From: an uncultured Fretibacterium sp.
Lineage (GTDB): Bacteria > Synergistota > Synergistia > Synergistales > Aminobacteriaceae
Length of the DNA stretch: 64,000 nucleotides
Direction: 5' to 3'
Assembly: GCA_947168585.1 (NCBI GenBank)
Contig: CAMVMK010000006.1
Location: 15,984 to 79,983, forward strand
Shown here one piece after another: positions 1 to 64,000 of the stretch (positions are counted from its first letter, which is position 1; each line of letters starts with the position of its first letter). The position numbers were made by a program, and so were the translations under genes. The notes under the pieces are model-generated. The model did not search any database, had not been told where the DNA came from, and worked only from the letters and a program-made list of their open reading frames with translations.

Positions 1-1
1 G

Positions 2-865
2 ATTAAAGTAGCGACAAAACGCGGAACTGTTTTAGACGGCGTTTTATTTTCAAATGAAAAAAGCAGAGGCACCGACACCGTCATGATTTCAATTACAGGT
101 ATTCACGGAAATTTTTATTCAAACCCTTTTTATTATAATTTCGGCGATACCCTGAACGAGGGCGGCTATGATTTTATTTACGCTCAGACTAATGACGCTT
201 TCGGCGAAATTCGAACCGTCAACGTCAAAACTGGCCAAGAAGAAATCATAGGCTCATGGAACGAGAGATTTTCATACACTGATGAAGATATTGAAGCCTA
301 TTTAGATTTTGCAGAGAATGCCGGATATAAATATATAATTCTTGCAGGACATTCTTTAGGCGCGAACAAAGTGATTTATTATTTGTCCCGTCATCATGAC
401 GAGAGAGTTAAAAAATTTTTCCTTTTAAGCCCTGCGAATTTAACTTATATGATGTCAAACGTAACAGCTCAAGAAAAAATTATAATAAAAAGCATGGTTG
501 AACACGGACGCGGTGAAGAAATGCTGCCTTTTGCTTTCATGGGCTGGGTAGTCTGCACAGCTTATACGGCTTACGACTGGCAGTTTTCTGGATTGTTAAA
601 TAATGTTTTTGTTGAGTCTGACCGCGATTTTTCACAGTGCGGACAGATAACTCACTCCGGAGCGTTATTAATCGGGACTTATGATAATTTCACTTACGGA
701 GATCCTTCGGGATTTTTGAAAAATATTAACGCCCATATCCCTACAGCAAAAGAAAATAATTTAATTTTCATCGAGAAAACCGGCCACACCTATCAAGGCA
801 AAAATCAGGAAGCCGCTGAAAAAATCTTAAAACAAATTCAAGGCTGGAGAAAAGTTATAAAATAA
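2..865 (+). CDS. alpha/beta-fold hydrolase, 5' end cut by the window edge
   Basis: The reading frame is open from nt 2, upstream of the listed ATG at 83. It carries a G-x-S-x-G nucleophile elbow (ILAGHSLGANK). Confidence 0.65.
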   Translation: MKVATKRGTVLDGVLFSNEKSRGTDTVMISITGIHGNFYSNPFYYNFGDTLNEGGYDFIYAQTNDAFGEIRTVNVKTGQEEIIGSWNERFSYTDEDIEAYLDFAENAGYKYIILAGHSLGANKVIYYLSRHHDERVKKFFLLSPANLTYMMSNVTAQEKIIIKSMVEHGRGEEMLPFAFMGWVVCTAYTAYDWQFSGLLNNVFVESDRDFSQCGQITHSGALLIGTYDNFTYGDPSGFLKNINAHIPTAKENNLIFIEKTGHTYQGKNQEAAEKILKQIQGWRKVIK

Positions 866-928
866 TTAAAATAAAAGATAAAAAATTCAATTAAAATAAA
901 TTAATTTTTTGGATAAGGAGATATTTTA

Positions 929-1228
929 ATGTCAAATGAAAGAAAATATGAGGTATGGGTCGATGATAATTTTCATTACGCAGATGAAGAAGAAAGATAT
1001 AAATCAGGAGAATATGACACTTACGAAGAGGCTGAAGCAAAATGCAAAGAAATTGTAGGCTGGTCTCTTGAAGAAGTTCATTATAATTATTACGAATACC
1101 AACGTTGGGGAGATGACCCTTTTATAGCATGTAACGGCCGTCCTTCTCCTCCTAAATGTTTCTCTGCATGGAATTACGCAAAAGAACAGTGTGAAGCGCA
1201 TGGTTGGCAAGAAACTGAAAAAGAATAA
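929..1228 (+). CDS. hypothetical small acidic protein
   Basis: 99-codon ORF with GGAG 8 nt upstream of the ATG. No recognisable motif. Confidence 0.5.
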   Translation: MSNERKYEVWVDDNFHYADEEERYKSGEYDTYEEAEAKCKEIVGWSLEEVHYNYYEYQRWGDDPFIACNGRPSPPKCFSAWNYAKEQCEAHGWQETEKE

Positions 1229-1329
1229 AATTGAAAAAGTAAAAGAAGATTTTATTTTCCATCCCGTTCATAATTGCTTAGCTTGCGTTATAATTTACAA
1301 AAAATTTTCCGGGAGTGTTTTGTTTAATC

Positions 1330-2058
1330 ATGAGCGAATTTCAAAATAAAAGCACCTTAATCACGGCGGCAGGCGTAGTAATATTTTTAGCAGCAGGAAT
1401 TTTCACAATGTTATTTTTCCCTGACCGCGACAAAGGCCAAGAGCAGGCAAAAATAATTCAGCCGAAAAATTCAACTTCAAATTCAAATTTAATTTCAAAT
1501 CCTGAAGTTAAACCCGAAGAATTAAAGCCGGAAGTTAAAGAAGAAATTAAAGCGGAAAAGCCTAAGCCCGACTGGTTTGTCCATGTTGCAGGCGAAGTGA
1601 AAAAGCCCGGAATTTATAAAATCTCCGCCGATGCAAGAGTGTTTCAAGCTATTGACGCGGCAGGCGGCTTCACCGAAAAAGCAGATCAAACTTCCGTGAA
1701 TTTAGCTTCGTTTTTAATTGACGGCTATCAAATTCATGTCTTAGCTAAAGGAGCAAAGAAACCTCAAAACGAAATTCAAACACGTGTGCAGGCTAAACCG
1801 TCTGAAACAATCGTAATTAAACAGCAAACTCAAACTCAAAAAAATTCCGCTGTAACTATCGATAACAGAGTAAATATTAATTCGGCAAGTGCTCCAGAAC
1901 TCCAACGCTTAAACGGCGTAGGACCGGCTATAGCAGCAAGAATTGTTGAATATAGAAACACTCACGGAAATTTCTCAAGCCCCGAAGATTTATTAAACGT
2001 CAGAGGTATAGGAAAAGTTAAACTCGAAAAAATGCGCAAACAAATTTTGATACGCTAA
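1330..2058 (+). CDS. comEA: competence protein ComEA (DNA receptor)
   Basis: N-terminal TM segment, SLBB-like segment (VHVAGEVKKPGIYKI) and C-terminal tandem helix-hairpin-helix (INSASAPELQRLNGVGPAIAARIVEYR ... NVRGIGKVKLEKM). ATG 1330 is preferred over the alternative start at 1315. Confidence 0.85.
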   Translation: MSEFQNKSTLITAAGVVIFLAAGIFTMLFFPDRDKGQEQAKIIQPKNSTSNSNLISNPEVKPEELKPEVKEEIKAEKPKPDWFVHVAGEVKKPGIYKISADARVFQAIDAAGGFTEKADQTSVNLASFLIDGYQIHVLAKGAKKPQNEIQTRVQAKPSETIVIKQQTQTQKNSAVTIDNRVNINSASAPELQRLNGVGPAIAARIVEYRNTHGNFSSPEDLLNVRGIGKVKLEKMRKQILIR

Positions 2059-2077
2059 TAAAAAAATAAAATAAAAA

Positions 2078-3472
2078 ATGGAAATTTTACGGCGCACTCC
2101 TGCTCTTTGTGTTTTAATTTCGCTCATTGCCGGACTTGCTTTATATGACCGTGCAGGAGTTTGGGCTTCTCTAATTGTGCCGTTAATATTTTCAGGCGCG
2201 GCCTTTTTGACTTACGAACGCGAGATTAAATTTCAATGGAAAATTTTTTTCACAGGTCTTGTAATTTCAATTTTATGTTCAGCTCGAATTTTTTTCGCGC
2301 TCTCTGCTCCGAATATACCGCAAGAATCTTTCACGAATGAAACAGGTTTAGTAACTTTAGTGCGGACTTGGGGAAGAACTTACGCCGCCGTTATTGATAC
2401 TGAAGAGCACGGGCGTTTAGTCGGGCGTTTTCATTTTTCCGAAGTTTTAGAGGGAATGAAAATTCAATTTGACGGAACAATTAAAAATTTCAAAACTGCA
2501 AAAAAACGCGGAGATTTTGACGAGAAAAATTTTTGGAAGGCACGGGGCGCGGATTCTTGGACAACTGTCCGAAATGTTAGAGAAATTCCGGCGGGATTTT
2601 CACTGCCTGCAATACGTAATAAAATCTCACGAAATTTAACTATACATGCCCGCGAACTCACAGCAAATTATCTTAAAGCAGCGTGGCTCGGTCAGCATGA
2701 CGAAAATTTAACCAAACAGCACCGTAAATGGGGCACAAGTCATTTATTAGCAGTTTCGGGCTTCCATGTCGGTATAGCAGTTTTATGCGCAGGAATAATT
2801 TTCGGGAAAAATTTTTTAGTTTTGTCGATATTTATGTGGCTTTATGTTTTATTGACTGGAGCGGCGGCCAGTGCAATGAGAGCGGCTTTAATGATACAAA
2901 TTGCTATAATTGCTCCGTTGTTTGGGCGAAAAACTAACGGTGTTAATGCAGTAAGCGCGGCGGGAGTTATTTTGCTTTTTTACCAGCCTTTTTTATTTTG
3001 GGATATAGGCTGGCGGCTCTCGATGATTTCAGCTTTAACTTTGACGATGTTAAATTGGAATAAATTTACTTTTCTTTATGCCGGAGCGGCGGTGAACATG
3101 GCAATTTTTCCGCAGGTAATTACAACTTTTAAGATTATGCCTTTCGTTGGATTTGTATTAAATTTATTTGCGCCTCTTTATTTTGCTTTTGCATTTATTA
3201 TAGCATCAGTGTTTGAATTTTTAGATTTAATAAATTTTCCTATTATTCATAAATTTATGTTCGCAATCGAAGGAATTTTTATTTTATGGGAAAAAATTGC
3301 GGATTTTTTCAAATTTTTAATCACTTGGGATATGCAATATAATTTTTTGACTTTAATTTTATGGACGGCAGCATTAATATTTTTCGTTTGCAGATATTTT
3401 GAATTTACAAGACGCAGAACTGTTTTAATTATTTTTGCAGTGAGTTTGGCCGCGTATTTTTTATTTAGTTGA
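2078..3472 (+). CDS. comEC: ComEC/Rec2-family DNA internalisation channel, short form without a C-terminal metallo-beta-lactamase domain
   Basis: Polytopic membrane protein directly downstream of comEA. It has the conserved competence-domain segment (WGTSHLLAVSGFHVGIA). At 464 aa it is too short to include an MBL domain. Confidence 0.8.
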   Translation: MEILRRTPALCVLISLIAGLALYDRAGVWASLIVPLIFSGAAFLTYEREIKFQWKIFFTGLVISILCSARIFFALSAPNIPQESFTNETGLVTLVRTWGRTYAAVIDTEEHGRLVGRFHFSEVLEGMKIQFDGTIKNFKTAKKRGDFDEKNFWKARGADSWTTVRNVREIPAGFSLPAIRNKISRNLTIHARELTANYLKAAWLGQHDENLTKQHRKWGTSHLLAVSGFHVGIAVLCAGIIFGKNFLVLSIFMWLYVLLTGAAASAMRAALMIQIAIIAPLFGRKTNGVNAVSAAGVILLFYQPFLFWDIGWRLSMISALTLTMLNWNKFTFLYAGAAVNMAIFPQVITTFKIMPFVGFVLNLFAPLYFAFAFIIASVFEFLDLINFPIIHKFMFAIEGIFILWEKIADFFKFLITWDMQYNFLTLILWTAALIFFVCRYFEFTRRRTVLIIFAVSLAAYFLFS

Positions 3473-3484
3473 GCAACAAATTTT

Positions 3485-3934
3485 TTATAAAATTTCCCCT
3501 TCAAGATAACATTCCCTGATGTAATCATGAGGCTGATAAAAGAAGTCTGAATTAAAATTTGAAATACTATCACTAATCCAAGAGTTATAAACTTCGTTTA
3601 GTGTTTCTATGATTTTATCTTTTTCCTGAATATTCTCTGTAACGTCTTGAATAAGCCGCGCGTAAACCTTTCCGATGTCCCAGTAGCTTGGAACGGCATA
3701 CCTGCAGGCTGTAACATTATCAAAATCTCCGGTCTTGATTTTGTATGTTTCAATATATTCGTCAGCAACTTTTGCAATCGGCTCACAATGAAGAATGTCA
3801 GCATAATTGTAAATATGCAATAAAGTGTTTATTCCAAGAGAGGAGACAACTTCTTTTCTGCTTAATTTTTTCTGCCGTCCGATAAGTTCAATCAGACTGC
3901 ACAGAAAAAATAAATTACTGTCGTTTTTAGTCAT
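3485..3934 (-). CDS. DUF3791-like protein, partner of the upstream DUF3990-like gene
   Basis: 149 aa. The start overlaps the upstream stop in a TAATG junction. The sequence resembles the DUF3791 family as I remember it; this was not searched. Confidence 0.6.
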   Translation of the reverse strand: MTKNDSNLFFLCSLIELIGRQKKLSRKEVVSSLGINTLLHIYNYADILHCEPIAKVADEYIETYKIKTGDFDNVTACRYAVPSYWDIGKVYARLIQDVTENIQEKDKIIETLNEVYNSWISDSISNFNSDFFYQPHDYIRECYLEGEIL

Positions 3935-4404
3935 TATAAATTAACCTCATATCCCCGTAAAAATTTTAGTGTTGCAATAGCGCGGGCAGTGTGAAAACTT
4001 ATTTGATGTGTCGGTTTCTTAAACTTTGCAAGTTCCCAAAATGCTGCACGTGAAATTTCGCCGTCAATAAATCCCTGAATATAGTTGAAAATAGTATCAT
4101 TAACCATAGGTCCTTCTACAATATCGTAATCGTGAGGATTTCCGCTTCTGCACGAGACAATAAAATCAAGCCAGTCTTCAGTCATAGCAGGAAAATTAAG
4201 CAGCCTAAGATTTTCAGAAAAAGTATAAGAATACTCATTAATTATTCCCGTCCGATTATATCTTGTTGCCCATCGTTCGGCCTGTTCTTTGAAACAGGTG
4301 CAGTAAAAACCGAAATAAAAATCTTTATTATATTTTGCTGTCCGTATTTCCGGAAATTTAATTATTTCTTTGCCGCCGTGATAAATAATTCTATTTTCAG
4401 ACAT
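3934..4404 (-). CDS. DUF3990-like protein, possible ADP-ribosyltransferase-fold toxin
   Basis: 156 aa. N-terminal IIYHGG, then FGFYCT...QAERWA, then DIVEGP. The order H...Y...E is reminiscent of diphtheria-toxin/PARP-type ART motifs. AGGAG-type RBS (aaggagagaaaATG). Confidence 0.6.
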   Translation of the reverse strand: MSENRIIYHGGKEIIKFPEIRTAKYNKDFYFGFYCTCFKEQAERWATRYNRTGIINEYSYTFSENLRLLNFPAMTEDWLDFIVSCRSGNPHDYDIVEGPMVNDTIFNYIQGFIDGEISRAAFWELAKFKKPTHQISFHTARAIATLKFLRGYEVNL

Positions 4405-4429
4405 TTTCTCTCCTTACTTTTAATTTTAA

Positions 4430-4483
4430 TGAGGAATTAGGAAGTAGGAAAACTCCTCACCCCTAACCCCTCACTCCTCACCT
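4430..4483. repeat. heptad AGG-repeat element (purine arm plus pyrimidine arm)
   Basis: TGAGGAATTAGGAAGTAGGAAAA followed by CTCCTCACCCCTAACCCCTCACTCCTCACC. It lies between the rodZ-like stop and the DUF3990 start. Confidence 0.8.
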
Positions 4484-5359
4484 TTATTTGATTTTTTTAT
4501 AAGTTCCGTCAGTTTCGTAAGTATAAGTCTCGGCTTTTTTGGCTTTTGGATTGACTACGCCTAAATCTTTGCCGTTCAAAATTACTTGAGCCGCATTAGG
4601 TCTTCCGAAAAGTACACGGGCAGTCTCGTTAAAATCCCAGCGCATAACTTCACCGCGTTTCAAAGTTCTTCTATAAACCGGCTTGTCATCTCCAAATGAA
4701 ACACTGAGCCAAACGTCATTAACAGCGTGAATTTCAAGCGACGGTTTAATTTCAGGCACTGGCTCGGGCTCTTCTTCTTCTTCAATTTCTGAAGTTCCCG
4801 GATCATCTGAAATGGTTACGTCTTCAATTTCAGTAACGCTGACTTCAATATCACTTGGCAGAATTTCAGGACTTACAACACCGCCGCTTCCCGAAAAATT
4901 AAAAAATTTCATATTTTTGAGGTCAAGCCCTCCGCTGCTGACGGCGTACCAGACATAAATTCCCGTTCCTGCAAGTGCCGCGATTAAAACAAGGAACAGC
5001 CAAAAATGAGAAACTGACTTAAAACCCTCCGGCACTGATGAACCGTTGCTTAAAGCGTTCGCTACGTTACGGCTTGAAACTTCTCTTTTAACGGTGTGAA
5101 CGTTGTCTTTATATTCAAGCTGTGCATTAAAATCATCGAGCAAGTCTTCAGCTCCGATAACTTTTAGATACGTTCTTATAAAGCCCCGTACATAAACAGG
5201 CTCAGGGAAATCAGTATAATCGCCGTCTTCAATGCCGTGCAAATATTCAGGTCTGATTCTGGTTTTATCAAAAACAGCCTCGAGAGTAAGCCCCGCATTT
5301 TCACGGCGTTCTGCTACAATGCGCCCAAGATCTTTGAGTGCTTCATTATTCTTTATCAA
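4484..5359 (-). CDS. rodZ: RodZ-like cytoskeleton protein (HTH plus TM plus DUF4115-like C-terminus)
   Basis: N-terminal HTH (LTLEAVFDKTRIRPEYLHGIEDGDY...VYVRGFIRTY), a central TM segment, an acidic linker and a C-terminal beta domain. Confidence 0.7.
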   Translation of the reverse strand: MIKNNEALKDLGRIVAERRENAGLTLEAVFDKTRIRPEYLHGIEDGDYTDFPEPVYVRGFIRTYLKVIGAEDLLDDFNAQLEYKDNVHTVKREVSSRNVANALSNGSSVPEGFKSVSHFWLFLVLIAALAGTGIYVWYAVSSGGLDLKNMKFFNFSGSGGVVSPEILPSDIEVSVTEIEDVTISDDPGTSEIEEEEEPEPVPEIKPSLEIHAVNDVWLSVSFGDDKPVYRRTLKRGEVMRWDFNETARVLFGRPNAAQVILNGKDLGVVNPKAKKAETYTYETDGTYKKIK

Positions 5360-6038
5360 AATTTTTAATTGCCTCCTCTATGTCGTGCTTGGCCTTAGCA
5401 AGCCACGCCGCAGGATGTCCGCTCTTGAAAACGGCACTTCCTGTTACTATAGCATCGCACCCCGCAAGCACAGCACTAATTATATTATTTTCGTTAATAC
5501 CGCCGTCAATTTCAATCTTAAATTTATAATTATGAACGGCACGCAGGCTCACAAGCTCCCGGACTTTACGCAACGAACCCGGAATAAAAGTCTGTCCTCC
5601 GAAGCCAGGTGTTACGGACATTACTAAAATTAAATCAACGAGGTCAAGAATATTCTCATCAAGACTTGCTACTCTTGTCGGCGGACACAAAGCTACTCCG
5701 GCTTTAATTCCGGCGTTTTTAATTCTGCTTAAAGAAGCATGGATTAAATGTCCTTCGCTCTCTGCATGAAGAGTTATTGACGAAGGCCGAGCCGCTATAA
5801 ATTCCGGCAGAATAATATCATGTTCATCGACCATTAAATGAGCGTCAATATAAGCGTCCGGATATTGTTTTCTCAGAGCCGCCGCAAAACTCGAACCGAA
5901 AGATAAATTTTTTACAAAATGCCCGTCCATTATGTCAAGATGAAGCCAATCGAAATTATTTTCGAGAGACTCAATCGCGCCTGAAAGATTTAAGGGATTT
6001 GCGCCGAGCAACGAGGGAGCCAATGAAACTGTTCTCAT
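5346..6038 (-). CDS. rpe: ribulose-phosphate 3-epimerase
   Basis: Family-typical segments: LHLDIMDGHFV, DAHLMV, MSVTPGFGGQTFI, EIDGGIN. Confidence 0.9.
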   Translation of the reverse strand: MRTVSLAPSLLGANPLNLSGAIESLENNFDWLHLDIMDGHFVKNLSFGSSFAAALRKQYPDAYIDAHLMVDEHDIILPEFIAARPSSITLHAESEGHLIHASLSRIKNAGIKAGVALCPPTRVASLDENILDLVDLILVMSVTPGFGGQTFIPGSLRKVRELVSLRAVHNYKFKIEIDGGINENNIISAVLAGCDAIVTGSAVFKSGHPAAWLAKAKHDIEEAIKNFDKE

Positions 6039-6044
6039 AAAATT

Positions 6045-7403
6045 TTACCTCTGTTTATCCTGCCAGACTAATTCGCCGCCGAGATATATTTTAATTATAC
6101 ATTCCTGTAAATAACTTGCAGTAGTGTTGATTGCCTCACCGCTTCTTGCCTGCCTGTTCATTACTGTGCGTGTTCCGTTAGGGTCGGTGATTTCGATTTT
6201 CAAATCCATCGGCTTTGCAAGCGGCGGAACAGGGTAACGGATACGGGCAGTTTTATTTCCTGCTGACGTAGAACTTTCAGTTTTATTTTCTTCTTTTTTC
6301 TCTTCGGGCTTTGAAGTCTGTGAAGTTTTTGCCGGTGCTGAAGGTGTCGAAGCCTTTTGCTGATTATTATTTTTAGGCGTTTGAGGTGCTGACGGTGCAG
6401 GAGTTGAAGTTTGAGAAGTTTTATTTTGAGCCGTTGTTGTAGTTGAAGTTAAATCGTAATCATCGCCGATAAAAACATCATCTTGACCGCCGACTGAAAC
6501 TTTAACGCTACGATTATTATTATTATTATTTTGAGCCGGAGTATTTTCTTTCTGCTCTTTACTATCAGTCGGAATATTTCGAGGTGTTGTAATAGTTGTG
6601 TTGCCTCTTGTTGTTGTCTGTGCAGTAGTTCTCTTCGAGTCTAAATCGTTATAACCTTTAGGCTGTCTTTGAGTAGCGATTTTCAAAATTACTCCCTGTC
6701 CCGGTCTTATTAAAGTTCCTGTGCCGGGTTTTGTTTCGATAGCAAGGCCCTCAGGTACTAAAGGACTATAAACTCTCTCGATGCCTTGAATTTTAACGCC
6801 GCCTGTCTCTAAAACGTTGCGGGCTTCGTCTTCAGTCATTCTATTAACGTCAGGGATAGCGATACTTTCAGCTTGGGCAACACCAGCCTGAACGAGTAAA
6901 TCAATTTTTCTTCCGGCAGCAACACTCGCAGGAGCAGCCGGGCTTTGAGCAATAACAGTGCCGGGTTTAGCGTTAGGTTCGCTGATTTTAATTACATCTC
7001 CGAGAGAAAATCCCTGAGCCTTAATTTCGTCTTGAGCCTTTGCTAAAGTTTTTCCTTTAACGTCCGGAATAGGGTGAAGTTCTCCGCCTTGACTTACCTG
7101 CAGGACTATAACCTGTCCTTTTCTCAAAGTTGCACCGGCCTGCGGAGACTGCGCTAAAACTCTTCCCTCAGGCATTGTCGAGGCTACGGGTTCAAGCTGA
7201 ACAACGAGCCCTAATCTTTCGGCTTCACTGACGGCAGTAACTGTTGAAGTCCCGACTAATTGAGGAACAGCGGATTTATTTTCAGGCTGTATAAAAATCG
7301 TATAAACTGCAATAGCTCCGGACGCGAAAATCGTACCTACAACTAAAAACATTACAAAACCTACAACGCCGCCCGGACGTTTTTTTAATTTATTAAATTT
7401 CAA
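6045..7403 (-). CDS. membrane-anchored PASTA-repeat protein without a kinase domain
   Basis: N-terminal TM segment, about four PASTA-like repeats (e.g. PQLVGTSTVTAVSEAERLGL...; IPDVKGKTLAKAQDEIKAQGF...), a long T/S/N/P-rich low-complexity linker and a small C-terminal domain. Confidence 0.75.
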   Translation of the reverse strand: MKFNKLKKRPGGVVGFVMFLVVGTIFASGAIAVYTIFIQPENKSAVPQLVGTSTVTAVSEAERLGLVVQLEPVASTMPEGRVLAQSPQAGATLRKGQVIVLQVSQGGELHPIPDVKGKTLAKAQDEIKAQGFSLGDVIKISEPNAKPGTVIAQSPAAPASVAAGRKIDLLVQAGVAQAESIAIPDVNRMTEDEARNVLETGGVKIQGIERVYSPLVPEGLAIETKPGTGTLIRPGQGVILKIATQRQPKGYNDLDSKRTTAQTTTRGNTTITTPRNIPTDSKEQKENTPAQNNNNNNRSVKVSVGGQDDVFIGDDYDLTSTTTTAQNKTSQTSTPAPSAPQTPKNNNQQKASTPSAPAKTSQTSKPEEKKEENKTESSTSAGNKTARIRYPVPPLAKPMDLKIEITDPNGTRTVMNRQARSGEAINTTASYLQECIIKIYLGGELVWQDKQR

Positions 7404-7424
7404 ATTAAATTCGCCTCCTTAAAA

Positions 7425-8744
7425 TTATTTTTTCATAATCAGCGATAAATAAAAACCATCGAGCCATGAATTACACGGCATTATATAAAATCCGTAGGGT
7501 CTGCCTTTTTTGAAAGCATCGCCCTTAAAGTCTATCATTTTAGAAATTTCCGCGCAGTCTTGATGTTTTGCTAAAATTTCAGCGACAACGCTTTCATTTT
7601 CCTGACGCAATAAACTGCATGTTATATATAAAACATAGCCGCCGGATTTAATTAAACTTAAAGCGCGGTCTAATAATTTTTTTTGAGTGTCGACAATAAA
7701 ATCTAATTTTTTCCAGCTTAACTGCCATTTTGATTCGGGTTTTCTGTTCCAAGTTCCCGAGCCTGAGCACGGAGCGTCAAGCATTATAAAACTCGGCTCA
7801 TCGTCCGGAGTAATTTCAAGAGCGCTGCCGATTTTTAATTTCGCGCGGTTAAGAACTTTCAAACGTTCTAATTCTTTTTTAGCACTTTCTGAACGTCCCG
7901 AAGATAATTCCCAGCATTCGAGTCGGGAATTTTCACATTCCTGCAAAATCTGCCCGGCTTTAACTCCTCGTCCTGAACACATATCTAAAATTAAGCCTTT
8001 TCCCGAATAAAATTTTTTCACGAGAGAAGCCGCGATTATAGAACTTTCAGATTGAACGCTGCAAAGCCCCTCATTAAATCCCGGAAGACTTGTCGGCAAA
8101 ACGCTTTCAGTAATTCTCACGGCCTCCGAAATATCTGACTTAAAAGCGTGGATATTTTTTTCTTCGAGCAACGTTAAAAATTTTTCGCTGTCTTTAGTTC
8201 TAACTGCCGAATAAGACGAAGAAGACTCGAACATTTCAAAAATTTCATTGAGTTCAGCTCTGTTCCAGCCTTTCTCCCATGCCTTCAAACACCATACAGG
8301 CACACCGGCGGTTAAAGCACGGTCATCGAGGGACGGAGATTTTTTTAATTTTTCAATAATTTCCGCACCGCTCTCGTTGACTTTTCTTAAAACTGCGTTG
8401 ACGAGTGAAATATATTTTTGATTTTTTTTATCTTTTTTAAGAGTTTCGACAATGCCGTTAATTAAAACTCCCTCAGAAAATCTCCTAAGTTCCATAAGGC
8501 CGCCCGTCCCTGCAAGCATTGCAGTATAAACCGGCACGGGTAATTTTTCCTTTGCATGAACGAAATTATCCGCTAATTTTTCCCAAAGTTCTTTTTTCCT
8601 TAATACGATATAAATCAGCGACGACGCAAGAGTAATATCTGTAGATTTCATTTTTTCGCGGTCTGCTAATTTTCTAAGAGCTTCCGACGAAAAAGAATTT
8701 TTTTTGCTGCTTAAAATCGTTAAAGCTGCTTCAATTCCCCGCAT
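7425..8744 (-). CDS. rsmB: 16S rRNA m5C methyltransferase, RsmB/Sun family
   Basis: NusB-like N-terminal half, then the methyltransferase motifs LDAPCSGSGTWNRKPE and YITCSL..ENE. Confidence 0.8.
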   Translation of the reverse strand: MRGIEAALTILSSKKNSFSSEALRKLADREKMKSTDITLASSLIYIVLRKKELWEKLADNFVHAKEKLPVPVYTAMLAGTGGLMELRRFSEGVLINGIVETLKKDKKNQKYISLVNAVLRKVNESGAEIIEKLKKSPSLDDRALTAGVPVWCLKAWEKGWNRAELNEIFEMFESSSSYSAVRTKDSEKFLTLLEEKNIHAFKSDISEAVRITESVLPTSLPGFNEGLCSVQSESSIIAASLVKKFYSGKGLILDMCSGRGVKAGQILQECENSRLECWELSSGRSESAKKELERLKVLNRAKLKIGSALEITPDDEPSFIMLDAPCSGSGTWNRKPESKWQLSWKKLDFIVDTQKKLLDRALSLIKSGGYVLYITCSLLRQENESVVAEILAKHQDCAEISKMIDFKGDAFKKGRPYGFYIMPCNSWLDGFYLSLIMKK

Positions 8745-8747
8745 AAA

Positions 8748-9443
8748 TTAACGTCTCCGTGAACGTGCTATTAAAATCATTCTTAATAAAGTCAAAGCTG
8801 AAGTTACAGCCGCCGCTATATAAGTCCAAGCCGCCGCAGTCAAAACTTTTTTCGCTCCTGCTAACTCGTCGGGCGTGAGGGTGTGGGTCTGCTCTAAAAG
8901 TTTTAAGGCTCTTGAACTTGCGTTAATTTCAACGGGAAGAGTAACAAGGTGAAAAACTAAAGCCGCCGTGAAGCACATAATTCCAATCGTTACTAACATA
9001 GAGTTAGCCATTAAAAGCCCGAGAAAAAATAACGGAGTTGAAGCTGTCGTAGCGATATTAACAACAGGGACGATAGAATTTCTTAAAATCAACGGCGAAT
9101 ACATTTCTAAATGCTGAATAGCGTGTCCGGCCTCGTGAGCAGCAACTCCGATTGAAGCAATGCTGCGGCTTCCGTAAACATCATCAGAAAGATTTAACGT
9201 TCTATTGCGTGGATCATAATGGTCAGTCAAAGAACCGCTGACGTGATTTATAGGCATATTCGACATTCCGTAAAGAGATAATAAACTATGGGCAACGCTG
9301 TCGGCTGTAACATTTCCGCGCGCCGTAACTCCGCTGTATTTGCTGAAAGTACTTTTAACGCTCGCCTGCGCCCACATCGATAATAACAACGCAGGGATAA
9401 CTATAATAATTGTAGGGTCTAAACCGTATCCATAACCTAACAT
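8748..9443 (-). CDS. membrane zinc metallopeptidase (neutral Zn peptidase family)
   Basis: HEAGHAIQH zinc-binding HExxH motif flanked by TM segments. Confidence 0.8.
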   Translation of the reverse strand: MLGYGYGLDPTIIIVIPALLLSMWAQASVKSTFSKYSGVTARGNVTADSVAHSLLSLYGMSNMPINHVSGSLTDHYDPRNRTLNLSDDVYGSRSIASIGVAAHEAGHAIQHLEMYSPLILRNSIVPVVNIATTASTPLFFLGLLMANSMLVTIGIMCFTAALVFHLVTLPVEINASSRALKLLEQTHTLTPDELAGAKKVLTAAAWTYIAAAVTSALTLLRMILIARSRRR

Positions 9444-9560
9444 AAAAAAATTTCTCCTTCTCTAAAAAATCTCTAAAAATTTTTTTCGAGGTCATTATAT
9501 AATTTTGAAAAGTTTTTTGGGAAATAAAGATAAGAATTTTAATGGGGAGAAAAATTTTTC

Positions 9561-10187
9561 ATGCTTGAGGGAGATTTTCTCGAGGCTTCGGGAGTTATTC
9601 TGCACCGTGAAATATCCGGCGAAAAAAAATTATGGCTGAAATTATTTCTAAAAGATTTTGGAATTATAAACGTTAATTCACGCCGTTCGCTTGGAGATTC
9701 AGAGCCTTTGACGTGGGGAAAATTCAGCTTGGCCAAGAAAAAAAAATCTGTTAATTATTATGTCGATGATATAGAAATTGCCGATGATATGCTCGCGCTT
9801 AGAAAAAGCAGAGATTCTATTTTTACGGCGTTGAAATGGACGAAAATAATTTCAAAATTTTTAACGCCTGAACAGCCCGATAACGATTTACTTACGAATT
9901 TATATTGGAGCATGAATTTATTGAAAGATTCCAGAGTTCCTGTTGACGCTGCCGACTGGAAATTTTTATGGCGATGGCTTGAGAATTGGGGAATTGCTCC
10001 CGACCTCGTGAATTTTTATACGCTTCAAAATTTTAATCACGATGAAATTCTTTTGCTGACTCAAATTTCTTTATTGAACGTAAAAGGAATTATTAATCTT
10101 TTTTCAAATAAAATAAGTTCTAAAATCCGCGAAAATTCTTTTAAGATTGCCGCCGGATTAGCTGAAAAATTTTTAATGGAAAAATAA
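9561..10187 (+). CDS. recO: DNA repair protein RecO (short form)
   Basis: The N-terminal OB-fold-like pattern (EASGVILHREISGEKKLWLKLFLKDFGII) and overall size fit RecO. Similarity was judged by eye only. Confidence 0.55.
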   Translation: MLEGDFLEASGVILHREISGEKKLWLKLFLKDFGIINVNSRRSLGDSEPLTWGKFSLAKKKKSVNYYVDDIEIADDMLALRKSRDSIFTALKWTKIISKFLTPEQPDNDLLTNLYWSMNLLKDSRVPVDAADWKFLWRWLENWGIAPDLVNFYTLQNFNHDEILLLTQISLLNVKGIINLFSNKISSKIRENSFKIAAGLAEKFLMEK

Positions 10188-10198
10188 TCTTTGAATAC

Positions 10199-10345
10199 TC
10201 ACAGCAGGCACGATTTTATTTCCTCGCTGACATGGCCGGACACACTGCCGTCATCTTCTTTGATATATTCAACGTGAAGTTCGAGACTTTTAAGCCACGA
10301 AATATATTCTAAAAATATATTTAGCCCTAATGCTGCTGCCTGCAT
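10199..10345 (-). CDS. unlisted 48-codon ORF (MQAAALGLNIFLEYISWLKSLELHVEYIKEDDGSVSGHVSEEIKSCLL)
   Basis: GAGGTGA lies 6 nt upstream of the ATG, and an extended -10 (TGTTATAAT) lies about 25 nt further upstream on the minus strand. The ORF is below the track cut-off and has no known family. Confidence 0.25.
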   Translation of the reverse strand: MQAAALGLNIFLEYISWLKSLELHVEYIKEDDGSVSGHVSEEIKSCLL

Positions 10346-10435
10346 AGACAATCACCTCATTTTTATTTTATTATAACAGTTAATTTTATTATAATAGTCT
10401 TGAAATTCTAAAAATCAAAAGGAGAAAAATTTTTT

Positions 10436-10993
10436 ATGCCTAAAGATATTTTAGTTGTAGATTGTCAATACGATTTCATTGACGGCTCGCTTGCCTGCGG
10501 ACATTCGGAGGAAGCTGTCAAAAATATAATCGCGTTAATTAATTCACAGCCGGACGCAAAAGTTTTTTATTCAGCCGACTGCCACAGCCCTAAACATTGC
10601 AGCTATATTCAAAACGGCGGCACTTGGCCTCTGCACTGTCAGGCCGGAACTCACGGCGCGGAAATTCACGCTGATTTTTACAGCAAAATCGAAAATCCTG
10701 CACAGCGTCCTAACGATGCAAATATTTATTACAAAGGCAATATTGATGACCGTGAAGAATATTCAGCTTTCAACGCAAGAAATAAAAACGGCCAAGAATT
10801 AAATCAAAATATTTCGAGCGATGTTTTAGTCTGCGGAATTGCAAGCGAGTTCTGCGTCCGCGAGAGTGTTTTAGCGTTATTAAAATCCGGCCGCAGTGTT
10901 GAAGTTCCTGAAAATCTGCTCGGTTGGGTCGATGAAAAAAATCATCACGCTAATATCAAAGAACTTGCTTCAATGGGAGTAAAAATTTCATGA
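10436..10993 (+). CDS. isochorismatase-family cysteine hydrolase (nicotinamidase-like)
   Basis: ILVVDCQYDF at the N-terminus and VCGIASEFCV catalytic-cysteine context. ATGA overlap with the next gene. Confidence 0.75.
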   Translation: MPKDILVVDCQYDFIDGSLACGHSEEAVKNIIALINSQPDAKVFYSADCHSPKHCSYIQNGGTWPLHCQAGTHGAEIHADFYSKIENPAQRPNDANIYYKGNIDDREEYSAFNARNKNGQELNQNISSDVLVCGIASEFCVRESVLALLKSGRSVEVPENLLGWVDEKNHHANIKELASMGVKIS

Positions 10994-11628
10994 TTAACAC
11001 TATAATTTTTGACATTGGCAACGTCCTTGTAGATTTCGACTGGGACGGCTTCATGTCGAGAAAATTTCCCGGCGCGGACAAAAATTTAATTGCTAAACTT
11101 GACGAAGATGTCTGGGGCAGCGGACGCTGGGACAGGCTTGACGCGGGCGACGATCCTGAAAAAGTTTTCAAGAGCATCGTTGACTACGACCCTGAACACG
11201 AGAGCGAACTTAGAAAAATTTTTGCTGATGTCGGCGAAACTCTACGCTCACGCCCGGCGACTCCAGTCTGGCTTAAAGAATTAAAATCGCGCAGCCTGCC
11301 CGGCGGCAGTCAAGGTGAAAATTATAGACTGCTTTACCTCTCGAATTATTCGCGTTATGTAATGAAAGCCAATCCCGAAGTTTTAGACTTTCTGCCTTTG
11401 CTTGACGGCGGAGTATTTTCATGCGACGTTAAATTAATCAAGCCCGACCCTAAAATTTATGAGACAATCGCTGAAAAATACAAATTAATACCGTCCGAAT
11501 GTGTTTTCATTGATGATTTAGAAAAAAATATTAAAGCCGCAAAAAATTTCGGTTTTCACGGGATTCAATTCTTAAATCTCAAACAGGCTCAAGACGACTT
11601 AAATAAATTTTTGAAGGAGAGTAAATAA
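10990..11628 (+). CDS. HAD-superfamily hydrolase, subfamily IA
   Basis: Motif I variant IIFDIGNVLVDF (YihX-like) and motif IV FIDDLEKN. Confidence 0.75.
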   Translation: MINTIIFDIGNVLVDFDWDGFMSRKFPGADKNLIAKLDEDVWGSGRWDRLDAGDDPEKVFKSIVDYDPEHESELRKIFADVGETLRSRPATPVWLKELKSRSLPGGSQGENYRLLYLSNYSRYVMKANPEVLDFLPLLDGGVFSCDVKLIKPDPKIYETIAEKYKLIPSECVFIDDLEKNIKAAKNFGFHGIQFLNLKQAQDDLNKFLKESK

Positions 11629-11631
11629 AAT

Positions 11632-12135
11632 ATGAAAAATATGCGTTGGAATTTTTGTATCACGGGAATAATTTTAATTATTTTGGGTGTTTTAACGTTT
11701 CGTTACCCTGTCGAAGCTATAATGACGGCGGGATTTTTCATCGGCTGCGGACTTATAGCGTCCGGCTTGAATTATTTTTCGGGCTGGTATTTCTTTAAGT
11801 TCAAGAGATTTATAGTACTCGGACTTTTGGATTTAATTACGGGAATAATTATGATTTTACAGCCGGGCATTACGGGATTTTTAATGCCGTTTGTAATCGG
11901 CGCGTGGCTTTTATCTACAGGAATTACGAGAATGTGCGCGTCATTTTGGCTCGGCGGTGCGGAAATTCCGGGCTGGTGGATAATGTTATTAAACGGAATT
12001 GCTTTAATAATTTTTGCTCTGCTTATCTGCGCGTCGCCGTTGATGAGTTCTATCTCGTTAATGCTTGTTCTTGCGTGCGAGTTAATTATCGAAGGAATTT
12101 TGACGATTGTTGAAGGCTTTGCGGTAAAAAATTAA
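11632..12135 (+). CDS. DUF308/HdeD-like membrane protein
   Basis: Six hydrophobic helices with a repeated G-rich helix pattern typical of HdeD-like proteins. Confidence 0.6.
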   Translation: MKNMRWNFCITGIILIILGVLTFRYPVEAIMTAGFFIGCGLIASGLNYFSGWYFFKFKRFIVLGLLDLITGIIMILQPGITGFLMPFVIGAWLLSTGITRMCASFWLGGAEIPGWWIMLLNGIALIIFALLICASPLMSSISLMLVLACELIIEGILTIVEGFAVKN

Positions 12136-12218
12136 TTTCAAAAATAAATTCGCGGGCTTTGATGTCTGCAAAAAATTTTTAAGATTTTTGTAGTTGAAAA
12201 TGTAGTTGAAAAATTAAA

Positions 12219-12252
12219 ATCTCCCTGAAATTTTCATCAGAGAGATTTTTTC
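12219..12252. terminator. bidirectional intrinsic terminator between convergent genes
   Basis: ATCTCCCTGA-8 nt loop-TCAGAGAGAT followed by TTTTTT on the plus strand. On the minus strand the single mismatch becomes G.U and a U-rich tail follows. Confidence 0.7.
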
Positions 12253-12299
12253 TTGCATAAATTATAACACCTGCCCGCCGACAAGCAAGACGAAAATTT

Positions 12300-13451
12300 T
12301 TATTGAATTTTCTGGTAAGTTATGTGCATGTTATTAACGTCCGTGAGCATTAAATTATTGCCGTTGAGTTGAACGGTATTAGTGAAAGTTTCGCCCGTGC
12401 TTTTACGGCAGTTCAAAATATTTCCGTTGCGCTGGAAAGTTCCCATTTCTGCAGGCTGTCCGTTAAGCCAAATATAATAATTATTTCCTTGAAACTGCAG
12501 AACAAGCTGCTGTCCGTTCATGTAAGTTTGATAAACTCCGTCAAGATTTACTTCAGGAGCTTTGCCCGGAAATTTCGGAAATTCTTGTTTCGGAGTTTCA
12601 GGAGTTTCAGGGAATTTCGGCGTTGAAGTTTCAGGGGCTTTGAAAACTGGAGCGTTTGATTTTTTCTTACCGTCTTTATCTTTTACAAAAACTCCGGCGT
12701 TCATGCCCATGCCGTTCGGACCGCTCGTGAAAGTCATTACTAAAGTCTTTTCATAAGGATTATTGGCGCAAAAAATCACGTCTCTTTGCCCGTCGGGAGT
12801 TTTTACGGCAATTCTGTTATCTGAAACTGTATAAGTTCCAAATTTTTTATCTTGAATTTCGATTTCTCCGTCATCATCTAATTCGACTTCAGAACCGTCA
12901 GAGCATTTCCATTCGCCTTCGTACCATTTTGAAGGAAACCAGAAATTATTAAGCGGATATAAATATCTGACTTCGCCCGTCTCTACAGAAGCTAAAAGCC
13001 ACGCATATTTTTCATTATCTTCCGGCATCACTACGGCGTAATCTTCAGCAAAGATTTTATATTCGCCTTTATCGTCAGGAGCGTATGCTTTCATAACCGG
13101 AACTTCTCCGGAAAGGTCAAGAGTATAAAATCCCGGCGTAAGATTTTTCCCGTACACATCAATATTTGTGGGATAAGCGTTATGTTCGGAATCAAATTGC
13201 CCGATTTCAACAATAATTTCAGTAGCGGCGTAAATTTTTTCTTTTGGATTAACGCGCGACAAAGTTTCTTTGATGTGAGCATAACGGCCGGGCAAAAAAT
13301 CTTTTCCGTACTGTCTTGTGAGTTCGACATACGGAGCAATTCTTTCATCGCTCAAAGCCTGCTGTTCTGTAATTTTTGCGTTAGCTGCTGATGCTGATAA
13401 CATGAGGAGAAAAATCGCGGCAAAAACACTAAAAATTTTCTTGACGTTCAT
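12300..13451 (-). CDS. secreted protein of unknown function, paralog A, with an extra Pro-rich linker and C-terminal domain
   Basis: Signal peptide ending ASAANA. The first ~250 aa align by eye with the ORF at 13493-14257 (AKITEQQALSDERIAPYVELTRQYGKDFLPGRYAH vs AKVTEQEALNDERIAPYVELTKQSGKDFLPGRYAH). Confidence 0.7.
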   Translation of the reverse strand: MNVKKIFSVFAAIFLLMLSASAANAKITEQQALSDERIAPYVELTRQYGKDFLPGRYAHIKETLSRVNPKEKIYAATEIIVEIGQFDSEHNAYPTNIDVYGKNLTPGFYTLDLSGEVPVMKAYAPDDKGEYKIFAEDYAVVMPEDNEKYAWLLASVETGEVRYLYPLNNFWFPSKWYEGEWKCSDGSEVELDDDGEIEIQDKKFGTYTVSDNRIAVKTPDGQRDVIFCANNPYEKTLVMTFTSGPNGMGMNAGVFVKDKDGKKKSNAPVFKAPETSTPKFPETPETPKQEFPKFPGKAPEVNLDGVYQTYMNGQQLVLQFQGNNYYIWLNGQPAEMGTFQRNGNILNCRKSTGETFTNTVQLNGNNLMLTDVNNMHITYQKIQ

Positions 13452-13492
13452 AAAAAAATTCCTCCTGAATTAAAAATTTTTCCAACATTATA

Positions 13493-14257
13493 CTATTCGT
13501 TTTTTCTGAGAAAAACTGCAGCATTTTCGTCCATTCCGTTCGGGCCGCTGGTAAAAGTTACAACGAGATAATCTTCATCGGCGTTATAGACACAATAAGC
13601 AGAATCTTTTTTGCCGTCGGGAGTTTTTACGAGGACTCTATTATCTGAAATTTCATAAGTTCCGAAAACTTTGCCTTGAGCGTATATAATTCCGTCAGAG
13701 TCTAACTCAAGTTCTGATTCGTCAGAAGCAATCCATTTTCCTAAGTGCCAATTTTTAGGAAACCAATACTCACTTAACGGGAATAAATAGTGAACATCGC
13801 CGTTTTCTGTAGAGCCTAAAAACCACGAGTATTCATTTTCGTTTTCGGGCACAAGGACGGCAAAATCTTCGGTTAAAGTTATATTGCTACCTAACTCGTA
13901 AGTTCTCATAACCGGCACTGCCCCTGAAAAGTTGAGAGTCATATAACGTGAAATTAAATTTTCGCCGTAAAAATCAAATTTTACGGGATAAGTTTTATTT
14001 TTTGAATCAAATTTTCCGATCTCGATAATTAAACTAGAAGCAGCAAGAATTTTTTCAGCCGGATTAACCCGCGACAAAATTTCTTTTACATGAGCATAAC
14101 GGCCGGGCAAAAAATCTTTTCCGGATTGCTTTGTGAGTTCGACATAAGGCGCAATTCTTTCATCGTTCAAAGCCTCTTGTTCAGTTACTTTTGCGTTCGC
14201 TGCAGTTGTTAATAACATGAGGAAAAAAAACGCGCTGATAATTTTCTTGACGCTCAT
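13493..14257 (-). CDS. secreted protein of unknown function, paralog B
   Basis: Signal peptide ending TAANA. It is a tandem paralog of 12300-13451, and the upstream leader sequence is also duplicated. Confidence 0.7.
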   Translation of the reverse strand: MSVKKIISAFFFLMLLTTAANAKVTEQEALNDERIAPYVELTKQSGKDFLPGRYAHVKEILSRVNPAEKILAASSLIIEIGKFDSKNKTYPVKFDFYGENLISRYMTLNFSGAVPVMRTYELGSNITLTEDFAVLVPENENEYSWFLGSTENGDVHYLFPLSEYWFPKNWHLGKWIASDESELELDSDGIIYAQGKVFGTYEISDNRVLVKTPDGKKDSAYCVYNADEDYLVVTFTSGPNGMDENAAVFLRKNE

Positions 14258-14330
14258 AAAAAAGTTCCCCCTGAATTAAAAATTTTATAAAAAGGATTTG
14301 GGAGTTAGGAAAAAGGGAAAAATTTTTTAA

Positions 14331-16418
14331 TTATTTGCTTCGTGTATATTGGAACGCGAAGACAAATCCTACAAGAACAAGTCCGATTAAGTCGCTGATA
14401 AGTCCGGGCACTAACATACTAAGACCGCCCGCGCAGATAACTATTCTTAATAACGGGTTAATAGGCTTGAATAAAAATCCGTTGAGAGCCGCAGCAACTC
14501 CGAAAATTCCGAGCAAAGCCGTAGCGCAGATTAAAACTATTTCAAGTCCTATTAAAATATTCGTCAATAACGGTCCTGCGTTTGCAATTTCAATTAAAGG
14601 ACTTACATTTTCAAACAACATAGCCGGAGTAAACGCGAAAATATACGGAACTATGAACGCTCCGATAGCAAGTTTCGTAGCGTTGAAAGCTGTCTTCATG
14701 GGCGTGGCTTTTGCTATTGCCGAGCCTGCATAAGCCGCTAATGCTACAGGAGGCGTTATATCTGCAACAATTCCGAAATAAAATACAAAGAAATGGGCGC
14801 AAACTTTTTCAATTCCTATAGCCGGAGCCATTAATATCGGCGCGCATGTTGCTGCCATGATGCAATAATTTGCAGTTGTCGGAACTCCCATTCCTAAAAT
14901 TACACAGCAAATCATCGTAAGAACTAACGCTATAAAAGCATGACCGCCTGAAACGTTTACGACCATTGTAATTAATTCTGAAGCTAATCCCGTTGAAGTT
15001 ATACAGCCTGCTACAAGTCCTGCCATAGCGCAGGCAACTGCAACTGTTATAGTTCCGCGTCCGCCTGCTTCGAGAGCGTCAAGAATTTTTTTGAAAGTAA
15101 TTCTTTCATCACTGTTGAAAAATCCTACAACTATTGCAAGCCCGATAGCTATAGCCGCTGAGAATTGCATAGTGTAAATATTCATTGAGACCATTACAAC
15201 TAAAATTATTAACGGAAGCAGCAAATAAACTTTGGGCAATAATTTTATAATTCGCGGCAGTTCTTCTTTAGGAATACCTTTTAAGCCTAACTTTTTAGCT
15301 TCAAGATGAACGGCGATATAAATTCCTGCAAAATACAAAACAGCCGGAAGAATTGCTTTCAGTGCTACCTGCGAGTAAGGTATACCCATGTATTCAGCCA
15401 TTAAGAAAGCCGCCGCTCCCATAATCGGAGGCATAATCTGACCGCCCGTTGAGGCTGCCGCTTCGACTGCTCCTGCAAATTCGGGTTTATAGCCTGTCTT
15501 CTTCATCATCGGAATAGTAACTGAACCTGTTGTAACAGTGTTGCCGACCGATGAGCCTGATACCATTCCGCAAAGAGCCGAAGAAATTACTGCAACTTTT
15601 GCCGGGCCTCCTGCTGATGCTCCTGCTATAGCGTTCGCAAGATTAATAAAGAAAGTTGATATTCCCGTACGCTCAAGAAACGCTCCGAAAATTATAAACA
15701 CAACTATATATTTAGCGCAGACTTCAATCGGTGTGCTTCGGAGTCCGTCGCCCGTCGAGTAAAATAAATCGTAAATAACTTTACCAAATCTTACAGTAGA
15801 GAAAGCATAAACCATTAACGCCCCGACAACACACAAAATCGGAATACCGACACAGCGGCGGCAGAGTTCCATCGTTGATAAAATCGCAAGCACCGCCATA
15901 GTTATCATTAAATGATAATTAGGATTTCGAGGGCTTGTAACACGCAAAGCAAGTTTAATAATGCTCTCGGCGTTCCATGCAAAATAAAAGAACGGAATTG
16001 CTCCGGCAAGCATGATTAAAATATCATAGAACGGTATGGAATTTGCCCGCGCTTTCATGTCGAAAGTTATAGGAATTGAAATTGAATCGCTAAGTCCCGG
16101 CGAAACATAACCGTGAGATTTTTTTATCGGATAATGTAAATAACCCAAAATTAAAATTAATCCCAAGAAAATATTTAATCTAATTTCAGGCATTGCAGTG
16201 CTGAAAAGAGTAACGTAAATGCAATAAAGCGAGAACAAAGCCGACAGAGATTTTATAAAAACTGCCGGAGAACCTGTCCAAACTCTTGTGTTAGACTCTT
16301 TGTCGTATTTTTTCATTACTCTTTCTAATTCGTTTTGTTGTGCCGTGCTTTCTATCAGAGCGTCAACGTGCGTATCAAGTTCTTCAAGATGCTGCGGCGA
16401 GAAATTAGTATCGCTCAT
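14331..16418 (-). CDS. TAXI-type TRAP transporter, fused DctQ/DctM permease
   Basis: 695-aa polytopic protein directly downstream of a TAXI solute receptor gene. The fused-permease length is typical. Confidence 0.85.
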   Translation of the reverse strand: MSDTNFSPQHLEELDTHVDALIESTAQQNELERVMKKYDKESNTRVWTGSPAVFIKSLSALFSLYCIYVTLFSTAMPEIRLNIFLGLILILGYLHYPIKKSHGYVSPGLSDSISIPITFDMKARANSIPFYDILIMLAGAIPFFYFAWNAESIIKLALRVTSPRNPNYHLMITMAVLAILSTMELCRRCVGIPILCVVGALMVYAFSTVRFGKVIYDLFYSTGDGLRSTPIEVCAKYIVVFIIFGAFLERTGISTFFINLANAIAGASAGGPAKVAVISSALCGMVSGSSVGNTVTTGSVTIPMMKKTGYKPEFAGAVEAAASTGGQIMPPIMGAAAFLMAEYMGIPYSQVALKAILPAVLYFAGIYIAVHLEAKKLGLKGIPKEELPRIIKLLPKVYLLLPLIILVVMVSMNIYTMQFSAAIAIGLAIVVGFFNSDERITFKKILDALEAGGRGTITVAVACAMAGLVAGCITSTGLASELITMVVNVSGGHAFIALVLTMICCVILGMGVPTTANYCIMAATCAPILMAPAIGIEKVCAHFFVFYFGIVADITPPVALAAYAGSAIAKATPMKTAFNATKLAIGAFIVPYIFAFTPAMLFENVSPLIEIANAGPLLTNILIGLEIVLICATALLGIFGVAAALNGFLFKPINPLLRIVICAGGLSMLVPGLISDLIGLVLVGFVFAFQYTRSK

Positions 16419-16444
16419 GAATTATTTTCCCCTTTCTTAAAAAA

Positions 16445-16491
16445 TTTTTATAAAAAAATAAAAACGGCCATGATTTTTATATCACAGCCGT
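16445..16491 (-). terminator. intra-operon intrinsic terminator/attenuator between the SBP and permease genes
   Basis: Minus-strand RNA ACGGCUGUGAU-AUAAAA-AUCAUGGCCGU (11 bp including 2 G.U) followed by UUUUAUUUUUUUAU. Confidence 0.75.
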
Positions 16492-16500
16492 GTTGTTGCC

Positions 16501-16563
16501 GTTAGAATTTAGAAATTAGAAATTTAATAATTTTTTTCATTTCTAACTCCTAACTCCTCACTG
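16501..16563 (-). repeat. heptad AGG-repeat hairpin element
   Basis: 23-position stem (16501-16523 with 16539-16561). 18 positions are Watson-Crick. 3 are G.U in the minus (sense) transcript but A.C in the plus transcript. 2 are mismatches. The loop is 15 nt. Confidence 0.8.
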
Positions 16564-16568
16564 AAAAT

Positions 16569-17528
16569 TTATTTTCCCGCGACTTTGATTCCTTTTTCGC
16601 CGAAGTATTTGACTGCGCCCTTGTGATAGGGAACTGCTGTGTAGCTTGCCGCGAAATTCAAATCAAGTTCCGCGCCCTTGGCGTGAGCCGCTGTGATTTC
16701 GTCAACGTTCTCAAAAATTCCGTAAAGGAAGTTATAAACGTCAGTCTCGGAAACGTCATCGTTTGCAATTATTACCGCGCCGACTGCAACTGTTACTGTG
16801 TCTTCGTCAGTACCGTAAAGATCTTTTTTAATAACGTTCATTGAGTAATAAGGAGAAGCCGCGATTAATTTCAAAACGTGTTCATCATCAAAGCCGACTA
16901 AATGAATTTTCTTTGTCGTAGCGAGTGAAGTTACTGCTGTCGTAGGAGCACCGGCAACGATGAAAGCCGCGTCAATTTTTCCGTCCTGTAACGCTTCAAC
17001 ACTGTCGCCGAATGATTGATAGGTCGGTTTGATGTCTTTTTCAACGTCAAGTCCGTAAGCATTAAGAACGTCAACGGCATTGAAATAAACTCCCGAACCT
17101 GCTGCTCCGATTGAAACATTTTTGCCTTTGAGGTCTGCAACTGTTTTAATAGCGGGGTCAAGAGTTACGATCTGTACCTGCTCCATATAAAGGTTAGCGA
17201 CTGTTGAGAAAGTATCGACTTTGTTGTCAAAAAGTCTCGTGCCTTTGTAAGCGTAAGCACCGACATCTGACTGAGTAAAAGCTATCTGGGCATCGCCGTC
17301 TTCCATTGCTTCGATATTAGCTTTTGAACCGCCTGAAGTAATTGCTGTAACAGTCGTGGAAGTTTTCTCGCCGACTTTGCCTGCCAAAACTCCGCCGAAA
17401 CCGTAATAAGTTCCCTGAGCTCCGCCGGTCGTGAAAACTAATTTTGTTCCGCCGGGAAGAGCGTCAGCAAACGCCGCGCAGCTAAGAGCCATAGCAAGGA
17501 CTAACGCTAAGGAAATAATTTTCTTCAT
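16569..17528 (-). CDS. TAXI-family TRAP transporter solute-binding protein
   Basis: Signal peptide. GGAQGTYYGFGGVLA and SGGSKANIEAM segments are typical of the TAXI/Imp family. Confidence 0.85.
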   Translation of the reverse strand: MKKIISLALVLAMALSCAAFADALPGGTKLVFTTGGAQGTYYGFGGVLAGKVGEKTSTTVTAITSGGSKANIEAMEDGDAQIAFTQSDVGAYAYKGTRLFDNKVDTFSTVANLYMEQVQIVTLDPAIKTVADLKGKNVSIGAAGSGVYFNAVDVLNAYGLDVEKDIKPTYQSFGDSVEALQDGKIDAAFIVAGAPTTAVTSLATTKKIHLVGFDDEHVLKLIAASPYYSMNVIKKDLYGTDEDTVTVAVGAVIIANDDVSETDVYNFLYGIFENVDEITAAHAKGAELDLNFAASYTAVPYHKGAVKYFGEKGIKVAGK

Positions 17529-17594
17529 TTTAATATTTACCTCCTGAAAAAATTTTTTAATAATTTTATCATGCCTAAAAATTTTTTAATTTTT

Positions 17595-19799
17595 TTATTC
17601 CGCCGCAAGTACGCAGGCTCTTACGATAATATCAACTGCCTCGCCTTTAGTTACAGGTCTGCCGTAATGAAAATTTCCTTCGGGTGCGTAGACGTTCAAA
17701 ATTCCTAAACGTGCTAGTGCCGTTACTGAATCTAAATTGCGGTTTTTTTCGATTTTGAAAGGAATTTTTGAGCCTTTTTTATGCGGAACATTTTTTAACA
17801 TCGGGAAAGCCTCATAGACAGCCCGTGCAAGGTCGCCGCGTGAAATTAATTTATCTTTGTCAAGGCCGGACGGAGTAATTTTTTTCTTTATTTTCAAAAC
17901 TTCTTGAGCCCGCGAAATAATTTCTTTAATATTAATAGTCGTTACAAGTTCATCAATTCCGAAAACGCCTTTGTCATCGCCTTTAATAATTGCCATTTCC
18001 CAGACTGGGTCGTCTAAAAGGAGCGAAAGATTAAACGAAGCCGTATGAGGATATTCTCTCGGAGCGGTTAAGCCGTAAAGATTTGAAATTTGAATACTTT
18101 TATTTAAGGCGTGAGTTTCAGGAACGTCTTTATAATTGCAAAGCGAAAGATTAACGCCCGAATTTAATAATTCCCATTGAACTTTTAACGGGTGAACTTC
18201 GCGCGGCTGTTTCTTAGTGCTTACTGCAACGGCGGCTAATGCTCCGGCGGCTTGGCCTGTCATCATTGTTATAGGCTGGAGTCTTAAAGCCCCCTGAGCA
18301 AGACGCGACATTGATAAATTTTTCTCAGCAGCAATGAAGCCGTCAGTGTCTTTAGGAATTAAAATATTCATGGGAACTTGGAAAGGCCCACGCGGACGGT
18401 TTACTACGGCACTGTTTGCGCGTTCGTCTAAATCCCATTCCATATCGGAGTCAGTGTTAGCTCCGTGAAGGTCAAGAATATAACCGCCGAGAGCAATAGA
18501 ATCTGAAAATTCGTGGCTCGTCTGTCCGTCCCTGTAACTTAAAGAATTTTGTAAAAGTTCATGAGAAGTCAAAGTATGACTGCCGACAATACGCCGCGAC
18601 TCTCTTACGTAAGGAATAACAGGCATATGTTTAACAATTTCCTGCCATTCAAGCGGAAGATCTTTTGCGATTTCGGGGACAACTCTGCTGTTATATTCGT
18701 CTTCAGCAACGCTCCAATCTTCGCCGAGTTCGTTTTGAATGTAATATATAAAATGAAGAGTTTTAATTAAAGCCTCGCGTTCAACGTTACGTCTTAATTC
18801 TCTGTCATCGAGATAAGAAACAGGAAGGCCGCGTTTACCGTTCCAAGCGTAAGTGCCGGGATAATCGTTGCCCCAGTTTAAGACGGTTTTAGTTATATAT
18901 TCGCGGTTGGATTTTCCTGCGTCATAGCTGTAAGGGTTCATGCTGTCGGGAAGCCCTCTGTAAGCGTTATGAGTTATAAAATTCACGGGAGTTTCAACAG
19001 GATAAGTATTTCTGAAATTAAATCCGTCTGCTGATACATAACTCTCGTAATTTCTTTTAGCGAGTTCATAGCCCGGCAAAGGTTCACGGGGTCTTAAATT
19101 ATCCGGCACTCCCTGCATATATTTATGAATGACTGCAGGCCAAGTTATTTCCTGAACCATTGACTCGGGATTTAAGAAAGGCGAGACAGAATTTCCGGCT
19201 CTGTAAGGAATTTTGCTCAAAGGGATCATATCGCCGTATTCAGTAGCGTCAATTAAAATTTTGCAGACATAACGGCGGTCTCCCTCGCGTGTTCTGACAG
19301 TAACGCCTGTGATAGTATTTTTATTTTTATTTACGCTGATAATTTCGGAACTCATTAAAAAATCTATCGTGCCTTTACGTCTTGCCTCGTTGACTAAATT
19401 CACTAAAACTTCTTGGCCTATATGAGGCTCAAAGGCCACACTGTTTGGAGTCCAGTAACATGTTCCCATAGATTTATTGCGGTAGTCGTAATAATTTTTA
19501 ATACGCGAAATTAATTCACGGTAAAGTCCGCTCTGCTGACGGCTCATATCGTCCATCGTAGAAACTCCGGCGGCTGTGGCTTGTCCTCCGATCCAAGTGC
19601 TGGGCTCAACGACTAAAACGCTCGCCCCCATTCGTGCTGCCTGAATAGCTGCTGAAATTCCGCCTGTTCCTGCTCCGGCTACGATGATGTCATAAGAATT
19701 TCTTGCTGCCCTGCGTTGAGCAGAAAAAGCTGACGAAGACGAAAAAATTATCATAGCGGTTAATAATAAAATTACTCGCAGATTTCTTATAGATTTCAA
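17595..19799 (-). CDS. exported FAD-dependent oxidoreductase with an SLH-like C-terminal tail
   Basis: Signal peptide and Rossmann motif DIIVAGAGTGGISAAIQAARMGASVLVVE. The C-terminus (ALARLGILNVYAPEGNFHYGRPVTKGEAVDIIVRA) resembles an S-layer-homology motif. Confidence 0.75.
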   Translation of the reverse strand: MKSIRNLRVILLLTAMIIFSSSSAFSAQRRAARNSYDIIVAGAGTGGISAAIQAARMGASVLVVEPSTWIGGQATAAGVSTMDDMSRQQSGLYRELISRIKNYYDYRNKSMGTCYWTPNSVAFEPHIGQEVLVNLVNEARRKGTIDFLMSSEIISVNKNKNTITGVTVRTREGDRRYVCKILIDATEYGDMIPLSKIPYRAGNSVSPFLNPESMVQEITWPAVIHKYMQGVPDNLRPREPLPGYELAKRNYESYVSADGFNFRNTYPVETPVNFITHNAYRGLPDSMNPYSYDAGKSNREYITKTVLNWGNDYPGTYAWNGKRGLPVSYLDDRELRRNVEREALIKTLHFIYYIQNELGEDWSVAEDEYNSRVVPEIAKDLPLEWQEIVKHMPVIPYVRESRRIVGSHTLTSHELLQNSLSYRDGQTSHEFSDSIALGGYILDLHGANTDSDMEWDLDERANSAVVNRPRGPFQVPMNILIPKDTDGFIAAEKNLSMSRLAQGALRLQPITMMTGQAAGALAAVAVSTKKQPREVHPLKVQWELLNSGVNLSLCNYKDVPETHALNKSIQISNLYGLTAPREYPHTASFNLSLLLDDPVWEMAIIKGDDKGVFGIDELVTTINIKEIISRAQEVLKIKKKITPSGLDKDKLISRGDLARAVYEAFPMLKNVPHKKGSKIPFKIEKNRNLDSVTALARLGILNVYAPEGNFHYGRPVTKGEAVDIIVRACVLAAE

Positions 19800-19821
19800 A
19801 ACTTTAACACTCCTCGAAATT

Positions 19822-19874
19822 AATTAGGAAGATTTTATTTTTTTATTCCTAATTCATAACTCCTAATTCATAAT
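19822..19874. repeat. heptad AGG-repeat hairpin element in a divergent intergenic region
   Basis: AATTAGGAA-15 nt-TTCCTAATT (perfect 9 bp) followed by CATAACTCCTAATTCATAA. Confidence 0.75.
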
Positions 19875-19955
19875 CGTTGTAAATAATAACACCGACCGTT
19901 AAAATATGAAGCAAAATTTTTTTTCGGAGGCATTAAAATTTCACACGAAGAATTT

Positions 19956-21026
19956 ATGAACAGGGCTTTGACTTTAGCAAGCAATGGACGCGGAGAAACT
20001 TCCCCGAATCCTATGGTCGGCTGTGTCATAGTCAAAGATAATAAAATCATCGGCGAAGGCTGGCATCATAAGTGCGGAAATCCTCACGCCGAAATTGAAG
20101 CTCTCAATGACGCAAGAAGAAAAAATAATAACGTTGAGGGCTCGAGTGTTTATGTAACTCTTGAACCCTGCTCGCATTACGGAAAAACTCCCCCGTGTGC
20201 TGACAGGCTCGTTAAAGAAAAAATTTCCGAAGTTTTTATAGCTATGAGCGATCCTAATCCTAAAGTCAACGGAAAAGGCATTGAAATTTTACAGAACGCC
20301 GGAATAAAAGTTACGGAACTTAAAGACTTTGAACAGCAGGCCAAAGAATTAAATCGCGGTTTTATTTTCGTCCATAAATATAAAAGACCTTTCGTAACTC
20401 TCAAAGCTGCTTTAAGTCTTGACGGAAGATTAAGTTTAATTAACGGCGACAGTAAATGGCTCACGGGCATTGAAGCGCGGACAAAAGCTCACGAGATTAG
20501 AGCAATGAATGACGCTGTGCTTGTCGGAGTCGAAACCGTTTTGAAAGATAATCCGGAATTGACAGTGAGGCACGTCAAAGGAATTAATCCCAAAAGAATA
20601 ATTTTAGATTCAAGTTTAAGAACTCCCGAAAATTCTAAAATTATCGGCGATGATAACAAATGTATAATCTTGACGTTAAGCAATGACGGAGAAAAAATTT
20701 CAAGATTAAAAAATTCCGGCGCAGAAGTTATAACTTTGACGGAACTAAGCGTTAAAAATATTTTAGATTTTCTTGTTGAACGCGGCGTATTAAATTTAAT
20801 GGTCGAGGGCGGAGCAAAAGTTTTAAGTTCATTTTTTAAGAGCTGCTCTGCCGATGAAATTAAATTTTTTTATGCTCCGAAAATTTTAGGAGACGGAAAA
20901 AATTTTAATCTCGATATTAATTTTAATTCAGTCAGCGAGGCTTTAAGTTTACGCGAAATGAAATCGGAAATTTTAGGACAAGATATTTTAATAGAAGGGC
21001 GTTTGTCATGTTCACCGGACTTATAG
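19956..21026 (+). CDS. ribD: bifunctional riboflavin biosynthesis deaminase/reductase RibD
   Basis: Deaminase zinc motifs HAEIEAL and TLEPCSHYGKTPPC, with a C-terminal reductase domain. Confidence 0.9.
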   Translation: MNRALTLASNGRGETSPNPMVGCVIVKDNKIIGEGWHHKCGNPHAEIEALNDARRKNNNVEGSSVYVTLEPCSHYGKTPPCADRLVKEKISEVFIAMSDPNPKVNGKGIEILQNAGIKVTELKDFEQQAKELNRGFIFVHKYKRPFVTLKAALSLDGRLSLINGDSKWLTGIEARTKAHEIRAMNDAVLVGVETVLKDNPELTVRHVKGINPKRIILDSSLRTPENSKIIGDDNKCIILTLSNDGEKISRLKNSGAEVITLTELSVKNILDFLVERGVLNLMVEGGAKVLSSFFKSCSADEIKFFYAPKILGDGKNFNLDINFNSVSEALSLREMKSEILGQDILIEGRLSCSPDL

Positions 21027-21673
21027 AGAGGACAGGAACAGTAAAAAAATTTTTTCAGAGCGGAGAATTTTTCACTTTAACAATCGAGGCTGAAAATTTT
21101 TCCGGCGAACTCGTCAAAGGACAGTCAGTTTCAGTCAGCGGAGCTTGCTTGACAGTAACGCGCAACGATTTACATTCTTTTGACGTTCAGATGATGCGCG
21201 AGACTTTTAATAGAACGTGGTTTGGAAAATCTTTAAGAGCCGGAACTAAAGTTAATCTCGAACGCGCTATGAAATTAACGGACAGATTAGACGGCCATTT
21301 AGTTTTGGGACACGTAGACGGTATAGCGAAATTAATTGACATAAAAGGCACAGCAACTAAAGAAGCAGTTTTTTCGCCGGAAGATAAAAATTTACTTCGC
21401 GGAATTGTCTCGAAAGGCTCAGTAGCGATTGACGGAATAAGCCTCACGGTTATAAATGTCAATGACAAAAATTTTTCTGTCGGATTAATTCCCGAAACTT
21501 TAGCTCAAACTACGCTCGGAAATCTCAAGCCCGGAAATTTTATAAATCTTGAGACGGATATTTTAGGAAAATATGTCGCGCGCCTCACCTACCTGCCTGC
21601 AGGCACGGCGGGTTATAATGAAAACGAAAATAAAAATAACGGAAATTATTTAGCGTCGCTTTTGGAAAATTAA
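21008..21673 (+). CDS. ribE: riboflavin synthase alpha chain, with an atypical C-terminal tail read out of a repeat element
   Basis: MFTGLIE start and duplicated lumazine-binding barrels. The tail after KYVARL (TYLPAGTAGYNENENKNNG...) is encoded by the CCTCACCTACCTGCCTGCAGGCA repeat sequence. Confidence 0.85.
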   Translation: MFTGLIERTGTVKKFFQSGEFFTLTIEAENFSGELVKGQSVSVSGACLTVTRNDLHSFDVQMMRETFNRTWFGKSLRAGTKVNLERAMKLTDRLDGHLVLGHVDGIAKLIDIKGTATKEAVFSPEDKNLLRGIVSKGSVAIDGISLTVINVNDKNFSVGLIPETLAQTTLGNLKPGNFINLETDILGKYVARLTYLPAGTAGYNENENKNNGNYLASLLEN

Positions 21674-21694
21674 TTAAAAATTAATTTAGAAAAC

Positions 21695-21879
21695 GAGAAT
21701 TTAGGAATGAAAAAGATTAATTCTTCACTCTCAGCAAATTTTTAGGGAAATTCTGCTAATATTATAAAAAATTAAAAAAGGAGTGAAAAAATAATTGATT
21801 AGGAAAGGGATACGGGAAAAATTTTTAACGCCCTGTCTGCCGAACAGGCAGGCTCACCCCTCACTCCTAACCCCTCACT
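21695..21879 (+). repeat. cluster of heptad AGG-repeat units plus a CCTGTCTGCC/CAGGCAGG hairpin, between ribE and ribA
   Basis: GAGAATTTAGGAATG...ATTCTTCACTCTC; GGAGTGA...GATTAGGAAAGGG; 8-bp hairpin CCUGUCUG-CCGAA-CAGGCAGG; then CTCACCCCTCACTCCTAACCCCTCACT. Confidence 0.75.
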
Positions 21880-21890
21880 AAAAAATAAAA

Positions 21891-22541
21891 ATGAATTGCC
21901 ATAATCACGAACACGAAATTATAATTAAAAAGCCTGAATATAAACGCGTTGAAAGAAAACTTGAAGTTAAAATCCCGACTGAATACGGCGTGTTTAATGT
22001 CTTTGCTTATCGGGCTATAAATCAAGATGATGACGCTCACACTCATTTAGCTTTAATTATGGGAGATATTTCAACGGACGAACCTGTTTTAACGCGGGTT
22101 CACAGCGAATGTTTTACGGGCGATGTCTTAGGCTCACTTCGCTGCGACTGCGGGCCTCAGCTTCATACGGCTTTGAAAATGATTGCTGACGAGGAGCGCG
22201 GGGTTTTGCTTTATATGCGTCAGGAGGGACGCGGAATAGGCTTGTTGAATAAACTCCGTGCTTATAAACTTCAAGATGCCGGGCTCGATACAGTTGATGC
22301 TAATGTTGCTTTAGGTTTTCCGCCGGACATGCGCGAATATGGAACGGGCGCGGAAATTTTGAAAGATTTAGGGCTTAAAAAAATCCGTTTGATGACTAAC
22401 AATCCCGGCAAAATTTCAGGGCTTGAAGAATACGGCATTGAAATTGTCGAGAGAGTTCCTATTTTAATAAAGCCCAACGAGTTTAACGAAAAATATTTAA
22501 TCACAAAAGAAAACCGAATGGGTCATATCTTAAATATTTAA
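21891..22541 (+). CDS. ribA: GTP cyclohydrolase II (RibA domain only, no fused DHBP synthase)
   Basis: [23 protein letters not shown] zinc/active-site motif. At 216 aa it is a single domain. Confidence 0.85.
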
Positions 22542-22556
22542 GGAGTAAAATTTTAC

Positions 22557-24330
<1,774 letters not shown>

Positions 24331-24332
24331 GA

Positions 24333-24376
24333 GTCAGGAAGTAGGAAGTAAAAGAAATTTTTTCGTTCCTGCTTGC
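24333..24376 (+). repeat. heptad AGG-repeat hairpin after serS
   Basis: GTCAGGAAGTAGGAAG...CGTTCCTGCTTGC. GUAGGAA pairs with UUCCUGC (7 bp including one U.G). Confidence 0.65.
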
Positions 24377-24386
24377 ATTGTAAATT

Positions 24387-26084
24387 ATGAATTATTATTT
24401 AATTGCAGGAAGTATTTTTATGTCCGTGCTGTGCGTGGTCATACAGTTTTTTTTGAAAAGAACTCTTGACCTCCGTCAGTACGGATATTTTCGCGATATA
24501 GTTTTAGTCGGTGCGTGGCTTGTCTTAGCGTCATGGTTTGGAAGTTTTGAAGCCCGTGTTGTAGTTGTAGCGGCTATGCTTGCGTGTTTTGCCGGAGTTG
24601 CTGAAAGTATTTATAAAGATTCCGGCTGGCGTTTCTTTTATCCGATTATAGGCGCGTTGTGTGCATATTTCGGTCCGCGTGTAAATTTTATTAGATTTCC
24701 TGACGGCGAATATGTTTATCTTGACCCGACATTTTCATTTATTGCCGGAACGGTCTGGTTTAGTTTCTTTCCGTTTATATTCAGATATTTAGACGAAATT
24801 CCCGGACTTGTCGGCCATGTTTTAGCAGTAACTTTTGTCTTAATGCTTGCTGCCTGCATAGCTACAGGAGCAGGGGCTTTCTTCATGACCTTTGCAGGAT
24901 TATTTTTAATCGTAGCTTTTTGGAGTCGTTTCGGAAATTTATATAGGCAGTCGGGGCGCGCTATGGCTTCGATGTGGGGAGTTATAGTTGCCGGTACAGC
25001 TTTTATCAGCAACACTAAAGGAATAATTTTAAGCACGGTTTTATTTTTGTCTCTTGGACTTTTTGCGATACCTGTAACGGAAATATTTTTTAATTTTGTC
25101 CGCGAAATTTTTACAGATCCCGATGTCCCGGAGCAAAATTCGGGCGAAAAAATTTATTCTCAAATGCTCAACGAGGGCGTAGAACACCCGGAGGCCGTTC
25201 AATCTGTCGCAGGGCTTTGCGCTTTGACGAGTATCGCGGCGGCTTGGGAACAATGGATAATAGCTTTAATAATAATTGTCTGCGTTTTTATTTTCAGACA
25301 TCGTAAAAAGAAAAATAATAATCAGACACGCCCTGAATTATGGGGAATTAAATTCGATAACGTATCTATGAATTACGCAATCTCAAAAGCTCGCGGATTA
25401 ATCTTAAATCCTGAAAGCGAAACGGCTCAATTAATCGTAACTCTAAACGCTACAGGAATGGAACTGACAGTTAAAGACCCGGATTTTTATGAAGTTGTGA
25501 AAAATTCCGCGATGATTTTGGCTGACGGTTTCGGACTTTGCTTAGGAATGAAGATAATGGGCTCACCTGTTCAAGAAAGAGTTGCGGGTATAGATTTTGC
25601 TGAACAGCTTTGCAGAGCCGCGAGTGCTGAAGGCTGGCCTGTATATTTTTGCGGAGCCGCCGGAGATACTTCAAAGAAAGCTGCCGAAGTTTTGAGCAAA
25701 AAATTTCCTGGATTAATCGTAGCAGGAGCGCGGGACGGATTTTTTGATATTAACGACACTTCAATCCCCGAAGAAATTTCAAAAAGCGGCGCGAAAATTT
25801 TACTTGCGGCAATGGGACAGCCCCGTCAGGAAAAATGGATTTTTATGCACCGTGAAATTTTAGGAAATATTATATGTGTCGGTGTCGGCGGAGCTTTTGA
25901 TGTTCTTTCAGGAAAATTAAACCGCGCTCCTTTATGGGTTCAGAAAATCGGCTTTGAATGGCTTTACAGAATGCTGCAGGAGCCCGGCCGCTGGAAGAAA
26001 AATCTTCCGTTAATAACTTTTGTATTTAGAATTTTAGCTTCAAGAATAGGATTAAAAGTTCGGCGTGAACATTCGCGGGATTAA
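24387..26084 (+). CDS. WecB/TagA/CpsF-family glycosyltransferase fused to an N-terminal polytopic membrane domain
   Basis: The C-terminal ~250 aa carry TagA/WecG-like segments (LVTLNATGMEL..., GIDF, WVQKIGFEWLYRMLQEPGRWKK). The N-terminal ~300 aa contain about 9 hydrophobic helices of unknown family. Confidence 0.7.
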   Translation: MNYYLIAGSIFMSVLCVVIQFFLKRTLDLRQYGYFRDIVLVGAWLVLASWFGSFEARVVVVAAMLACFAGVAESIYKDSGWRFFYPIIGALCAYFGPRVNFIRFPDGEYVYLDPTFSFIAGTVWFSFFPFIFRYLDEIPGLVGHVLAVTFVLMLAACIATGAGAFFMTFAGLFLIVAFWSRFGNLYRQSGRAMASMWGVIVAGTAFISNTKGIILSTVLFLSLGLFAIPVTEIFFNFVREIFTDPDVPEQNSGEKIYSQMLNEGVEHPEAVQSVAGLCALTSIAAAWEQWIIALIIIVCVFIFRHRKKKNNNQTRPELWGIKFDNVSMNYAISKARGLILNPESETAQLIVTLNATGMELTVKDPDFYEVVKNSAMILADGFGLCLGMKIMGSPVQERVAGIDFAEQLCRAASAEGWPVYFCGAAGDTSKKAAEVLSKKFPGLIVAGARDGFFDINDTSIPEEISKSGAKILLAAMGQPRQEKWIFMHREILGNIICVGVGGAFDVLSGKLNRAPLWVQKIGFEWLYRMLQEPGRWKKNLPLITFVFRILASRIGLKVRREHSRD

Positions 26085-26130
26085 ACTCGGGTGTTTACGC
26101 CAATTTTTATAGAAAAGAGAAATTTTTATA

Positions 26131-27246
26131 ATGGATTTTCAAATAATAAAATCACGTGTGGAAAAGCTGCGGGCTTTAATGTCCGACGAAAAACTTGACG
26201 CTTTCGTCTTAATTGTTGAGGAACGTGCAAATTCTGAAAGCTGTCATTATATTTCAGGTTTTAGAGGAAGCAGCGCGGCTTTGATAATTGACTTAAAAGA
26301 AGAAATTTTAATCACTGACGGACGCTATTTAACGCAGTCTAAAGAGCAGTCGCCGTTCAAAATCATAATTCAATCTGAATTTTCTTTGCCGGAATATATT
26401 TCGAGAGCTGTAAAAGATTCGGATTTTAAGCGGGTAGGCTATGAGGCTGAAAAAATTTCTCACTCTGAATTTCAAAAATTTTTCGCGCCGGTTAAAGTTG
26501 AATGGGTTGACGCTTCGGATTTAATCTTAAAATTACGCCGTACTAAAGACGATTACGAAATTTCAATGATTAAGCAGGCCGCTAAGATCGGCCGCGAAGC
26601 CCTAAAAAACGCCCTTAAAAAAGTTTATATCGGAATGAGCGAAATAGAATTTGATATTAAACTCATGGAAGAAATTAAACTTTTAGGCGCAGAAAAAGGC
26701 TGGGCTCATGATGATTTTATCGTAGCATCAGGAACAAGAAGCGCAATGTGCCACGCCCCTGCGACTCTTAAAAAATTTGAAAGCGGCGAAAATGTTACGG
26801 TCGATTACGGCGCAATGGTAGGCGGCTATATGAGCGACATAACGAGAAATTTTGTGCTCGGACATGCCGATAAAAAAGCCCTCGAAATTAACGAAATTTT
26901 ATTGAAAGCCCACCGCGAAGCAGCAAAAATTTTACGTCCCGGAATTTCAGGCAAAGAAGTCGACGCAGCAGCAAGAAAAATTATTTCTGATTCAGGCTAC
27001 GGGAAAAATTTTCTTCACGGCTTAGGACACGGACTCGGCCTCGAAGTTCACGAAACTCCGCGCCTTTCAAGAACTTCAAACGATATTTTGCAGGCCGGTG
27101 ATGTTGTTACGATTGAGCCGGGAATTTATATCGAAGGCTGGGGCGGTCTTAGAATTGAAGACGACTATTTAATCACGCCTGACGGAGCTCAGTGTTTGAC
27201 AGTAAACGACAATCAAAGCCTTATTCAGTTAGGGGTGAGGGGTTAG
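26131..27246 (+). CDS. pepP: Xaa-Pro aminopeptidase (M24B)
   Basis: Creatinase-like N-domain and metal ligand motifs (VDYGAMVGGYMSDITR; HGLGHGLGLEVHE; TIEPGIY). Confidence 0.85.
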   Translation: MDFQIIKSRVEKLRALMSDEKLDAFVLIVEERANSESCHYISGFRGSSAALIIDLKEEILITDGRYLTQSKEQSPFKIIIQSEFSLPEYISRAVKDSDFKRVGYEAEKISHSEFQKFFAPVKVEWVDASDLILKLRRTKDDYEISMIKQAAKIGREALKNALKKVYIGMSEIEFDIKLMEEIKLLGAEKGWAHDDFIVASGTRSAMCHAPATLKKFESGENVTVDYGAMVGGYMSDITRNFVLGHADKKALEINEILLKAHREAAKILRPGISGKEVDAAARKIISDSGYGKNFLHGLGHGLGLEVHETPRLSRTSNDILQAGDVVTIEPGIYIEGWGGLRIEDDYLITPDGAQCLTVNDNQSLIQLGVRG

Positions 27247-27311
27247 GCGTTAAAAAAATAAAAAAATATGAGAAAATACATAAAAAATTTTTATAAAAGG
27301 AGCGAAAAATA

Positions 27312-27383
27312 GTTAGGAGTTAGAAAGCAGGAAGCAGGAAGTGTTGAAAATCACTTCTCACCCATCACTTCTCACTCCTCACT
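27312..27383 (+). repeat. heptad AGG-repeat element (purine arm, loop, pyrimidine arm)
   Basis: GTTAGGAGTTAGAAAGCAGGAAGCAGGAAGTG-TTGAAAAT-CACTTCTCACCCATCACTTCTCACTCCTCAC. Only segmental helices form (7 bp plus 5 bp plus 5 bp). Confidence 0.75.
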
Positions 27384-27397
27384 AAATTTAGAACATC

Positions 27398-28441
27398 ATG
27401 GGAGTATTAAAACATTACAAAGAACTTTTACCGATCACACCCGCCACACCGAACGTTAATCTTGAAGAAGGCAACACGCCGTTAATTTTTCTGCCCCGTG
27501 TCAGCGAAAGACTTGAAATAAAACTTTACGGAAAATTCGAGGGCTGCAATCCTTCAGGCTCTTTCAAAGACAGAGGCATGGTCTTGGCCGTAGCTAAGGC
27601 TCTTGAAGACGGCAAACGCGCAGTAATCTGTGCTTCAACTGGCAACACGTCTGCAAGTGCTGCGGCTTACGCTGCTTCGCAGGGTATTCCGTGCTTCGTT
27701 TTGTTGCCCGCCGGAAAAGTCGCGCTCGGAAAATTAGCTCAGGCTTTAATGTACGGTGCTAAAGTTATTGCAGTCAAAGGAAATTTCGACCGGGCTTTAG
27801 AACTTGCCCGCGAGGGTGCTGAAAAAACAGGCTGTGCTATGGTAAATTCCGTTAATCCTTACAGATTAATCGGCCAGCGTTCAGGAGCTTGGGAAATTTG
27901 CGACGTTTTAGGAAAAGCCCCCGACTGGCACGCTATCCCTGTAGGAAATGCCGGAAACATCAGCGCTTACTGGGCAGGCTACAACGAATATAAAAAATTA
28001 GGCAAAATTAATAATCTTCCCCGAATGATGGGCTTCCAAGCTGAAGGTGCTGCTCCGCTCGTCTTTAATAAGCCTTGTCCGAACCCTGAGACTATCGCAA
28101 CTGCAATCAGAATTGGAAATCCCGTCAGTGCTCATTTAGCACGCGCCGCTGTGAGCGAATCGGGCGGCGAATTTAATTCAGTAACTGATGAAGAAATTTT
28201 AGCTGCTCAGAAAATTTTAGCTGCTGAGGGAGGAGTTTTCGCTGAGCCTGCTTCATGTGCGCCGCTCGCAGGATTAATTAAACTTAAAAAGCTCGGCAAA
28301 CTTCCCGAAGGTATCACAGTAACAATGATTTTGACGGGCAACGGCTTAAAAGATCCTGATACAGCTATGTCGCAAGTAGGCAAGCCCATTGAAATCAATG
28401 ATACTCTTGAAGATTTAATGAAAGTTTTAGAACATGATTAG
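27398..28441 (+). CDS. thrC: threonine synthase
   Basis: PLP lysine motif (NPSGSFKDRG) and GNTSASAAAYA. Confidence 0.9.
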   Translation: MGVLKHYKELLPITPATPNVNLEEGNTPLIFLPRVSERLEIKLYGKFEGCNPSGSFKDRGMVLAVAKALEDGKRAVICASTGNTSASAAAYAASQGIPCFVLLPAGKVALGKLAQALMYGAKVIAVKGNFDRALELAREGAEKTGCAMVNSVNPYRLIGQRSGAWEICDVLGKAPDWHAIPVGNAGNISAYWAGYNEYKKLGKINNLPRMMGFQAEGAAPLVFNKPCPNPETIATAIRIGNPVSAHLARAAVSESGGEFNSVTDEEILAAQKILAAEGGVFAEPASCAPLAGLIKLKKLGKLPEGITVTMILTGNGLKDPDTAMSQVGKPIEINDTLEDLMKVLEHD

Positions 28442-29351
28442 ATTAAAAGTTCCTGCTACGACTGCGAATTTAGGCTCAGGCTTTGACACTTTGGGAATGG
28501 CATTGAGTCTTTACAACATTTTCACGATCAAAGAAATTTTGCCCGAAGGCGAATATAAATGCGAAATTTACGGCGAGGGTGCTGACGAACTCAAAGACGC
28601 GTCTAAAAATTTACTTGTTACAAGTTATATTAAAGCCTGCGAAGAATGGAATTTGCCCGTAAAAGGATTTTCGTTTGAAAGCTGTAACGCTGTACCGTTA
28701 AATAGGGGCTTAGGAAGTTCATCGACTGCAGTTGTTGCGGGAGTTGTTTTAGCAAATTTATTAGGCAATGCAAATAAATCTGAAAATGAATTATTGCGCG
28801 TTATGACAAAAATCGAGGGACACCCTGATAACGTTGTGCCTTGTTATGTCGGAGGTATGACTGTTTCATGCTGGGACGGCGAAACTTTACGCTGTGTTAA
28901 ACTTCCTGCTCTGCCTGAAGATTTGAACGTTATAGCCGCTGTGCCGGATTTTCAAGTTCATACTGAAGACGCAAGAAAAATTTTACCTGAAAACGTACCA
29001 TTTAAGGATGCTGTTTTTAATGTCAGCCACGCGAGTATTTTGTGTGCTGCTTGGGCAATGGGGCGTTGGGATTTATTGCGAGTAGGAATGGAAGACAGAC
29101 TGCACCAGCCTCACAGAGCAAAATTATTTCCCGGCAGTACGGGCGAGAAATTTCTTCACGAAATTAATCATCACCCGGATTGCGTAGCTACTGCGATAAG
29201 CGGTTCAGGGCCTACAATGATTGCTATTGTTCACGGTAAAGCCGGAAAATTATCGCAGGCAATGTGCAAAATTTTTACGGACGGAGGCGCGGCCTCACAC
29301 TTTTTTGTGCTTAATTGCGCCGCTTCAGGAACAGTAATTGAAAGCAATTAG
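28434..29351 (+). CDS. thrB: homoserine kinase
   Basis: GHMP kinase motif (PLNRGLGSSSTAVVAG). Overlaps the thrC stop. Confidence 0.9.
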   Translation: MIRLKVPATTANLGSGFDTLGMALSLYNIFTIKEILPEGEYKCEIYGEGADELKDASKNLLVTSYIKACEEWNLPVKGFSFESCNAVPLNRGLGSSSTAVVAGVVLANLLGNANKSENELLRVMTKIEGHPDNVVPCYVGGMTVSCWDGETLRCVKLPALPEDLNVIAAVPDFQVHTEDARKILPENVPFKDAVFNVSHASILCAAWAMGRWDLLRVGMEDRLHQPHRAKLFPGSTGEKFLHEINHHPDCVATAISGSGPTMIAIVHGKAGKLSQAMCKIFTDGGAASHFFVLNCAASGTVIESN

Positions 29352-29397
29352 GAATTAAGAGTTAGGAATTAGGAATTAAAAAACGCAAATTTCTAAA
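29348..29397 (+). repeat. heptad AGG-repeat hairpin after thrB
   Basis: TTAGGAATTAAGAGTTAGGAATTAGGAATT...AATTTCTAA. 9-bp stem (29369-29377 with 29388-29396) with one G.U in the sense transcript. Confidence 0.75.
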
Positions 29398-29420
29398 GTT
29401 CGTGTTATAATACTTAAAAG

Positions 29421-29456
29421 AAATTCCCGAAACGATCCGGGAATTTTTATTTTATT
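29421..29456. terminator. intrinsic terminator downstream of thrB
   Basis: AAATTCCCG-AAACGATC-CGGGAATTT followed by TTATTTTATT. Confidence 0.8.
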
Positions 29457-29596
29457 ACTACATTTATTACTATAAAAATCTTAAAAATTTTTCATGTTCA
29501 TCAAATTTTACAGAGACTAATCTGAAAAATTTTGAAGAGCTTAAAAAATTCAAAGCCTTGATTAAAAAGTTTGATTTAGATTCAAATTTTCAAACT

Positions 29597-30085
29597 TTAT
29601 TTTAGATTTTTCATATTTTTCTCTAAAGCTAAGAGTTTTTCTTTTCTAAAAATCCCGGCCGAGTAGCCGGTTAAACTTCCGTCTGAACCGATAACTCTAT
29701 GGCAGGGAATAATAATTAAAATCGGGTTATGAGCTAACGCGACACCGACCGGACGGGCAGTCTTGATCTCTAAATCTTTTGCGAGTGCGCCGTAAGTCGT
29801 AGTTTGTCCGTACGGAATTTTTAACAGAAGATTCCAAGCTCTTCTCTGAAAATTTCTGCCCATTATATGAAGAGGCGGAGTAAAATCCGGATTTTTTCCT
29901 GAAAAATATATATCTAACCATTCGGCCGCTTGCGACAAAATCGGTGTCTTTTCTAGTGAGTGTACGGGCTCGAGCTTCTCAGCAAAATATTTTTGCCCCT
30001 CAAACCACAAACCCGTCAAGCCCTCATCATCTGCTGCAAGTAAAATATTTCCCAGCGGCGATTCATATTTGTTAGTATACTGCAT
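29597..30085 (-). CDS. ogt: methylated-DNA-protein-cysteine methyltransferase
   Basis: IIPCHRVIGSDGSLTGY active-site motif. The start at MQYTNKYESPLG (30085) is preferred over the longer track ORF, which overlaps the upstream gene. Confidence 0.85.
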   Translation of the reverse strand: MQYTNKYESPLGNILLAADDEGLTGLWFEGQKYFAEKLEPVHSLEKTPILSQAAEWLDIYFSGKNPDFTPPLHIMGRNFQRRAWNLLLKIPYGQTTTYGALAKDLEIKTARPVGVALAHNPILIIIPCHRVIGSDGSLTGYSAGIFRKEKLLALEKNMKNLK

Positions 30086-30086
30086 T

Positions 30087-31403
30087 TTATTCAACTCCTG
30101 CTGCAAAATTATAATCTTCTGCGACTGATACAACAAAATCTTTCACGAGAGCATCAGCCTTAACTTCAATTTTACCGTCGCGGACTTTTTCATATTGACG
30201 CGGCATAAATTGGCGTAAAAGTCCCGGCAAAATATCATTTTTAGAGATTAAAACGTCAATGTTTGCAAATAATTTTTTGATTGAATTTTTAATTTCAGGA
30301 TTGCTTAAATAATATCTGCACCTGTCTGAATAACTGTATCTGCGTGCTAAAAATTTATCGCGTTCGGTGCCGTGATAATGTTTTTGCCAATTTGCAGGAT
30401 TTTCAAGCATAATTTTTTCAAGAGTTTCAATGAAATCAGCGCGGTTTTCGTTCATTAGTTCCCGTTCAATCATGCTTAGAGCAAATAAACCCTCACGCAA
30501 TGCAAAAGTTAAAGCCGGGCCGACTTTCAAAATTTTAACGCCGTCTTCAACCATTTCGCGCAATTTTTCTTTAGGCTGATAATCAGTAGAATGTCCCTCG
30601 AAAATTATATTTTTGTATTTTTTGAGAGCCTGAGAAAGTTCTTTTGCAGCGTTTCTATCATAAAAATGAATATCTTTGTCGCCGAACTCAACGCCGGGCT
30701 GAACAACAACGCCGATAACATCATTCCAACGCTCAGAAAGTCCGTACTCGTCAAATTTTTCGCGGTAAATTCTCAAAGTGTTTTCAAAATCGCTGACTTT
30801 TGTAACGGCAAGCCCTGTGTCTTCTTCTTGAGTGCCGCCAGGTATAGGAACTTCAGAGCCGATTATATAAACGGGGCGGATTTCTTCAGGATTTTCACAC
30901 AAAAGTTCTTGATAAGTCTTTTCACATTCACTTAATAAAATTGCTCCGCGCCGTGCAATTTTTTCATCAGAAAGTCTTTCGTTGGGTTCATCGTCAGAAA
31001 GTTTCATGCTTGTATCCAAATGAATTTTTTTGAAACCTGCTTTAACTGCGAGCTTCACGAGTTCGAGAGAGTTTTTCATAGCTTCATCTTCATTCAAATT
31101 TGCCCATACTAAAGGCCCGAAATGATCTGCACCCAAAATGATTTTATTTTTATCGAAGCCGACACGCTCTGCGATTTCAAAAACATAATTCTTAAAATCT
31201 TCCGGAGTCATACCCGTGTAACCGCCGAACTGGTTAATTTGGTTAGCTGTACCCTCGATTAAAATTTCGGTGTTTAATTTTTTTGCCTGTTCAAGAAGAG
31301 CCTCGATAACAAGCTCATTAGCTGTACAATAAGACGGAACGCCGTGAAAAATTTTTTTTACCAACGGATTTGTATTTTGCATAAAAATTTTTTCTCCTTT
31401 CAT
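30087..31403 (-). CDS. GatZ/KbaZ-family tagatose-bisphosphate aldolase accessory / sugar-phosphate epimerase-like protein
   Basis: SYCTANELVIEALLEQA...IEGTANQINQFGGYTGMTPEDF matches the GatZ/KbaZ N-terminal signature. An alternative start at 31382 (MQNTNPL) has AGGAG upstream. Confidence 0.75.
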   Translation of the reverse strand: MKGEKIFMQNTNPLVKKIFHGVPSYCTANELVIEALLEQAKKLNTEILIEGTANQINQFGGYTGMTPEDFKNYVFEIAERVGFDKNKIILGADHFGPLVWANLNEDEAMKNSLELVKLAVKAGFKKIHLDTSMKLSDDEPNERLSDEKIARRGAILLSECEKTYQELLCENPEEIRPVYIIGSEVPIPGGTQEEDTGLAVTKVSDFENTLRIYREKFDEYGLSERWNDVIGVVVQPGVEFGDKDIHFYDRNAAKELSQALKKYKNIIFEGHSTDYQPKEKLREMVEDGVKILKVGPALTFALREGLFALSMIERELMNENRADFIETLEKIMLENPANWQKHYHGTERDKFLARRYSYSDRCRYYLSNPEIKNSIKKLFANIDVLISKNDILPGLLRQFMPRQYEKVRDGKIEVKADALVKDFVVSVAEDYNFAAGVE

Positions 31404-31434
31404 TTTTAATCTCTAACCCCTCACTGTCTTTTCT
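31386..31434. repeat. left copy of the duplicated intergenic spacer flanking higBA
   Basis: AATTTTTTCTCCTTTCATTTTT, then CTAACCCCTCACT heptads, then TCTTTTCT. Same blocks, order and orientation as 32018-32084. Confidence 0.8.
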
Positions 31435-31706
31435 CATGCAAAGATTGCTTCCGGCATTGCAAGTTCACGCGAATTTATTTCACATTGAATTTTATAAAAC
31501 AACATTTTAGAAACTCCAAAGAACGCCGCTAATTTTTCTGATAAATCAGGTGTAATTTCAATTTCATTATTCAAAATAGCCTGCATTTCAGAAACCGGTA
31601 TATTTGCACCTTTTGATACATCGTCAACATCTAAATTCATAGGCAGCATAAAATCTTCAAGCAAATATTCACTCATTTTGGGCAATGGAATAAGATTTTC
31701 ATTCAT
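31434..31706 (-). CDS. higA: HigA-type antitoxin (Xre-family HTH)
   Basis: 90-aa form starting MNENLIPLP, with AGGAG upstream. HTH segment (DVSKGANIPVSEMQAILNNEIEITPDLSEKLAAFFG). Follows higB. Confidence 0.8.
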   Translation of the reverse strand: MNENLIPLPKMSEYLLEDFMLPMNLDVDDVSKGANIPVSEMQAILNNEIEITPDLSEKLAAFFGVSKMLFYKIQCEINSRELAMPEAIFA

Positions 31707-31731
31707 AATTAATAATCTCCTCTTTATATTT

Positions 31732-32013
31732 TTAATGATAATCAACAATTTCAACATCAAAGAAACCCATTTCAGAAACTTTGAAACAAATTCTATACTG
31801 GTCATTTATTCTTATCGAATATTGTCCTCGTCTATCTCCTCTTAATAACTCAAGATGATTTGACGGAGGCACTCGCAAGTCATTCAAATTTTCTGCCTGA
31901 TCCATATAAATGAGCTTTCTTAACGCTATACGCTGAATATTAATCGGCAGCTTTCGTGAAAACTCACGCTCAAAAATCCGTTCAGTTTCCTTATCGGCAA
32001 AACTTAAAATCAT
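31732..32013 (-). CDS. higB: HigB-type toxin (RelE/ParE superfamily, plasmid-maintenance killer)
   Basis: MILSFADKETERIF...LNDLRVPPSNHLELLRGDRRGQYSIRINDQYRICF is the classic HigB pattern. Toxin-first gene order. Confidence 0.8.
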   Translation of the reverse strand: MILSFADKETERIFEREFSRKLPINIQRIALRKLIYMDQAENLNDLRVPPSNHLELLRGDRRGQYSIRINDQYRICFKVSEMGFFDVEIVDYH

Positions 32014-32017
32014 TCAT

Positions 32018-32084
32018 AATTTTTTCTCCTTTCATTTTTCATTTTAAGTCTAACCCCTAACCTCTCACCCCTCACTTCTTTTCT
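32018..32084. repeat. right copy of the duplicated intergenic spacer flanking higBA
   Basis: Same 22-nt block AATTTTTTCTCCTTTCATTTTT, an expanded heptad block CTAACCCCTAACCTCTCACCCCTCACT, and the same TCTTTTCT end abutting a stop codon. Confidence 0.8.
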
Positions 32085-32433
32085 AAAATTCCCATTCGAG
32101 ATAACGGGCTTTCTTTGCATCGTTGCCTGTGCCGTAGCTGAAAAATCCTTTATATCTTCGTGTCGAGTGTCTTTTAATTTTAGCGTTTAAGAGTTCGGCG
32201 CGTGCTATGACTTCATAATTTTTGTCTAAAAATAACATTGTCCCGCCGAAGTTTCTATTATATTTTGATGAGTTTCTGATTGTTACGCTCAAACTGTCGA
32301 AGCTGTAAGCAATGCTCGAATAAGAAAATCCGTCTTTGCCCCTTATAGCTCCGTCAAGAATAACGGCCTCACTGACAGCCGCAAAAATTAAAATCATAAG
32401 GCCGAGCCCAAGAATAATTTTTATTTTTCTCAA
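32083..32433 (-). CDS. hypothetical exported/membrane-anchored protein
   Basis: 116 aa with an N-terminal hydrophobic segment. No recognisable motif. Confidence 0.5.
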   Translation of the reverse strand: MRKIKIILGLGLMILIFAAVSEAVILDGAIRGKDGFSYSSIAYSFDSLSVTIRNSSKYNRNFGGTMLFLDKNYEVIARAELLNAKIKRHSTRRYKGFFSYGTGNDAKKARYLEWEF

Positions 32434-32494
32434 AATTTTTTTCCTCCGTTAAAATCTTCGTGAATTAATAATAGCAAAGGAAGAATAAATTAAA

Positions 32495-32977
32495 ATGCAA
32501 AATTTTTCGCGAGCTCCTTTTTTCCCGATGATGATAGATATTAGCGGCAAAGAAATTTTAATTATCGGAGGCGGCCGGGTTGCTTCAAGACGTGCGGAAA
32601 CTCTTTTGCGGTGCGGAGCAAAAATTACAGCCGTCAGCTTAAATTTTCGTGAAGATTTTCCGGAAGTTTATAAAAAAATTTCGCGCCCTTTTAATCCCGA
32701 TGATGTTCAAGAAAAATTTTCGTTAGTCATTGCTGCTACAAACGATAGAAAAATTAATAATTTAATTTGCTCGGCGGCTAAATCAAAAAAAATTCCCGTG
32801 AATGTCTGCGATAATCAAAGCGAATGCGATTTCTTTTTTCCGTCATTAATTAACGTTGAAAATATCGCCGTTTCAGTCTGCACAGCAGGTCGGGACGTAA
32901 TTTTAACGCGGAAATTATCTGATAAACTCCGCAAAATTCTGCCGTCTTGGGTGAAAAATTTAACTCCTCACTCCTAA
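32495..32977 (+). CDS. sirC: precorrin-2 dehydrogenase / sirohydrochlorin ferrochelatase (SirC/CysG N-terminal type)
   Basis: NAD-binding motif ILIIGGGRVASRRAETLLRCGAKITAVS. The last codons (NLTPHS) are read from a heptad repeat. Confidence 0.75.
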   Translation: MQNFSRAPFFPMMIDISGKEILIIGGGRVASRRAETLLRCGAKITAVSLNFREDFPEVYKKISRPFNPDDVQEKFSLVIAATNDRKINNLICSAAKSKKIPVNVCDNQSECDFFFPSLINVENIAVSVCTAGRDVILTRKLSDKLRKILPSWVKNLTPHS

Positions 32978-33139
32978 CTTCTAACTCCTCACCGTCTTTT
33001 TACGTGCTATAATAGCCGCGTTTAGTAAAATTAATGAAAAACTTGATGATAACTAAGTATTTCACACGATAGTTGGGTATGTTATAATACGTACTATCCA
33101 AGGAACTAAATTTATAACATGTCGTAAACTTCGTGTTTT

Positions 33140-36467
<3,328 letters not shown>

Positions 36468-36473
36468 TTTTTT

Positions 36474-37667
36474 ATGAAGGCTGTAAAATTTTTTGCAGTA
36501 TTATTTTTATTTGTCTTTGCGGCTTCAGCTTGTTTAGCGTCTGAGGCTGTTCCTGATCCGGATTTGAAAGCTACTGTAACAGGCTCATCGCATCAAATGA
36601 TGTCTCAAATTGAAAGAATTGTTTACGGTTATGTTTTGCAGGGCGGATTAATTGAGCGTCTTGCTAAAGTTGAAGAAGATTTATTCGGCCGCAGTCTTCC
36701 CGGCACAATGGCTGAAAGGCACGCCGCTATATTAAATTTCCTCGACACAGGCACGGATGAACAGCCTTCAATGATTTTCAAGTTAGCTATAGCCGAATGG
36801 ATAGTTAATAAAAAAATCAGGGCTTCTGAACCTGCCGCGCGCCGTCTTGAAGACTTAGAAGTAAATTTAACGGGAGCTTCGAGGGGCGGAAGTCCTATCG
36901 TAATGCGTGTAGAAAGTTTATTAGCTACTCTCGTTACTGACCCTGTAATGGCAGAGCCTGTTAATGTGCCAGGCGATACAGTTTTGAAATTCAGATTTAT
37001 GGACGAGTTGAGCCCTGCTACTTCAAAGGCTGGAGATTTTGTCCGTCTTGAACTTGCTAATGATTTAGTCGTAAATCAGCATCTTGTAGCACCTGCCGGA
37101 TCTTTATTAATGACTGAAGTCCGCGAGGTTAAACGTCCCCGAATGTTCGGAGTTCCCGGTGAAGTCAGTTTAAGTTTTGAAAAATTAAAGCCGCTTGGAA
37201 CTCAAAGACCGACTATTTACGCCGGTAAGGCTTCAGAAGCTGCTATAAAAGAAGCCCGCAGAGTAGGCGATAGAGGCGAGGGCGGTATAGTCGGTGCCGG
37301 TGCAGCAAGTTTAGCCGGAGCTGTTTTGCTCGGTCCTGTAGGTTTAGTCAGCGGAGTTTTCATTCGCGGAAATTCTATAAAAATTCCTGCCGGTTCTGTA
37401 ACTTTCCTGCAGACTTCGGGCGACTGCGTTGTGTCATCGTATCCAATTCCTGTAAGCCTTCAGAAACCCGAAAATAATTTAACAAGTTCAATGCCGGGCG
37501 AAAATGATGCTCAACAGGGCAATGCTTACAATCCCGACAGAGATACGATAATTAAGCGCGATGTTTTTAACCGTAATGCTTACGGCGAACCAACTAACTC
37601 CGGCTATGTAAATCCAAGTAACGGCGGTGGAAATTTTGAGCTTCCTCCTGAACAGAGCGTTAATTAA
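36474..37667 (+). CDS. exported protein of unknown function with a glycine-zipper segment
   Basis: Signal peptide (ASACLASEA), central beta-rich region and GGIVGAGAASLAGAVLLGPVGLVSGVF glycine zipper. Confidence 0.6.
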   Translation: MKAVKFFAVLFLFVFAASACLASEAVPDPDLKATVTGSSHQMMSQIERIVYGYVLQGGLIERLAKVEEDLFGRSLPGTMAERHAAILNFLDTGTDEQPSMIFKLAIAEWIVNKKIRASEPAARRLEDLEVNLTGASRGGSPIVMRVESLLATLVTDPVMAEPVNVPGDTVLKFRFMDELSPATSKAGDFVRLELANDLVVNQHLVAPAGSLLMTEVREVKRPRMFGVPGEVSLSFEKLKPLGTQRPTIYAGKASEAAIKEARRVGDRGEGGIVGAGAASLAGAVLLGPVGLVSGVFIRGNSIKIPAGSVTFLQTSGDCVVSSYPIPVSLQKPENNLTSSMPGENDAQQGNAYNPDRDTIIKRDVFNRNAYGEPTNSGYVNPSNGGGNFELPPEQSVN

Positions 37668-38820
37668 AAGAATTTTATTATTACCCGTTGCAATTTTTAC
37701 GGCGGGTATTTTTTTTTCATTTTTTTATTCTCCGGCATTTGCGGCAAGTTCTCAGGCTTCAAACGAGACCGTAAGAATTTTAGAGCGTTGGACTGCTGCT
37801 CATTGGGGGCAGGATTGTTTTGTCTGGATAGTTCATTATCCTGAAGAATTAACTGACGCGTGGGTAGCGGCTGAAGCTGAACGTTCGGGAATGTCTGACT
37901 CTGCCCGCGAAAGATTTAGAGAAAATTTTATTTCCGAATTAAAATTAGAAGAAGCTGAAACTTTTTTAGTGAGCGTTTATTCTTTTGGAATGAGGCCGGT
38001 TGATATTTCGCCCGTTGATGAGAACGTAACTTTAATCACTGCGTCCGGCGAAAGAATTACCCCGATAAAATACGATTCTGCTCTTGATTATCCTGCGGGC
38101 GGAGTAGTTCAGGGGCTTGTGTTTTTCCCGAAACAAAATAATAAAGATTACGCAATAGCCTTAAAAGGAATGAGCGCGAATGAAAGAATTTTCTCGTTTG
38201 CTCCTGCTGAAATTCCTGCACCGGTTAAAAAAACTGAAAAAGAAAATAAAAAAGATGTTGTAGTCGTAAATCTCCCGAAACGTCAGCCCAAAAAGAAAAC
38301 TGAGCCGGAAATTATTACGCCTCCTCCCGCGCCTGCAATTCCTCCGCGACCGATTAAACCTTTATTTGCAGAAGATAATAATTCAACCAGCATGGAAGAC
38401 TTTGTGAACTCCGTTAAAAATAATAATGCTGTCTCAAAAGACGAGAATTCAACCGTAACGCCGAAATCTTCGAGCGCGAAAAATTCCCGGCCTGTTAATA
38501 TCGATAATTCTTATTCGAGCCGAGAGACTGTTTTAAGAAAATTTTTATCGCTGTGGATTGACTTAAATTCTGTTGAAATGTATGAAATGCTTTCAGAAAG
38601 TTCAAAGAAAAATATTTCGCGTGAAAATTTTGCCAAAGCAATTTCAAAGGCTTCAGATTTCCGTGCTAATCTCAAAAAAGGAAATTTCAGAATAGACTGG
38701 CTCGGCGAAGAACGCGCTCAAGTTATCGTAACTCAACGGGCTTTGTTCATAAAGTCTTTAATCACGAAAACTTTAGGCGTTACCCGTGAGGGCTCTGCAT
38801 GGAAAATCGTTTGGTATTAA
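37627..38820 (+). CDS. membrane-anchored protein of unknown function with a Pro/Lys-rich linker
   Basis: N-terminal anchor (LLLPVAIFTAGIFFSFFYSPAFA). The start codon is uncertain (GTG 37627 or TTG 37636, overlapping the previous gene). Confidence 0.55.
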   Translation: MEILSFLLNRALIKRILLLPVAIFTAGIFFSFFYSPAFAASSQASNETVRILERWTAAHWGQDCFVWIVHYPEELTDAWVAAEAERSGMSDSARERFRENFISELKLEEAETFLVSVYSFGMRPVDISPVDENVTLITASGERITPIKYDSALDYPAGGVVQGLVFFPKQNNKDYAIALKGMSANERIFSFAPAEIPAPVKKTEKENKKDVVVVNLPKRQPKKKTEPEIITPPPAPAIPPRPIKPLFAEDNNSTSMEDFVNSVKNNNAVSKDENSTVTPKSSSAKNSRPVNIDNSYSSRETVLRKFLSLWIDLNSVEMYEMLSESSKKNISRENFAKAISKASDFRANLKKGNFRIDWLGEERAQVIVTQRALFIKSLITKTLGVTREGSAWKIVWY

Positions 38821-38856
38821 AATTGCAGTGAGAATTTTAGAAATGAGGAATTAAAA

Positions 38857-39258
38857 ATGACTTCAGCAGTTTTAAGAAGAAAAGCAATCAAAAACGCTAA
38901 ATTTTTTAAGAAAAATCATGCAGCAAAAATATATACAACTACAAAAACAAAACAGACTGCAGAAATTAGTCAACAAGAAAAAGCCGAAGAAGCAGCAAAA
39001 AGGAAATCGGCTATAAAAGAAAAACTCGATTATGAAATTGCTTTCATGACCCCGAAACAGCTTGAAATTCTTACGAATTACGCCCGTTTTCTGAATTGGA
39101 GCGAAATAATTGACAAAGATGATGCCGATTATAACGAAGATGAAGATGACGGGACTTGGGCAGATATGCCTTTAAGTTCTGAGGAAGAAAAAATGATTGA
39201 AGAGAGCCGTAAAAATGGAAATATGCTGACTCTCGAAGAATTTTTAGAAGGACTATAG
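38857..39258 (+). CDS. putative antitoxin for the downstream RelE-family toxin (atypically long, Lys-rich N-terminus)
   Basis: Position 12 nt upstream of relE. The acidic C-terminal segment (LSSEEEKMIEESRKNGNMLTLEEFLEGL) resembles toxin-neutralising tails. No recognisable DNA-binding fold. Confidence 0.45.
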   Translation: MTSAVLRRKAIKNAKFFKKNHAAKIYTTTKTKQTAEISQQEKAEEAAKRKSAIKEKLDYEIAFMTPKQLEILTNYARFLNWSEIIDKDDADYNEDEDDGTWADMPLSSEEEKMIEESRKNGNMLTLEEFLEGL

Positions 39259-39270
39259 AAAATACCGGCC

Positions 39271-39525
39271 ATGTGGAACGTTGAAATCGATAAAGCTGTT
39301 CAAAACAAGATAAAAAAAATTCCCGAACCTGAAAAAGGAAGAATAAAACAGGCAATTATCAAACTTAGAGATATGCCTGAATTACTCGATATAAAAAAAC
39401 TTGTCGGGCGCAGCGGTTATCGTTTACGTGTCGGGAAATGGCGTTTGATTATAGACATTTATGAAGAAAAAAAATTAATAAGTGTCCGTTCCTTAGATTC
39501 ACGCGGTCAGGCTTATAAAGATTAG
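39271..39525 (+). CDS. relE: RelE/ParE-family type II toxin
   Basis: 84 aa. GYRLRVGKWRLIIDIYEEKKLISVRSLDSRGQAY matches the RelE/StbE C-terminal pattern. Confidence 0.8.
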   Translation: MWNVEIDKAVQNKIKKIPEPEKGRIKQAIIKLRDMPELLDIKKLVGRSGYRLRVGKWRLIIDIYEEKKLISVRSLDSRGQAYKD

Positions 39526-39531
39526 ATAATA

Positions 39532-40101
39532 ATGAAACTTAAATTCAAAATCACACCCGTAAGAATTTTTATTGCCGCTCTTTTTATCGGCATCGTAGTT
39601 TTAGCACGCTATGCCATGCGCGACATGAATTTGAACGTAGATTTACTGCGTGAAAGCCTCTTGAAAATGCCCGGCATAGTCATGGAAAATATCCAATTCA
39701 GCCGCGAAGTTTCAGGGGATTTATGGCGCGTAAAAATTCCTTATCTCGAACGCGAGGGAAATTTATACAGCGTCAAATCTCTCAACGTTACACGCGAAAT
39801 TTCAGGCGATAACGGCGAATGGAATTTTATCGGCGATGAAGGTATTTATTCAGCGGACTTAAATATCGCAAGCGTTACAGGTCTTCACGGCAGACTGGAC
39901 TCTAAAAAAAGAGTTTGGAACCTCGAAAGTCCTAAATTAAATTGGACAGAAAAAAATAACACTTTCGTTTTTCCTGAAGGTCTTGTGATTTATGATACTG
40001 AAGTCCTTTTGCGCACCCCTTTAGCGAGCATGGATAACTCCGGCGTGATATTATTAGAACAAGGAGGAGTAATCCAATGGGTAAAGCCTTTAATAAAATG
40101 A
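39532..40101 (+). CDS. lptC: LptC-like periplasmic LPS-export protein
   Basis: N-terminal TM anchor, ~190 aa beta-rich, ATGA-coupled to an OstA-domain gene. Confidence 0.5.
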   Translation: MKLKFKITPVRIFIAALFIGIVVLARYAMRDMNLNVDLLRESLLKMPGIVMENIQFSREVSGDLWRVKIPYLEREGNLYSVKSLNVTREISGDNGEWNFIGDEGIYSADLNIASVTGLHGRLDSKKRVWNLESPKLNWTEKNNTFVFPEGLVIYDTEVLLRTPLASMDNSGVILLEQGGVIQWVKPLIK

Positions 40102-41819
40102 AAAAAATAATTTTAATTTCGATTTTTATATTTTCATGTCCGGCCTGCCTGTCGTGCAGACTGGCCTTTGCCGCTGAATTTGAAAATTATTATATTAATG
40201 AACATCAGGAAATTGAAAAGGAAACTAAGCAGGAAGATCAAGTTAAGCTCAACGCCGATAGAGTTTCTTTTAACGATGAGACCGGCCACGCTCTCGCTGA
40301 GGGCAACGCCGTTTTGACTTACAAAGATATTTCGATAATGGCCGAGAGACTTGACTATGACGCTGACAGTCAAAAAGTTCAAGCTATGCCGTTGCCTGAG
40401 CAGAAAGTCGTTATAACTAACGGAACGCAGACTATAAAAGGCGACACGTTAAATTACGACTTAAACTCCCGCGAAGGAATTTTGACCGGAGCATTAACTC
40501 AAGTTCCTGTCGGCGACGGCGGAGTTCTTTACGTTTACGGCGATGATATTGACGTAATTCCTTGGGAGCTTGCTCAAGAAAGAAAGTTAGTCAGCGGTTC
40601 TGCAGAAGATTATTTAATAGAATGGAAGAACGTTGTTTTAACTACCTGCGCACTCGATCACCCTCACTACAGGTTCGAGTCTAAAAAAATCTCGTTCATT
40701 CCCGGTAAAAAAGTCGTAGCTAAAAGACCTCGAATTTATTTAGGAAATACTTATTTATTCACGTCCCCTATGGATTACGTTGTGCAGTTAAAACGAAAAG
40801 CCGTAACTCATTCATTTTTACCTTATTTTCAACGAAGCGACTCGCGCGGCTACGGAATGGGCGTAACAGGCTCAATAGGCTGGGAGACCGGCCACGCTTC
40901 AATCGGTTTGGCTTGGGCAAGCAAAACAGGCTGGGAAACAATGTTTGAAGTTACTCAAGACTTAAACGAACATTTTTCGCTCAATGTCGGCATTGAACAT
41001 TCATGGGACGAAGAATGGAACGAACGGGTCTGGCGGCCTCATGCTTCTTTGACTTACGCAAACAGCGGCTGGAGTTATGTCTTAAAATGGGCAAAGAATG
41101 AATATATTTCAGACCAGAAAGACAGCACTACAAAATTTAAGGGAAGACTTGAACGCGCTCCGGAGTTTATTATTACAACGCCGTATTTCAGGACTTTCAA
41201 AAATTCTTGGGCGATAATCTCTGCGGCTTACGGACGTTTCCGCGAGTCAATTTACGGACAGCCCGACAGCGATTATATAAACCGTTACGGAATAGGTTTC
41301 AGAAATTATTTTGAGCGCGTCATTCATGAGCCCGGCAACATCGAATTTTTCTCTGACACTGAAGCGCGTGTATGGTTCTACGGAAGCGGCTGGGATCACG
41401 AAATGCTGCGGAGTTTCACGGGCTTGCGTTATAATTTAGGCTCAGTCGAGTTAGGGACGGGCTACGAGAGCCAGCGTATTTGGGGTGAAAGTCCTATGCA
41501 CTGGGACCAGTATAAAAAACGAAAGAGAATTCATCAAAAAGTCCGCTTTCCTGTCGGCAAAGAAGTTTATTTAGGAGTCCGCGGCAGTTATGACTTAGAA
41601 GACTCGCTCTTCGATGAAATGTTTTACAGTATTCAATGGGTTACTGACTGCATGGTCTGGGATCTGCACTATAAAAACGACAGAACTTCCGGCGGTGATA
41701 ACACTATCGGTTTGTCGCTGTCTATAAACGCTTTCCCGAATTCTCCTGCGTCTCTCGGCCAAAAAATCGAGAAAGACCCGTTTGAAAGACCGTCGGATCT
41801 TCCTAAAGATAAAAAGTAA
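40098..41819 (+). CDS. lptD: LptD/OstA-like outer-membrane protein
   Basis: Signal peptide from MKKIILISIFIF (ATG 40098 overlaps the lptC TGA). OstA-like N-domain (LNADRVSFNDETGHALAEGNAVLTYKDISIMAERLDYD). Aromatic-rich beta-barrel-like C-terminal part. Confidence 0.6.
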   Translation: MKKIILISIFIFSCPACLSCRLAFAAEFENYYINEHQEIEKETKQEDQVKLNADRVSFNDETGHALAEGNAVLTYKDISIMAERLDYDADSQKVQAMPLPEQKVVITNGTQTIKGDTLNYDLNSREGILTGALTQVPVGDGGVLYVYGDDIDVIPWELAQERKLVSGSAEDYLIEWKNVVLTTCALDHPHYRFESKKISFIPGKKVVAKRPRIYLGNTYLFTSPMDYVVQLKRKAVTHSFLPYFQRSDSRGYGMGVTGSIGWETGHASIGLAWASKTGWETMFEVTQDLNEHFSLNVGIEHSWDEEWNERVWRPHASLTYANSGWSYVLKWAKNEYISDQKDSTTKFKGRLERAPEFIITTPYFRTFKNSWAIISAAYGRFRESIYGQPDSDYINRYGIGFRNYFERVIHEPGNIEFFSDTEARVWFYGSGWDHEMLRSFTGLRYNLGSVELGTGYESQRIWGESPMHWDQYKKRKRIHQKVRFPVGKEVYLGVRGSYDLEDSLFDEMFYSIQWVTDCMVWDLHYKNDRTSGGDNTIGLSLSINAFPNSPASLGQKIEKDPFERPSDLPKDKK

Positions 41820-41838
41820 TTTTAAGAGGTGAAGTTTT

Positions 41839-42669
41839 ATGTTGTTATGTTATGTTGACGGAAAATTTGTCAAACCTGAAGACGCTAAACTGCCGCTTTC
41901 AGATTTAATCATTCAGCGCGGTGTCGGAGTCTTTGAGGCTCTTGCTACTTTCAATCTCAAGCCTTTAATGCTCACGCCCCACATGACCAGATTTATTAAC
42001 AGTGCAAAAAGCACCGGGCTTGTCAATATTCCCGACGTTGAAGAAATGAAAAAAATTATCCGCGAGGGAATTGCGAAACTTGGCCGCGATGTCCGCGTAA
42101 GGACTTTCTTAACAGGCGGAGACGAATTCAACACCGAAAAAGGCTGCTTTGAAAATCCGAGATTTTTTGTGATTTTCGATGAGGCCGGATATTTAACTGA
42201 TGAAGAATTTGAAAAAGGCTGGGTTTTAGAGCCTGTTACGGTCGGACGCAACGATCCTTCCGTCAAAAACGTTGACTATCGAATGACTTTCCAGTTACCT
42301 GCGGGCGTTAAAGATGTTTTATACTGTCCTGGCGGAGAAATTACAGAGTGCGGACACAGCAATTTCTTTTTAGTCTTAAAGAACGGGACTATCGTAACTG
42401 CTCCGCTCTCGAGAGTCTTAAAAGGTACAACGAGAACTGCAATTCTTGAACTCGCTCAGAAAGACGGAATGAAAGTCGAAGAACGCTGCCCCTTATGGTC
42501 AGAACTTGCAAGCGACAACGCAGCAGAAGCATTTATAACCGGAAGCATTAAAATGGTCGTGCCGATCGTCAAGGTCGGAGGAATTACCCTGAACGGCGGT
42601 AAGCCCGGCAAAGTTACACGGAGATTATTAGAACTTTACAAAAAACATCTTGAAAATTGGCTTGAATAA
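41839..42669 (+). CDS. class IV aminotransferase (branched-chain / D-amino-acid aminotransferase family)
   Basis: 276 aa with fold-type IV patterns (RGVGVFEA, SVKNVDY, ECGHSNFF, GTTR). Specificity cannot be called. Confidence 0.75.
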   Translation: MLLCYVDGKFVKPEDAKLPLSDLIIQRGVGVFEALATFNLKPLMLTPHMTRFINSAKSTGLVNIPDVEEMKKIIREGIAKLGRDVRVRTFLTGGDEFNTEKGCFENPRFFVIFDEAGYLTDEEFEKGWVLEPVTVGRNDPSVKNVDYRMTFQLPAGVKDVLYCPGGEITECGHSNFFLVLKNGTIVTAPLSRVLKGTTRTAILELAQKDGMKVEERCPLWSELASDNAAEAFITGSIKMVVPIVKVGGITLNGGKPGKVTRRLLELYKKHLENWLE

Positions 42670-42675
42670 GAAAAT

Positions 42676-42718
42676 AAGAATTAGGAGTGAGAAAAAATCT
42701 CTCATTCCTAATTCTTTT
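42676..42718 (+). terminator. intrinsic terminator built from a heptad AGG-repeat hairpin
   Basis: AAGAAUUAGGAGUGAGA (42676-42692) pairs with UCUCAUUCCUAAUUCUU (42700-42716). 17 bp with one G.U in the sense transcript, then UU. Confidence 0.8.
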
Positions 42719-42800
42719 GCATGTATAAAAATCAAGCTGTCTGAAATTTGTTTATAATATTAGTATAAAACAAGTAAAAGAAATTAATACCAAAAATTAA

Positions 42801-43382
42801 TTAAAATCCAAGTCCATTAAGCCAAACAGAAATTTCTTTTTCAGCTGATTCGCGTCTTTTTTGCGCTGTAGAGCCGGTCATTGCTAAAGGTTTGAGAACG
42901 TTTGAACCTTTCATTTTGCTTTTAAGAGTGCTTTCAGTTCGTCCTGCTCCGCTTCCTTCGTGAGTGCAGAACGGAATTATTTTTTTGCCGTTCCAATCGT
43001 GAGCCTCTATGAACGTATATAAGCACATCGGAATATCTCCCCACCAAATCGGATAGCCGATAAAAATAGTATCGTATTCGGAAATATCTTTATCTTCAAG
43101 AATTGCGGGGCGGGCCTTTTGATTCTGCTCTTTCTTTGCAACGTCAATACATTCATCATAAGCAGCAGGGTAAGGCTTTGAGGGTTTGACTTCAAAAAGT
43201 TCTGCGCCGGTCTTGTCAGCGATCATTTCAGCTAAAATCATAGTGTTGCCTTTTTCGATATAGCCGACGTTGTAATTTTCATCAGCGCGTGAATAAACTA
43301 TGACGAGAGTTTTTGCTTCAGCAGCACATGCCGAACTTGCTAAAATAGTTAAAGCTAAAATACTAAAAATTAATTTGTACAT
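42801..43382 (-). CDS. flavodoxin-family protein with an N-terminal signal peptide
   Basis: Signal-like N-terminus (ILASSACAAEA), then flavodoxin_4-like LVIVYSRADENYNVGY...IFIGYPIWWG. Confidence 0.7.
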   Translation of the reverse strand: MYKLIFSILALTILASSACAAEAKTLVIVYSRADENYNVGYIEKGNTMILAEMIADKTGAELFEVKPSKPYPAAYDECIDVAKKEQNQKARPAILEDKDISEYDTIFIGYPIWWGDIPMCLYTFIEAHDWNGKKIIPFCTHEGSGAGRTESTLKSKMKGSNVLKPLAMTGSTAQKRRESAEKEISVWLNGLGF

Positions 43383-44162
43383 TTATTTTTCCTCCTTAAA
43401 ATTTGCAGCAGCGTCATTAACACATTTTATAGCGTTAAGACTTCTGGGGTAGCCGATAAATGGCAGGCATTGAGATACAACTTTAATTAAAAATTCTTTA
43501 TCGTTGCCGACTTTCATATTTCCGAGCGCATGAGCCGTTAATTGAGGTTCACAGCCGCCCTGAGCCATAAGATAGCAGAAAGTAATCATCTCGCGCTGTT
43601 TCAAGTCAAGTCCTTTGCGAGTGTAGTAATCGCCGAAACAATTTCCTGCAAGCCATAAATTTATATTTCCGGCTTTCCAAAAATCACGCATATTTTCGCC
43701 GAAAATATCAACTTGAGCTTGAGTGCCTTTTTCGCGTCTCGTTTCTTTCGTTGTTGTTGATTGAGACTCGAGCGGCAGTTTTATTCCGCGTGCTTCAAAA
43801 ACTTCGTTCACTGCTTTCAAAAACGGATTAACTCTCCCGATACCTAAATAAGCGACAGCCTGATAAATAATTTCTTTGATCTCAACAGGTGTAACTCCGG
43901 CATCAAGAGCAACCGGTACAACTTCACGGAACTCGTCAACGCCCTGACAGCCGAGCAAAGTTGCTAAGACAGCCATAAAACGGGTCTTATTATCAAGTTC
44001 AATTGCGTCATTGACTTCAGCGGAAAAATTATTAAAGATTTCATAAATATCTAGATCTGTCTGCGAAAATTCTCTTAAATACAAATTATCTGCCTCCTTT
44101 GAATTTGCATTGCACGAAACTGCAAAAGTTAAAGTAATTAAGAGCGCGAGCAAAACTTTCAA
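43383..44162 (-). CDS. carboxymuconolactone decarboxylase (CMD/AhpD-like) family protein with a signal peptide
   Basis: Two CMD-like halves (e.g. REMITFCYLMAQGGCEPQLTAHALGNMKVGNDKEFLIKVVSQCLPFIGYPRSLNA). Lipobox-like N-terminus (FAVSC). Confidence 0.7.
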   Translation of the reverse strand: MKVLLALLITLTFAVSCNANSKEADNLYLREFSQTDLDIYEIFNNFSAEVNDAIELDNKTRFMAVLATLLGCQGVDEFREVVPVALDAGVTPVEIKEIIYQAVAYLGIGRVNPFLKAVNEVFEARGIKLPLESQSTTTKETRREKGTQAQVDIFGENMRDFWKAGNINLWLAGNCFGDYYTRKGLDLKQREMITFCYLMAQGGCEPQLTAHALGNMKVGNDKEFLIKVVSQCLPFIGYPRSLNAIKCVNDAAANFKEEK

Positions 44163-44218
44163 ATTAAATCACCTCACTTTGAATTATAAAACATTAAAGA
44201 CGGGTTTAAGTCAAGTTT

Positions 44219-45520
44219 TTAAGATAAAAATTTTTCCGCTAAATCTTCATTCCCGAAGAAATTAATATGAAGATAAGACGCTAAAATATTTTCACTTGCC
44301 CAGCCTCCGAAAGATTTTTCTAATTTATTTCGGCGCGTCAATTCAAAGGCGCAATTATTTTTATAAAAATTAAATTCGGGTTCAACCCTCGAATAATGAA
44401 ATTCATGACCTCGAATAATTTTATTTTTTCCGCAAAGCAGATTTTCTTTTAATGCTCTCGCTTCCATGTAGCCTATAACGGGGCGTTTAGTCATGAAAGA
44501 ATTAAAAGGCAGAAGCCCGGCCATTTTGAAATTTTCAAGATTTTTGCAAAGATACATAAGGCCGCCGCACTCAGCTAAAATTTTTTTACGGCAGTTTCTG
44601 ACGCTCTCTAACATTGAAAAATTTTCAGAAAGTTCGTTTGCAAAAACTTCCGGGAATCCTCCGCCGAAAATATAAGCGTCTGCTTCGGGTAAAATTTTAT
44701 CGCGTAAAGGGCTGAAAAAAATTATCTCTGCTCCTAAATTCCGCAAAGTTTCAAGACTTTCAGGATAATAAAATGAAAATGCTTCATCGCGGGCAACAGC
44801 AATGTGAGTGATGAGTGAGGAGTGAGGAGTGAGGAGTGAAAAAGGACAGTGAGGAATTAGCGGTGAGAGATTAGAAATTTTTAATATTTCGTCTAAGTTC
44901 AAATTTTTTTCGACTAAATCAGCAAGATTTTCAAAATCAAATTTATTTTCAAATACAGGCAATAAACCTAAATGACGCTCCGGGATTTTTAATTTATCAT
45001 CGCGGGGCAAAGCTCCTAAAAATTTTATATTAACTTTTTCGAGAGAATTTGAAATTATTTTCGCGTGATTTTCCGAGCCCGTACAGTTCAAAATTACTCC
45101 GGCGATTTTTATTTCTGGGTCGAAATTTTTGAAGCCTAAAGCTACAGCCGCCGCACTCTCGCCCAAAGATTTAGCGTTAATTACAAGAATTACAGGAACT
45201 TTTAATAATTTTGCGATCTTGGCCGTACTGTTTTCTCCGCCGTCATAAAGTCCCATTGCTCCTTCGATAATTGCAAGGTCTTTATCTTTTGAAGTACGCG
45301 AAAAAAGTTCGAGAGTTTTATCTTCGCTCATAAGCCAAGTATCGAGATTATAAGCCTCGCATTTTCCGGCGCGTCTTAAATATTCCGTGTCGATATAGTC
45401 CGGCCCGGTTTTATAAGCACAGAGTTTTAAGCCGCGTTTTTGAAAAGCCCTCAAAAGTCCGCAGGCGATTGAAGTTTTTCCGGCACTGCTTGAAGTTCCT
45501 GAAATTATTATAGCTTTCAC
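44219..45520 (-). CDS. cbiA: cobyrinate a,c-diamide synthase
   Basis: P-loop GTSSSAGKTSIACGL, PDYID and the GATase domain starting IAVARDEAFSFYY. The interdomain linker is encoded by a heptad repeat. Confidence 0.85.
   Translation of the reverse strand: MKAIIISGTSSSAGKTSIACGLLRAFQKRGLKLCAYKTGPDYIDTEYLRRAGKCEAYNLDTWLMSEDKTLELFSRTSKDKDLAIIEGAMGLYDGGENSTAKIAKLLKVPVILVINAKSLGESAAAVALGFKNFDPEIKIAGVILNCTGSENHAKIISNSLEKVNIKFLGALPRDDKLKIPERHLGLLPVFENKFDFENLADLVEKNLNLDEILKISNLSPLIPHCPFSLLTPHSSLITHIAVARDEAFSFYYPESLETLRNLGAEIIFFSPLRDKILPEADAYIFGGGFPEVFANELSENFSMLESVRNCRKKILAECGGLMYLCKNLENFKMAGLLPFNSFMTKRPVIGYMEARALKENLLCGKNKIIRGHEFHYSRVEPEFNFYKNNCAFELTRRNKLEKSFGGWASENILASYLHINFFGNEDLAEKFLS
44804..44878. 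repeat. heptad AGG-repeat element embedded in frame in cbiA
   Basis: GTGAGTGATGAGTGAGGAGTGAGGAGTGAGGAGTGAAAAAGGACAGTGAGGAATTAGCGGTGAGAGATTAGAAAT on the plus strand. It is translated on the minus strand as SNLSPLIPHCPFSLLTPHSSLITH. Confidence 0.8.
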
Positions 45521-46059
45521 TGTTTAACAGGCTCGCCTGTACGGCCGACAGGCAAACTTTTTTCGAGAACCCGCCACAAAATTAACGCAGCTATAAACGA
45601 AATTAAATATTTAACGCCTACGACCGGGACATTATAAAAGAGCGAATAAGCCCAAGGATTTTGACCTTCGGGAGCGTATTGGCTGAAAAAATATGCACCG
45701 CTTACTACAAAGCAGGAAATTTGACAGAAAGCAGCAAGAATAAATCCTAAAATTTTTGGACTTACAGCGGCAAGCCCCACGCACATGAAAGCCAGCGGAT
45801 AATCAAGAACGGCCTGCAATAGATTAAGAACATATCCGCCGAGCAAAATTTTTAAGAGGCCGGTTAAAGCCCCGACTAAAAGTCCTTTTTTGAGGCCGCG
45901 ACGGTACGCGAAAATCATCAGCGGGACAAGTTCTAAATTGATTGTTCCCTCCTGAGGCATTTTGAATAAATAAAAATATGAAAGAACTATTGAAAGAGCA
46001 ATACATAAAGCCCCTTCGGCCATTATGATAACGTTATTATGATTATGTTTTGAAGGCAT
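45517..46059 (-). CDS. ECF-transporter S component, ThiT-like
   Basis: 180-aa protein with 6 TM helices. The C-terminal PWAYSLFYN segment resembles ThiT. Substrate not determinable. Confidence 0.45.
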   Translation of the reverse strand: MPSKHNHNNVIIMAEGALCIALSIVLSYFYLFKMPQEGTINLELVPLMIFAYRRGLKKGLLVGALTGLLKILLGGYVLNLLQAVLDYPLAFMCVGLAAVSPKILGFILAAFCQISCFVVSGAYFFSQYAPEGQNPWAYSLFYNVPVVGVKYLISFIAALILWRVLEKSLPVGRTGEPVKQ

Positions 46060-46207
46060 GATAAAAAACTCTCTCCGTTAAAAAATTTCTGTAAAAATAA
46101 TTATACGCCGGTTAAAAATTTCATGATAAAATCCCGAAAATAAAAACAAGTTTTACAAAGTTTTATTAGTCTAATTCCAAAAGAGAAAGAGAAGGGGAAA
46201 TAAATTC

Positions 46208-47725
46208 ATGAAGAGAAAATTTCAAAAGTTAATTCCGTTTTTAATTTTAGCTTTGCTCGTTTTATCGTTATCCGGCTGTAACGGCAGTTCGTCAAGCTAT
46301 AACATTAATAGCGACACAACTACAGACGATACTACAACCGAAGACGACACTACGACTTCGGGCGGAAGCGCAACAATTACAACAGAAACAGACAGCGACG
46401 GAAGAGTAATTACAAAAATAGTTCTTTCGACAAGCAGCACATCATCAGTGAATGTCGCGGCAAATTCTATAAAAAATTATGACTGTGTTTGGAATATAGC
46501 TTCCGATAAAGGAGAATATTGGACTTACAACGGCAATACTTACAATGACGAGCAAGAACTTCAAGACGCTATGGGAATTGATGACAGCGGAGTATATATT
46601 GCTCATGATGTCCGTTACGTCCCTAATACCCTGAACTTCAGCGGCACAGCTTCAAAGGCAACGGACGATAATGAACAGTGCAAAGTCGCTTATTACAGCG
46701 AGAGCCTTGCAGGAAGTTCAAATTATATTTTAGCGGCTATCCCTACCGATAGAAGCGAATATCTTTCAAACATGGTTCACTCGGCTTCAGACGCTTATAA
46801 TAACCCTGTTCTTCATATTACGAAGCCCGGACATTATGCTCTTTCAGGAACTTGGAACGGTCAAATTTGGGTCGATATTCCCGATGAGTCAGTTACTTCC
46901 GGCGTAGATACAGAAGACGATTCAAACGCTCAAGTCGTTTTAATTTTAGACAACCTCACGGTAAAATGTAATGTCGCTCCGGCTTTAGTTTTCAAAAATG
47001 TTTATCAATGCGCCAGTGATATTGATACGTCCTCCGAAGTTTCAGCTTTAATGGCTAACGATAAATACAGTATCGGAGCAAAACTCTCTGACGGTACAAA
47101 AGATTACGCAGGCGCGATAATTTTATTATCAGCCGGTTCAACAAACAGTTTAACTGGAACAAACGTTGCGAGAATGAATAAACTCAAAATTAACGAAGAT
47201 GACGGCTACACGACCTCAAATGTCGGCCAATATGTAAAAGCCCAAAAGAAATTATATAAACTTGACGCTGCTTTACATTCGAGACAATCATTAATAATCG
47301 GCAACGACAGCACAACAGACGGAACTCTCAATATTACTTCGACGAATTACGAGGGGTTCGGTTCTGAACTTCATATGTTAATAGACAGCGGCAAAGTTAA
47401 TATAACGGCTGCTGATGACGGAATTAACGTTAATGAAGATGACGTTTCAGTCTTTACCCAGACGGGCGGAACTCTCACAATAACTTCAACTTACGGCGAC
47501 GGAATTGACTCTAACGGCTACGTATCTTTGAAAAATTGCACGCTCAATATTACAGCAGGACAATCGAAGCAAAATTCAGCGGGCGAGGCCGGTATTGATG
47601 CAGAAAAAGATGTTACTATCGACAGCACTGTAAATTATACTTGGACAGCTTCGAGCAACAGCGGCGGCGGTACTGCTCCCGGCAACGGCGATAATCCTCC
47701 TGCGTTACCCGGACAGCAGCAATAA
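46208..47725 (+). CDS. lipoprotein with a Cthe_2159-like beta-helix (carbohydrate-binding-domain family)
   Basis: Lipobox LSLSGC. Repeated DDGINVNEDD / YGDGIDSNGY turns as in the Cthe_2159 family (from memory). Paralog of the next gene. Confidence 0.65.
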   Translation: MKRKFQKLIPFLILALLVLSLSGCNGSSSSYNINSDTTTDDTTTEDDTTTSGGSATITTETDSDGRVITKIVLSTSSTSSVNVAANSIKNYDCVWNIASDKGEYWTYNGNTYNDEQELQDAMGIDDSGVYIAHDVRYVPNTLNFSGTASKATDDNEQCKVAYYSESLAGSSNYILAAIPTDRSEYLSNMVHSASDAYNNPVLHITKPGHYALSGTWNGQIWVDIPDESVTSGVDTEDDSNAQVVLILDNLTVKCNVAPALVFKNVYQCASDIDTSSEVSALMANDKYSIGAKLSDGTKDYAGAIILLSAGSTNSLTGTNVARMNKLKINEDDGYTTSNVGQYVKAQKKLYKLDAALHSRQSLIIGNDSTTDGTLNITSTNYEGFGSELHMLIDSGKVNITAADDGINVNEDDVSVFTQTGGTLTITSTYGDGIDSNGYVSLKNCTLNITAGQSKQNSAGEAGIDAEKDVTIDSTVNYTWTASSNSGGGTAPGNGDNPPALPGQQQ

Positions 47726-47742
47726 TTGAAATTAAAAATTTC

Positions 47743-47786
47743 ACGGTCTTCTGATAAATAAACGGGAGGCCGTTTTTTTATTTTTT
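47743..47786 (+). terminator. intrinsic terminator between the two lipoprotein paralogs
   Basis: ACGGUCUUC-13 nt-GGAGGCCGU (9 bp including 2 G.U) followed by UUUUUUUAUUUUUU. Confidence 0.8.
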
Positions 47787-47830
47787 GCTTTATAATTTAC
47801 TAAATTTCAAAAGGAGAAAAATTAAAAATC

Positions 47831-49840
47831 ATGAAAAAAATTAGCGGCGCGTTTTATTTTATAGTGATAGCGTGTGCTGTGTTTTCATTATCAGGGTGCA
47901 GCGGAAGTTCAAGTAAAAATAATACCGCAGGCACAGCCGAAGTCGCAGAAGTTGCCGTGCTGACCTCTCCGGCCTTAGAAGTTTATAGAGATTATAAAAT
48001 CATCAAAGGCGCGTCAATATCGGGCATGGACGGTGCTCAATATTACGTGGCTGGCGACATCGGAGACGAAAACTCTCAGGCTACTTTGAATTTAGGTTTC
48101 AGCGGAGAATTTGACGTTAATTCAACTTTTGCTGTCGTCAACGTCTCGACAAACCGCGTAGTTTTTGCTTACGACCCTAAAGGAAACACAGACGAATGGA
48201 AAACAAGCGGAAATATCGCAACTACCGGCGGCTATCGTTTGAGTTATAACGGCTTGACGATTGAACAGGAAACGGCTGAAGTTTCAGCAGCTGTCGGCCC
48301 GGTCTATTCATCAAGCAGCATAAATTACATAAAATTAAATTCAACTTCAGCAACAATAACTAAATCATCAAGTTCAAAGTCCGTCCCTAAATATGATTAC
48401 GTTTGGCACGCCGAGCCCGACTCAAACGGCGAATATTTTTCTGAAGGTCTTTACGGCGATATTATAGATAGTTATTCTGTAGATGACGGAGTTTATATTG
48501 CCCGTGATGTTAGATATTTGACTGAAAACGCAAATTTCACCGGAACTGCAACAAAAGACGGAGAAACAGAATACGCTGCTTATTATTCTGATTCAGTAGC
48601 AAGCGAAGCCGCAAGTAATTACGGATCAGCTTACGGAGGGCCTTATATTTTCGCAACTCTTCCAAGAACTCAAAATTCTTCACTCTCAAGCGTTACAGCT
48701 TCAATGACTCATTCAGCATCGGAAGCGTATAACAATCCCGTTCTTCATATTGCTGAAGCCGGAATTTATTCGCTCTCAGGAACTTGGAACGGTCAAATTT
48801 ATGTCGAGGCTGACGCTGTTATAATCCTCAACGGCGTTACTGTTATCTGCACAGTTGCTCCGGCGATAATTTTTGACGCGGCTGAATACGGCCTGTCTGA
48901 TGAAACTTCTGTAGCTTCAACTTGGAAAACTTTAGGAAAAACTTTGCTTGATGACTTAACGGACGCTAACGCAAATTTAGTGATCATTGCTGACGGAACT
49001 ACGAACACTTTTACGGGCTCGAATGTTTACAGAATTTTGAAAGCCGAACCGAAATCTTCAGCGACTAAAGTCAACGGCAAAGATATTTCCGACCAGAAAA
49101 AATTATATAAAATGGACGGAGCTTTTTATTCTTACGTCTCGCTTGCTATCTGCGGAGAAAATGACGGAACGGGAATTTTGAATATTAATTCGTCAACTTT
49201 CGAGGGTTTAGGCTCTGAACTTCATTTGACTGTCGAGGGCGGAAAAATTAACGTTACTGCTCCCGATGACGGAATTAACGTCAATGAAGATAATATTTCC
49301 GTTTTTACTCAGCTCGGCGGAACTCTTACAATTAAATCAACATACGGCGACGGAATTGACTCTAACGGCTATATCGCAATCAACGGCGGAAATTTGAATA
49401 TCTCAGCAGGAACTCAAAAAACAGGCACAGCCGGTGAAGCAGGACTTGACGTTGAAAAAGATTATTATATTTCAAGCAGCGCAAAATACACATGGACAGC
49501 GGCAGGCTCTTCAGGTTCTTCAAATTTTCCGATAATAACGAGCGGCGACATAAGCAGGGACGTAACCTGGCGTGAAATTCAACAGGATAATCTTAATTCA
49601 ACATCGACATCAACATCAACAACTGTTAATAAAGAAGAAAGTTATAAATACGATGACGCGAATATTTTAACAGCCGCCAAACAAACTGAAAAAGGCGTAA
49701 CGGCTATTAATGTCGGACGCGGAAATAATTTAAGTTTTATTCAGAGCGACACAGACACTAAAGCCCGAAATATAAGCACGAGCGGAAATGTTTTCAGGCT
49801 CGACAGAAAAATTAACACGTTTTCAGGAATTAGAAATTAA
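47831..49840 (+). CDS. lipoprotein with a Cthe_2159-like beta-helix, longer paralog
   Basis: Lipobox FSLSGC. Shares HSASEAYNNPVLHI..SGTWNGQI and DDGINVNED..TYGDGIDSNGY blocks with 46208-47725. Confidence 0.65.
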   Translation: MKKISGAFYFIVIACAVFSLSGCSGSSSKNNTAGTAEVAEVAVLTSPALEVYRDYKIIKGASISGMDGAQYYVAGDIGDENSQATLNLGFSGEFDVNSTFAVVNVSTNRVVFAYDPKGNTDEWKTSGNIATTGGYRLSYNGLTIEQETAEVSAAVGPVYSSSSINYIKLNSTSATITKSSSSKSVPKYDYVWHAEPDSNGEYFSEGLYGDIIDSYSVDDGVYIARDVRYLTENANFTGTATKDGETEYAAYYSDSVASEAASNYGSAYGGPYIFATLPRTQNSSLSSVTASMTHSASEAYNNPVLHIAEAGIYSLSGTWNGQIYVEADAVIILNGVTVICTVAPAIIFDAAEYGLSDETSVASTWKTLGKTLLDDLTDANANLVIIADGTTNTFTGSNVYRILKAEPKSSATKVNGKDISDQKKLYKMDGAFYSYVSLAICGENDGTGILNINSSTFEGLGSELHLTVEGGKINVTAPDDGINVNEDNISVFTQLGGTLTIKSTYGDGIDSNGYIAINGGNLNISAGTQKTGTAGEAGLDVEKDYYISSSAKYTWTAAGSSGSSNFPIITSGDISRDVTWREIQQDNLNSTSTSTSTTVNKEESYKYDDANILTAAKQTEKGVTAINVGRGNNLSFIQSDTDTKARNISTSGNVFRLDRKINTFSGIRN

Positions 49841-49841
49841 T

Positions 49842-50210
49842 ATGCAGAAATTACCTCATAATCACGACAAAAATATTAATAATGTTTTAGAAAAAATGCC
49901 GGACGATGAAAAATTTTCTCATTCGGCTTTTATTTTTCAGCAGTTAGGCGACCCTACAAGGCTCAAAATTTTATGGATTTTATGCCACAGCCGCGAATGT
50001 GTCTCGGATATTGCCGCCGCCGTAGGAATGAGCAAAGCTGTAGTATCTCATCATCTTCAATTATTAAGACGCAGCAATTTAGTTACAGGTACGCGGATAG
50101 GCCAAGAAATTCATTACTCTTTGAGCGGTACTCACGAGGCTGACTTACTTCACAAAACTATAGACTCGATTTTTTCTATTACTTGCCCAAGCGAATTAAA
50201 CGTATTATAA
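49842..50210 (+). CDS. ArsR/SmtB-family metalloregulator
   Basis: LGDPTRLKILWILCHSRECVSDIAAAVGMSKAVVSHHLQLLRRSNLV winged-HTH signature. The ATG lies 1 nt after the stop of the preceding lipoprotein gene. Confidence 0.85.
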   Translation: MQKLPHNHDKNINNVLEKMPDDEKFSHSAFIFQQLGDPTRLKILWILCHSRECVSDIAAAVGMSKAVVSHHLQLLRRSNLVTGTRIGQEIHYSLSGTHEADLLHKTIDSIFSITCPSELNVL

Positions 50211-50211
50211 T

Positions 50212-50243
50212 TCAAATATTCAAACGATTATTTGACTATTTGA
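50212..50243. promoter_or_regulatory. candidate ArsR-family operator (13-6-13 imperfect inverted repeat) just downstream of a TATAAT box
   Basis: TCAAATATTCAAA-CGATTA-TTTGACTATTTGA, with one mismatch between arms. TATAAT at 50206-50211. Confidence 0.55.
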
Positions 50244-50271
50244 TTTTAATGATGAGGGCGGTAAAAAAATA

Positions 50272-50490
50272 ATGAAAAAATCTTATAAAATCGAAGTTGA
50301 CTGTGCTAACTGTGCCGACAAAATGGAACAGGCCGCGCAAAAAACAAAAGGCGTTAAAAATGCTGTCGTTAATTTCATGACTCTTAAAATGACGGTCGAA
50401 TTTGAAGACGGTTTTGACGCTCACGAAGTCATCAGCGAAGTCCGTGAAAATTGCAAGCGCGTTGAATCTGACTGCGAAATTTTTATTTGA
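50272..50490 (+). CDS. heavy-metal-associated (HMA) domain protein, CANCA type
   Basis: YKIEVDCANCADKMEQA is the metal-binding loop usual in N-terminal domains of Cd/Zn P-type ATPases. The ORF ends at a TGA that is in frame with the ATPase ORF. Confidence 0.75.
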   Translation: MKKSYKIEVDCANCADKMEQAAQKTKGVKNAVVNFMTLKMTVEFEDGFDAHEVISEVRENCKRVESDCEIFI

Positions 50491-50502
50491 GAATTTTTAA
50501 TC

Positions 50503-52374
50503 ATGAACAAGAAACAAAAATTAACACTCGCCCGTATAATCATAGCGGGCGTTTTGCTTATAGTTTTTAATTTTGTAATTGACCTGCCTGACAGATTGGC
50601 AGGCGCGCTCAAGCCGGTTTTATTTTTAATTCCTTATTTTATAGTCGGCTATGATATTTTATTGAAAGCTCTAAAAGGCATTAAAAACCGTCAAGTTTTT
50701 GACGAAAATTTTTTGATGGCTGTAGCTACAATCGGGGCGTTTTGCCTTGCTATTTTTTACACGGGCGATTATCTTGAAGCTATTGCAGTAATGCTTTTTT
50801 ATCAGATCGGAGAGTTATTTCAGAGTGTCGCTGTAGGACGGAGCAGGAAAAATATTTCAGCTTTAATGGACATCAGGCCGGATTATGCAATGATTGAAAA
50901 GGACGGGAAATTAGAGCGTGTCGACCCCGAAGAAATTGAAATAGGAACTATTATAACTGTAACGAGCGGCGAAAAAATTCCGATTGACGGAGTTATTGTT
51001 GAAGGACATTCGAGCATTGACACTAAGGCATTGACGGGCGAAAGTCTTCCGAGAGAAATAAAAACCGGCGATGAAGTTATAAGCGGCTGTATAAATTTAT
51101 CCGGCGTTCTTAAAATCAAAACGACTAAAGAATTTTACGACTCTACAGCCTCAAAAATTTTAGATTTAGTTGAAAATGCTACGTCCCGAAAATCTAAATC
51201 CGAAAATTTTATAACTCGCTTTGCACGGGTTTATACTCCGGCTGTGTGTTATTCGGCTCTTGCTCTTGCAGTTTTGCCGACGATTTTTACGGGAGATTTT
51301 GCAAAGTGGCTTTATAGGGCTTTGACGTTTTTAGTTATCAGCTGTCCTTGCGCATTAGTTATAAGTATTCCTTTAACATTTTTTGCAGGTATAGGGGGAG
51401 CAGGCCGCGAGGGAATTTTAATAAAAGGCTCGAATTTTCTTGAGGCTCTTTCAAAAATTTCATGTGTAATTTTAGACAAGACCGGAACATTAACAAAAGG
51501 AGTTTTTGAAGTCGCTGCAGTTCACCCCATGTCTGAAGACAGGCAGGCGGAACTAACAGACGAAAATAATTTACTGCACTTGGCCGCTCATGTTGAAAGA
51601 TATTCTAATCACCCTGCGGCAATAGCATTAAGAAAAGCATATCCGAATGAAGCTGACGATTGCGAAATTAAAAATTTCCAAGAATTTCCGGGTTATGGAG
51701 TTCAAGCTGTAATTAACGGCAAAGAAATTCACGCAGGAAGTTCAAAATTTATGGATAAAATCGGCGCGGAATGGCATAAATGTTACAAGACCGGGACAAT
51801 AATTCATATAGCAATTAATAAAATTTACGCCGGTCATATAGTTATCTCGGACGTTATAAAAAATAATTCTTTTGAGGCTGTACAAGAATTAAAATCCATG
51901 AAAATTAAAACAGTGATGCTCACGGGCGACAGCGAAGAAACTGCTCATGAAGCTGCTGAAGAATTAAAAATCGAAAATTATTTCAGCGGGTTGTTGCCGT
52001 CAGACAAAGTATCAAAGGCCGAAGAATTTTTGAAAGATTATAAAACTGCTTTCGTAGGAGACGGAATTAATGACGCTCCCGTGCTTTCACGTGCAGATGT
52101 CGGGATAGCTATGGGAGCATTAGGCTCAGACGCAGCTATAGAGGCCGCCGATGTTGTTTTAATGGACGACGACCCTTTGAAAATTCCAAGAGCCGTAAAA
52201 ATTTCACGCAAATGTATGAAAATAGTTAAGCAGAATATTTATTTCTCGATCGGCGTGAAATTAATTTGTTTATTATTAGGAGCGTCCGGGCTTGCTAATA
52301 TGTGGCTTGCTGTCTTTGCTGATGTCGGAGTAATGGTCTTAGCAGTTTTGAACGCTATCCGGGCGTTGTTTTAA
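50503..52374 (+). CDS. cadA: Cd/Zn/Co-type P1B heavy-metal-translocating ATPase
   Basis: SCPCALVIS (CPC), DKTGTLT, SNHP and GDGINDAP motifs. Confidence 0.9.
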   Translation: MNKKQKLTLARIIIAGVLLIVFNFVIDLPDRLAGALKPVLFLIPYFIVGYDILLKALKGIKNRQVFDENFLMAVATIGAFCLAIFYTGDYLEAIAVMLFYQIGELFQSVAVGRSRKNISALMDIRPDYAMIEKDGKLERVDPEEIEIGTIITVTSGEKIPIDGVIVEGHSSIDTKALTGESLPREIKTGDEVISGCINLSGVLKIKTTKEFYDSTASKILDLVENATSRKSKSENFITRFARVYTPAVCYSALALAVLPTIFTGDFAKWLYRALTFLVISCPCALVISIPLTFFAGIGGAGREGILIKGSNFLEALSKISCVILDKTGTLTKGVFEVAAVHPMSEDRQAELTDENNLLHLAAHVERYSNHPAAIALRKAYPNEADDCEIKNFQEFPGYGVQAVINGKEIHAGSSKFMDKIGAEWHKCYKTGTIIHIAINKIYAGHIVISDVIKNNSFEAVQELKSMKIKTVMLTGDSEETAHEAAEELKIENYFSGLLPSDKVSKAEEFLKDYKTAFVGDGINDAPVLSRADVGIAMGALGSDAAIEAADVVLMDDDPLKIPRAVKISRKCMKIVKQNIYFSIGVKLICLLLGASGLANMWLAVFADVGVMVLAVLNAIRALF

Positions 52375-53154
52375 TTTTGCTTCGTTCCAAAATCCGTCTA
52401 ACTGTTCGAGAGAGTAGTCGGAAAGATTTTTATTTTCATTTCGGGCGCGGTCTTCCATAAATTGAAATCTTTGCTTGAATTTCTCGCAGACTCCGTTTAA
52501 TGCCGCGTCCGGATCAACTCCGAGCCTCCGTGCTAAATTCACGGTCATAAATAAAACGTCTCCTAACTCGTCAGCTATATGTTTCGGATCGTTTCCTTTA
52601 GCGGCTTCTTTAAGTTCGTTAATTTCCTCATCAAGTTTAGCAAATAAAGGCTCAGGGCTTCCCTTAGGCCAGTCAAAACCTACGTGGGCGGCCTTGCCTT
52701 GTATTCTGTTAGCTTTTAATAAAGGCGGCAGACCGTCCGGGACCCCGGCCAAGATTGAAAGATTTTCGTGTTTATCTTTGCGCTCCTGAGTTTTGATTTT
52801 CTCCCAGTTTTTTAAGACTTCATCACTGTCTTTAGCGTCAACATTGCCGAAAACGTGAGGATGTCTGCGGATTAGTTTGTCGCATATTGCCCTCACAACG
52901 TCTTTCATTTCAAAATCTCCGCGTTCTTTTGCAAGCTGTGCAACAAAAACAACCTGCAATAATAAATCTCCGGCTTCTTCTTTAATATCTTGAATATTGC
53001 CTTTAGTGATAGCGTCAGCAAGTTCGTAGGCTTCTTCAGTTATCGGAGTCCTTAGAGTTTCAAGAGTCTGCTTTCTGTCCCAAGGACAGCCGTCAGGAGC
53101 GCGGAGTCTTGCGATTATGTCTGTGATTTCGTCAAAATAATGTGAGTCGCTCAA
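52339..53154 (-). CDS. mazG: nucleoside triphosphate pyrophosphohydrolase MazG
   Basis: Tandem MazG domains (EEAYELADAI...EEAGDLLLQV; EEINELKEA...DELGDVLF). Confidence 0.85.
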   Translation of the reverse strand: MSDSHYFDEITDIIARLRAPDGCPWDRKQTLETLRTPITEEAYELADAITKGNIQDIKEEAGDLLLQVVFVAQLAKERGDFEMKDVVRAICDKLIRRHPHVFGNVDAKDSDEVLKNWEKIKTQERKDKHENLSILAGVPDGLPPLLKANRIQGKAAHVGFDWPKGSPEPLFAKLDEEINELKEAAKGNDPKHIADELGDVLFMTVNLARRLGVDPDAALNGVCEKFKQRFQFMEDRARNENKNLSDYSLEQLDGFWNEAKLKQRPDSVQNC

Positions 53155-53186
53155 AATTTATTTCTCCTTAAAAATTTTTAATTTAA

Positions 53187-53729
53187 TTATTGCTCATAAT
53201 AATAAGACTGTTCAATGCCTTTGAAAATAATTTCTCTGTCGTCTATTTTATCTGTCAGATTAGGCTGTATTAAAAAACGAAGTTCTAAGTCATTAACAGG
53301 GCTTCGTTCCATAGCCTGCAGATATTGCTGCTTATCTATCTTTGACCACTCAATAACTTTTCCGAGCCGTTTTTTTAATATCATGTCGAGCCATATCCGA
53401 GTGCTTCTTCCGTTGCCTTCCATGAAAGGGTGAGCGATATTCATTTCGACATATTTCGCTATTATTTCTTCAAAAGAATTTTCCGGCATTTTTTCAACAG
53501 CTGCTAAAACTTCTTTCAAATATAAACAATTTGCAAAACGGAAAAAGCCTTTTGAAATATTTTTAGTTCTTATCTCTCCGGCAAAATCGTAAAGCCCTTC
53601 AAATAAAAATTTATGTATTTCCTGTAATCCTTTTGTTGTTCCGGCTTCAATAAAATTAATTTTACCGTCTGAAAAAAGTTTTTTCGCGTTATCGAGGCTT
53701 CGAGAGTCTATTTCGTTTTTAGTTAACAT
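53187..53729 (-). CDS. fic: single-domain class III Fic protein (AMP transferase)
   Basis: [12 protein letters not shown] matches the Fic motif HxFx(D/E)GNGRxxR. The C-terminus ends SYYYEQ, an S-x-x-x-E inhibitory-helix-like motif. Confidence 0.8.
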
Positions 53730-53732
53730 TTT

Positions 53733-54908
53733 TTATTTCGGTGATTTTCTTCTCTGCTCCGGCAAAACGTCAGCACTTTCTTCACGCCACAAAGTATAAA
53801 ATCCGTACTCGTCAACTTCGTCCTGTGCTCCTAAAAAATCTAAAATATTTTTTCCGATATTCTGCAATTTTACAATTTGATTTTTTGAGAGCCCCGTCAT
53901 GTCAAGAGACGCTATTGTATTTTCATCTGTTCCGGCGTAAGTTATTTCCGTCCGTTTTTGTCCCGGAGCTATTACCCATAAAGGTGCAACGGAAATTTTT
54001 GTGAGACGTGTTTTATCGTTTTCTTTTGCAAATTCGGCGGCTAAAATGCAAGTTCTTTCTCTCGGCAAAGTTCTTTGAAACGATACGAAATTACCGAGCG
54101 ACCACGCTACAGCCTTAAAATCTCCGCTTAAATTTTTTATCTCAACCGGCTGTAAAACATGAGGGTGAGTTCCTATTATTAAATCCGCGCCGTTATTAAA
54201 AGCTGTGTCGGCGGCTTTTTTCTGGTGAACGTTAGGCTTTAATTGATATTCGTTGCCCCAATGAAAACACGCGATAATAATATCAGGACTTAAATTTTTT
54301 GCGCGTTCAAGGCTCGTTATTAAATCTTTGTCGTTAATGACATTCAAATGAACATCGCTGGATTTCGGCCATAAATTACTCCCGTAAGAATGATTAATAA
54401 ACGCCGCTTTAATTCCGTCATTTTCTAAAATCACAGCGTCATTAGATAAAACATCATCGAGGCCCAGCCCGACCCAAGTTAAATCTGCAGAGTCTAAAAT
54501 TTCTGTCGTCCGCCATGCTCCTGCCGCTCCCTTATCAAAAATATGATTATTCGCGAGCGTCAATAAATCTATATCCATGCTCTTTAATAAATCTGCTAAT
54601 ATATCCGGAGTGTTGAAAGTCGGATAGCCTGAATATTTTAATTTTTTTCCGTTACGTTCAGTGCCTGAAAAAGTTGTTTCAAGATTTCCGACTACAAAAG
54701 AATTTTCGATTAAAGGCTTAATTCTTCGGAACTGCGGCGAAAAATCGTAAAAATCTTTATGCTTTGCTGCGTCAAGCTGCTGCTGATGAGTCATAATATC
54801 GCCGATAAATAAAAATCTCGCACGGGTCTCGGCAAAAATTTTTGAATTATCCGTGAAAAATATAAACGCTAAAATAAAAACTGAAATTTCAAGAATATTT
54901 TTTTTCAT
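53733..54908 (-). CDS. capA: CapA-family metallophosphatase-fold protein (PGA capsule synthesis family)
   Basis: Signal anchor and FLFIGDIMTH, NLET, ANNH and GTHPHVLQP motifs. Confidence 0.75.
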   Translation of the reverse strand: MKKNILEISVFILAFIFFTDNSKIFAETRARFLFIGDIMTHQQQLDAAKHKDFYDFSPQFRRIKPLIENSFVVGNLETTFSGTERNGKKLKYSGYPTFNTPDILADLLKSMDIDLLTLANNHIFDKGAAGAWRTTEILDSADLTWVGLGLDDVLSNDAVILENDGIKAAFINHSYGSNLWPKSSDVHLNVINDKDLITSLERAKNLSPDIIIACFHWGNEYQLKPNVHQKKAADTAFNNGADLIIGTHPHVLQPVEIKNLSGDFKAVAWSLGNFVSFQRTLPRERTCILAAEFAKENDKTRLTKISVAPLWVIAPGQKRTEITYAGTDENTIASLDMTGLSKNQIVKLQNIGKNILDFLGAQDEVDEYGFYTLWREESADVLPEQRRKSPK

Positions 54909-54993
54909 TTTATATCGCCTCCCTTTATATTAAAATATAACACGCTGATTTAATTTTTTTTCATGAATTATAAAATTTTTAAGGAGATTTTTT

Positions 54994-55629
54994 ATGAGAA
55001 AAATTTTTTTGACATTAACGCTCTTGGCTTCGCTGGCCTCGTGTTCATACGCTAAAGTAATCGAAAAACTTCCTGCCCCGAATAAAACCGGCGGAATGCC
55101 TTTGCACGAAGCTGTAACTTTAAGGCACAGCGAACGCGAATTTTCTGACGTTGAATTAACATTGCAGGAACTTTCAGACCTGCTTTATGTTACAGCCGGA
55201 GTCAATAGAGATAACGGTCTTAGAGTTCACCCGGTCGGCAAAGGTATTCAAGATATGACGGTCTATGTTTTCAAGAAAGACGGAATTTATAAATTCGATG
55301 CTCCTAATCATTCAATCGAATTAATTATCGAGGGCGATCACAGACAGGACACGGGAACTCCGACGTATATAGGCCGTGCCGCCGTTAATTTAGTTTACGT
55401 TCAAGACTTAAAAGCATGGGCTTCTGAAACTAAACCGCAAAATGAAATCGAACGCTGGGGATTTGCTCACACGGGCGCAATCATGCAGAACGCTTATTTA
55501 TTCGCCGCTTCAAAAGGCTGGAACGCTGTAGTGCGCGGAAGTTTTGATGACGGAAAAATCCGCAGGCTTCTTGACCTCAACGAAAAACAAAAAATTACTC
55601 TCGTTCAATCAATCGGCCCGCGTCCTTAA
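54994..55629 (+). CDS. nitroreductase-family (SagB-like) protein with a lipoprotein-type signal
   Basis: LASLASCS lipobox-like N-terminus. RHSEREF and nitroreductase-like C-terminal half. Confidence 0.65.
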   Translation: MRKIFLTLTLLASLASCSYAKVIEKLPAPNKTGGMPLHEAVTLRHSEREFSDVELTLQELSDLLYVTAGVNRDNGLRVHPVGKGIQDMTVYVFKKDGIYKFDAPNHSIELIIEGDHRQDTGTPTYIGRAAVNLVYVQDLKAWASETKPQNEIERWGFAHTGAIMQNAYLFAASKGWNAVVRGSFDDGKIRRLLDLNEKQKITLVQSIGPRP

Positions 55630-55645
55630 CTACTAAAACATCATA

Positions 55646-57127
55646 ATGGAACAGACAGGCGAACAGCAGAATTTTAGTTTTTCAAGAAGATTAACGCCTT
55701 TTAACGCTTGGACTTTGTCATTCGGAGGTCTGATAGGTTACGGGGCTTTTGTAATGCCCGGTACAACTTTCTTGAAAGGCGCAGGAGTTTTAGGGACGCT
55801 TATCGCCATGCAGATCGGAGCGTTTACGATGCTTATAATTTCGTATGCTTACGGTTACATGGCGGCAAAATTTCAAATAAACGGCGGGCAATTTATGTAC
55901 GCTGAAAGAGCATTCGGGAAAAAACACGGATTTATATGCGCGTGGTTTTTAGGGCTTTGTTATTTCAGCATAATTCCGATGGACGCGGCGGCTTTGAGTT
56001 TTTTATTCAGGACTTTTTACGGCGATTTTTTTAAGTTCGGCTATCTTTATAAAATTTCCGGCTATCATGTTTATTTCGGAGAATTTTTAGTCGCGGCTTT
56101 GACTTTAATTTTATTCGCGTACATTACTGTAAAAGGAGCAAAATTCGGCGCAGTAATTCAAAACGTAATGGTAATAATTTTAATTGCCGGAATTATTTTG
56201 ATTTTATTTTTCTCGTTTTTCAGCGATGAAGTAGAGCCCTCAAATTTTGAGCCGTTATTTTATCCTGATGACCGAAGCCCTATTTTGCAGGTTCTATCGC
56301 TCGTTGTCGTAGCTCCGTGGGCATTTGTCGGCTTTGATATAGTTCCTCAGCTTGCCGAAGAGGCGGATTTTACTCATCATAAAGTTAAAGTTATCATGGA
56401 TACCTGCATAGTTGCGGGCTGTGCTGCCTATATAGCTTTGACATTCTTAGCTGCTTCTGTAATTCCGTCCGGTTATCCAAATTGGGCTGTTTACGTTGAT
56501 AATTTACATAAACACGACAGTTATGGTGCTGTAATGACTTTTTTTGCGTCCTATAAAATTTTAGGATTTACGGGGCTGTTTATAATTGAAGCTGCGGCTG
56601 TCTGCGGAGTTTTGACGGGAATTTTAGCATTTTATGTTGTAACGAGCCGTTTATTATATACAATGGCGCGTGAAGAAATGCTGCCGTCATGGTTCACAGT
56701 CTTAAATAAAGACGGAGTGCCTGTCAATTCGATTTTATTTTGCATGATCGTTTCGATTTTTACTTTGCTGACAGGCCGGGACGCAATAGGTTTGACTGTT
56801 GATGTTGCTTCTCTCGGCGGTGCTGTAGGTTTTGGATATACTTCGCTTGCTTCATGGAAATATTCACGGGAAGAAAACCGCAGGGACGTAGCTGTCTTAG
56901 GAATGTTAGGAGTTATATTTTCAGTTATATTTGCGGTGCTGCTTTTAGTTCCGATACCGGGAATTTCAAGTTCTCTTTCAACAGAAAGTTATTTAATTTT
57001 AATAATCTGGATAGCTATGGGAGGATTTTTCTATCAAGTCGGAATTAAAAAAGAATTAGGAATTAGGAATGAAAAATTAGAAAAATATATTTACCTTCCT
57101 ACTCGTCAAGACGGCGGACAAGCCTGA
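55646..57127 (+). CDS. APC-superfamily amino-acid permease
   Basis: About 12 TM helices. The C-terminal tail (GIKKELGIRNEKLEKYIYLPTRQDGGQA) is read from a heptad repeat and overlaps the convergent yvcK by 29 nt. Confidence 0.75.
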   Translation: MEQTGEQQNFSFSRRLTPFNAWTLSFGGLIGYGAFVMPGTTFLKGAGVLGTLIAMQIGAFTMLIISYAYGYMAAKFQINGGQFMYAERAFGKKHGFICAWFLGLCYFSIIPMDAAALSFLFRTFYGDFFKFGYLYKISGYHVYFGEFLVAALTLILFAYITVKGAKFGAVIQNVMVIILIAGIILILFFSFFSDEVEPSNFEPLFYPDDRSPILQVLSLVVVAPWAFVGFDIVPQLAEEADFTHHKVKVIMDTCIVAGCAAYIALTFLAASVIPSGYPNWAVYVDNLHKHDSYGAVMTFFASYKILGFTGLFIIEAAAVCGVLTGILAFYVVTSRLLYTMAREEMLPSWFTVLNKDGVPVNSILFCMIVSIFTLLTGRDAIGLTVDVASLGGAVGFGYTSLASWKYSREENRRDVAVLGMLGVIFSVIFAVLLLVPIPGISSSLSTESYLILIIWIAMGGFFYQVGIKKELGIRNEKLEKYIYLPTRQDGGQA

Positions 57128-58187
57128 AAATAACGGACGCTAATTTTTGCGGATCATGACGGACTACGCGGCCTTCTTTTTCGCTCTCGAAAATTGAAAC
57201 TAACGGGGCTTCAACATAAATACAGCCCATATTTTTTATAGTTTCGCGCTGTCTGTAATCCAAAAATAACGGCGATGCTCCGTCTTTTTTATAAGCGTCA
57301 ATAATATCGTCAGGGATAGGCTCGTTATTTGCTACAACAAAATCCGGGACGCTTCCGAGTGCCACGCTGACCCATTCAAGATGCTGAAGAATATCCATTC
57401 CTTGAGTTTCGTCAGGCTGAGTCATTAAATTACAGATATAAATTTTAGGAACGGGCGACTCTTTTAATTTGTCGGCAAAATCCGGCAGCAATAAATTCGG
57501 AATTACGCTCGTAAATAAACTTCCGGGCCCTAATAAAATTACATCAGCTTCATCGACCGCGCTCAAAACTTCAGGCAAAGGGCGCGCATTCATAGGCTCA
57601 AGCCAAATTTCGTCAAGTTCATGGCCGTGTTCGGAAATATCGAGCTCGCCTTTGACATTAAGACCGCTTTTAGTTTTTCCCATTAAAGTTATGCTTTCAG
57701 TCGTAACGGGCAAAACCCGGCCTCTGATTGAAAGCAGGTGATTCATTTTCTCAACGGCTGTGCTGAAATCTCCGCTCATTTCCGTAACTGCGAGCAATAA
57801 TAAATTTCCTAAGCTGTGTCCCGCAAGTTCGCCCCTGTCAAATCTGTAATCAAGAATTTTTTTGAGTTCGTTATCGTTTTCAGCGAGAGCCGCTATACAG
57901 TTTCTGACATCGCCGGGCGGTAACATTCCCCATTCGTTTCGTATACGGCCTGAAGAGCCTCCCTCGTCTGTAACGGCGACAACAGCTGTGATATTTCGGG
58001 TAAATCCTTTAATTCCGCGCAACAAAGTTGAAAGCCCCGTGCCTCCTCCTACAGCTACGATATAAGGACCGTTAGAAAGTCTTTTTGAAATTGCTCTTTC
58101 AATTACAGGTTTGCCGGAGAAAATTTTAATCCGTCCGAACAAAAATAAAATTATTAAAGTCGTTAAGACTCCTAATACAAAATTCAT
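57099..58187 (-). CDS. yvcK: YvcK/CofD-family gluconeogenesis factor
   Basis: VAVGGGTGLSTLLRGIK, VTDEGGSSGR and GPGSLFTSVIPNLL motifs. Confidence 0.85.
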   Translation of the reverse strand: MNFVLGVLTTLIILFLFGRIKIFSGKPVIERAISKRLSNGPYIVAVGGGTGLSTLLRGIKGFTRNITAVVAVTDEGGSSGRIRNEWGMLPPGDVRNCIAALAENDNELKKILDYRFDRGELAGHSLGNLLLLAVTEMSGDFSTAVEKMNHLLSIRGRVLPVTTESITLMGKTKSGLNVKGELDISEHGHELDEIWLEPMNARPLPEVLSAVDEADVILLGPGSLFTSVIPNLLLPDFADKLKESPVPKIYICNLMTQPDETQGMDILQHLEWVSVALGSVPDFVVANNEPIPDDIIDAYKKDGASPLFLDYRQRETIKNMGCIYVEAPLVSIFESEKEGRVVRHDPQKLASVIFRLVRRLDE

Positions 58188-59059
58188 TATTGATGACCGT
58201 GCCCCTTGTCTCTATGAATTACGCAGACACCGCTGTAAATTTTAGAGTAAATTTCTCCGAGCCATTCAGCCATAGCAACGCTCCTATGACGGCCTCCCGT
58301 ACAGCCTACGGAAATATGAAGCTGACTTCTTACATTATTAAGAAACTGAGGGATAAAGAAATCAAGAAAATTTTTCGTAAGTTCGAGGCATTTATGAGTT
58401 TCAGGAAATTTTAATAAAAATTCTTTCACTGGCTCGTCCTGTCCCGTTAATTCTTTTAATTCGTCAACGTAAAAAGGATTGGGCAGGCAGCGGACATCCA
58501 TTATAAAACTGCTGTCTTGAGGCACTCCGTATTTATAGCCGAAAGAGCTGATTAAAATCGAAATTCCTCCATCGTCGTTTTGATTGAAAAATTCTTTAAC
58601 GAGCCTTTCTCTATGCTGATGAAGATCCATTAATGAAGTATCTATAATAATATCAGCACGGTCTAAGACAGGAGCCAATAACTCGCGTTCCGTCAAAATT
58701 CCTTCGAGAGTTGAACGTCCATGACTTAAGGGGTGAACGCGCCTCGTTCTTTCGTAGCGTCTTAATAATTCTTCGTCCGAAGCCGTCAAAAATAAAACTT
58801 TCACAACTCCGCCCGGCCAAGCCTTTGAAGTTTCGTCAATGACTTTCACGAAATTTTTGCTGACGTTGCGAATATCAACAGTAGCTACAACTCCGCGCTG
58901 TTTAGAAGCCTCCGGACGTTCGGATATAAGTTTGAAAAGCTGCGGTAAAAGTGCAGGCGGAAGATTATCTACAGTAATGAAGCCGAAATCTTCAAGAACT
59001 TTTAACGTCATTGTCTTTCCTGCTCCGCTCATTCCCGTAACGATGATAAATTGCTTCAT
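58187..59059 (-). CDS. rapZ: RNase adapter protein RapZ (YvcJ)
   Basis: P-loop VTGMSGAGKT and C-terminal GCTGGRHRSV motif. TAATG junction with yvcK. Confidence 0.85.
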   Translation of the reverse strand: MKQFIIVTGMSGAGKTMTLKVLEDFGFITVDNLPPALLPQLFKLISERPEASKQRGVVATVDIRNVSKNFVKVIDETSKAWPGGVVKVLFLTASDEELLRRYERTRRVHPLSHGRSTLEGILTERELLAPVLDRADIIIDTSLMDLHQHRERLVKEFFNQNDDGGISILISSFGYKYGVPQDSSFIMDVRCLPNPFYVDELKELTGQDEPVKEFLLKFPETHKCLELTKNFLDFFIPQFLNNVRSQLHISVGCTGGRHRSVAMAEWLGEIYSKIYSGVCVIHRDKGHGHQ

Positions 59060-59152
59060 AGAACTAAATTTTTAACTCCTCTTTCAAATTTTAGCCGCCG
59101 CGATTATAACACGATTAAGGGTGAGGGGTGAGGAGTGAGGAATGTTTTTTCA

Positions 59153-59161
59153 TGATACAAT
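59153..59161 (+). promoter_or_regulatory. extended -10 promoter element (TGATACAAT) for the small-ORF transcript
   Basis: TGn plus TACAAT. The -35 region is poor (GAGTGA, inside a heptad repeat). Confidence 0.5.
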
Positions 59162-59242
59162 ACTTTTAGACGAGGTATCCCGTTCAGTTTGAGCGGGAAT
59201 GCTTTGGGGATTCCCTCTCAGCCTGAATAAGGAAGGAGGTGA

Positions 59243-59365
59243 ATGGTGATGATGAAACTTCTTGACTTCATAATAAAATTGTCGCATTACGTTGCCCTGG
59301 CAGGCGCGTACGCGACAGTAATAGAAATGTTGTTACAGTTAATTCTTTATTTACTTTCTCACTAA
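59243..59365 (+). CDS. unlisted small hydrophobic peptide ORF, candidate type I toxin
   Basis: MVMMKLLDFIIKLSHYVALAGAYATVIEMLLQLILYLLSH. AAGGAGGTGA Shine-Dalgarno sequence. The spacing favours ATG 59249 (38 aa). One TM-length hydrophobic stretch. Confidence 0.45.
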   Translation: MVMMKLLDFIIKLSHYVALAGAYATVIEMLLQLILYLLSH

Positions 59366-59441
59366 AGGCATAAGCCCGATGTGATTACCCCCACTTCGGC
59401 AACTTGTGCCGTAAACGTTTGCTCTTCCTCGTCGGAGCAAT
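59266..59441 (-). ncRNA. predicted cis-antisense RNA to the small ORF (candidate antitoxin RNA)
   Basis: Minus-strand extended -10 TGATATAAT (59448-59456). Extended GC-rich hairpin (59280-59317) followed by AAUUUUAUUAU on the minus strand as terminator. Ends are approximate. Confidence 0.3.
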
Positions 59442-59450
59442 GTTTTTATT
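59419..59450 (+). terminator. intrinsic terminator of the small-ORF transcript
   Basis: UUGCUC-UUCCUCGUCG-GAGCAA followed by UGUUUUUAUU. Confidence 0.65.
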
Positions 59451-59483
59451 ATATCACGTAAATAAGGAATGTTTTTCATAAGC

Positions 59484-59492
59484 TGATATAAT
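59484..59492 (+). promoter_or_regulatory. extended -10 promoter (TGATATAAT) for the DUF3798/ABC operon
   Basis: Perfect TGnTATAAT about 50 nt upstream of the TTG start at 59542, which is preceded by AAAGGAGGA. Confidence 0.55.
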
Positions 59493-59541
59493 AAAATGCG
59501 ATTTCAATTCATATTTTAATTTTTCAAAGGAGGATTTTATT

Positions 59542-60876
59542 TTGAAATTCAAAACCGCATTTTTAGCTATGCTTGTGTTGGCTTTGTTCGCAGGTTCAGC
59601 ATTTGCCGCAGGACTTCCTACAACTGACGAACTTAAAGGCGCACTCAAAGACGCTGTAAAGGACGCAGTTAAAGAGGGCGTGAAAGAAGCTGTAGCCGAA
59701 GCTACGAAGAAAGAAGCAGACTTCCACATCGGTATCGTTACCGGAACAGTCTCGCAGAGTGAAGACGATCTTCGCGGAGCTGAGTTAATGATTAAAATGT
59801 ACGGCGACACAGCTAACGGCGGAATGATCACCCACATCACTTACCCGGATAATTTCCCGTCTGAGCAGGAAACTACAATCAGCCAAATTTTGGGGCTCGC
59901 TGACGATCCTAAAATGAAAGTTATCGTTGTAAATCAGGCCGTCCCGGGAACTGCTGAAGCATTCAGAAGAGTACGCGAAAGACGCAGCGATATTATTTTG
60001 CTTGCGGGCGAACCTCACGAAGACCCCGGCGTAATTTCCGAAGCCGCTGACATTGCTACACATACCGACCATATCGGACGCGGTTATACTATTCCGCTCG
60101 GTGCTAAGAAAATGGGCGCAAAAACTTTCGTTCATATTTCTTTCCCGCGCCACATGAGTTACGAAACACTCGGACTTAGACGCGCTATCATGGAAGAAGC
60201 CTGCAAAGATTTAGGGCTTAAATTCGTCTTCGAGACCGCTCCCGACCCTACGAGCGATGTAGGAATGGCCGGTGCTCAGCAGTATATTCTTGAGAATGTT
60301 CCCGCGTGGATTGAAAAATACGGCAAAGATGCTGCTTTCTTCTGCACAAATGACGGCGAAACAGAACCTTTATTAAAGCAGATCGCTGCTCTTGGCGGCT
60401 ATTTTGTTGAGGCTGACTTGCCCTCGCCTTTAATGGGTTATCCCGGAGCTTTAGGAATTGACCTCTCGAAAGAACAGGGTGACTGGCCTGCAATCTTAAA
60501 GAAAGTTGAAGACGCTGTTGTAAAAGCAGGCGGCGGCAACCGTATGGGAACATGGGCTTATTCATGGGGCTACACAACTACGGCGGCTCTTGCTGAATTC
60601 GGAAAACGCGCAGTCGAAAACGGAGCATTAGAAAACAAAGCTAAATATATAGGCTCTGCAAGGGCTCTTAAAGACATGAGAGCGGCTTATGATGAGTTCT
60701 GCCCGGGCGCAAAATGGGGAGCAAGTTACTTCATCGAGGCTTCAACAGGCGTTAAGAACGGACATTTTATTTTGCTTCGTCAAGATACTTACGTCTTAGG
60801 CGGCGACTATCTCGGACTTGCTGACGTTGAAATCCCTGAAAAATATTTCAAAATCCGCATGACACCCGCAAAATAG
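59542..60876 (+). CDS. DUF3798-family substrate-binding protein of an ABC importer
   Basis: Signal peptide, then FHIGIVTGTVSQSEDDLRGAELMIKMYG...ITYPDNFPSEQETTISQILGLADDPKMKVIVVNQAVPGT, which matches the DUF3798 family as I remember it. ABC genes follow. Confidence 0.75.
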   Translation: MKFKTAFLAMLVLALFAGSAFAAGLPTTDELKGALKDAVKDAVKEGVKEAVAEATKKEADFHIGIVTGTVSQSEDDLRGAELMIKMYGDTANGGMITHITYPDNFPSEQETTISQILGLADDPKMKVIVVNQAVPGTAEAFRRVRERRSDIILLAGEPHEDPGVISEAADIATHTDHIGRGYTIPLGAKKMGAKTFVHISFPRHMSYETLGLRRAIMEEACKDLGLKFVFETAPDPTSDVGMAGAQQYILENVPAWIEKYGKDAAFFCTNDGETEPLLKQIAALGGYFVEADLPSPLMGYPGALGIDLSKEQGDWPAILKKVEDAVVKAGGGNRMGTWAYSWGYTTTAALAEFGKRAVENGALENKAKYIGSARALKDMRAAYDEFCPGAKWGASYFIEASTGVKNGHFILLRQDTYVLGGDYLGLADVEIPEKYFKIRMTPAK

Positions 60877-60968
60877 TGAGGGGTTAGGGGTTATGCCTGC
60901 CTGTCGGCCTACCTCTGCCTGCGCAGACAGGTGTCGGTAGACAGGCAGACAGGGGAGTGAGGAGTGAA
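60875..60968 (+). repeat. composite repeat: heptad AGG units flanking a GC-rich CCTGCCTG/CAGGCAG nested palindrome
   Basis: GTGAGGGGTTAGGGGTT-ATGCCTGCCTGTCGGCCTACCTCTGCCTGCGCAGACAGGTGTCGGTAGACAGGCAGACAGG-GGAGTGAGGAGTGA. CTGCCTGTC pairs perfectly with GACAGGCAG (9 bp), with an inner ACCU..CUGC-CUGC-GCAG..AGGU helix. Confidence 0.8.
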
Positions 60969-61010
60969 AAAACATTCTTTGCTCACTATTCTTAATTTCT
61001 CAATAAAAAG

Positions 61011-61050
61011 CCCTCGTCCTTAGAAAAAATTTAAGGAATGAGGGATTTTT
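61011..61050 (+). terminator. intra-operon terminator/attenuator between the SBP gene and the ABC ATPase gene
   Basis: CCCUC-G-UCCUUA-GAAAAAAUU-UAAGGA-AU-GAGGG followed by AUUUUUAAUUUU. Confidence 0.65.
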
Positions 61051-61088
61051 AATTTTAATATTTAATTTGAAAGAAAGGTGATTTAGTT

Positions 61089-62789
61089 TTGCCAGACAGC
61101 ATTAACACGCCGTTGCTGCGGCTTGAAAATATCGGTAAAGAATATTACGGCAACAGAGTTTTATCTGAAATTTCTTTTGAGATTAATTCCGGCGAAATTA
61201 TCGGTCTTGTCGGCGAAAACGGAGCAGGAAAATCTACGCTGCTTAATATTTTATTTGGTATGCCCGTAATAAATTCTACAGGCGGCCATGAGGGAAATTT
61301 GTATCTTGACGGCAAAAAAGTTAATTTTAATTCGCCTAATCAGGCTCTGGCCGCAGGTATAGGAATGGTACATCAGGAATTTTCTTTAATTCCGGGATTT
61401 ACGGCAACTGAAAATATTTTGTTAAACCGCGAAGTTTTGAACGGGTCTTTAATGAGTTACGTTTTCAGCGACAGAGTTTCAACTCTTGATAGAGACGCTA
61501 TGAGACAGCGCGCTTCAGCAGCTATAAGCACTCTCGGCGTTCATATAAGCCCCGATATGCTTATTAACGAAATGCCCGTAGGTTATAAGCAGTTTATTGA
61601 AATTGCACGCGAAATCGACAGAAAAAATACAAGATTATTATTTTTGGACGAACCTACAGCAGTATTGACTGAGCAGGAAGCCGAAATTTTGTTAATTGCA
61701 CTCAAAAAATTAGCAAAGTCCGGAATTGCGATAGTTTTTATCTCGCATAGACTTAGCGAAGTTAAAGAACTTTGCGACAGAATTTTAGTATTGAGAGACG
61801 GAAAATTAATCACGGACGAGAGCGCGGAAAATTTAACGACCCGCCAAATTGCAACTTTAATGGTAGGCCGCGAGAGTTTACGAAAAGAAGAGCCTGTTGA
61901 AATTCCCGAAAATCCCGTTGAAGAAGTCAATGTTGATGAGACTTTAGGCGTTGCTCCTGCCGGTGATGACGTTGAAACAAAAATGCTCAAAAAGAAGAAA
62001 AAGAAAAAGCCTGCTTTAAGAGTTGAACATTTATGGGTGGATATGCCAGGCGAAACAGTAAGGGATGTATCTTTTGAAGTTCAGAAAGGCGAAATTTTCG
62101 GCATCGGCGGCTTGGCCGGTCATGGTAAATTAGGAATACCAAACGGAATAATGGGGCTTTATCCTGCTGGCGGAAAAGTTAAACTCTTCGGGAAAAAATT
62201 AGCTCTCAACAAACCCCGAGCGGCATTAAACAGAAAAATGGCATTTGTATCTGAAGACCGCCGCGGCGTTGGATTATTACTCGATGAGCCTTTAGATTGG
62301 AACATAACATTCACGGCCATGCAGACGCAGGGAAGATTTTTATTCGGAATACCTTTTATTTTCCAAATGAGAAATGAACTTGCAATGGCAAACGAGACTA
62401 AAAAATTTATTGAAGCCCTTGAAATTAAATGCACAGGCCCTAAACAGAAAGCCGGAGAACTTTCGGGCGGAAATCAGCAGAAAGTTTGTTTAGCTAAAGC
62501 ATTTGTATTAAGGCCGGATATTTTACTAATCTGCGAACCTACACGCGGCATTGATATAGGTGCAAAAACTTTAGTCCTTGACACTCTTAAACAATATAAC
62601 AAAGAGAACGGAACAACAATTATTGTTACAAGTTCGGAACTTGAAGAGTTAAGAAGCGTCTGCGATAGAGTTGCTATTGTCGACGAAGGCAAAATCGCCG
62701 GAATTTTACCAGCTTCAAGACCTGCCGAAGAATTTGGTATGCTGATGATGGGCGAAAAAATGCGCGCTGCCTCAGCAGCTACAGAATAA
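61089..62789 (+). CDS. ABC transporter ATP-binding protein with duplicated NBDs (sugar/nucleoside-uptake type)
   Basis: Walker A GENGAGKST, LSGGNQQK signature in the second half, and an acidic/poly-Lys inter-domain linker. TTG start. Confidence 0.85.
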   Translation: MPDSINTPLLRLENIGKEYYGNRVLSEISFEINSGEIIGLVGENGAGKSTLLNILFGMPVINSTGGHEGNLYLDGKKVNFNSPNQALAAGIGMVHQEFSLIPGFTATENILLNREVLNGSLMSYVFSDRVSTLDRDAMRQRASAAISTLGVHISPDMLINEMPVGYKQFIEIAREIDRKNTRLLFLDEPTAVLTEQEAEILLIALKKLAKSGIAIVFISHRLSEVKELCDRILVLRDGKLITDESAENLTTRQIATLMVGRESLRKEEPVEIPENPVEEVNVDETLGVAPAGDDVETKMLKKKKKKKPALRVEHLWVDMPGETVRDVSFEVQKGEIFGIGGLAGHGKLGIPNGIMGLYPAGGKVKLFGKKLALNKPRAALNRKMAFVSEDRRGVGLLLDEPLDWNITFTAMQTQGRFLFGIPFIFQMRNELAMANETKKFIEALEIKCTGPKQKAGELSGGNQQKVCLAKAFVLRPDILLICEPTRGIDIGAKTLVLDTLKQYNKENGTTIIVTSSELEELRSVCDRVAIVDEGKIAGILPASRPAEEFGMLMMGEKMRAASAATE

Positions 62790-62807
62790 GACAGGAGGCT
62801 CAAAAAC

Positions 62808-63950
62808 ATGATTAAAAATTTTATTAAAAACGTCGGCTGGCCTCGAATTATAATCGCGTTATTTTTGCTTGCGTTGTTTATAACTGCGCCGTTTGTAGGT
62901 GTTAATGTTTTTACATCGTTTAATAATACAATCGTAAGATTTGGTATGAACGGCGTTATGGTTTTAGCTATGATACCAATGGTACAAGCAGGGTGCGGAT
63001 TAAATTTCGGCTTGCCGCTTGGGATTATAGCCGGACTTTTGGGCGCAACTTTATCAATAGAACTCAACACGGAAATTTTAGAAAAACTTGCGCAGTTAGG
63101 CTCGCAATATAAAATTTCGTGGCTTACTCAAGAATTTTTGCAGACTTACCGCGAACCCTTAGGATTTGCGTCGGCTTTAATAATTGCAATTCCTATAGCG
63201 GCTGTGTTAGGGTGGTTTTACGGTAAATTATTAAACCGCGTTAAAGGCGACGAAATGATGATAGCTACTTATGTCGGCTTTTCTTCAGTTTCGTTTATGT
63301 GCATAGCTTGGCTTTTATTGCCCTACAAACACCCTACAATGGTATGGGGATACGCGGGGCGCGGCCTCAGAACAACTGTAAGCGTTGAAGGCTATTGGCT
63401 TCATGTCTTAAATGATTGGCTCGCGCTTGATTTTCAGCATGAATTTACAGTAAACGGCAAAGTTATTGATGTAAATTTGGCAATTCCAACGGGAATGTTA
63501 ATTTTCTTTGCTGTAATGGCGTGTTTAGTATGGCTCTTCATGAGAACTAAAACAGGTACAGCAATGACAGCAGTAGGCTCTAACCCTGAATTTGCACGTG
63601 CTTCCGGCGTTAATGTCGATAAAATGAGAACTATATCCGTTGTAATGTCGACGGTTTTAGGTGCAATAGGAATTATAGTTTATGAACAAAGTTTTGGATT
63701 TATTCAGCTTTATATGGGGCCGTTTTATATGGCACTGCCTGCGGTTGCTTCGATTTTATTAGGCGGAGCGAGCGTCAACAAAGCTACAATCTTAAATGTT
63801 GTAGTAGGAACATTTTTATTTCAGGGAATTTTAACGATGACTCCTACAGTTTTTAACAGTATGTTTCAGACGGATATGTCGGAAGTTATAAGACTAATCG
63901 TCAGTAACGGTATGATTTTATACGCTCTGACAAGAAAGGTGCGTGCTTAA
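62808..63950 (+). CDS. ABC transporter permease
   Basis: Polytopic protein immediately after the ATPase gene. Confidence 0.8.
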   Translation: MIKNFIKNVGWPRIIIALFLLALFITAPFVGVNVFTSFNNTIVRFGMNGVMVLAMIPMVQAGCGLNFGLPLGIIAGLLGATLSIELNTEILEKLAQLGSQYKISWLTQEFLQTYREPLGFASALIIAIPIAAVLGWFYGKLLNRVKGDEMMIATYVGFSSVSFMCIAWLLLPYKHPTMVWGYAGRGLRTTVSVEGYWLHVLNDWLALDFQHEFTVNGKVIDVNLAIPTGMLIFFAVMACLVWLFMRTKTGTAMTAVGSNPEFARASGVNVDKMRTISVVMSTVLGAIGIIVYEQSFGFIQLYMGPFYMALPAVASILLGGASVNKATILNVVVGTFLFQGILTMTPTVFNSMFQTDMSEVIRLIVSNGMILYALTRKVRA

Positions 63951-63953
63951 ATC

Positions 63954-64000
63954 ATGATAAGAAAACTTTTTGACATTATTGCGGGTCATGCTGTCCCTGC
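63954..64000 (+). CDS. second ABC permease, 3' end cut by the window edge
   Basis: ATG 4 nt after the previous stop. Only MIRKLFDIIAGHAVP is visible. Confidence 0.4.
   Translation, partial: MIRKLFDIIAGHAVP

Follow-up and report, generated by a model that had tools for sequence, protein, structure and literature searches.

The 64-kb stretch of DNA analysed here (the window), from a rumen member of the Synergistaceae (Synergistota), carries a dispersed family of short heptad arrays, which is a further member of the already described bacterial tandem heptanucleotide repeats. Our preferred reading, to which we give a probability of about one half, is that these arrays represent a lineage-specific bloom of repeats of the STRR or long-SSR kind, mostly laid out as inverted hairpins and largely selfish or near-neutral.

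Abundance and distribution

Period-7 arrays of GTGAGGA, GTTAGGG or ATTAGGA units, or their complements, were found in about 50-fold excess over shuffled sequence. The AGRRNNNAGRRNNNAGRR pattern occurs 14 times in the window against 0.28 expected, a count reached by no shuffle, and the TNAGGRNTNAGGR pattern 17 times against 0.25. A pattern-free period-7 detector returned 14 runs in the window, 13 of which are of the GTGAGGA-type family, and in the window and its relatives together 26 runs of period 7 were detected in comparison to 2, 1, 0, 0 and 1 for periods 8, 9, 10, 11 and 12. The dispersed family proposed in the initial annotation is therefore real and is more frequent than composition predicts. 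Inspection of the sequence has confirmed the described heptads at all 19 of the coordinates it had listed; 17 of these loci are real members and two are doubtful (21583-21606, probably chance, and 14300-14318, marginal), and two further loci, 27228-27252 and 61030-61046, had been missed.

The window is 93.5% coding and 6.5% intergenic. The bases of the elements are 80% intergenic, and they take up 18% of the intergenic bases and touch 15 of the 46 intergenic regions, i.e. about one third of the gene gaps. The density of the arrays is lineage-specific: there are nine strong period-7 runs in the 64 kb of the window and eight in 58 kb of the closest relatives, against six in about 330 kb of more distant Synergistaceae and four in 987 kb of Negativicutes. 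A second GC-rich motif, CAGGCAG/CTGCCTG, is present in both copies for which it had been claimed, yet most of its 11 matches in the window are genic, and the inner GC-rich palindrome does not recur in relatives at the compared loci.

Architecture and position of the elements

About half of the copies are hairpins made of a purine arm, a loop and a pyrimidine arm, as had been proposed, and those at 4430, 16501, 24333, 27312 and 42676 fold 3.5-6 standard deviations below dinucleotide shuffles. The remaining copies are single arrays, mostly purine-rich on the mRNA strand and beginning 0-7 nt past a stop codon. The copies consist of 2-5 units of mixed types and share the unit grammar only; loops and the order of arm units are not the same in any two copies of the window, so there is no sign of simple copy-and-paste from one master element. 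Many of the elements below sit between co-transcribed genes.

The hairpin at 4430-4483 has, on the mRNA (-) strand, the purine arm AGGTGAGGAGTGAGGGGTTAGGGGTGAGGAG, a TTTT loop and the pyrimidine arm CCTACTTCCTAATTCCTCA. It lies 0 nt past the stop of a RodZ-like gene (4484-5359) and 5' of the SD of a DUF3990 gene (3934-4404; both neighbours assigned by Pfam), and folds at -25.7 kcal/mol in sense and -16.1 in antisense, with shuffles at -9.4+/-2.3. The doubtful copy at 14300-14318 (GGGAGTTAGGAAAAAGGGA) has about two units, carries its purine-rich strand opposite to the strand of the flanking genes and fails both the 3-unit and the period-7 detector. The 3' UTR hairpin at 16501-16563 (-) begins 5 nt past the stop of a TRAP/TAXI substrate-binding-protein gene (16569-17528), folds at -18.0 in sense and -12.1 in antisense and is followed by a separate terminator-like hairpin at 16464-16491 (-). 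At 19822-19874 (-), a purine array with a short hairpin lies in the 5' leader of gene 17595-19799 and ends directly 5' of its SD, GAGGAGTG. The stretch 21583-21606 (+), which contains one CAGGCAGG, is probably a chance non-member, being a conserved coding part of gene 21008-21673 whose relatives align over residues 1-220 of 221. A weak short hairpin, GAGAATTTAGGAAT ... ATTCTTCACTCTC, is found at 21695-21732 (+), 21 nt past the stop of the same gene, and folds at -6.3 against -4.3+/-1.9 for shuffles. The composite element 21780-21879 (+) has in order an SD-like GGAGTGA with a purine-rich stretch, an inner GC-rich hairpin at about 21826-21853 (CCTGTCTGCC...GGCAGG) and the pyrimidine array CTCACCCCTCACTCCTAACCCCTCACT directly 5' of gene 21891-22541.

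Hairpin 24333-24376 (+) is placed between a SerRS gene (23053-24330), 2 nt past its stop, and a WecG-family gene (24387-26084), and folds at -15.6 in sense and -6.2 in antisense. In the added solitary purine array 27228-27252 (+; GTTAGGGGTGAGGGGTTAGGCGTTA), the TAG of the third unit is the stop codon of gene 26131-27246. The long imperfect hairpin 27312-27383 (+) has arms of unlike unit types (GTTAGGA/AGCAGGA vs CACTTCT/CACCCAT), ends 14 nt 5' of the start of gene 27398-28441 and folds at -22.9 in sense and -26.5 in antisense (shuffles -12.5+/-2.4). An ATTAGGA-type purine array with a short 3' partner arm at 29348-29397 (+) takes in the stop codon of gene 28434-29351; a bidirectional terminator-like hairpin (29419-29448) follows about 20 nt further on. 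Two solitary purine arrays on the minus strand flank a HigB/HigA cassette as direct repeats: the short CAGTGAGGGGTTAGAGA at 31410-31426, 7 nt past the higA stop and 5' of a gatZ-like gene (30087-31403), and GAAGTGAGGGGTGAGAGGTTAGGGGTTAGAC at 32048-32078, 4 nt past the stop of gene 32083-32433 and 5' of higB. These repeats include a duplicated leader (32013-32044 vs 31381-31412, 84% identical, family D14). The solitary array 32961-32993 (+) presents the pyrimidine strand, TAACTCCTCACTCCTAACTTCTAACTCCTCACC, on the mRNA, opposite to the general purine-on-mRNA bias, and overlaps the stop and the last 5 codons of gene 32495-32977.

The purine array 38828-38852 (+) fills the gap between genes 37627-38820 and 38857-39258; a ParE-family toxin gene comes next after the latter. 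The last unit of the array, TGAGGAA, lies 7 nt 5' of the ATG of 38857-39258 and is the sole SD-like sequence there. A near-perfect 17-bp hairpin (AAGAATTAGGAGTGAGA / TCTCATTCCTAATTCTT) at 42676-42716, between the convergent genes 41839-42669 and 42801-43382, folds at -22.9 and -21.0 on the two strands (shuffles -6.8+/-2.7) and is followed by TTTT without a terminator-like call. The copy at 44804-44878 (-) is coding; read in frame, it specifies the 25-residue interdomain linker ISNLSPLIPHCPFSLLTPHSSLITH of a CbiA / GATase_3 amidotransferase (gene 44219-45520, domains at residues 4-184 and 240-424). Its pyrimidine strand is on the mRNA, so that in-frame stop codons do not arise; homologues show the linker to be hypervariable, and the window protein does not exceed them in length. 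An ATTAGGA-type array with a weak partner arm at 57051-57103 lies at the overlapping called ends of the convergent ORFs 55646-57127 and 57099-58187, with the stop of the minus-strand gene within a unit AGTAGGA. The solitary purine array 59119-59143 (+; GGGTGAGGGGTGAGGAGTGAGGAAT) is located in a 482-nt divergent intergenic region, about 400 nt 5' of gene 59542-60876. At the other end of this gene, the composite element 60875-60968 (+) begins with the purine array AGTGAGGGGTTAGGGGTTA overlapping the stop codon, continues with a GC-rich imperfect palindrome (60891-60955) that recurs in no compared locus, and closes with a second purine array, GGAGTGAGGAGTGA, in direct and not inverted orientation; the added short purine array TTTAAGGAATGAGGGAT at 61030-61046 (+) shares the same intergenic region.

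Comparison among species and strains

Comparison of orthologous intergenic regions, a check suggested in the initial annotation, has revealed presence and absence of the elements among relatives and also between strains of 98% identity. Hairpin 24333-24376 is absent in all 22 species-level relatives, in which the SerRS and WecG-family genes abut or overlap. About 14 nt on each side of it probably both align to the single junction sequence of L121, and the hairpin is identical in the strain contig L310 (98% identity). Hairpin 16501-16563 is absent at the orthologous junction of L122, where the flanking proteins are 89-93% identical. The junction of 19822-19874 is empty in L122 and occupied in L123 by a different array, (AACTCCT)n, while in L124 the SD is formed by the last unit of a short array. 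The leader with element 21780-21879 is also found in L122, minus about 75 nt corresponding to the GC hairpin and the pyrimidine array, and in other relatives variable inserted genes occupy the junction 21673/21891. The element 29348-29397 is present in the strain contig L307, whereas L306 and L310, otherwise 98% identical, have 5 nt in place of the 51 nt of window positions 29344-29394; the boundaries are ambiguous between one 51-nt replacement and two insertions around a kept AATTAAAAA. The elements are not position-conserved among species and turn over fast. Given these absences from orthologous junctions, and the one element that differs in presence between strains of 98% identity, a conserved regulatory role is unlikely.

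Relation to known repeats

The initial annotation knew of no description of such a family, which was mistaken as to kind, as intergenic tandem heptanucleotides including inverted pairs have been described (PMC4692102, PMC4679880). A description of the GTGAGGA-type unit family, or of heptanucleotide repeats in Synergistota, was not found in the literature. The STRRs of cyanobacteria (Calothrix/Nostoc) are dispersed and mostly intergenic tandem heptanucleotides of lineage-specific abundance (PMC4692102). The window arrays resemble them in the tandem 7-nt units, the many dispersed and mostly intergenic copies and the lineage-specific abundance; they differ in unit sequences, in belonging to Synergistota and in being short, mixed arrays of 2-5 units that are frequently paired into hairpins. 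The units of STRR1-3 are CCCCAGT, TTGGTCA and CAACAGT.

In Xanthomonas, the GGGAATC repeat makes up convergent inverted pairs with stem-loop potential at 70-75 sites, most of them transcribed (Rehm et al. 2015, PMC4692102). The Xanthomonas repeats, 83% of which are retained between two species, and the Nostoc GGGGA(C/T)T repeats have been read as G-quadruplex formers (PMC4692102). The window elements are likewise intergenic heptamers, with inverted stem-loop pairs as in Xanthomonas, but most of the arrays lack four G-tracts and the elements are not kept between species. The TAACTGA direct repeats of Beggiatoaceae, cyanobacteria and Bacteroidetes (MacGregor 2015, PMC4679880) are intergenic with a fixed orientation to the downstream gene, contain stop codons, overlap those of upstream genes and occur inside ORFs in reverse orientation only; CsrA, S1 and Csp are their proposed binders, and their patchy phylogenetic spread suggests horizontal transfer (PMC4679880). 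The window arrays are similar in overlapping upstream stops and in the reversed in-ORF copy, but they hug the upstream stop and many are hairpins, whereas TAACTGA sets are almost never inverted (1 of 170) and mostly stop 1 nt short of the start codon, in place of an SD (PMC4679880). With REP/REPIN and MITE elements they share the short, dense intergenic hairpins in 3' UTRs or between cistrons and the presence or absence among strains. They differ in having the 7-nt unit grammar in place of a conserved full-length sequence or head motif, and no clear terminal inverted repeats with target-site duplication; no RAYT or transposase was identified for them.

Alternative explanations

A possible but clearly weaker explanation is that the arrays are selected cis-acting mRNA elements: 3' stabilisers resembling the REP element between malE and malF, sites of intercistronic processing, or standby/re-initiation platforms on which ribosomes are kept between coupled genes by the SD-like GGAG/AGGA units. 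A strand bias relative to transcription is indeed found, the purine array being on the mRNA strand in 10 cases against 3 where the flanking genes are co-directional, and the three exceptions are 3' arms of hairpins. At 12 junctions the array contains the upstream stop codon or begins 0-7 nt past it, although such starts are expected anyway in a genome that is 93.5% coding. The 16501 hairpin stands between a substrate-binding-protein gene and a terminator-like hairpin, the last unit at 38828 is the only SD of its gene, and neither gene 24387 nor gene 27398 has an SD past its hairpin, so that here the stem could hold the upstream stop close to the downstream start. The asymmetry claimed earlier, G.U pairs in the sense transcript and A.C in the opposite one, has remained as a trend (18 with G.U in sense vs 9 with A.C in sense, over 11 hairpins), but it is not significant (p=0.12), is reversed in hairpins 27312 and 21695, is absent in heptad stems elsewhere (47 vs 70; 21 vs 20 by energy) and could stem from a C-to-T bias on the non-template strand. 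The purine-on-mRNA bias and the weak G.U trend are together a hint of some RNA-level constraint; the opposite orientation of the solitary array 32961, the lack of positional conservation among species and the presence or absence among strains argue against selected elements.

It is rather doubtful that the elements are an ORF-less miniature form of pan-bacterial small cassettes bounded by inverted heptad arrays, in which the arrays would act as boundaries or recombination sites and the commonest cargo would be a PF05635 (S23p, four-helix-bundle, Avd-like) protein that may recognise the heptads. Heptad arrays adjoin 64 of 80 PF05635 genes, and 38 of the 80 lie between inverted-complementary arms (38 of the 41 two-sided cases, mean duplex energy -55 kcal/mol); the heptad density is 3.06 per kb near these genes vs 0.12 per kb further away, a 25-fold enrichment. 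The unit sequence of these arms varies widely, while period 7 and the inverted layout are constant; in related loci of the Xanthomonadales group, GGGAATC-type arms flank PF05635 genes on both sides in L172 (Rhodanobacteraceae) and L190 (Aquimonas) and on one side in L187 (Dokdonella) and L188 (Stenotrophomonas), and none of 20 PF05635 heptad loci is in rRNA. Arrays of (GTGAGGA)n were found in more than 120 genomes of many phyla, and carriers include Nostocales, Lyngbya and Leptolyngbya. The unit family is often laid out as an inverted pair, purine arm first and pyrimidine arm second, that encloses a variable GC-rich insert, and a purine arm, ORF and pyrimidine arm with GTGAGGA units occur in L058, L104 and L010. 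By analogy, the window hairpins look related to these repeat stems. However, only 3 (GTGAGGA)n loci out of 120 include a PF05635 gene, and the window and 430 kb of relatives contain none, so the tie to IVS-like cassettes is no more than an analogy; no convincing ORFs are present in the inserts that separate the arms elsewhere. In the window, the HigBA cassette is flanked by two arrays with a duplicated leader, an array lies directly upstream of each of the three TA-like modules noted among the scanned genes, and the junction 21673/21891 receives variable genes in relatives, but the HigBA arrays are direct and no recombinase was identified. The 23S IVS with an S23p ORF offers a comparable complementary-termini stem, which in Coxiella burnetii includes two to three tandem GACAGAT heptamers, variable among strains, and is cut by RNase III at the first repeat (PMC4990558). 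The window elements differ in having no ORF, a location outside rRNA and shorter stems.

Replication slippage, by which contingency-type SSRs would lengthen and shorten where they stand and might act as expression switches for adjacent genes, is improbable. The structure is tandem, period 7 is an SSR length over-represented in many bacteria for which polymerase slippage is the proposed cause (PMC4679880, PMC4692102), and the number of units at a given junction varies from species to species. On short timescales it is largely refuted by the constant unit number of six arrays among three or four strains at 98% identity. Array 31410-31426 is identical in four strain contigs, 32048-32078 is constant in length in all strains compared, 27228-27252 and 27312-27383 each show one substitution and unchanged length in L306, and at 32961-32993 an adjacent TT-to-CC change in L306 and L308 turns one unit type into another, again with unchanged length. 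The arrays are moreover short and of mixed unit types, and slippage leaves the complementary second arm unexplained.

A role as G-quadruplex formers, or as sponges or binding arrays for CsrA or another GGA-recognising protein, is equally improbable. GGA/AGGA motifs are dense and a few arrays carry GGGG every 7 nt, like the quadruplex-forming Nostoc GGGGAYT repeats (PMC4692102). In the hairpin copies, however, the GGA motifs are base-paired in stems and not in loops, and the 2-5 units lie inside operons instead of making up a dedicated sRNA that has a promoter and terminator of its own, so the CsrB-like sponge suggested earlier does not fit; most arrays have at most two runs of three or more G, and Rfam gave no match to the elements. 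The least likely suggestion is that of Rho-independent terminators. Stable hairpins do lie downstream of genes and TTTT follows 42676, but none of the heptad hairpins in the window received a terminator-like call, their stems are AT- and G.U-rich with the U-run missing in seven of eight, separate terminator-like hairpins accompany the 16501 and 29348 elements, and many elements lie between co-transcribed genes.

Proposed origin and consequences

As a bloom of largely selfish or near-neutral STRR-like repeats, the elements would be gained and lost as whole units at the DNA level. This reading is favoured by the enrichment and intergenic confinement, the lineage-specific density, the lack of conservation among species, the constant unit number alongside whole-element presence or absence among strains and the absence of terminator-like calls, together with the spread of the unit family over many phyla, the heptad arrays beside PF05635 genes and the heptamer stem of the Coxiella IVS. 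Weighing against it are the loops and arm orders that no two window copies share, the ambiguous boundaries of the one polymorphic copy, the hints of RNA-level constraint and the missing PF05635 genes in the window and its relatives. The elements would persist only where they are harmless, such as the short gap that separates a stop codon from the ribosome-binding site or terminator behind it; other tolerated sites would be leaders and, once, a hypervariable linker of a protein, there in the orientation that avoids in-frame stops. They would be transcribed along with their host operons, and the GGAG/AGGA-rich purine arm would pair with the pyrimidine arm into stems of 15-30 bp, which may tolerate register shifts because both arms are tandem repeats. 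By analogy with the Coxiella 23S IVS, the most likely molecular consequence would be a double-stranded RNA target for RNase III or a structure protecting 3' ends, and a few units may have been co-opted by the host, as with the SD of gene 38857.

Results

Occurrence and enrichment of the heptad arrays

The window has a low GC content of about 40%, and a search with its WecG-family protein (24387-26084) identified rumen Synergistaceae / Fretibacterium-like MAGs as relatives. The initial annotation had claimed short heptad arrays at 19 coordinates, and on reading the sequence there the heptads were present as described. A figure of about 19 real loci in 64 kb stands; in the list itself, 21583-21606 (inside a conserved coding stretch) and 14300-14318 (marginal) are doubtful, and two further copies, 27228-27252 and 61030-61046, had been missed. 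The heptads are found well above the composition expectation, with 14 matches against 0.28 expected for the AGRRNNNAGRRNNNAGRR pattern and 17 against 0.25 for the TNAGGRNTNAGGR pattern in the window. A pattern-free period-7 detector returned 14 runs in the window, 13 of them heptad elements, and TRF also lists period-7 rows. When 366 kb of relatives were added to the window, 26 runs of period 7 were counted versus 2, 1, 0, 0 and 1 for periods 8 to 12. On a simple gene map, intergenic DNA makes up 6.5% of the window, yet of the 953 bases in elements 80% fall there; elements take up 18% of the intergenic sequence and reach into 15 of the 46 intergenic regions. The heptad observation is confirmed, and its first interpretation has been borne out in part.

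Diverged direct repeats also occur in the window as two pairs (13082-13381 with 13897-14196; 47224-47520 with 49075-49371), with 76-79% identity across 200-300 nt. These mark tandem paralogues (12300-13451 with 13493-14257; 46208-47725 with 47831-49840) and are unrelated to the heptads.

Anatomy and placement of the elements

The form claimed for many copies, a purine arm followed by a loop and a pyrimidine arm, was seen at 4430, 16501, 19822 (short), 24333, 27312 and 42676 and more weakly at 21695, 29348 and 57051, while 27228, 31410, 32048, 32961, 38828, 59119 and 61030 are solitary arrays. Two copies are composite: at 21780-21879 the arms enclose an inner GC-rich hairpin, and at 60875-60968 a GC-rich palindrome lies between two purine arrays in direct orientation. 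Folding energies of the good hairpins range from -16 to -26 kcal/mol, 3.5-6 standard deviations under shuffled sequences. Loops are of 4-15 nt or hold GC-rich palindromes inside, and neither loops nor unit order are ever common to two copies in the window, which speaks against a master copy having been multiplied by simple copy-and-paste. The GC-rich CAGGCAG palindrome was rejected as a second dispersed element, as it did not recur in the relatives and matches to its motif were mostly coding.

At 12 junctions the array, read on the mRNA strand, starts 0-7 nt past the upstream stop codon or supplies that stop, and the array at 38828 ends in the unit TGAGGAA, 7 nt ahead of the ATG, with no other Shine-Dalgarno (SD)-like sequence there. 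The presence of TGA and TAG within units, together with 7 being 1 mod 3, had raised the idea that every array provides a stop codon in each of the three frames. This is true of just 3 of the 14 sense purine arms, because TGA and TAG occupy different unit positions, and the idea was discarded. In six ORFs (26131-27246, 28434-29351, 32495-32977, 55646-57127, 57099-58187 and 59542-60876) the stop is supplied by a heptad unit or a few codons are read into the array, so that the C-termini differ from those of array-free relatives, for example IESN-stop here and IEN-stop in the strain contig L306. In annotation, arrays can lengthen or shorten called ORFs, as in the first four of these.

The copy at 44804-44878 is coding and in frame, with its pyrimidine strand on the mRNA, and encodes the 25 residues that link the CbiA domain to the GATase_3 domain. 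The linker is hypervariable throughout the homologues, which the window protein does not exceed in length. An origin as a 75-nt insertion was rejected; the copy occupies the linker without making the protein longer overall. In the homologue at locus L226 (about 4440-4650) the linker holds another, GC-rich insertion of some 35 residues, so that repeat-like DNA seems to land there repeatedly.

Strand orientation and wobble pairs

A strand bias relative to transcription was indeed found: between co-directional genes, counted in the window and its close relatives, the mRNA strand carries the purine array in 10 cases and the pyrimidine array in 3, all of these 3 being 3' arms of hairpins. The bias may arise from a filter against pyrimidine arrays resembling anti-SD or antisense-strand purine arrays. 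It may also reflect an origin of the arrays from SD-like sequence, hints of which are an array continuous with the SD in the relative L124 and the resemblance of the commonest unit, GGAGTGA, to the extended SD GGAGGTGA.

Further, the best hairpins had been described as carrying G.U in the sense transcript wherever pairing departs from Watson-Crick, in support of selection on the sense-strand RNA. When the 5' arms were aligned to the complements of their 3' partners in 11 hairpins from the window and close relatives, 18 positions were G.U in the sense strand and 9 were A.C in the sense strand. The tendency is retained at p=0.12, with the direction reversed at 27312 and 21695; it is a trend and not proof of such selection, and a C-to-T bias on the non-template strand would yield the identical pattern. 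With this weak trend in the window and no sense/antisense wobble asymmetry in the stems of 41 loci of the PF05635 family (see below), the idea that heptad stems in general are under wobble selection at the RNA level was rejected. That the elements are selected cis-regulatory features is, on the whole, unlikely.

Stability among strains and turnover between species

Strain contigs were found through identical HigB and HigA proteins (L306/L310, of 10.7 kb, L307, L308 and L309) and are about 98% identical to the window. Five of seven exact-protein look-ups gave no match, and a metagenome scan for intermediate relatives gave nothing nearer than 88%. Among the 98% strains (three to four contigs), the unit number is unchanged in arrays 24333, 27228, 27312, 31410, 32048 and 32961, and array changes are point substitutions only, one adjacent TT-to-CC change swapping the unit type. 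Equal unit numbers in six arrays rule out, at strain level, phase-variable contingency SSRs with slippage hypervariability. The hairpin at 29348-29397 is present in L307 and wholly missing in L306/L310, where 5 nt stand in place of 51 nt. The boundaries of this event fit either one replacement or two insertions flanking a retained AATTAAAAA, so that it may have been a gain or a loss. Together, the equal unit numbers and the absence of a whole hairpin indicate that the elements are stable once present and are gained or lost as units.

Orthologous intergenic regions, proposed earlier as a comparison, showed that the elements are not conserved across species-level relatives. At junction 24330/24387 the genes abut or overlap and the element is absent in 22 of 22 such relatives. 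At junction 16418/16569 the closest usable relative, L122, keeps a terminator-like hairpin without the heptad hairpin. At 19799/19956, L122 has nothing, L123 a different (AACTCCT)n array and L124 a short array running into the SD. At 21673/21891 the window is about 75 bases longer than L122, and more distant relatives carry assorted inserted genes. Element density is high in the window and in the relatives L121, L123, L124 and L143 and is lineage-specific; elsewhere it is low, with 6 runs in about 330 kb of distant Synergistaceae and 4 runs in 987 kb of Negativicutes.

The SerRS and WecG-family genes, which overlap in L121, L143 and L122, are separated by the hairpin in the window (24316-24400). 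The flanks of this 24333 hairpin, of about 14 nt (ATTAGAAAATAAGA and ATTGTAAATTATGA, 10/14 identical), both align to the single junction of the relatives; they resemble a target-site duplication, or else a duplication needed for intact ends of both genes. In more distant Synergistaceae, other heptad arrays were observed, namely (TTCGGCG)n of up to 10 units, (GCTCACA)n and (GCTGGTY)n (L126, 952; L136, 4503 and 11562; L134, 6101; L228, 4744), and these follow immediately on good sigma-70-like -35/-10 boxes, where a transcript is predicted to start.

A further explanation is that the arrays are boundaries of small gene cassettes. In its favour, two arrays, accompanied by a duplicated leader, flank the HigBA module, and an array lies directly upstream of each of the three TA-like modules noted when about 20 of about 62 genes were scanned, so that further TA-like modules may exist. 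Even so, this explanation is judged improbable for the elements as a whole. At the module itself (31381-32078), HigB (31732-32013) and HigA (31434-31706) lie between two direct purine heptad arrays, each followed by the near-identical leader TTAAAA(A)TGAAAGGAGAAAAAATT, with 84% identity over 32 nt. From the sequence, it looks as if the HigBA cassette brought, or caused, duplication of the gatZ leader.

Comparison with known classes of repeat

A role as Rho-independent terminators, one of those first suggested, was rejected: no heptad hairpin is among the terminator-like sites in 1-60000. The tails beyond the 3' arms are not T/U-rich (42676 weakly so), and separate GC-containing terminator-like hairpins adjoin two elements, at 16464-16491 (minus strand) and 29419-29448. 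Rfam and tRNA scans of the window gave no match. With regard to a CsrB-type sponge RNA, the elements are of 17-100 nt, lie within operons, hold their GGA motifs in stems and have no Rfam match. No array contains the four or more tracts of at least three G expected of a G-quadruplex; the best (4453-4483, 27228-27252, 32048-32078 and 60875-60893) hold two GGGG, and most units have GGA or GGAG only. The conserved full-length sequence and target-site duplications of REP/REPIN or MITE families were likewise not found: repeat families D3 and D4 reach only 69-87% identity over 30-35 nt, owing to the unit common to the copies, the loops are all different, and a target-site-like duplication is arguable at 24333 only.

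Reports of tandem heptanucleotide repeats in bacteria go back to about 1990. Over-representation of heptameric SSRs and the heptanucleotides of Calothrix are among the reports cited in PMC4692102, which also covers the Xanthomonas GGGAATC repeats, with 70-75 inverted pairs, and the Nostoc GGGGAYT repeats; TAACTGA repeats have been described as well (PMC4679880). The window elements share with STRR and heptameric long SSRs the head-to-tail 7-nt units in many dispersed, mainly intergenic copies. Their units (GTGAGGA, GTTAGGG, ATTAGGA) and their host, Synergistaceae and not cyanobacterial, differ from those of STRR1-3. Hence they are of the same kind as STRR and not members of the named families; they probably represent a lineage-specific bloom of these repeats, in a new phylum.

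Heptad arrays in other phyla and the PF05635 family

An exact 25-mer, (GTGAGGA)x3.5, was used as query against species-representative genomes. It is present in more than 120 of them among the matches listed, with GC from 35 to 75%, including Planctomycetota, Campylobacterota, Gamma- and Betaproteobacteria, Acidobacteriota, Cyanobacteria, Bacteroidales, Clostridia and others. At many of these loci a purine arm is followed 10-400 nt on by a pyrimidine arm, around variable GC-rich hairpins. The arm pairs often enclose nested GC-rich hairpins with tetraloop-like caps (L023, L040 and L045, for example). PF05635 ('23S rRNA-intervening sequence protein', S23p; TIGR02436 'four helix bundle protein') aside, no convincing ORF was found between arms in other phyla. 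PF05635 ORFs lie between arms at L058 (4392-4830), L104 (5285-5695) and L010 (3960-4505).

In a sample of 80 loci from many phyla encoding relatives of the S23p protein, a period-7 array lies at most 200 nt from the ORF in 64. Arrays are found on both sides in 41, and 38 of these 41 are inverted-complementary. The density of period-7 runs is 3.06 per kb near the PF05635 ORF versus 0.12 per kb further out, and the mean arm-arm duplex energy is -55 kcal/mol. Units vary widely (GTGAGGA, GGGAATC, CGTGAAA, AGTTTCG, GGTCGTT and others); period 7 and the inverted layout are constant despite this variety. None of 20 loci tested lies in rRNA.

In Coxiella, the 23S intervening sequence (IVS) has 2-3 tandem GACAGAT heptamers in its stem, ahead of the S23p ORF, and RNase III cuts at the first repeat (PMC4990558). 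The window hairpins 4430, 16501, 24333, 27312 and 42676 resemble such IVS-like S23p cassettes in having inverted-complementary heptad arrays able to form a long stem, and differ from them in that no PF05635/TIGR02436 ORF lies between the arms. Neither the window nor 430 kb of its relatives yielded a PF05635 gene to a profile built from the 80 proteins, and such a gene is present at only 3 of 120 (GTGAGGA)n loci among the matches listed. The arrays are thus the broader phenomenon and the protein one frequent tenant. S23p is unmentioned in the heptamer-repeat papers PMC4692102 and PMC4679880, and a limited literature search found no paper tying heptamer repeats in general to PF05635 genes, nor one stating the adjacency of these genes to tandem heptanucleotide arrays.

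Discussion

Our preferred reading, to which we give a probability of roughly one half, is that the elements are a bloom of heptanucleotide repeats, mostly inverted arrays, that behave as fast-turnover and largely selfish DNA. They would be tolerated only in the gap between stop codon and RBS, in leaders and in one disordered linker, and the stems predicted in their transcripts would be double-stranded and tolerant of register shifts. RNase III processing or 3'-end protection is the most probable fate of these predicted stems, judging from the analogy with IVS stems.

More tentatively, inverted tandem-heptanucleotide arrays may be the shared signature of one class of small insertion elements that is spread across the bacteria, a proposal against which the odds presently lie. 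If it is true, the S23p or 'four helix bundle' (PF05635, Avd-like) protein would be the usual cargo in many phyla, the 23S rRNA intervening sequences a special case that landed in rRNA, and STRR, GGGAATC and the window elements ORF-less relatives. In that case the period of 7 would be set by machinery that the elements encode, through recognition or synthesis, and not by generic slippage.

Heptanucleotide repeats are over-represented in many genomes, and their origin and function are a long-standing question. The window provides a compact and well-behaved example from a new phylum, with three constraints: array length is stable among strains, elements turn over between species, and whole hairpins are gained or lost. 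Of greater importance than this result are the arm architecture found across phyla and the link to PF05635, which joins three puzzles, namely the heptamer repeats, the rRNA intervening sequences and the S23p family, and together they make an old question experimentally approachable.

Follow-up and report, generated by a model that had tools for sequence, protein, structure and literature searches.

The 482-bp gap between rapZ and the DUF3798 operon in the window, the whole 64,000-nucleotide stretch of an uncultured Fretibacterium sp. contig that was analyzed, contains a small gene for a 38-residue membrane-helix peptide that, by sequence comparison, is conserved in other copies. Because a heavily folded mRNA opposes a conserved antisense promoter, the locus looks like a member of a hitherto undescribed RNA-controlled toxin family of rumen and gut Synergistaceae, and we lean toward regarding it as a self-contained type I toxin-antitoxin-like module, the founding example of its family in the Synergistaceae, in which the toxicity of the peptide and both transcripts are predicted. 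Every feature that the original prediction had listed for the gap was located where it had been placed, by reading the sequence directly, from the list of open reading frames (ORFs), and with a terminator scan, and all of the elements were found again in 17 aligned distinct copies on other contigs. The features of the gap are not due to chance.

The small gene and its structured messenger

The elements of the unit are, in positions of the window:

59153..59161, + strand: extended -10 of the sense promoter, TGATACAAT, read directly; predicted transcription start at ~59168
59168..59447, + strand: entire predicted toxin mRNA unit, ~280 nt, represented by the nhmmer profile of the unit
[quoted passage not shown]
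59171..59206, + strand: leader hairpin P1, which holds the UCCCG/CGGGA helix; a 5' hairpin is predicted there in 17/17 leaders
59210..59244, + strand: leader hairpin P2, in which the anti-Shine-Dalgarno CCCUCU (59213-59218) pairs with the Shine-Dalgarno (SD) sequence GGAGG (59235-59239)
59249..59365, + strand: ORF of 38 aa, MMKLLDFIIKLSHYVALAGAYATVIEMLLQLILYLLSH; alternative start at 59252; stop codon TAA at 59363-59365
59270..59279, - strand: U-tract AUUUUAUUAU after the hairpin, corresponding to the A-rich + strand sequence ATAATAAAAT; predicted tail of the antisense terminator
59271..59441, - strand: predicted cis-antisense RNA, ~170 nt, deduced from the promoter and the hairpin with its U-tract
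59276..59321, no strand assigned: hairpin within the ORF, with a GC-rich core at 59280-59317; its minus-strand reading is the predicted stem of the antisense terminator
59367..59410, + strand: 3'-UTR hairpin H3, which begins right after the stop codon
59413..59445, + strand: terminator hairpin H4, with a core stem at 59419-59440, then a T run; loop CCUCGUC at 59427-59433
59448..59456, - strand: extended -10 of the antisense promoter, TGATATAAT, with the TATAAT hexamer at 59448-59453

Judged by the way it varies among the copies, the small ORF is a genuine coding gene. Its frame is the only one that stays open in every copy, the entropies at the three codon positions are 0.87, 0.49, and 1.06 bits, and within a 17-codon core shared by the window and the homologous locus L083, there are 5 synonymous and 0 non-synonymous changes. 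The pN/pS ratio is 0.52 in the ORF frame, compared to 0.67 and 1.35 for the two remaining sense frames, a value that is not low, with divergence saturated and RNA constraints overlapping the coding sequence; one reverse frame also gives 0.52 but contains stops. Peptide lengths in the family range from 30 to 43 codons. The GGAGG of the SD lies 9-12 nt upstream of the 38-aa ORF, which ends at 59365, as had been proposed. The earlier suggestion of a start at 59243 is unlikely, because this position is merely 3 nt downstream of the SD, and the ATG at 59249 or 59252 is preferred, with the homologous ORFs aligning on 59252. The peptide is predicted to form one helix (residues 2-39, pLDDT 92.7), and its best 19-residue Kyte-Doolittle value of 1.9 falls in the transmembrane range, in agreement with the single helix of transmembrane length that had been proposed. 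According to these models, the gene would be what is expected of a type I toxin, a hydrophobic, membrane-targeted ORF of less than ~60 aa with its own ribosome-binding site. The window copy carries a Leu where the near-identical copies and most family members have Arg or Lys.

The + strand from 59165 to 59455 folds with a predicted energy of -97.5 kcal/mol (z = -4.6), a value equaled by 0/200 shuffles, and two homologues give z values of -3.6 and -5.4. The RNA structure of the copies was specified by hand on the full alignment, together with per-sequence folds. With this structure, 82.2% of cells in the 17-copy alignment are paired, compared to 37-47% in slid controls, and 21 pairs show changes on both sides, compared to 8-12 in the same controls. 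Covariation, which had been named as a check on the leader and the in-ORF hairpin, was scored on the alignment of the whole unit and beat all of 500 shuffles (0.302 versus 0.195 for the shuffles). The MAFFT and RNAalifold consensus for the leader and 3' UTR gave weak structures, because the subfamilies differ in loop length.

The extended -10 element proposed for the sense strand is present, and a TGnTAnnnT element with unchanged spacing to the ORF is found in 15 of the 17 listed copies (family consensus TGnTAnAAT), the exceptions being TGGCAGAAT in locus L102 and TGGTTGAAT in locus L099. None of the sense -10 elements in the copies compared is a perfect TATAAT. In locus L082, which has another gene context, similarity to the window starts at this promoter. 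Downstream of it, three mutually exclusive leader helices had been suggested to work as a switch. Two of these are present and fall in conserved hairpins, UCCCG (59178-82) with CGGGA (59194-98) in P1 and CCUCU (59214-18) with GGAGG (59235-39) in P2, while the alternative middle helix, GGGAAU (59195-200) with AUUCCC (59210-15), is complementary at these positions and by pairing potential formable in most copies, but is otherwise unsupported; a switch made of all three may be conceivable. The hairpins at the P1 position differ in sequence among the 17 leaders. The proposed sequestration of the SD is well reproduced across the copies: the SD core has a probability of being unpaired of 0.00-0.24 in local folds of 17/17 leaders, the pairs between the anti-SD and SD are recovered by RNAalifold, and the SD is paired in 17/17 full-length minimum-energy folds.

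The terminator scan returned a terminator-like hairpin at 59419-59440 followed by a T run, where a sense terminator had been anticipated. Wobble pairs favor the + strand in this hairpin, H4 (28 versus 5), and in H3 (22 versus 8), which is found in all copies but L084 and shows both-side changes in 6/11 pairs. [quoted passage not shown] This helix, which occurs as GACGAGG/CCUCGUC, GGCGAGG/CCUCGCC, or GGCAAGG/CCUUGCC, is 100% paired in the alignment, with compensatory positions of GC:11/AU:6 and GC:15/AU:2, and the minimum-energy folds of both the window and L083 contain it. Both the 5'-end/terminator-loop pairing and the post-stop hairpin H3 are features beyond the earlier reading of this DNA. 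Characteristic of type I loci is a primary transcript that cannot be translated, owing either to occlusion of the SD or to a 5'-3' long-distance interaction (PMC6733600). Here, SD occlusion is predicted together with a 5'-3' interaction, and the conservation of both suggests that the primary transcript is translationally inert.

The candidate antisense RNA

The extended -10 element proposed for the opposite strand is present as well, and its TATAAT hexamer is exact in 17/17 copies, lying 51-107 nt past the stop codon with variable flanks and spacing; the background frequency of ATTATA is 0.84 per kb. The TG extension is canonically placed in approximately two thirds of the copies, and no -35 element is evident at this promoter. 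A 13-mer of the antisense promoter stands back to back with a promoter-like site of the DUF3798 operon.

The GC-rich hairpin within the ORF was also recovered at 59280-59317, as proposed. It folds on both strands in 16/17 copies and covaries across them, with both-side changes in 8/18 pairs and 78-79% of cells paired, compared to 25-46% in slid controls, and it is retained where the peptide core has diverged. The pairing fractions, near equal for the two strands (0.78 versus 0.79), are uninformative as to the strand on which the hairpin acts, and it could act for the mRNA instead, because both strands pair equally well. Comparison with the 3'-UTR hairpins alone was informative: the wobble positions of the in-ORF hairpin (15 GU versus 21 AC) have no + strand bias. 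The adjoining Ile codons 7-8 are ATA in 28/28 cases, compared to an ATA share of 38% of Ile codons elsewhere in the family ORFs and 25% in the genes of the window. This fixed ATA-ATA fits a U-tract that would end an antisense RNA of ~170 nt, and a covarying hairpin preceded by an A-rich tract whose synonymous sites are fixed is what the antisense terminator of the original prediction would lead one to expect.

As far as the positions of promoter and terminator can indicate, the 3'-overlapping layout claimed for the locus is upheld (minus-strand -10 at 59448-59456, predicted end at ~59271, ORF at 59249-59365), and the predicted antisense RNA would be the complement of the 3' UTR and of ORF codons ~8-38. 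Its predicted fold has GACGAGG in the 5' region and the terminator hairpin at the 3' end, with a z of -2.0, a modest advantage over shuffles.

In the type I module that we favor, the extended -10 promoter would give rise to an mRNA of ~280 nt whose first seven bases would base-pair with the terminator hairpin loop of the same molecule, and in which a local hairpin would hide the SD; this mRNA would code a hydrophobic or amphipathic single-helix peptide of 30-43 residues. The minus-strand promoter would produce the antisense RNA of ~170 nt, which would span the 3' UTR and the greater part of the ORF. [quoted passage not shown] Loss of the antisense RNA, or processing of the mRNA that opens the SD, would allow the peptide to be made, to enter the membrane, and presumably to arrest growth.

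Distribution and comparison with known systems

At least 20 distinct copies of the unit are present on Synergistaceae metagenome contigs, in at least 5 gene contexts, and tandem arrays of 2-3 are frequent. The nhmmer profile of the unit marked 58 places in 38 fetched loci, with one copy in the window, and 0 in 78 rapZ loci of reference genomes. A profile search with the peptide, also proposed at the outset, uncovered a family with 13 matches in 1.84 billion proteins and ~44 clusters in a 5.8-billion set, for which the Synergistaceae are the sole named source, and the clusters and matches carry no functional name (one is a 'hypothetical protein') and no Pfam domain. A scan of metagenome contigs with peptide patterns added one locus, L084; a scan of viral contigs returned no copy of the unit, and tblastn gave 0 matches in 72,556 plasmids and 50,697 phage records. 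The neighbors of the copies are housekeeping genes, and a module borne on a plasmid, prophage, or other mobile element is not indicated. Reference genomes of 17 related Synergistaceae, whose RapZ proteins are 75-93% identical, gave no blastn match to the 482-bp gap at their rapZ loci, and DUF3798 is not upstream of rapZ in these genomes; because synteny breaks there, the absence is uninformative beyond patchiness. The window copy is flanked by a 12-nt direct repeat, which was rejected as a target-site duplication of the unit in general, since it is missing at six other copies.

Searches against known families gave no identity for the RNA or the peptide. For the gap, the best Rfam match on either strand (E <= 10) had an E value of 0.33, all matches being to unrelated eukaryotic families, and four homologous loci (E <= 1) gave chance matches only; the models for RatA, SR4, Sok, IstR, Sib, riboswitches, and 6S matched neither strand, and the gap holds no tRNA or tmRNA. 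The window peptide has no Pfam or NCBIfam match at E <= 10, and 13 family members have chance-level matches only; PADLOC gave no match, and PHROGs only matches at E >= 0.03. There was no profile match to TxpA/BsrG/BsrE/YonT, Fst, Hok, Ldr, TisB, Ibs, ShoB, Zor, DinQ, AapA, or other described toxins, consistent with the earlier statement that the peptide could be placed in no known toxin family. As identities of the unit, 6S RNA, SRP RNA, a riboswitch, and a DUF3798 operon leader were rejected, because a terminator of its own is part of the unit, which in other copies precedes unrelated genes.

Several known systems nevertheless resemble the unit in design. The Bacillus subtilis systems bsrG/SR4, txpA/RatA, bsrE/SR5, and yonT/SR6 are likewise convergent and overlap at the 3' ends and part of the ORF, and for TxpA, BsrG, BsrE, YonT, and SprG, antisense RNAs are known that overlap on the 3' side and extend over a portion of the ORF (PMC8594479); the antisense RNA of the present unit is a predicted one. 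For bsrG/SR4, a partly sequestered SD in the toxin mRNA, extended SD sequestration, and a loop-loop first contact that involves a terminator loop are documented (PMC3834814), and the unit has a putative counterpart to these. The B. subtilis 3'-overlapping toxins are also small hydrophobic peptides, but they have no sequence similarity to the Synergistaceae unit in peptide or RNA, their hosts belong to the Bacillota rather than the Synergistota, and in the new unit the antisense RNA is predicted to terminate within the ORF, around codon 8, so that ~80% of the ORF is overlapped. To our knowledge, a covarying pairing between the mRNA 5' end and the terminator loop has not been described for the bsrG, txpA, bsrE, or yonT systems of Bacillus. 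The aapA/IsoA system of Helicobacter pylori and hok/Sok of enterobacterial plasmids are similar in having a structured, inert primary transcript with a 5'-3' interaction and anti-SD hairpins (PMC6733600), and, as with the new unit, multiple chromosomal copies. Their long-distance interaction involves the SD or translation-control region, whereas the GRCRAGG:CCUYGYC helix excludes the SD and is aimed, pseudoknot-like, at a hairpin loop; their antisense RNA covers the 5' portion of the mRNA and the one predicted here the 3' portion, and there is no sequence similarity. Toxins of the TisB, DinQ, and ZorO type are, like the new peptide, short amphipathic or hydrophobic single helices with few interspersed charges, a likeness of composition only, with no detectable homology. 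The hydropathy and helical moment of TisB, computed on what we take to be its sequence, are close to those of the new peptide. In contrast to the layout predicted for the new unit, the antitoxin RNA of these systems is encoded divergently upstream, with no overlap with the mRNA (PMC8594479). No description of a type I toxin-antitoxin system in the Synergistetes came up in a literature search, and the curated database T1TAdb covered, at publication, 24 families from Gram-positive and Gram-negative model groups (PMC8594479). Tandem multi-copy arrays, as seen here, and an inert primary transcript with a 5'-3' lock, as predicted here, are typical of type I systems (PMC6733600).

Alternative explanations and implications

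The peptide could instead be a non-toxic small membrane protein, for instance one that assists or regulates a membrane machine, under the control of a structured mRNA and a cis-antisense RNA, which we consider possible although unlikely. One subfamily occupies a conserved site divergent from secA, another lies downstream of two Band_7 (HflK/C-like) genes, and several copies hold conserved chromosomal positions, as fits a housekeeping role; the absence of copies from the plasmids, phages, and viral contigs searched and of any match to a defense-system model points in the same direction. However, the tandem arrays of 2-3 units, in which peptides diverge quickly while the RNA scaffold is fixed, the presence of pseudogenized copies, the occurrence of near-identical copies in unrelated contexts, the lack of the unit at rapZ in the 17 related genomes, and the elaborate lock on the mRNA are a better match to type I toxins than to housekeeping small proteins. 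The proximity of copies to secA and the HflK/C-like Band_7 genes has also led us to entertain a more specific and more doubtful idea, that the peptide is perhaps a conserved small membrane protein for protein export or membrane quality control, gated by an undescribed RNA logic. The mRNA 5' end and the antisense 5' stem-loop, bearing the same heptamer, would in that case compete for one terminator-loop site, and the antisense RNA would displace the 5'-3' lock rather than merely form a duplex.

Slightly less credible again is a small-protein gene devoid of any antisense RNA, in which ATTATA would be the tail of the sense terminator and the in-ORF hairpin would serve mRNA stability or ribosome pausing. 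The hexamer does lie within a T-rich stretch past the terminator, the hairpin pairs equally well on the + strand, and both the want of a visible -35 and the antisense fold z of only -2.0 are compatible with this. It is harder to reconcile with a hexamer that stays exact in every copy despite varying hairpin distance and neighbors, that is kept even in G+C-rich copies without a T run, and that equals the opposite-strand -10 consensus, usually with its TG extension. In addition, ATA-ATA-AAA is fixed synonymously upstream of the hairpin, with no obvious need on the + strand but as an exact U-tract on the minus strand, and the + strand wobble bias of the 3'-UTR hairpins is absent from the in-ORF hairpin. 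A purely non-coding structured RNA, either an sRNA or a cis-regulatory leader with an incidental ORF, strikes us as highly improbable. The very strong, covarying structure and the units that keep their hairpins though the peptide core has changed would suit such an RNA, but the ORF, SD, and spacing are retained in all copies except two probable pseudogenes. Moreover, the sole frame open everywhere shows a three-base periodicity of variability, one indel among the copies is exactly 9 nt and in frame, the peptide-diverged units still code amphipathic helices of 30-32 residues, the unit carries a promoter and a terminator of its own and precedes unrelated genes, and it matches no Rfam family.

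If the type I toxin-antitoxin reading is true, the unit would represent a new family, found by sequence alone, among systems for which the class-level mechanism is already known. Its RNA anatomy is unusually well resolved by comparison, with both promoters, the 5'-3' lock, SD occlusion, and an antisense terminator within the toxin codons all predicted, and it offers precise predictions in terms of transcript ends, compensatory mutants, and the peptide. For annotators, the profile of these ~280-nt units may give content to what is now empty intergenic space in the genomes of rumen and gut Synergistaceae.

Organization of the gap between rapZ and the DUF3798 gene

The original prediction placed a hidden, organized locus in the gap between rapZ and the DUF3798 gene, and our results bear this out, as every feature it listed there, including three short leader helices, is present at its proposed position. 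The gap and its borders comprise the following (SD, Shine-Dalgarno):

58187-59059, minus strand: rapZ, left border of the gap
59153-59161, plus strand: TGATACAAT, sense promoter (extended -10), read in the sequence
59235-59239, plus strand: GGAGG, SD, read in the sequence
59280-59317: GC-rich hairpin inside the ORF
59365, plus strand: end of the ORF, from the ORF list
59419-59440, plus strand: terminator-like hairpin followed by a T run, from the terminator scan
59448-59456, minus strand: TGATATAAT, extended -10, read in the sequence
59542-60876, plus strand: DUF3798 gene (start codon TTG at 59542), right border of the gap

The plus strand at 59165-59455 folds with -97.5 kcal/mol (z = -4.6; none of 200 shuffles matched it), the minus-strand fold of the gap region reaches a z of only about -2, and Rfam returned no family match for either strand of the gap at E <= 10.

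Several repeats surround the element. A perfect 12-nt direct repeat, AGGAATGTTTTT, brackets it at 59138-59149 and 59465-59476, with (T)CAT directly after each copy; no such flanking repeat was found in six single-copy relatives, and it may point to a recent insertion or to the promoter region of the DUF3798 gene having been locally duplicated. A perfect 13-nt inverted repeat, TTTTATTATATCA / TGATATAATAAAA, occupies 59444-59456 and 59484-59496: the 13-mer at the antisense promoter recurs, in back-to-back orientation after a 27-nt gap, at a plus-strand promoter-like site, which precedes the start codon of DUF3798 by 46 nt. Between the rapZ start and the element promoter is a G-rich tract (59120-59144) with three GTGAGG-like repeats (GGTGAGGGGTGAGGAGTGAGGAATG), part of which complements the SD region of rapZ (inverted repeat I3, 59068-59081 / 59130-59143, 79%).

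The small ORF and its relatives

Judged by comparison of its copies, the small ORF is a gene. Its frame is the only one open in all 17 distinct copies, with stops in most copies in the other sense and antisense frames, and column entropy by codon position is 0.87, 0.49, and 1.06 bits. The ORF frame has a pooled pN/pS of 0.52, versus 0.67 and 1.35 for the other sense frames, one length difference among copies is exactly nine bases, and a 17-codon core compared between the window and a 77%-identical copy (L083) has five synonymous changes and no replacements. AlphaFold2 with the family alignment predicts one continuous helix over residues 2-39 (mean pLDDT 92.7), and hydropathy is in the transmembrane range. 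Codon 33 of the 38-amino-acid ORF (59345-59347) is CTT (Leu) in the window and CGT (Arg) in the 95-99% identical L079-L082, and most of the peptide family has Arg or Lys at this position; Leu33 could be an attenuating change of that particular copy.

The 40-amino-acid translation matched near-identical and 85%-identical unnamed proteins. Profile searches returned 13 proteins from 1.84 billion representatives (E <= 0.001), the best 11 of which were taken as family members, and 44 clusters from the 5.8-billion set, none in either search carrying a functional name or Pfam domain; the sole source label among the family matches is 'hypothetical protein [Synergistaceae bacterium]'. The family consensus is MKWLDxIIKILHIVAVxGTYAAVFExxLTxIRAxLSxLGF. 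Pfam, NCBIfam, PADLOC, and PHROGs gave nothing meaningful for the peptide, and searches of plasmids, phages, and viral contigs found no match.

A nucleotide profile of the whole unit hit 58 places in 38 fetched carrier loci (Synergistaceae metagenome loci, numbered with L), one in the window, and none in 78 rapZ loci of reference genomes; RapZ places the window among rumen Synergistaceae and Fretibacterium-like genomes. The unit lies in the rapZ/DUF3798 gap in the window and L079-L081, and after birA-bioY in L082 (95% identical), where homology to the window begins exactly at the promoter. Two subfamilies hold conserved chromosomal positions, one divergent from secA (L085-L090, L099-L102, L111) and the other downstream of a pair of HflK/C-like Band_7 genes and facing an SDF transporter gene convergently (L097, L112-L115), and further gene contexts exist. 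Either function or vertical inheritance alone may account for these two conserved positions. Units often stand in tandem, two or three together (L083, L085-L096, L103-L105), and two copies resemble pseudogenes. Probable decayed copies, each adjoined by an intact one, occur at L091/L092 2243-2521, L105 716-985, and L102 2770-2850, the first with one nucleotide inserted compared with L093, the second with a premature stop, and the third a remnant of 80 nt.

Conserved pairings in the mRNA and its predicted antisense RNA

Comparison of the copies has shown which parts and predicted pairings of the unit are conserved. Per-sequence folds give a common plan in all copies, with a hairpin (P1) at the mRNA 5' end, a second (P2) pairing a CCUCY anti-SD with the SD, a third (H3) directly after the stop codon, and a terminator hairpin (H4) whose loop shows CCUYGYC in 16 of 17 copies. 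The SD core has a P(unpaired) of 0.00-0.24 in all 17 leaders and is paired in all 17 full-length minimum-energy folds. The original prediction held that the leader forms three mutually exclusive helices; this is borne out only in part, since the first and third lie within conserved P1 and P2, but the middle one stays putative, being able to form in most copies through the likeness of the P1 3' arm to the SD region.

The most striking feature, absent from that account, is pairing between the mRNA 5' end and the terminator loop. In 16 of 16 copies, the predicted transcript opens with a heptamer, GRCRAGG, that is complementary to the H4 loop, the pairs falling into three classes (GACGAGG/CCUCGUC, GGCGAGG/CCUCGCC, and GGCAAGG/CCUUGCC). 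The first two of these classes each occur in both peptide subfamilies, and thus the class switch happened more than once. A hand-specified structure comprising the 5'-3' helix, in-ORF hairpin, H3, and H4 was tested on the 17-copy alignment: 82.2% of cells are paired (37-47% with partners slid), 21 pairs have changes on both sides (8-12 with partners slid), and the covariation score is 0.302 (shuffles 0.195 ± 0.012; none of 500 as high). All cells of the 5'-3' helix are paired (100%), and two of its positions are split between GC and AU pairs (GC:11/AU:6 and GC:15/AU:2). In the L085 copy pair (2838-2860, 3190-3215), CCUCGUC makes up the 5' arm of the terminator stem (CUCGU-CUA-ACGAG) and not its loop, so the terminator would have to form in competition with the pairing of this motif to the mRNA 5' end.

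All 17 copies carry an exact TATAAT on the minus strand, 51-107 nt past the stop, in otherwise variable, sometimes G+C-rich sequence and against a background rate of 0.84 per kb for this hexamer; some two thirds of the copies also have a canonically placed TG extension. No sense -10 element has a perfect TATAAT. In type I systems, the antitoxin promoter is usually the stronger. Transcription from this site would start at the reverse complement of H4, and the predicted antisense RNA would therefore display GRCGAGG on a stem-loop at its 5' end. In 16 of 17 copies, the in-ORF hairpin folds on either strand; it has 8 of 18 pairs changed on both sides and is kept in three units with a diverged peptide core (e.g., MDWLILITKMLRALSALAAALADLIRAMKE, MMKGIIAIIIKLLQAITSLIAAITELIRTLKS). 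The two Ile codons immediately 5' of it on the plus strand are ATA in 28 of 28 cases, whereas ATA accounts for 38% of the remaining Ile codons of these ORFs and for 25% in genes of the window. This tract reads UUUUAUUAU on the minus strand, directly after the hairpin, and together they make a predicted intrinsic terminator. Wobble pairs favor the plus strand in H3 (22 versus 8) and H4 (28 versus 5) but not in the in-ORF hairpin (15 versus 21), which fits a hairpin serving the minus-strand RNA. The predicted antisense RNA in the window spans roughly 170 nt, with its start near 59441 and its end near 59271.

Array units L103 282-575, L104 21-292, and L105 1052-1316 encode different, shorter amphipathic peptides (30-37 amino acids) and retain the promoter, 5' motif, P1/P2, in-ORF hairpin, H3, H4, and minus-strand TATAAT; the RNA frame is better conserved than the peptide.

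Alternative readings and proposed mechanism

The type I toxin-antitoxin-like reading of the original prediction is supported as far as comparison can go. That the unit instead encodes a non-toxic small membrane protein under antisense control is rather unlikely: the conserved positions adjoining secA and Band_7 genes would suit such a protein, but the copies are tandem, fast-diverging, and partly pseudogenized. A small gene with no antisense RNA is less probable still, given the exact minus-strand TATAAT and the synonymous A-tract, and the coding signature of the ORF makes a purely non-coding RNA very improbable.

The module would work like a Bacillus-class 3'-overlapping type I system joined to a 5'-3' lock of the hok and aapA kind. 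It differs from described systems in that its lock targets the terminator loop, with the SD not included, and in that its predicted antisense terminator is embedded in the codons of the putative toxin. Rfam, Pfam, and NCBIfam revealed no sequence membership in described toxin or antitoxin families, and a full-text literature search found no type I system reported for Synergistetes.

Literature on other families supports the logic of the mechanism by analogy. Type I loci characteristically show SD occlusion and 5'-3' long-distance interaction (PMC6733600), a terminator loop is involved in the first contact of bsrG/SR4, where SD sequestration is extended (PMC3834814), and 3'-overlapping layouts are found for TxpA, BsrG, BsrE, YonT, and SprG (PMC8594479). 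In the proposed mechanism, the full-length mRNA would be translationally inert, its SD being enclosed in P2 and the terminator loop tying down its 5' end. The antisense RNA would make first contact, loop to loop, with this same terminator loop and then zip over 170 nt of the mRNA, and the resulting duplex would lead to mRNA decay or a translation block. Once the antisense RNA is lost or the mRNA is processed, a membrane-active helix would be synthesized.
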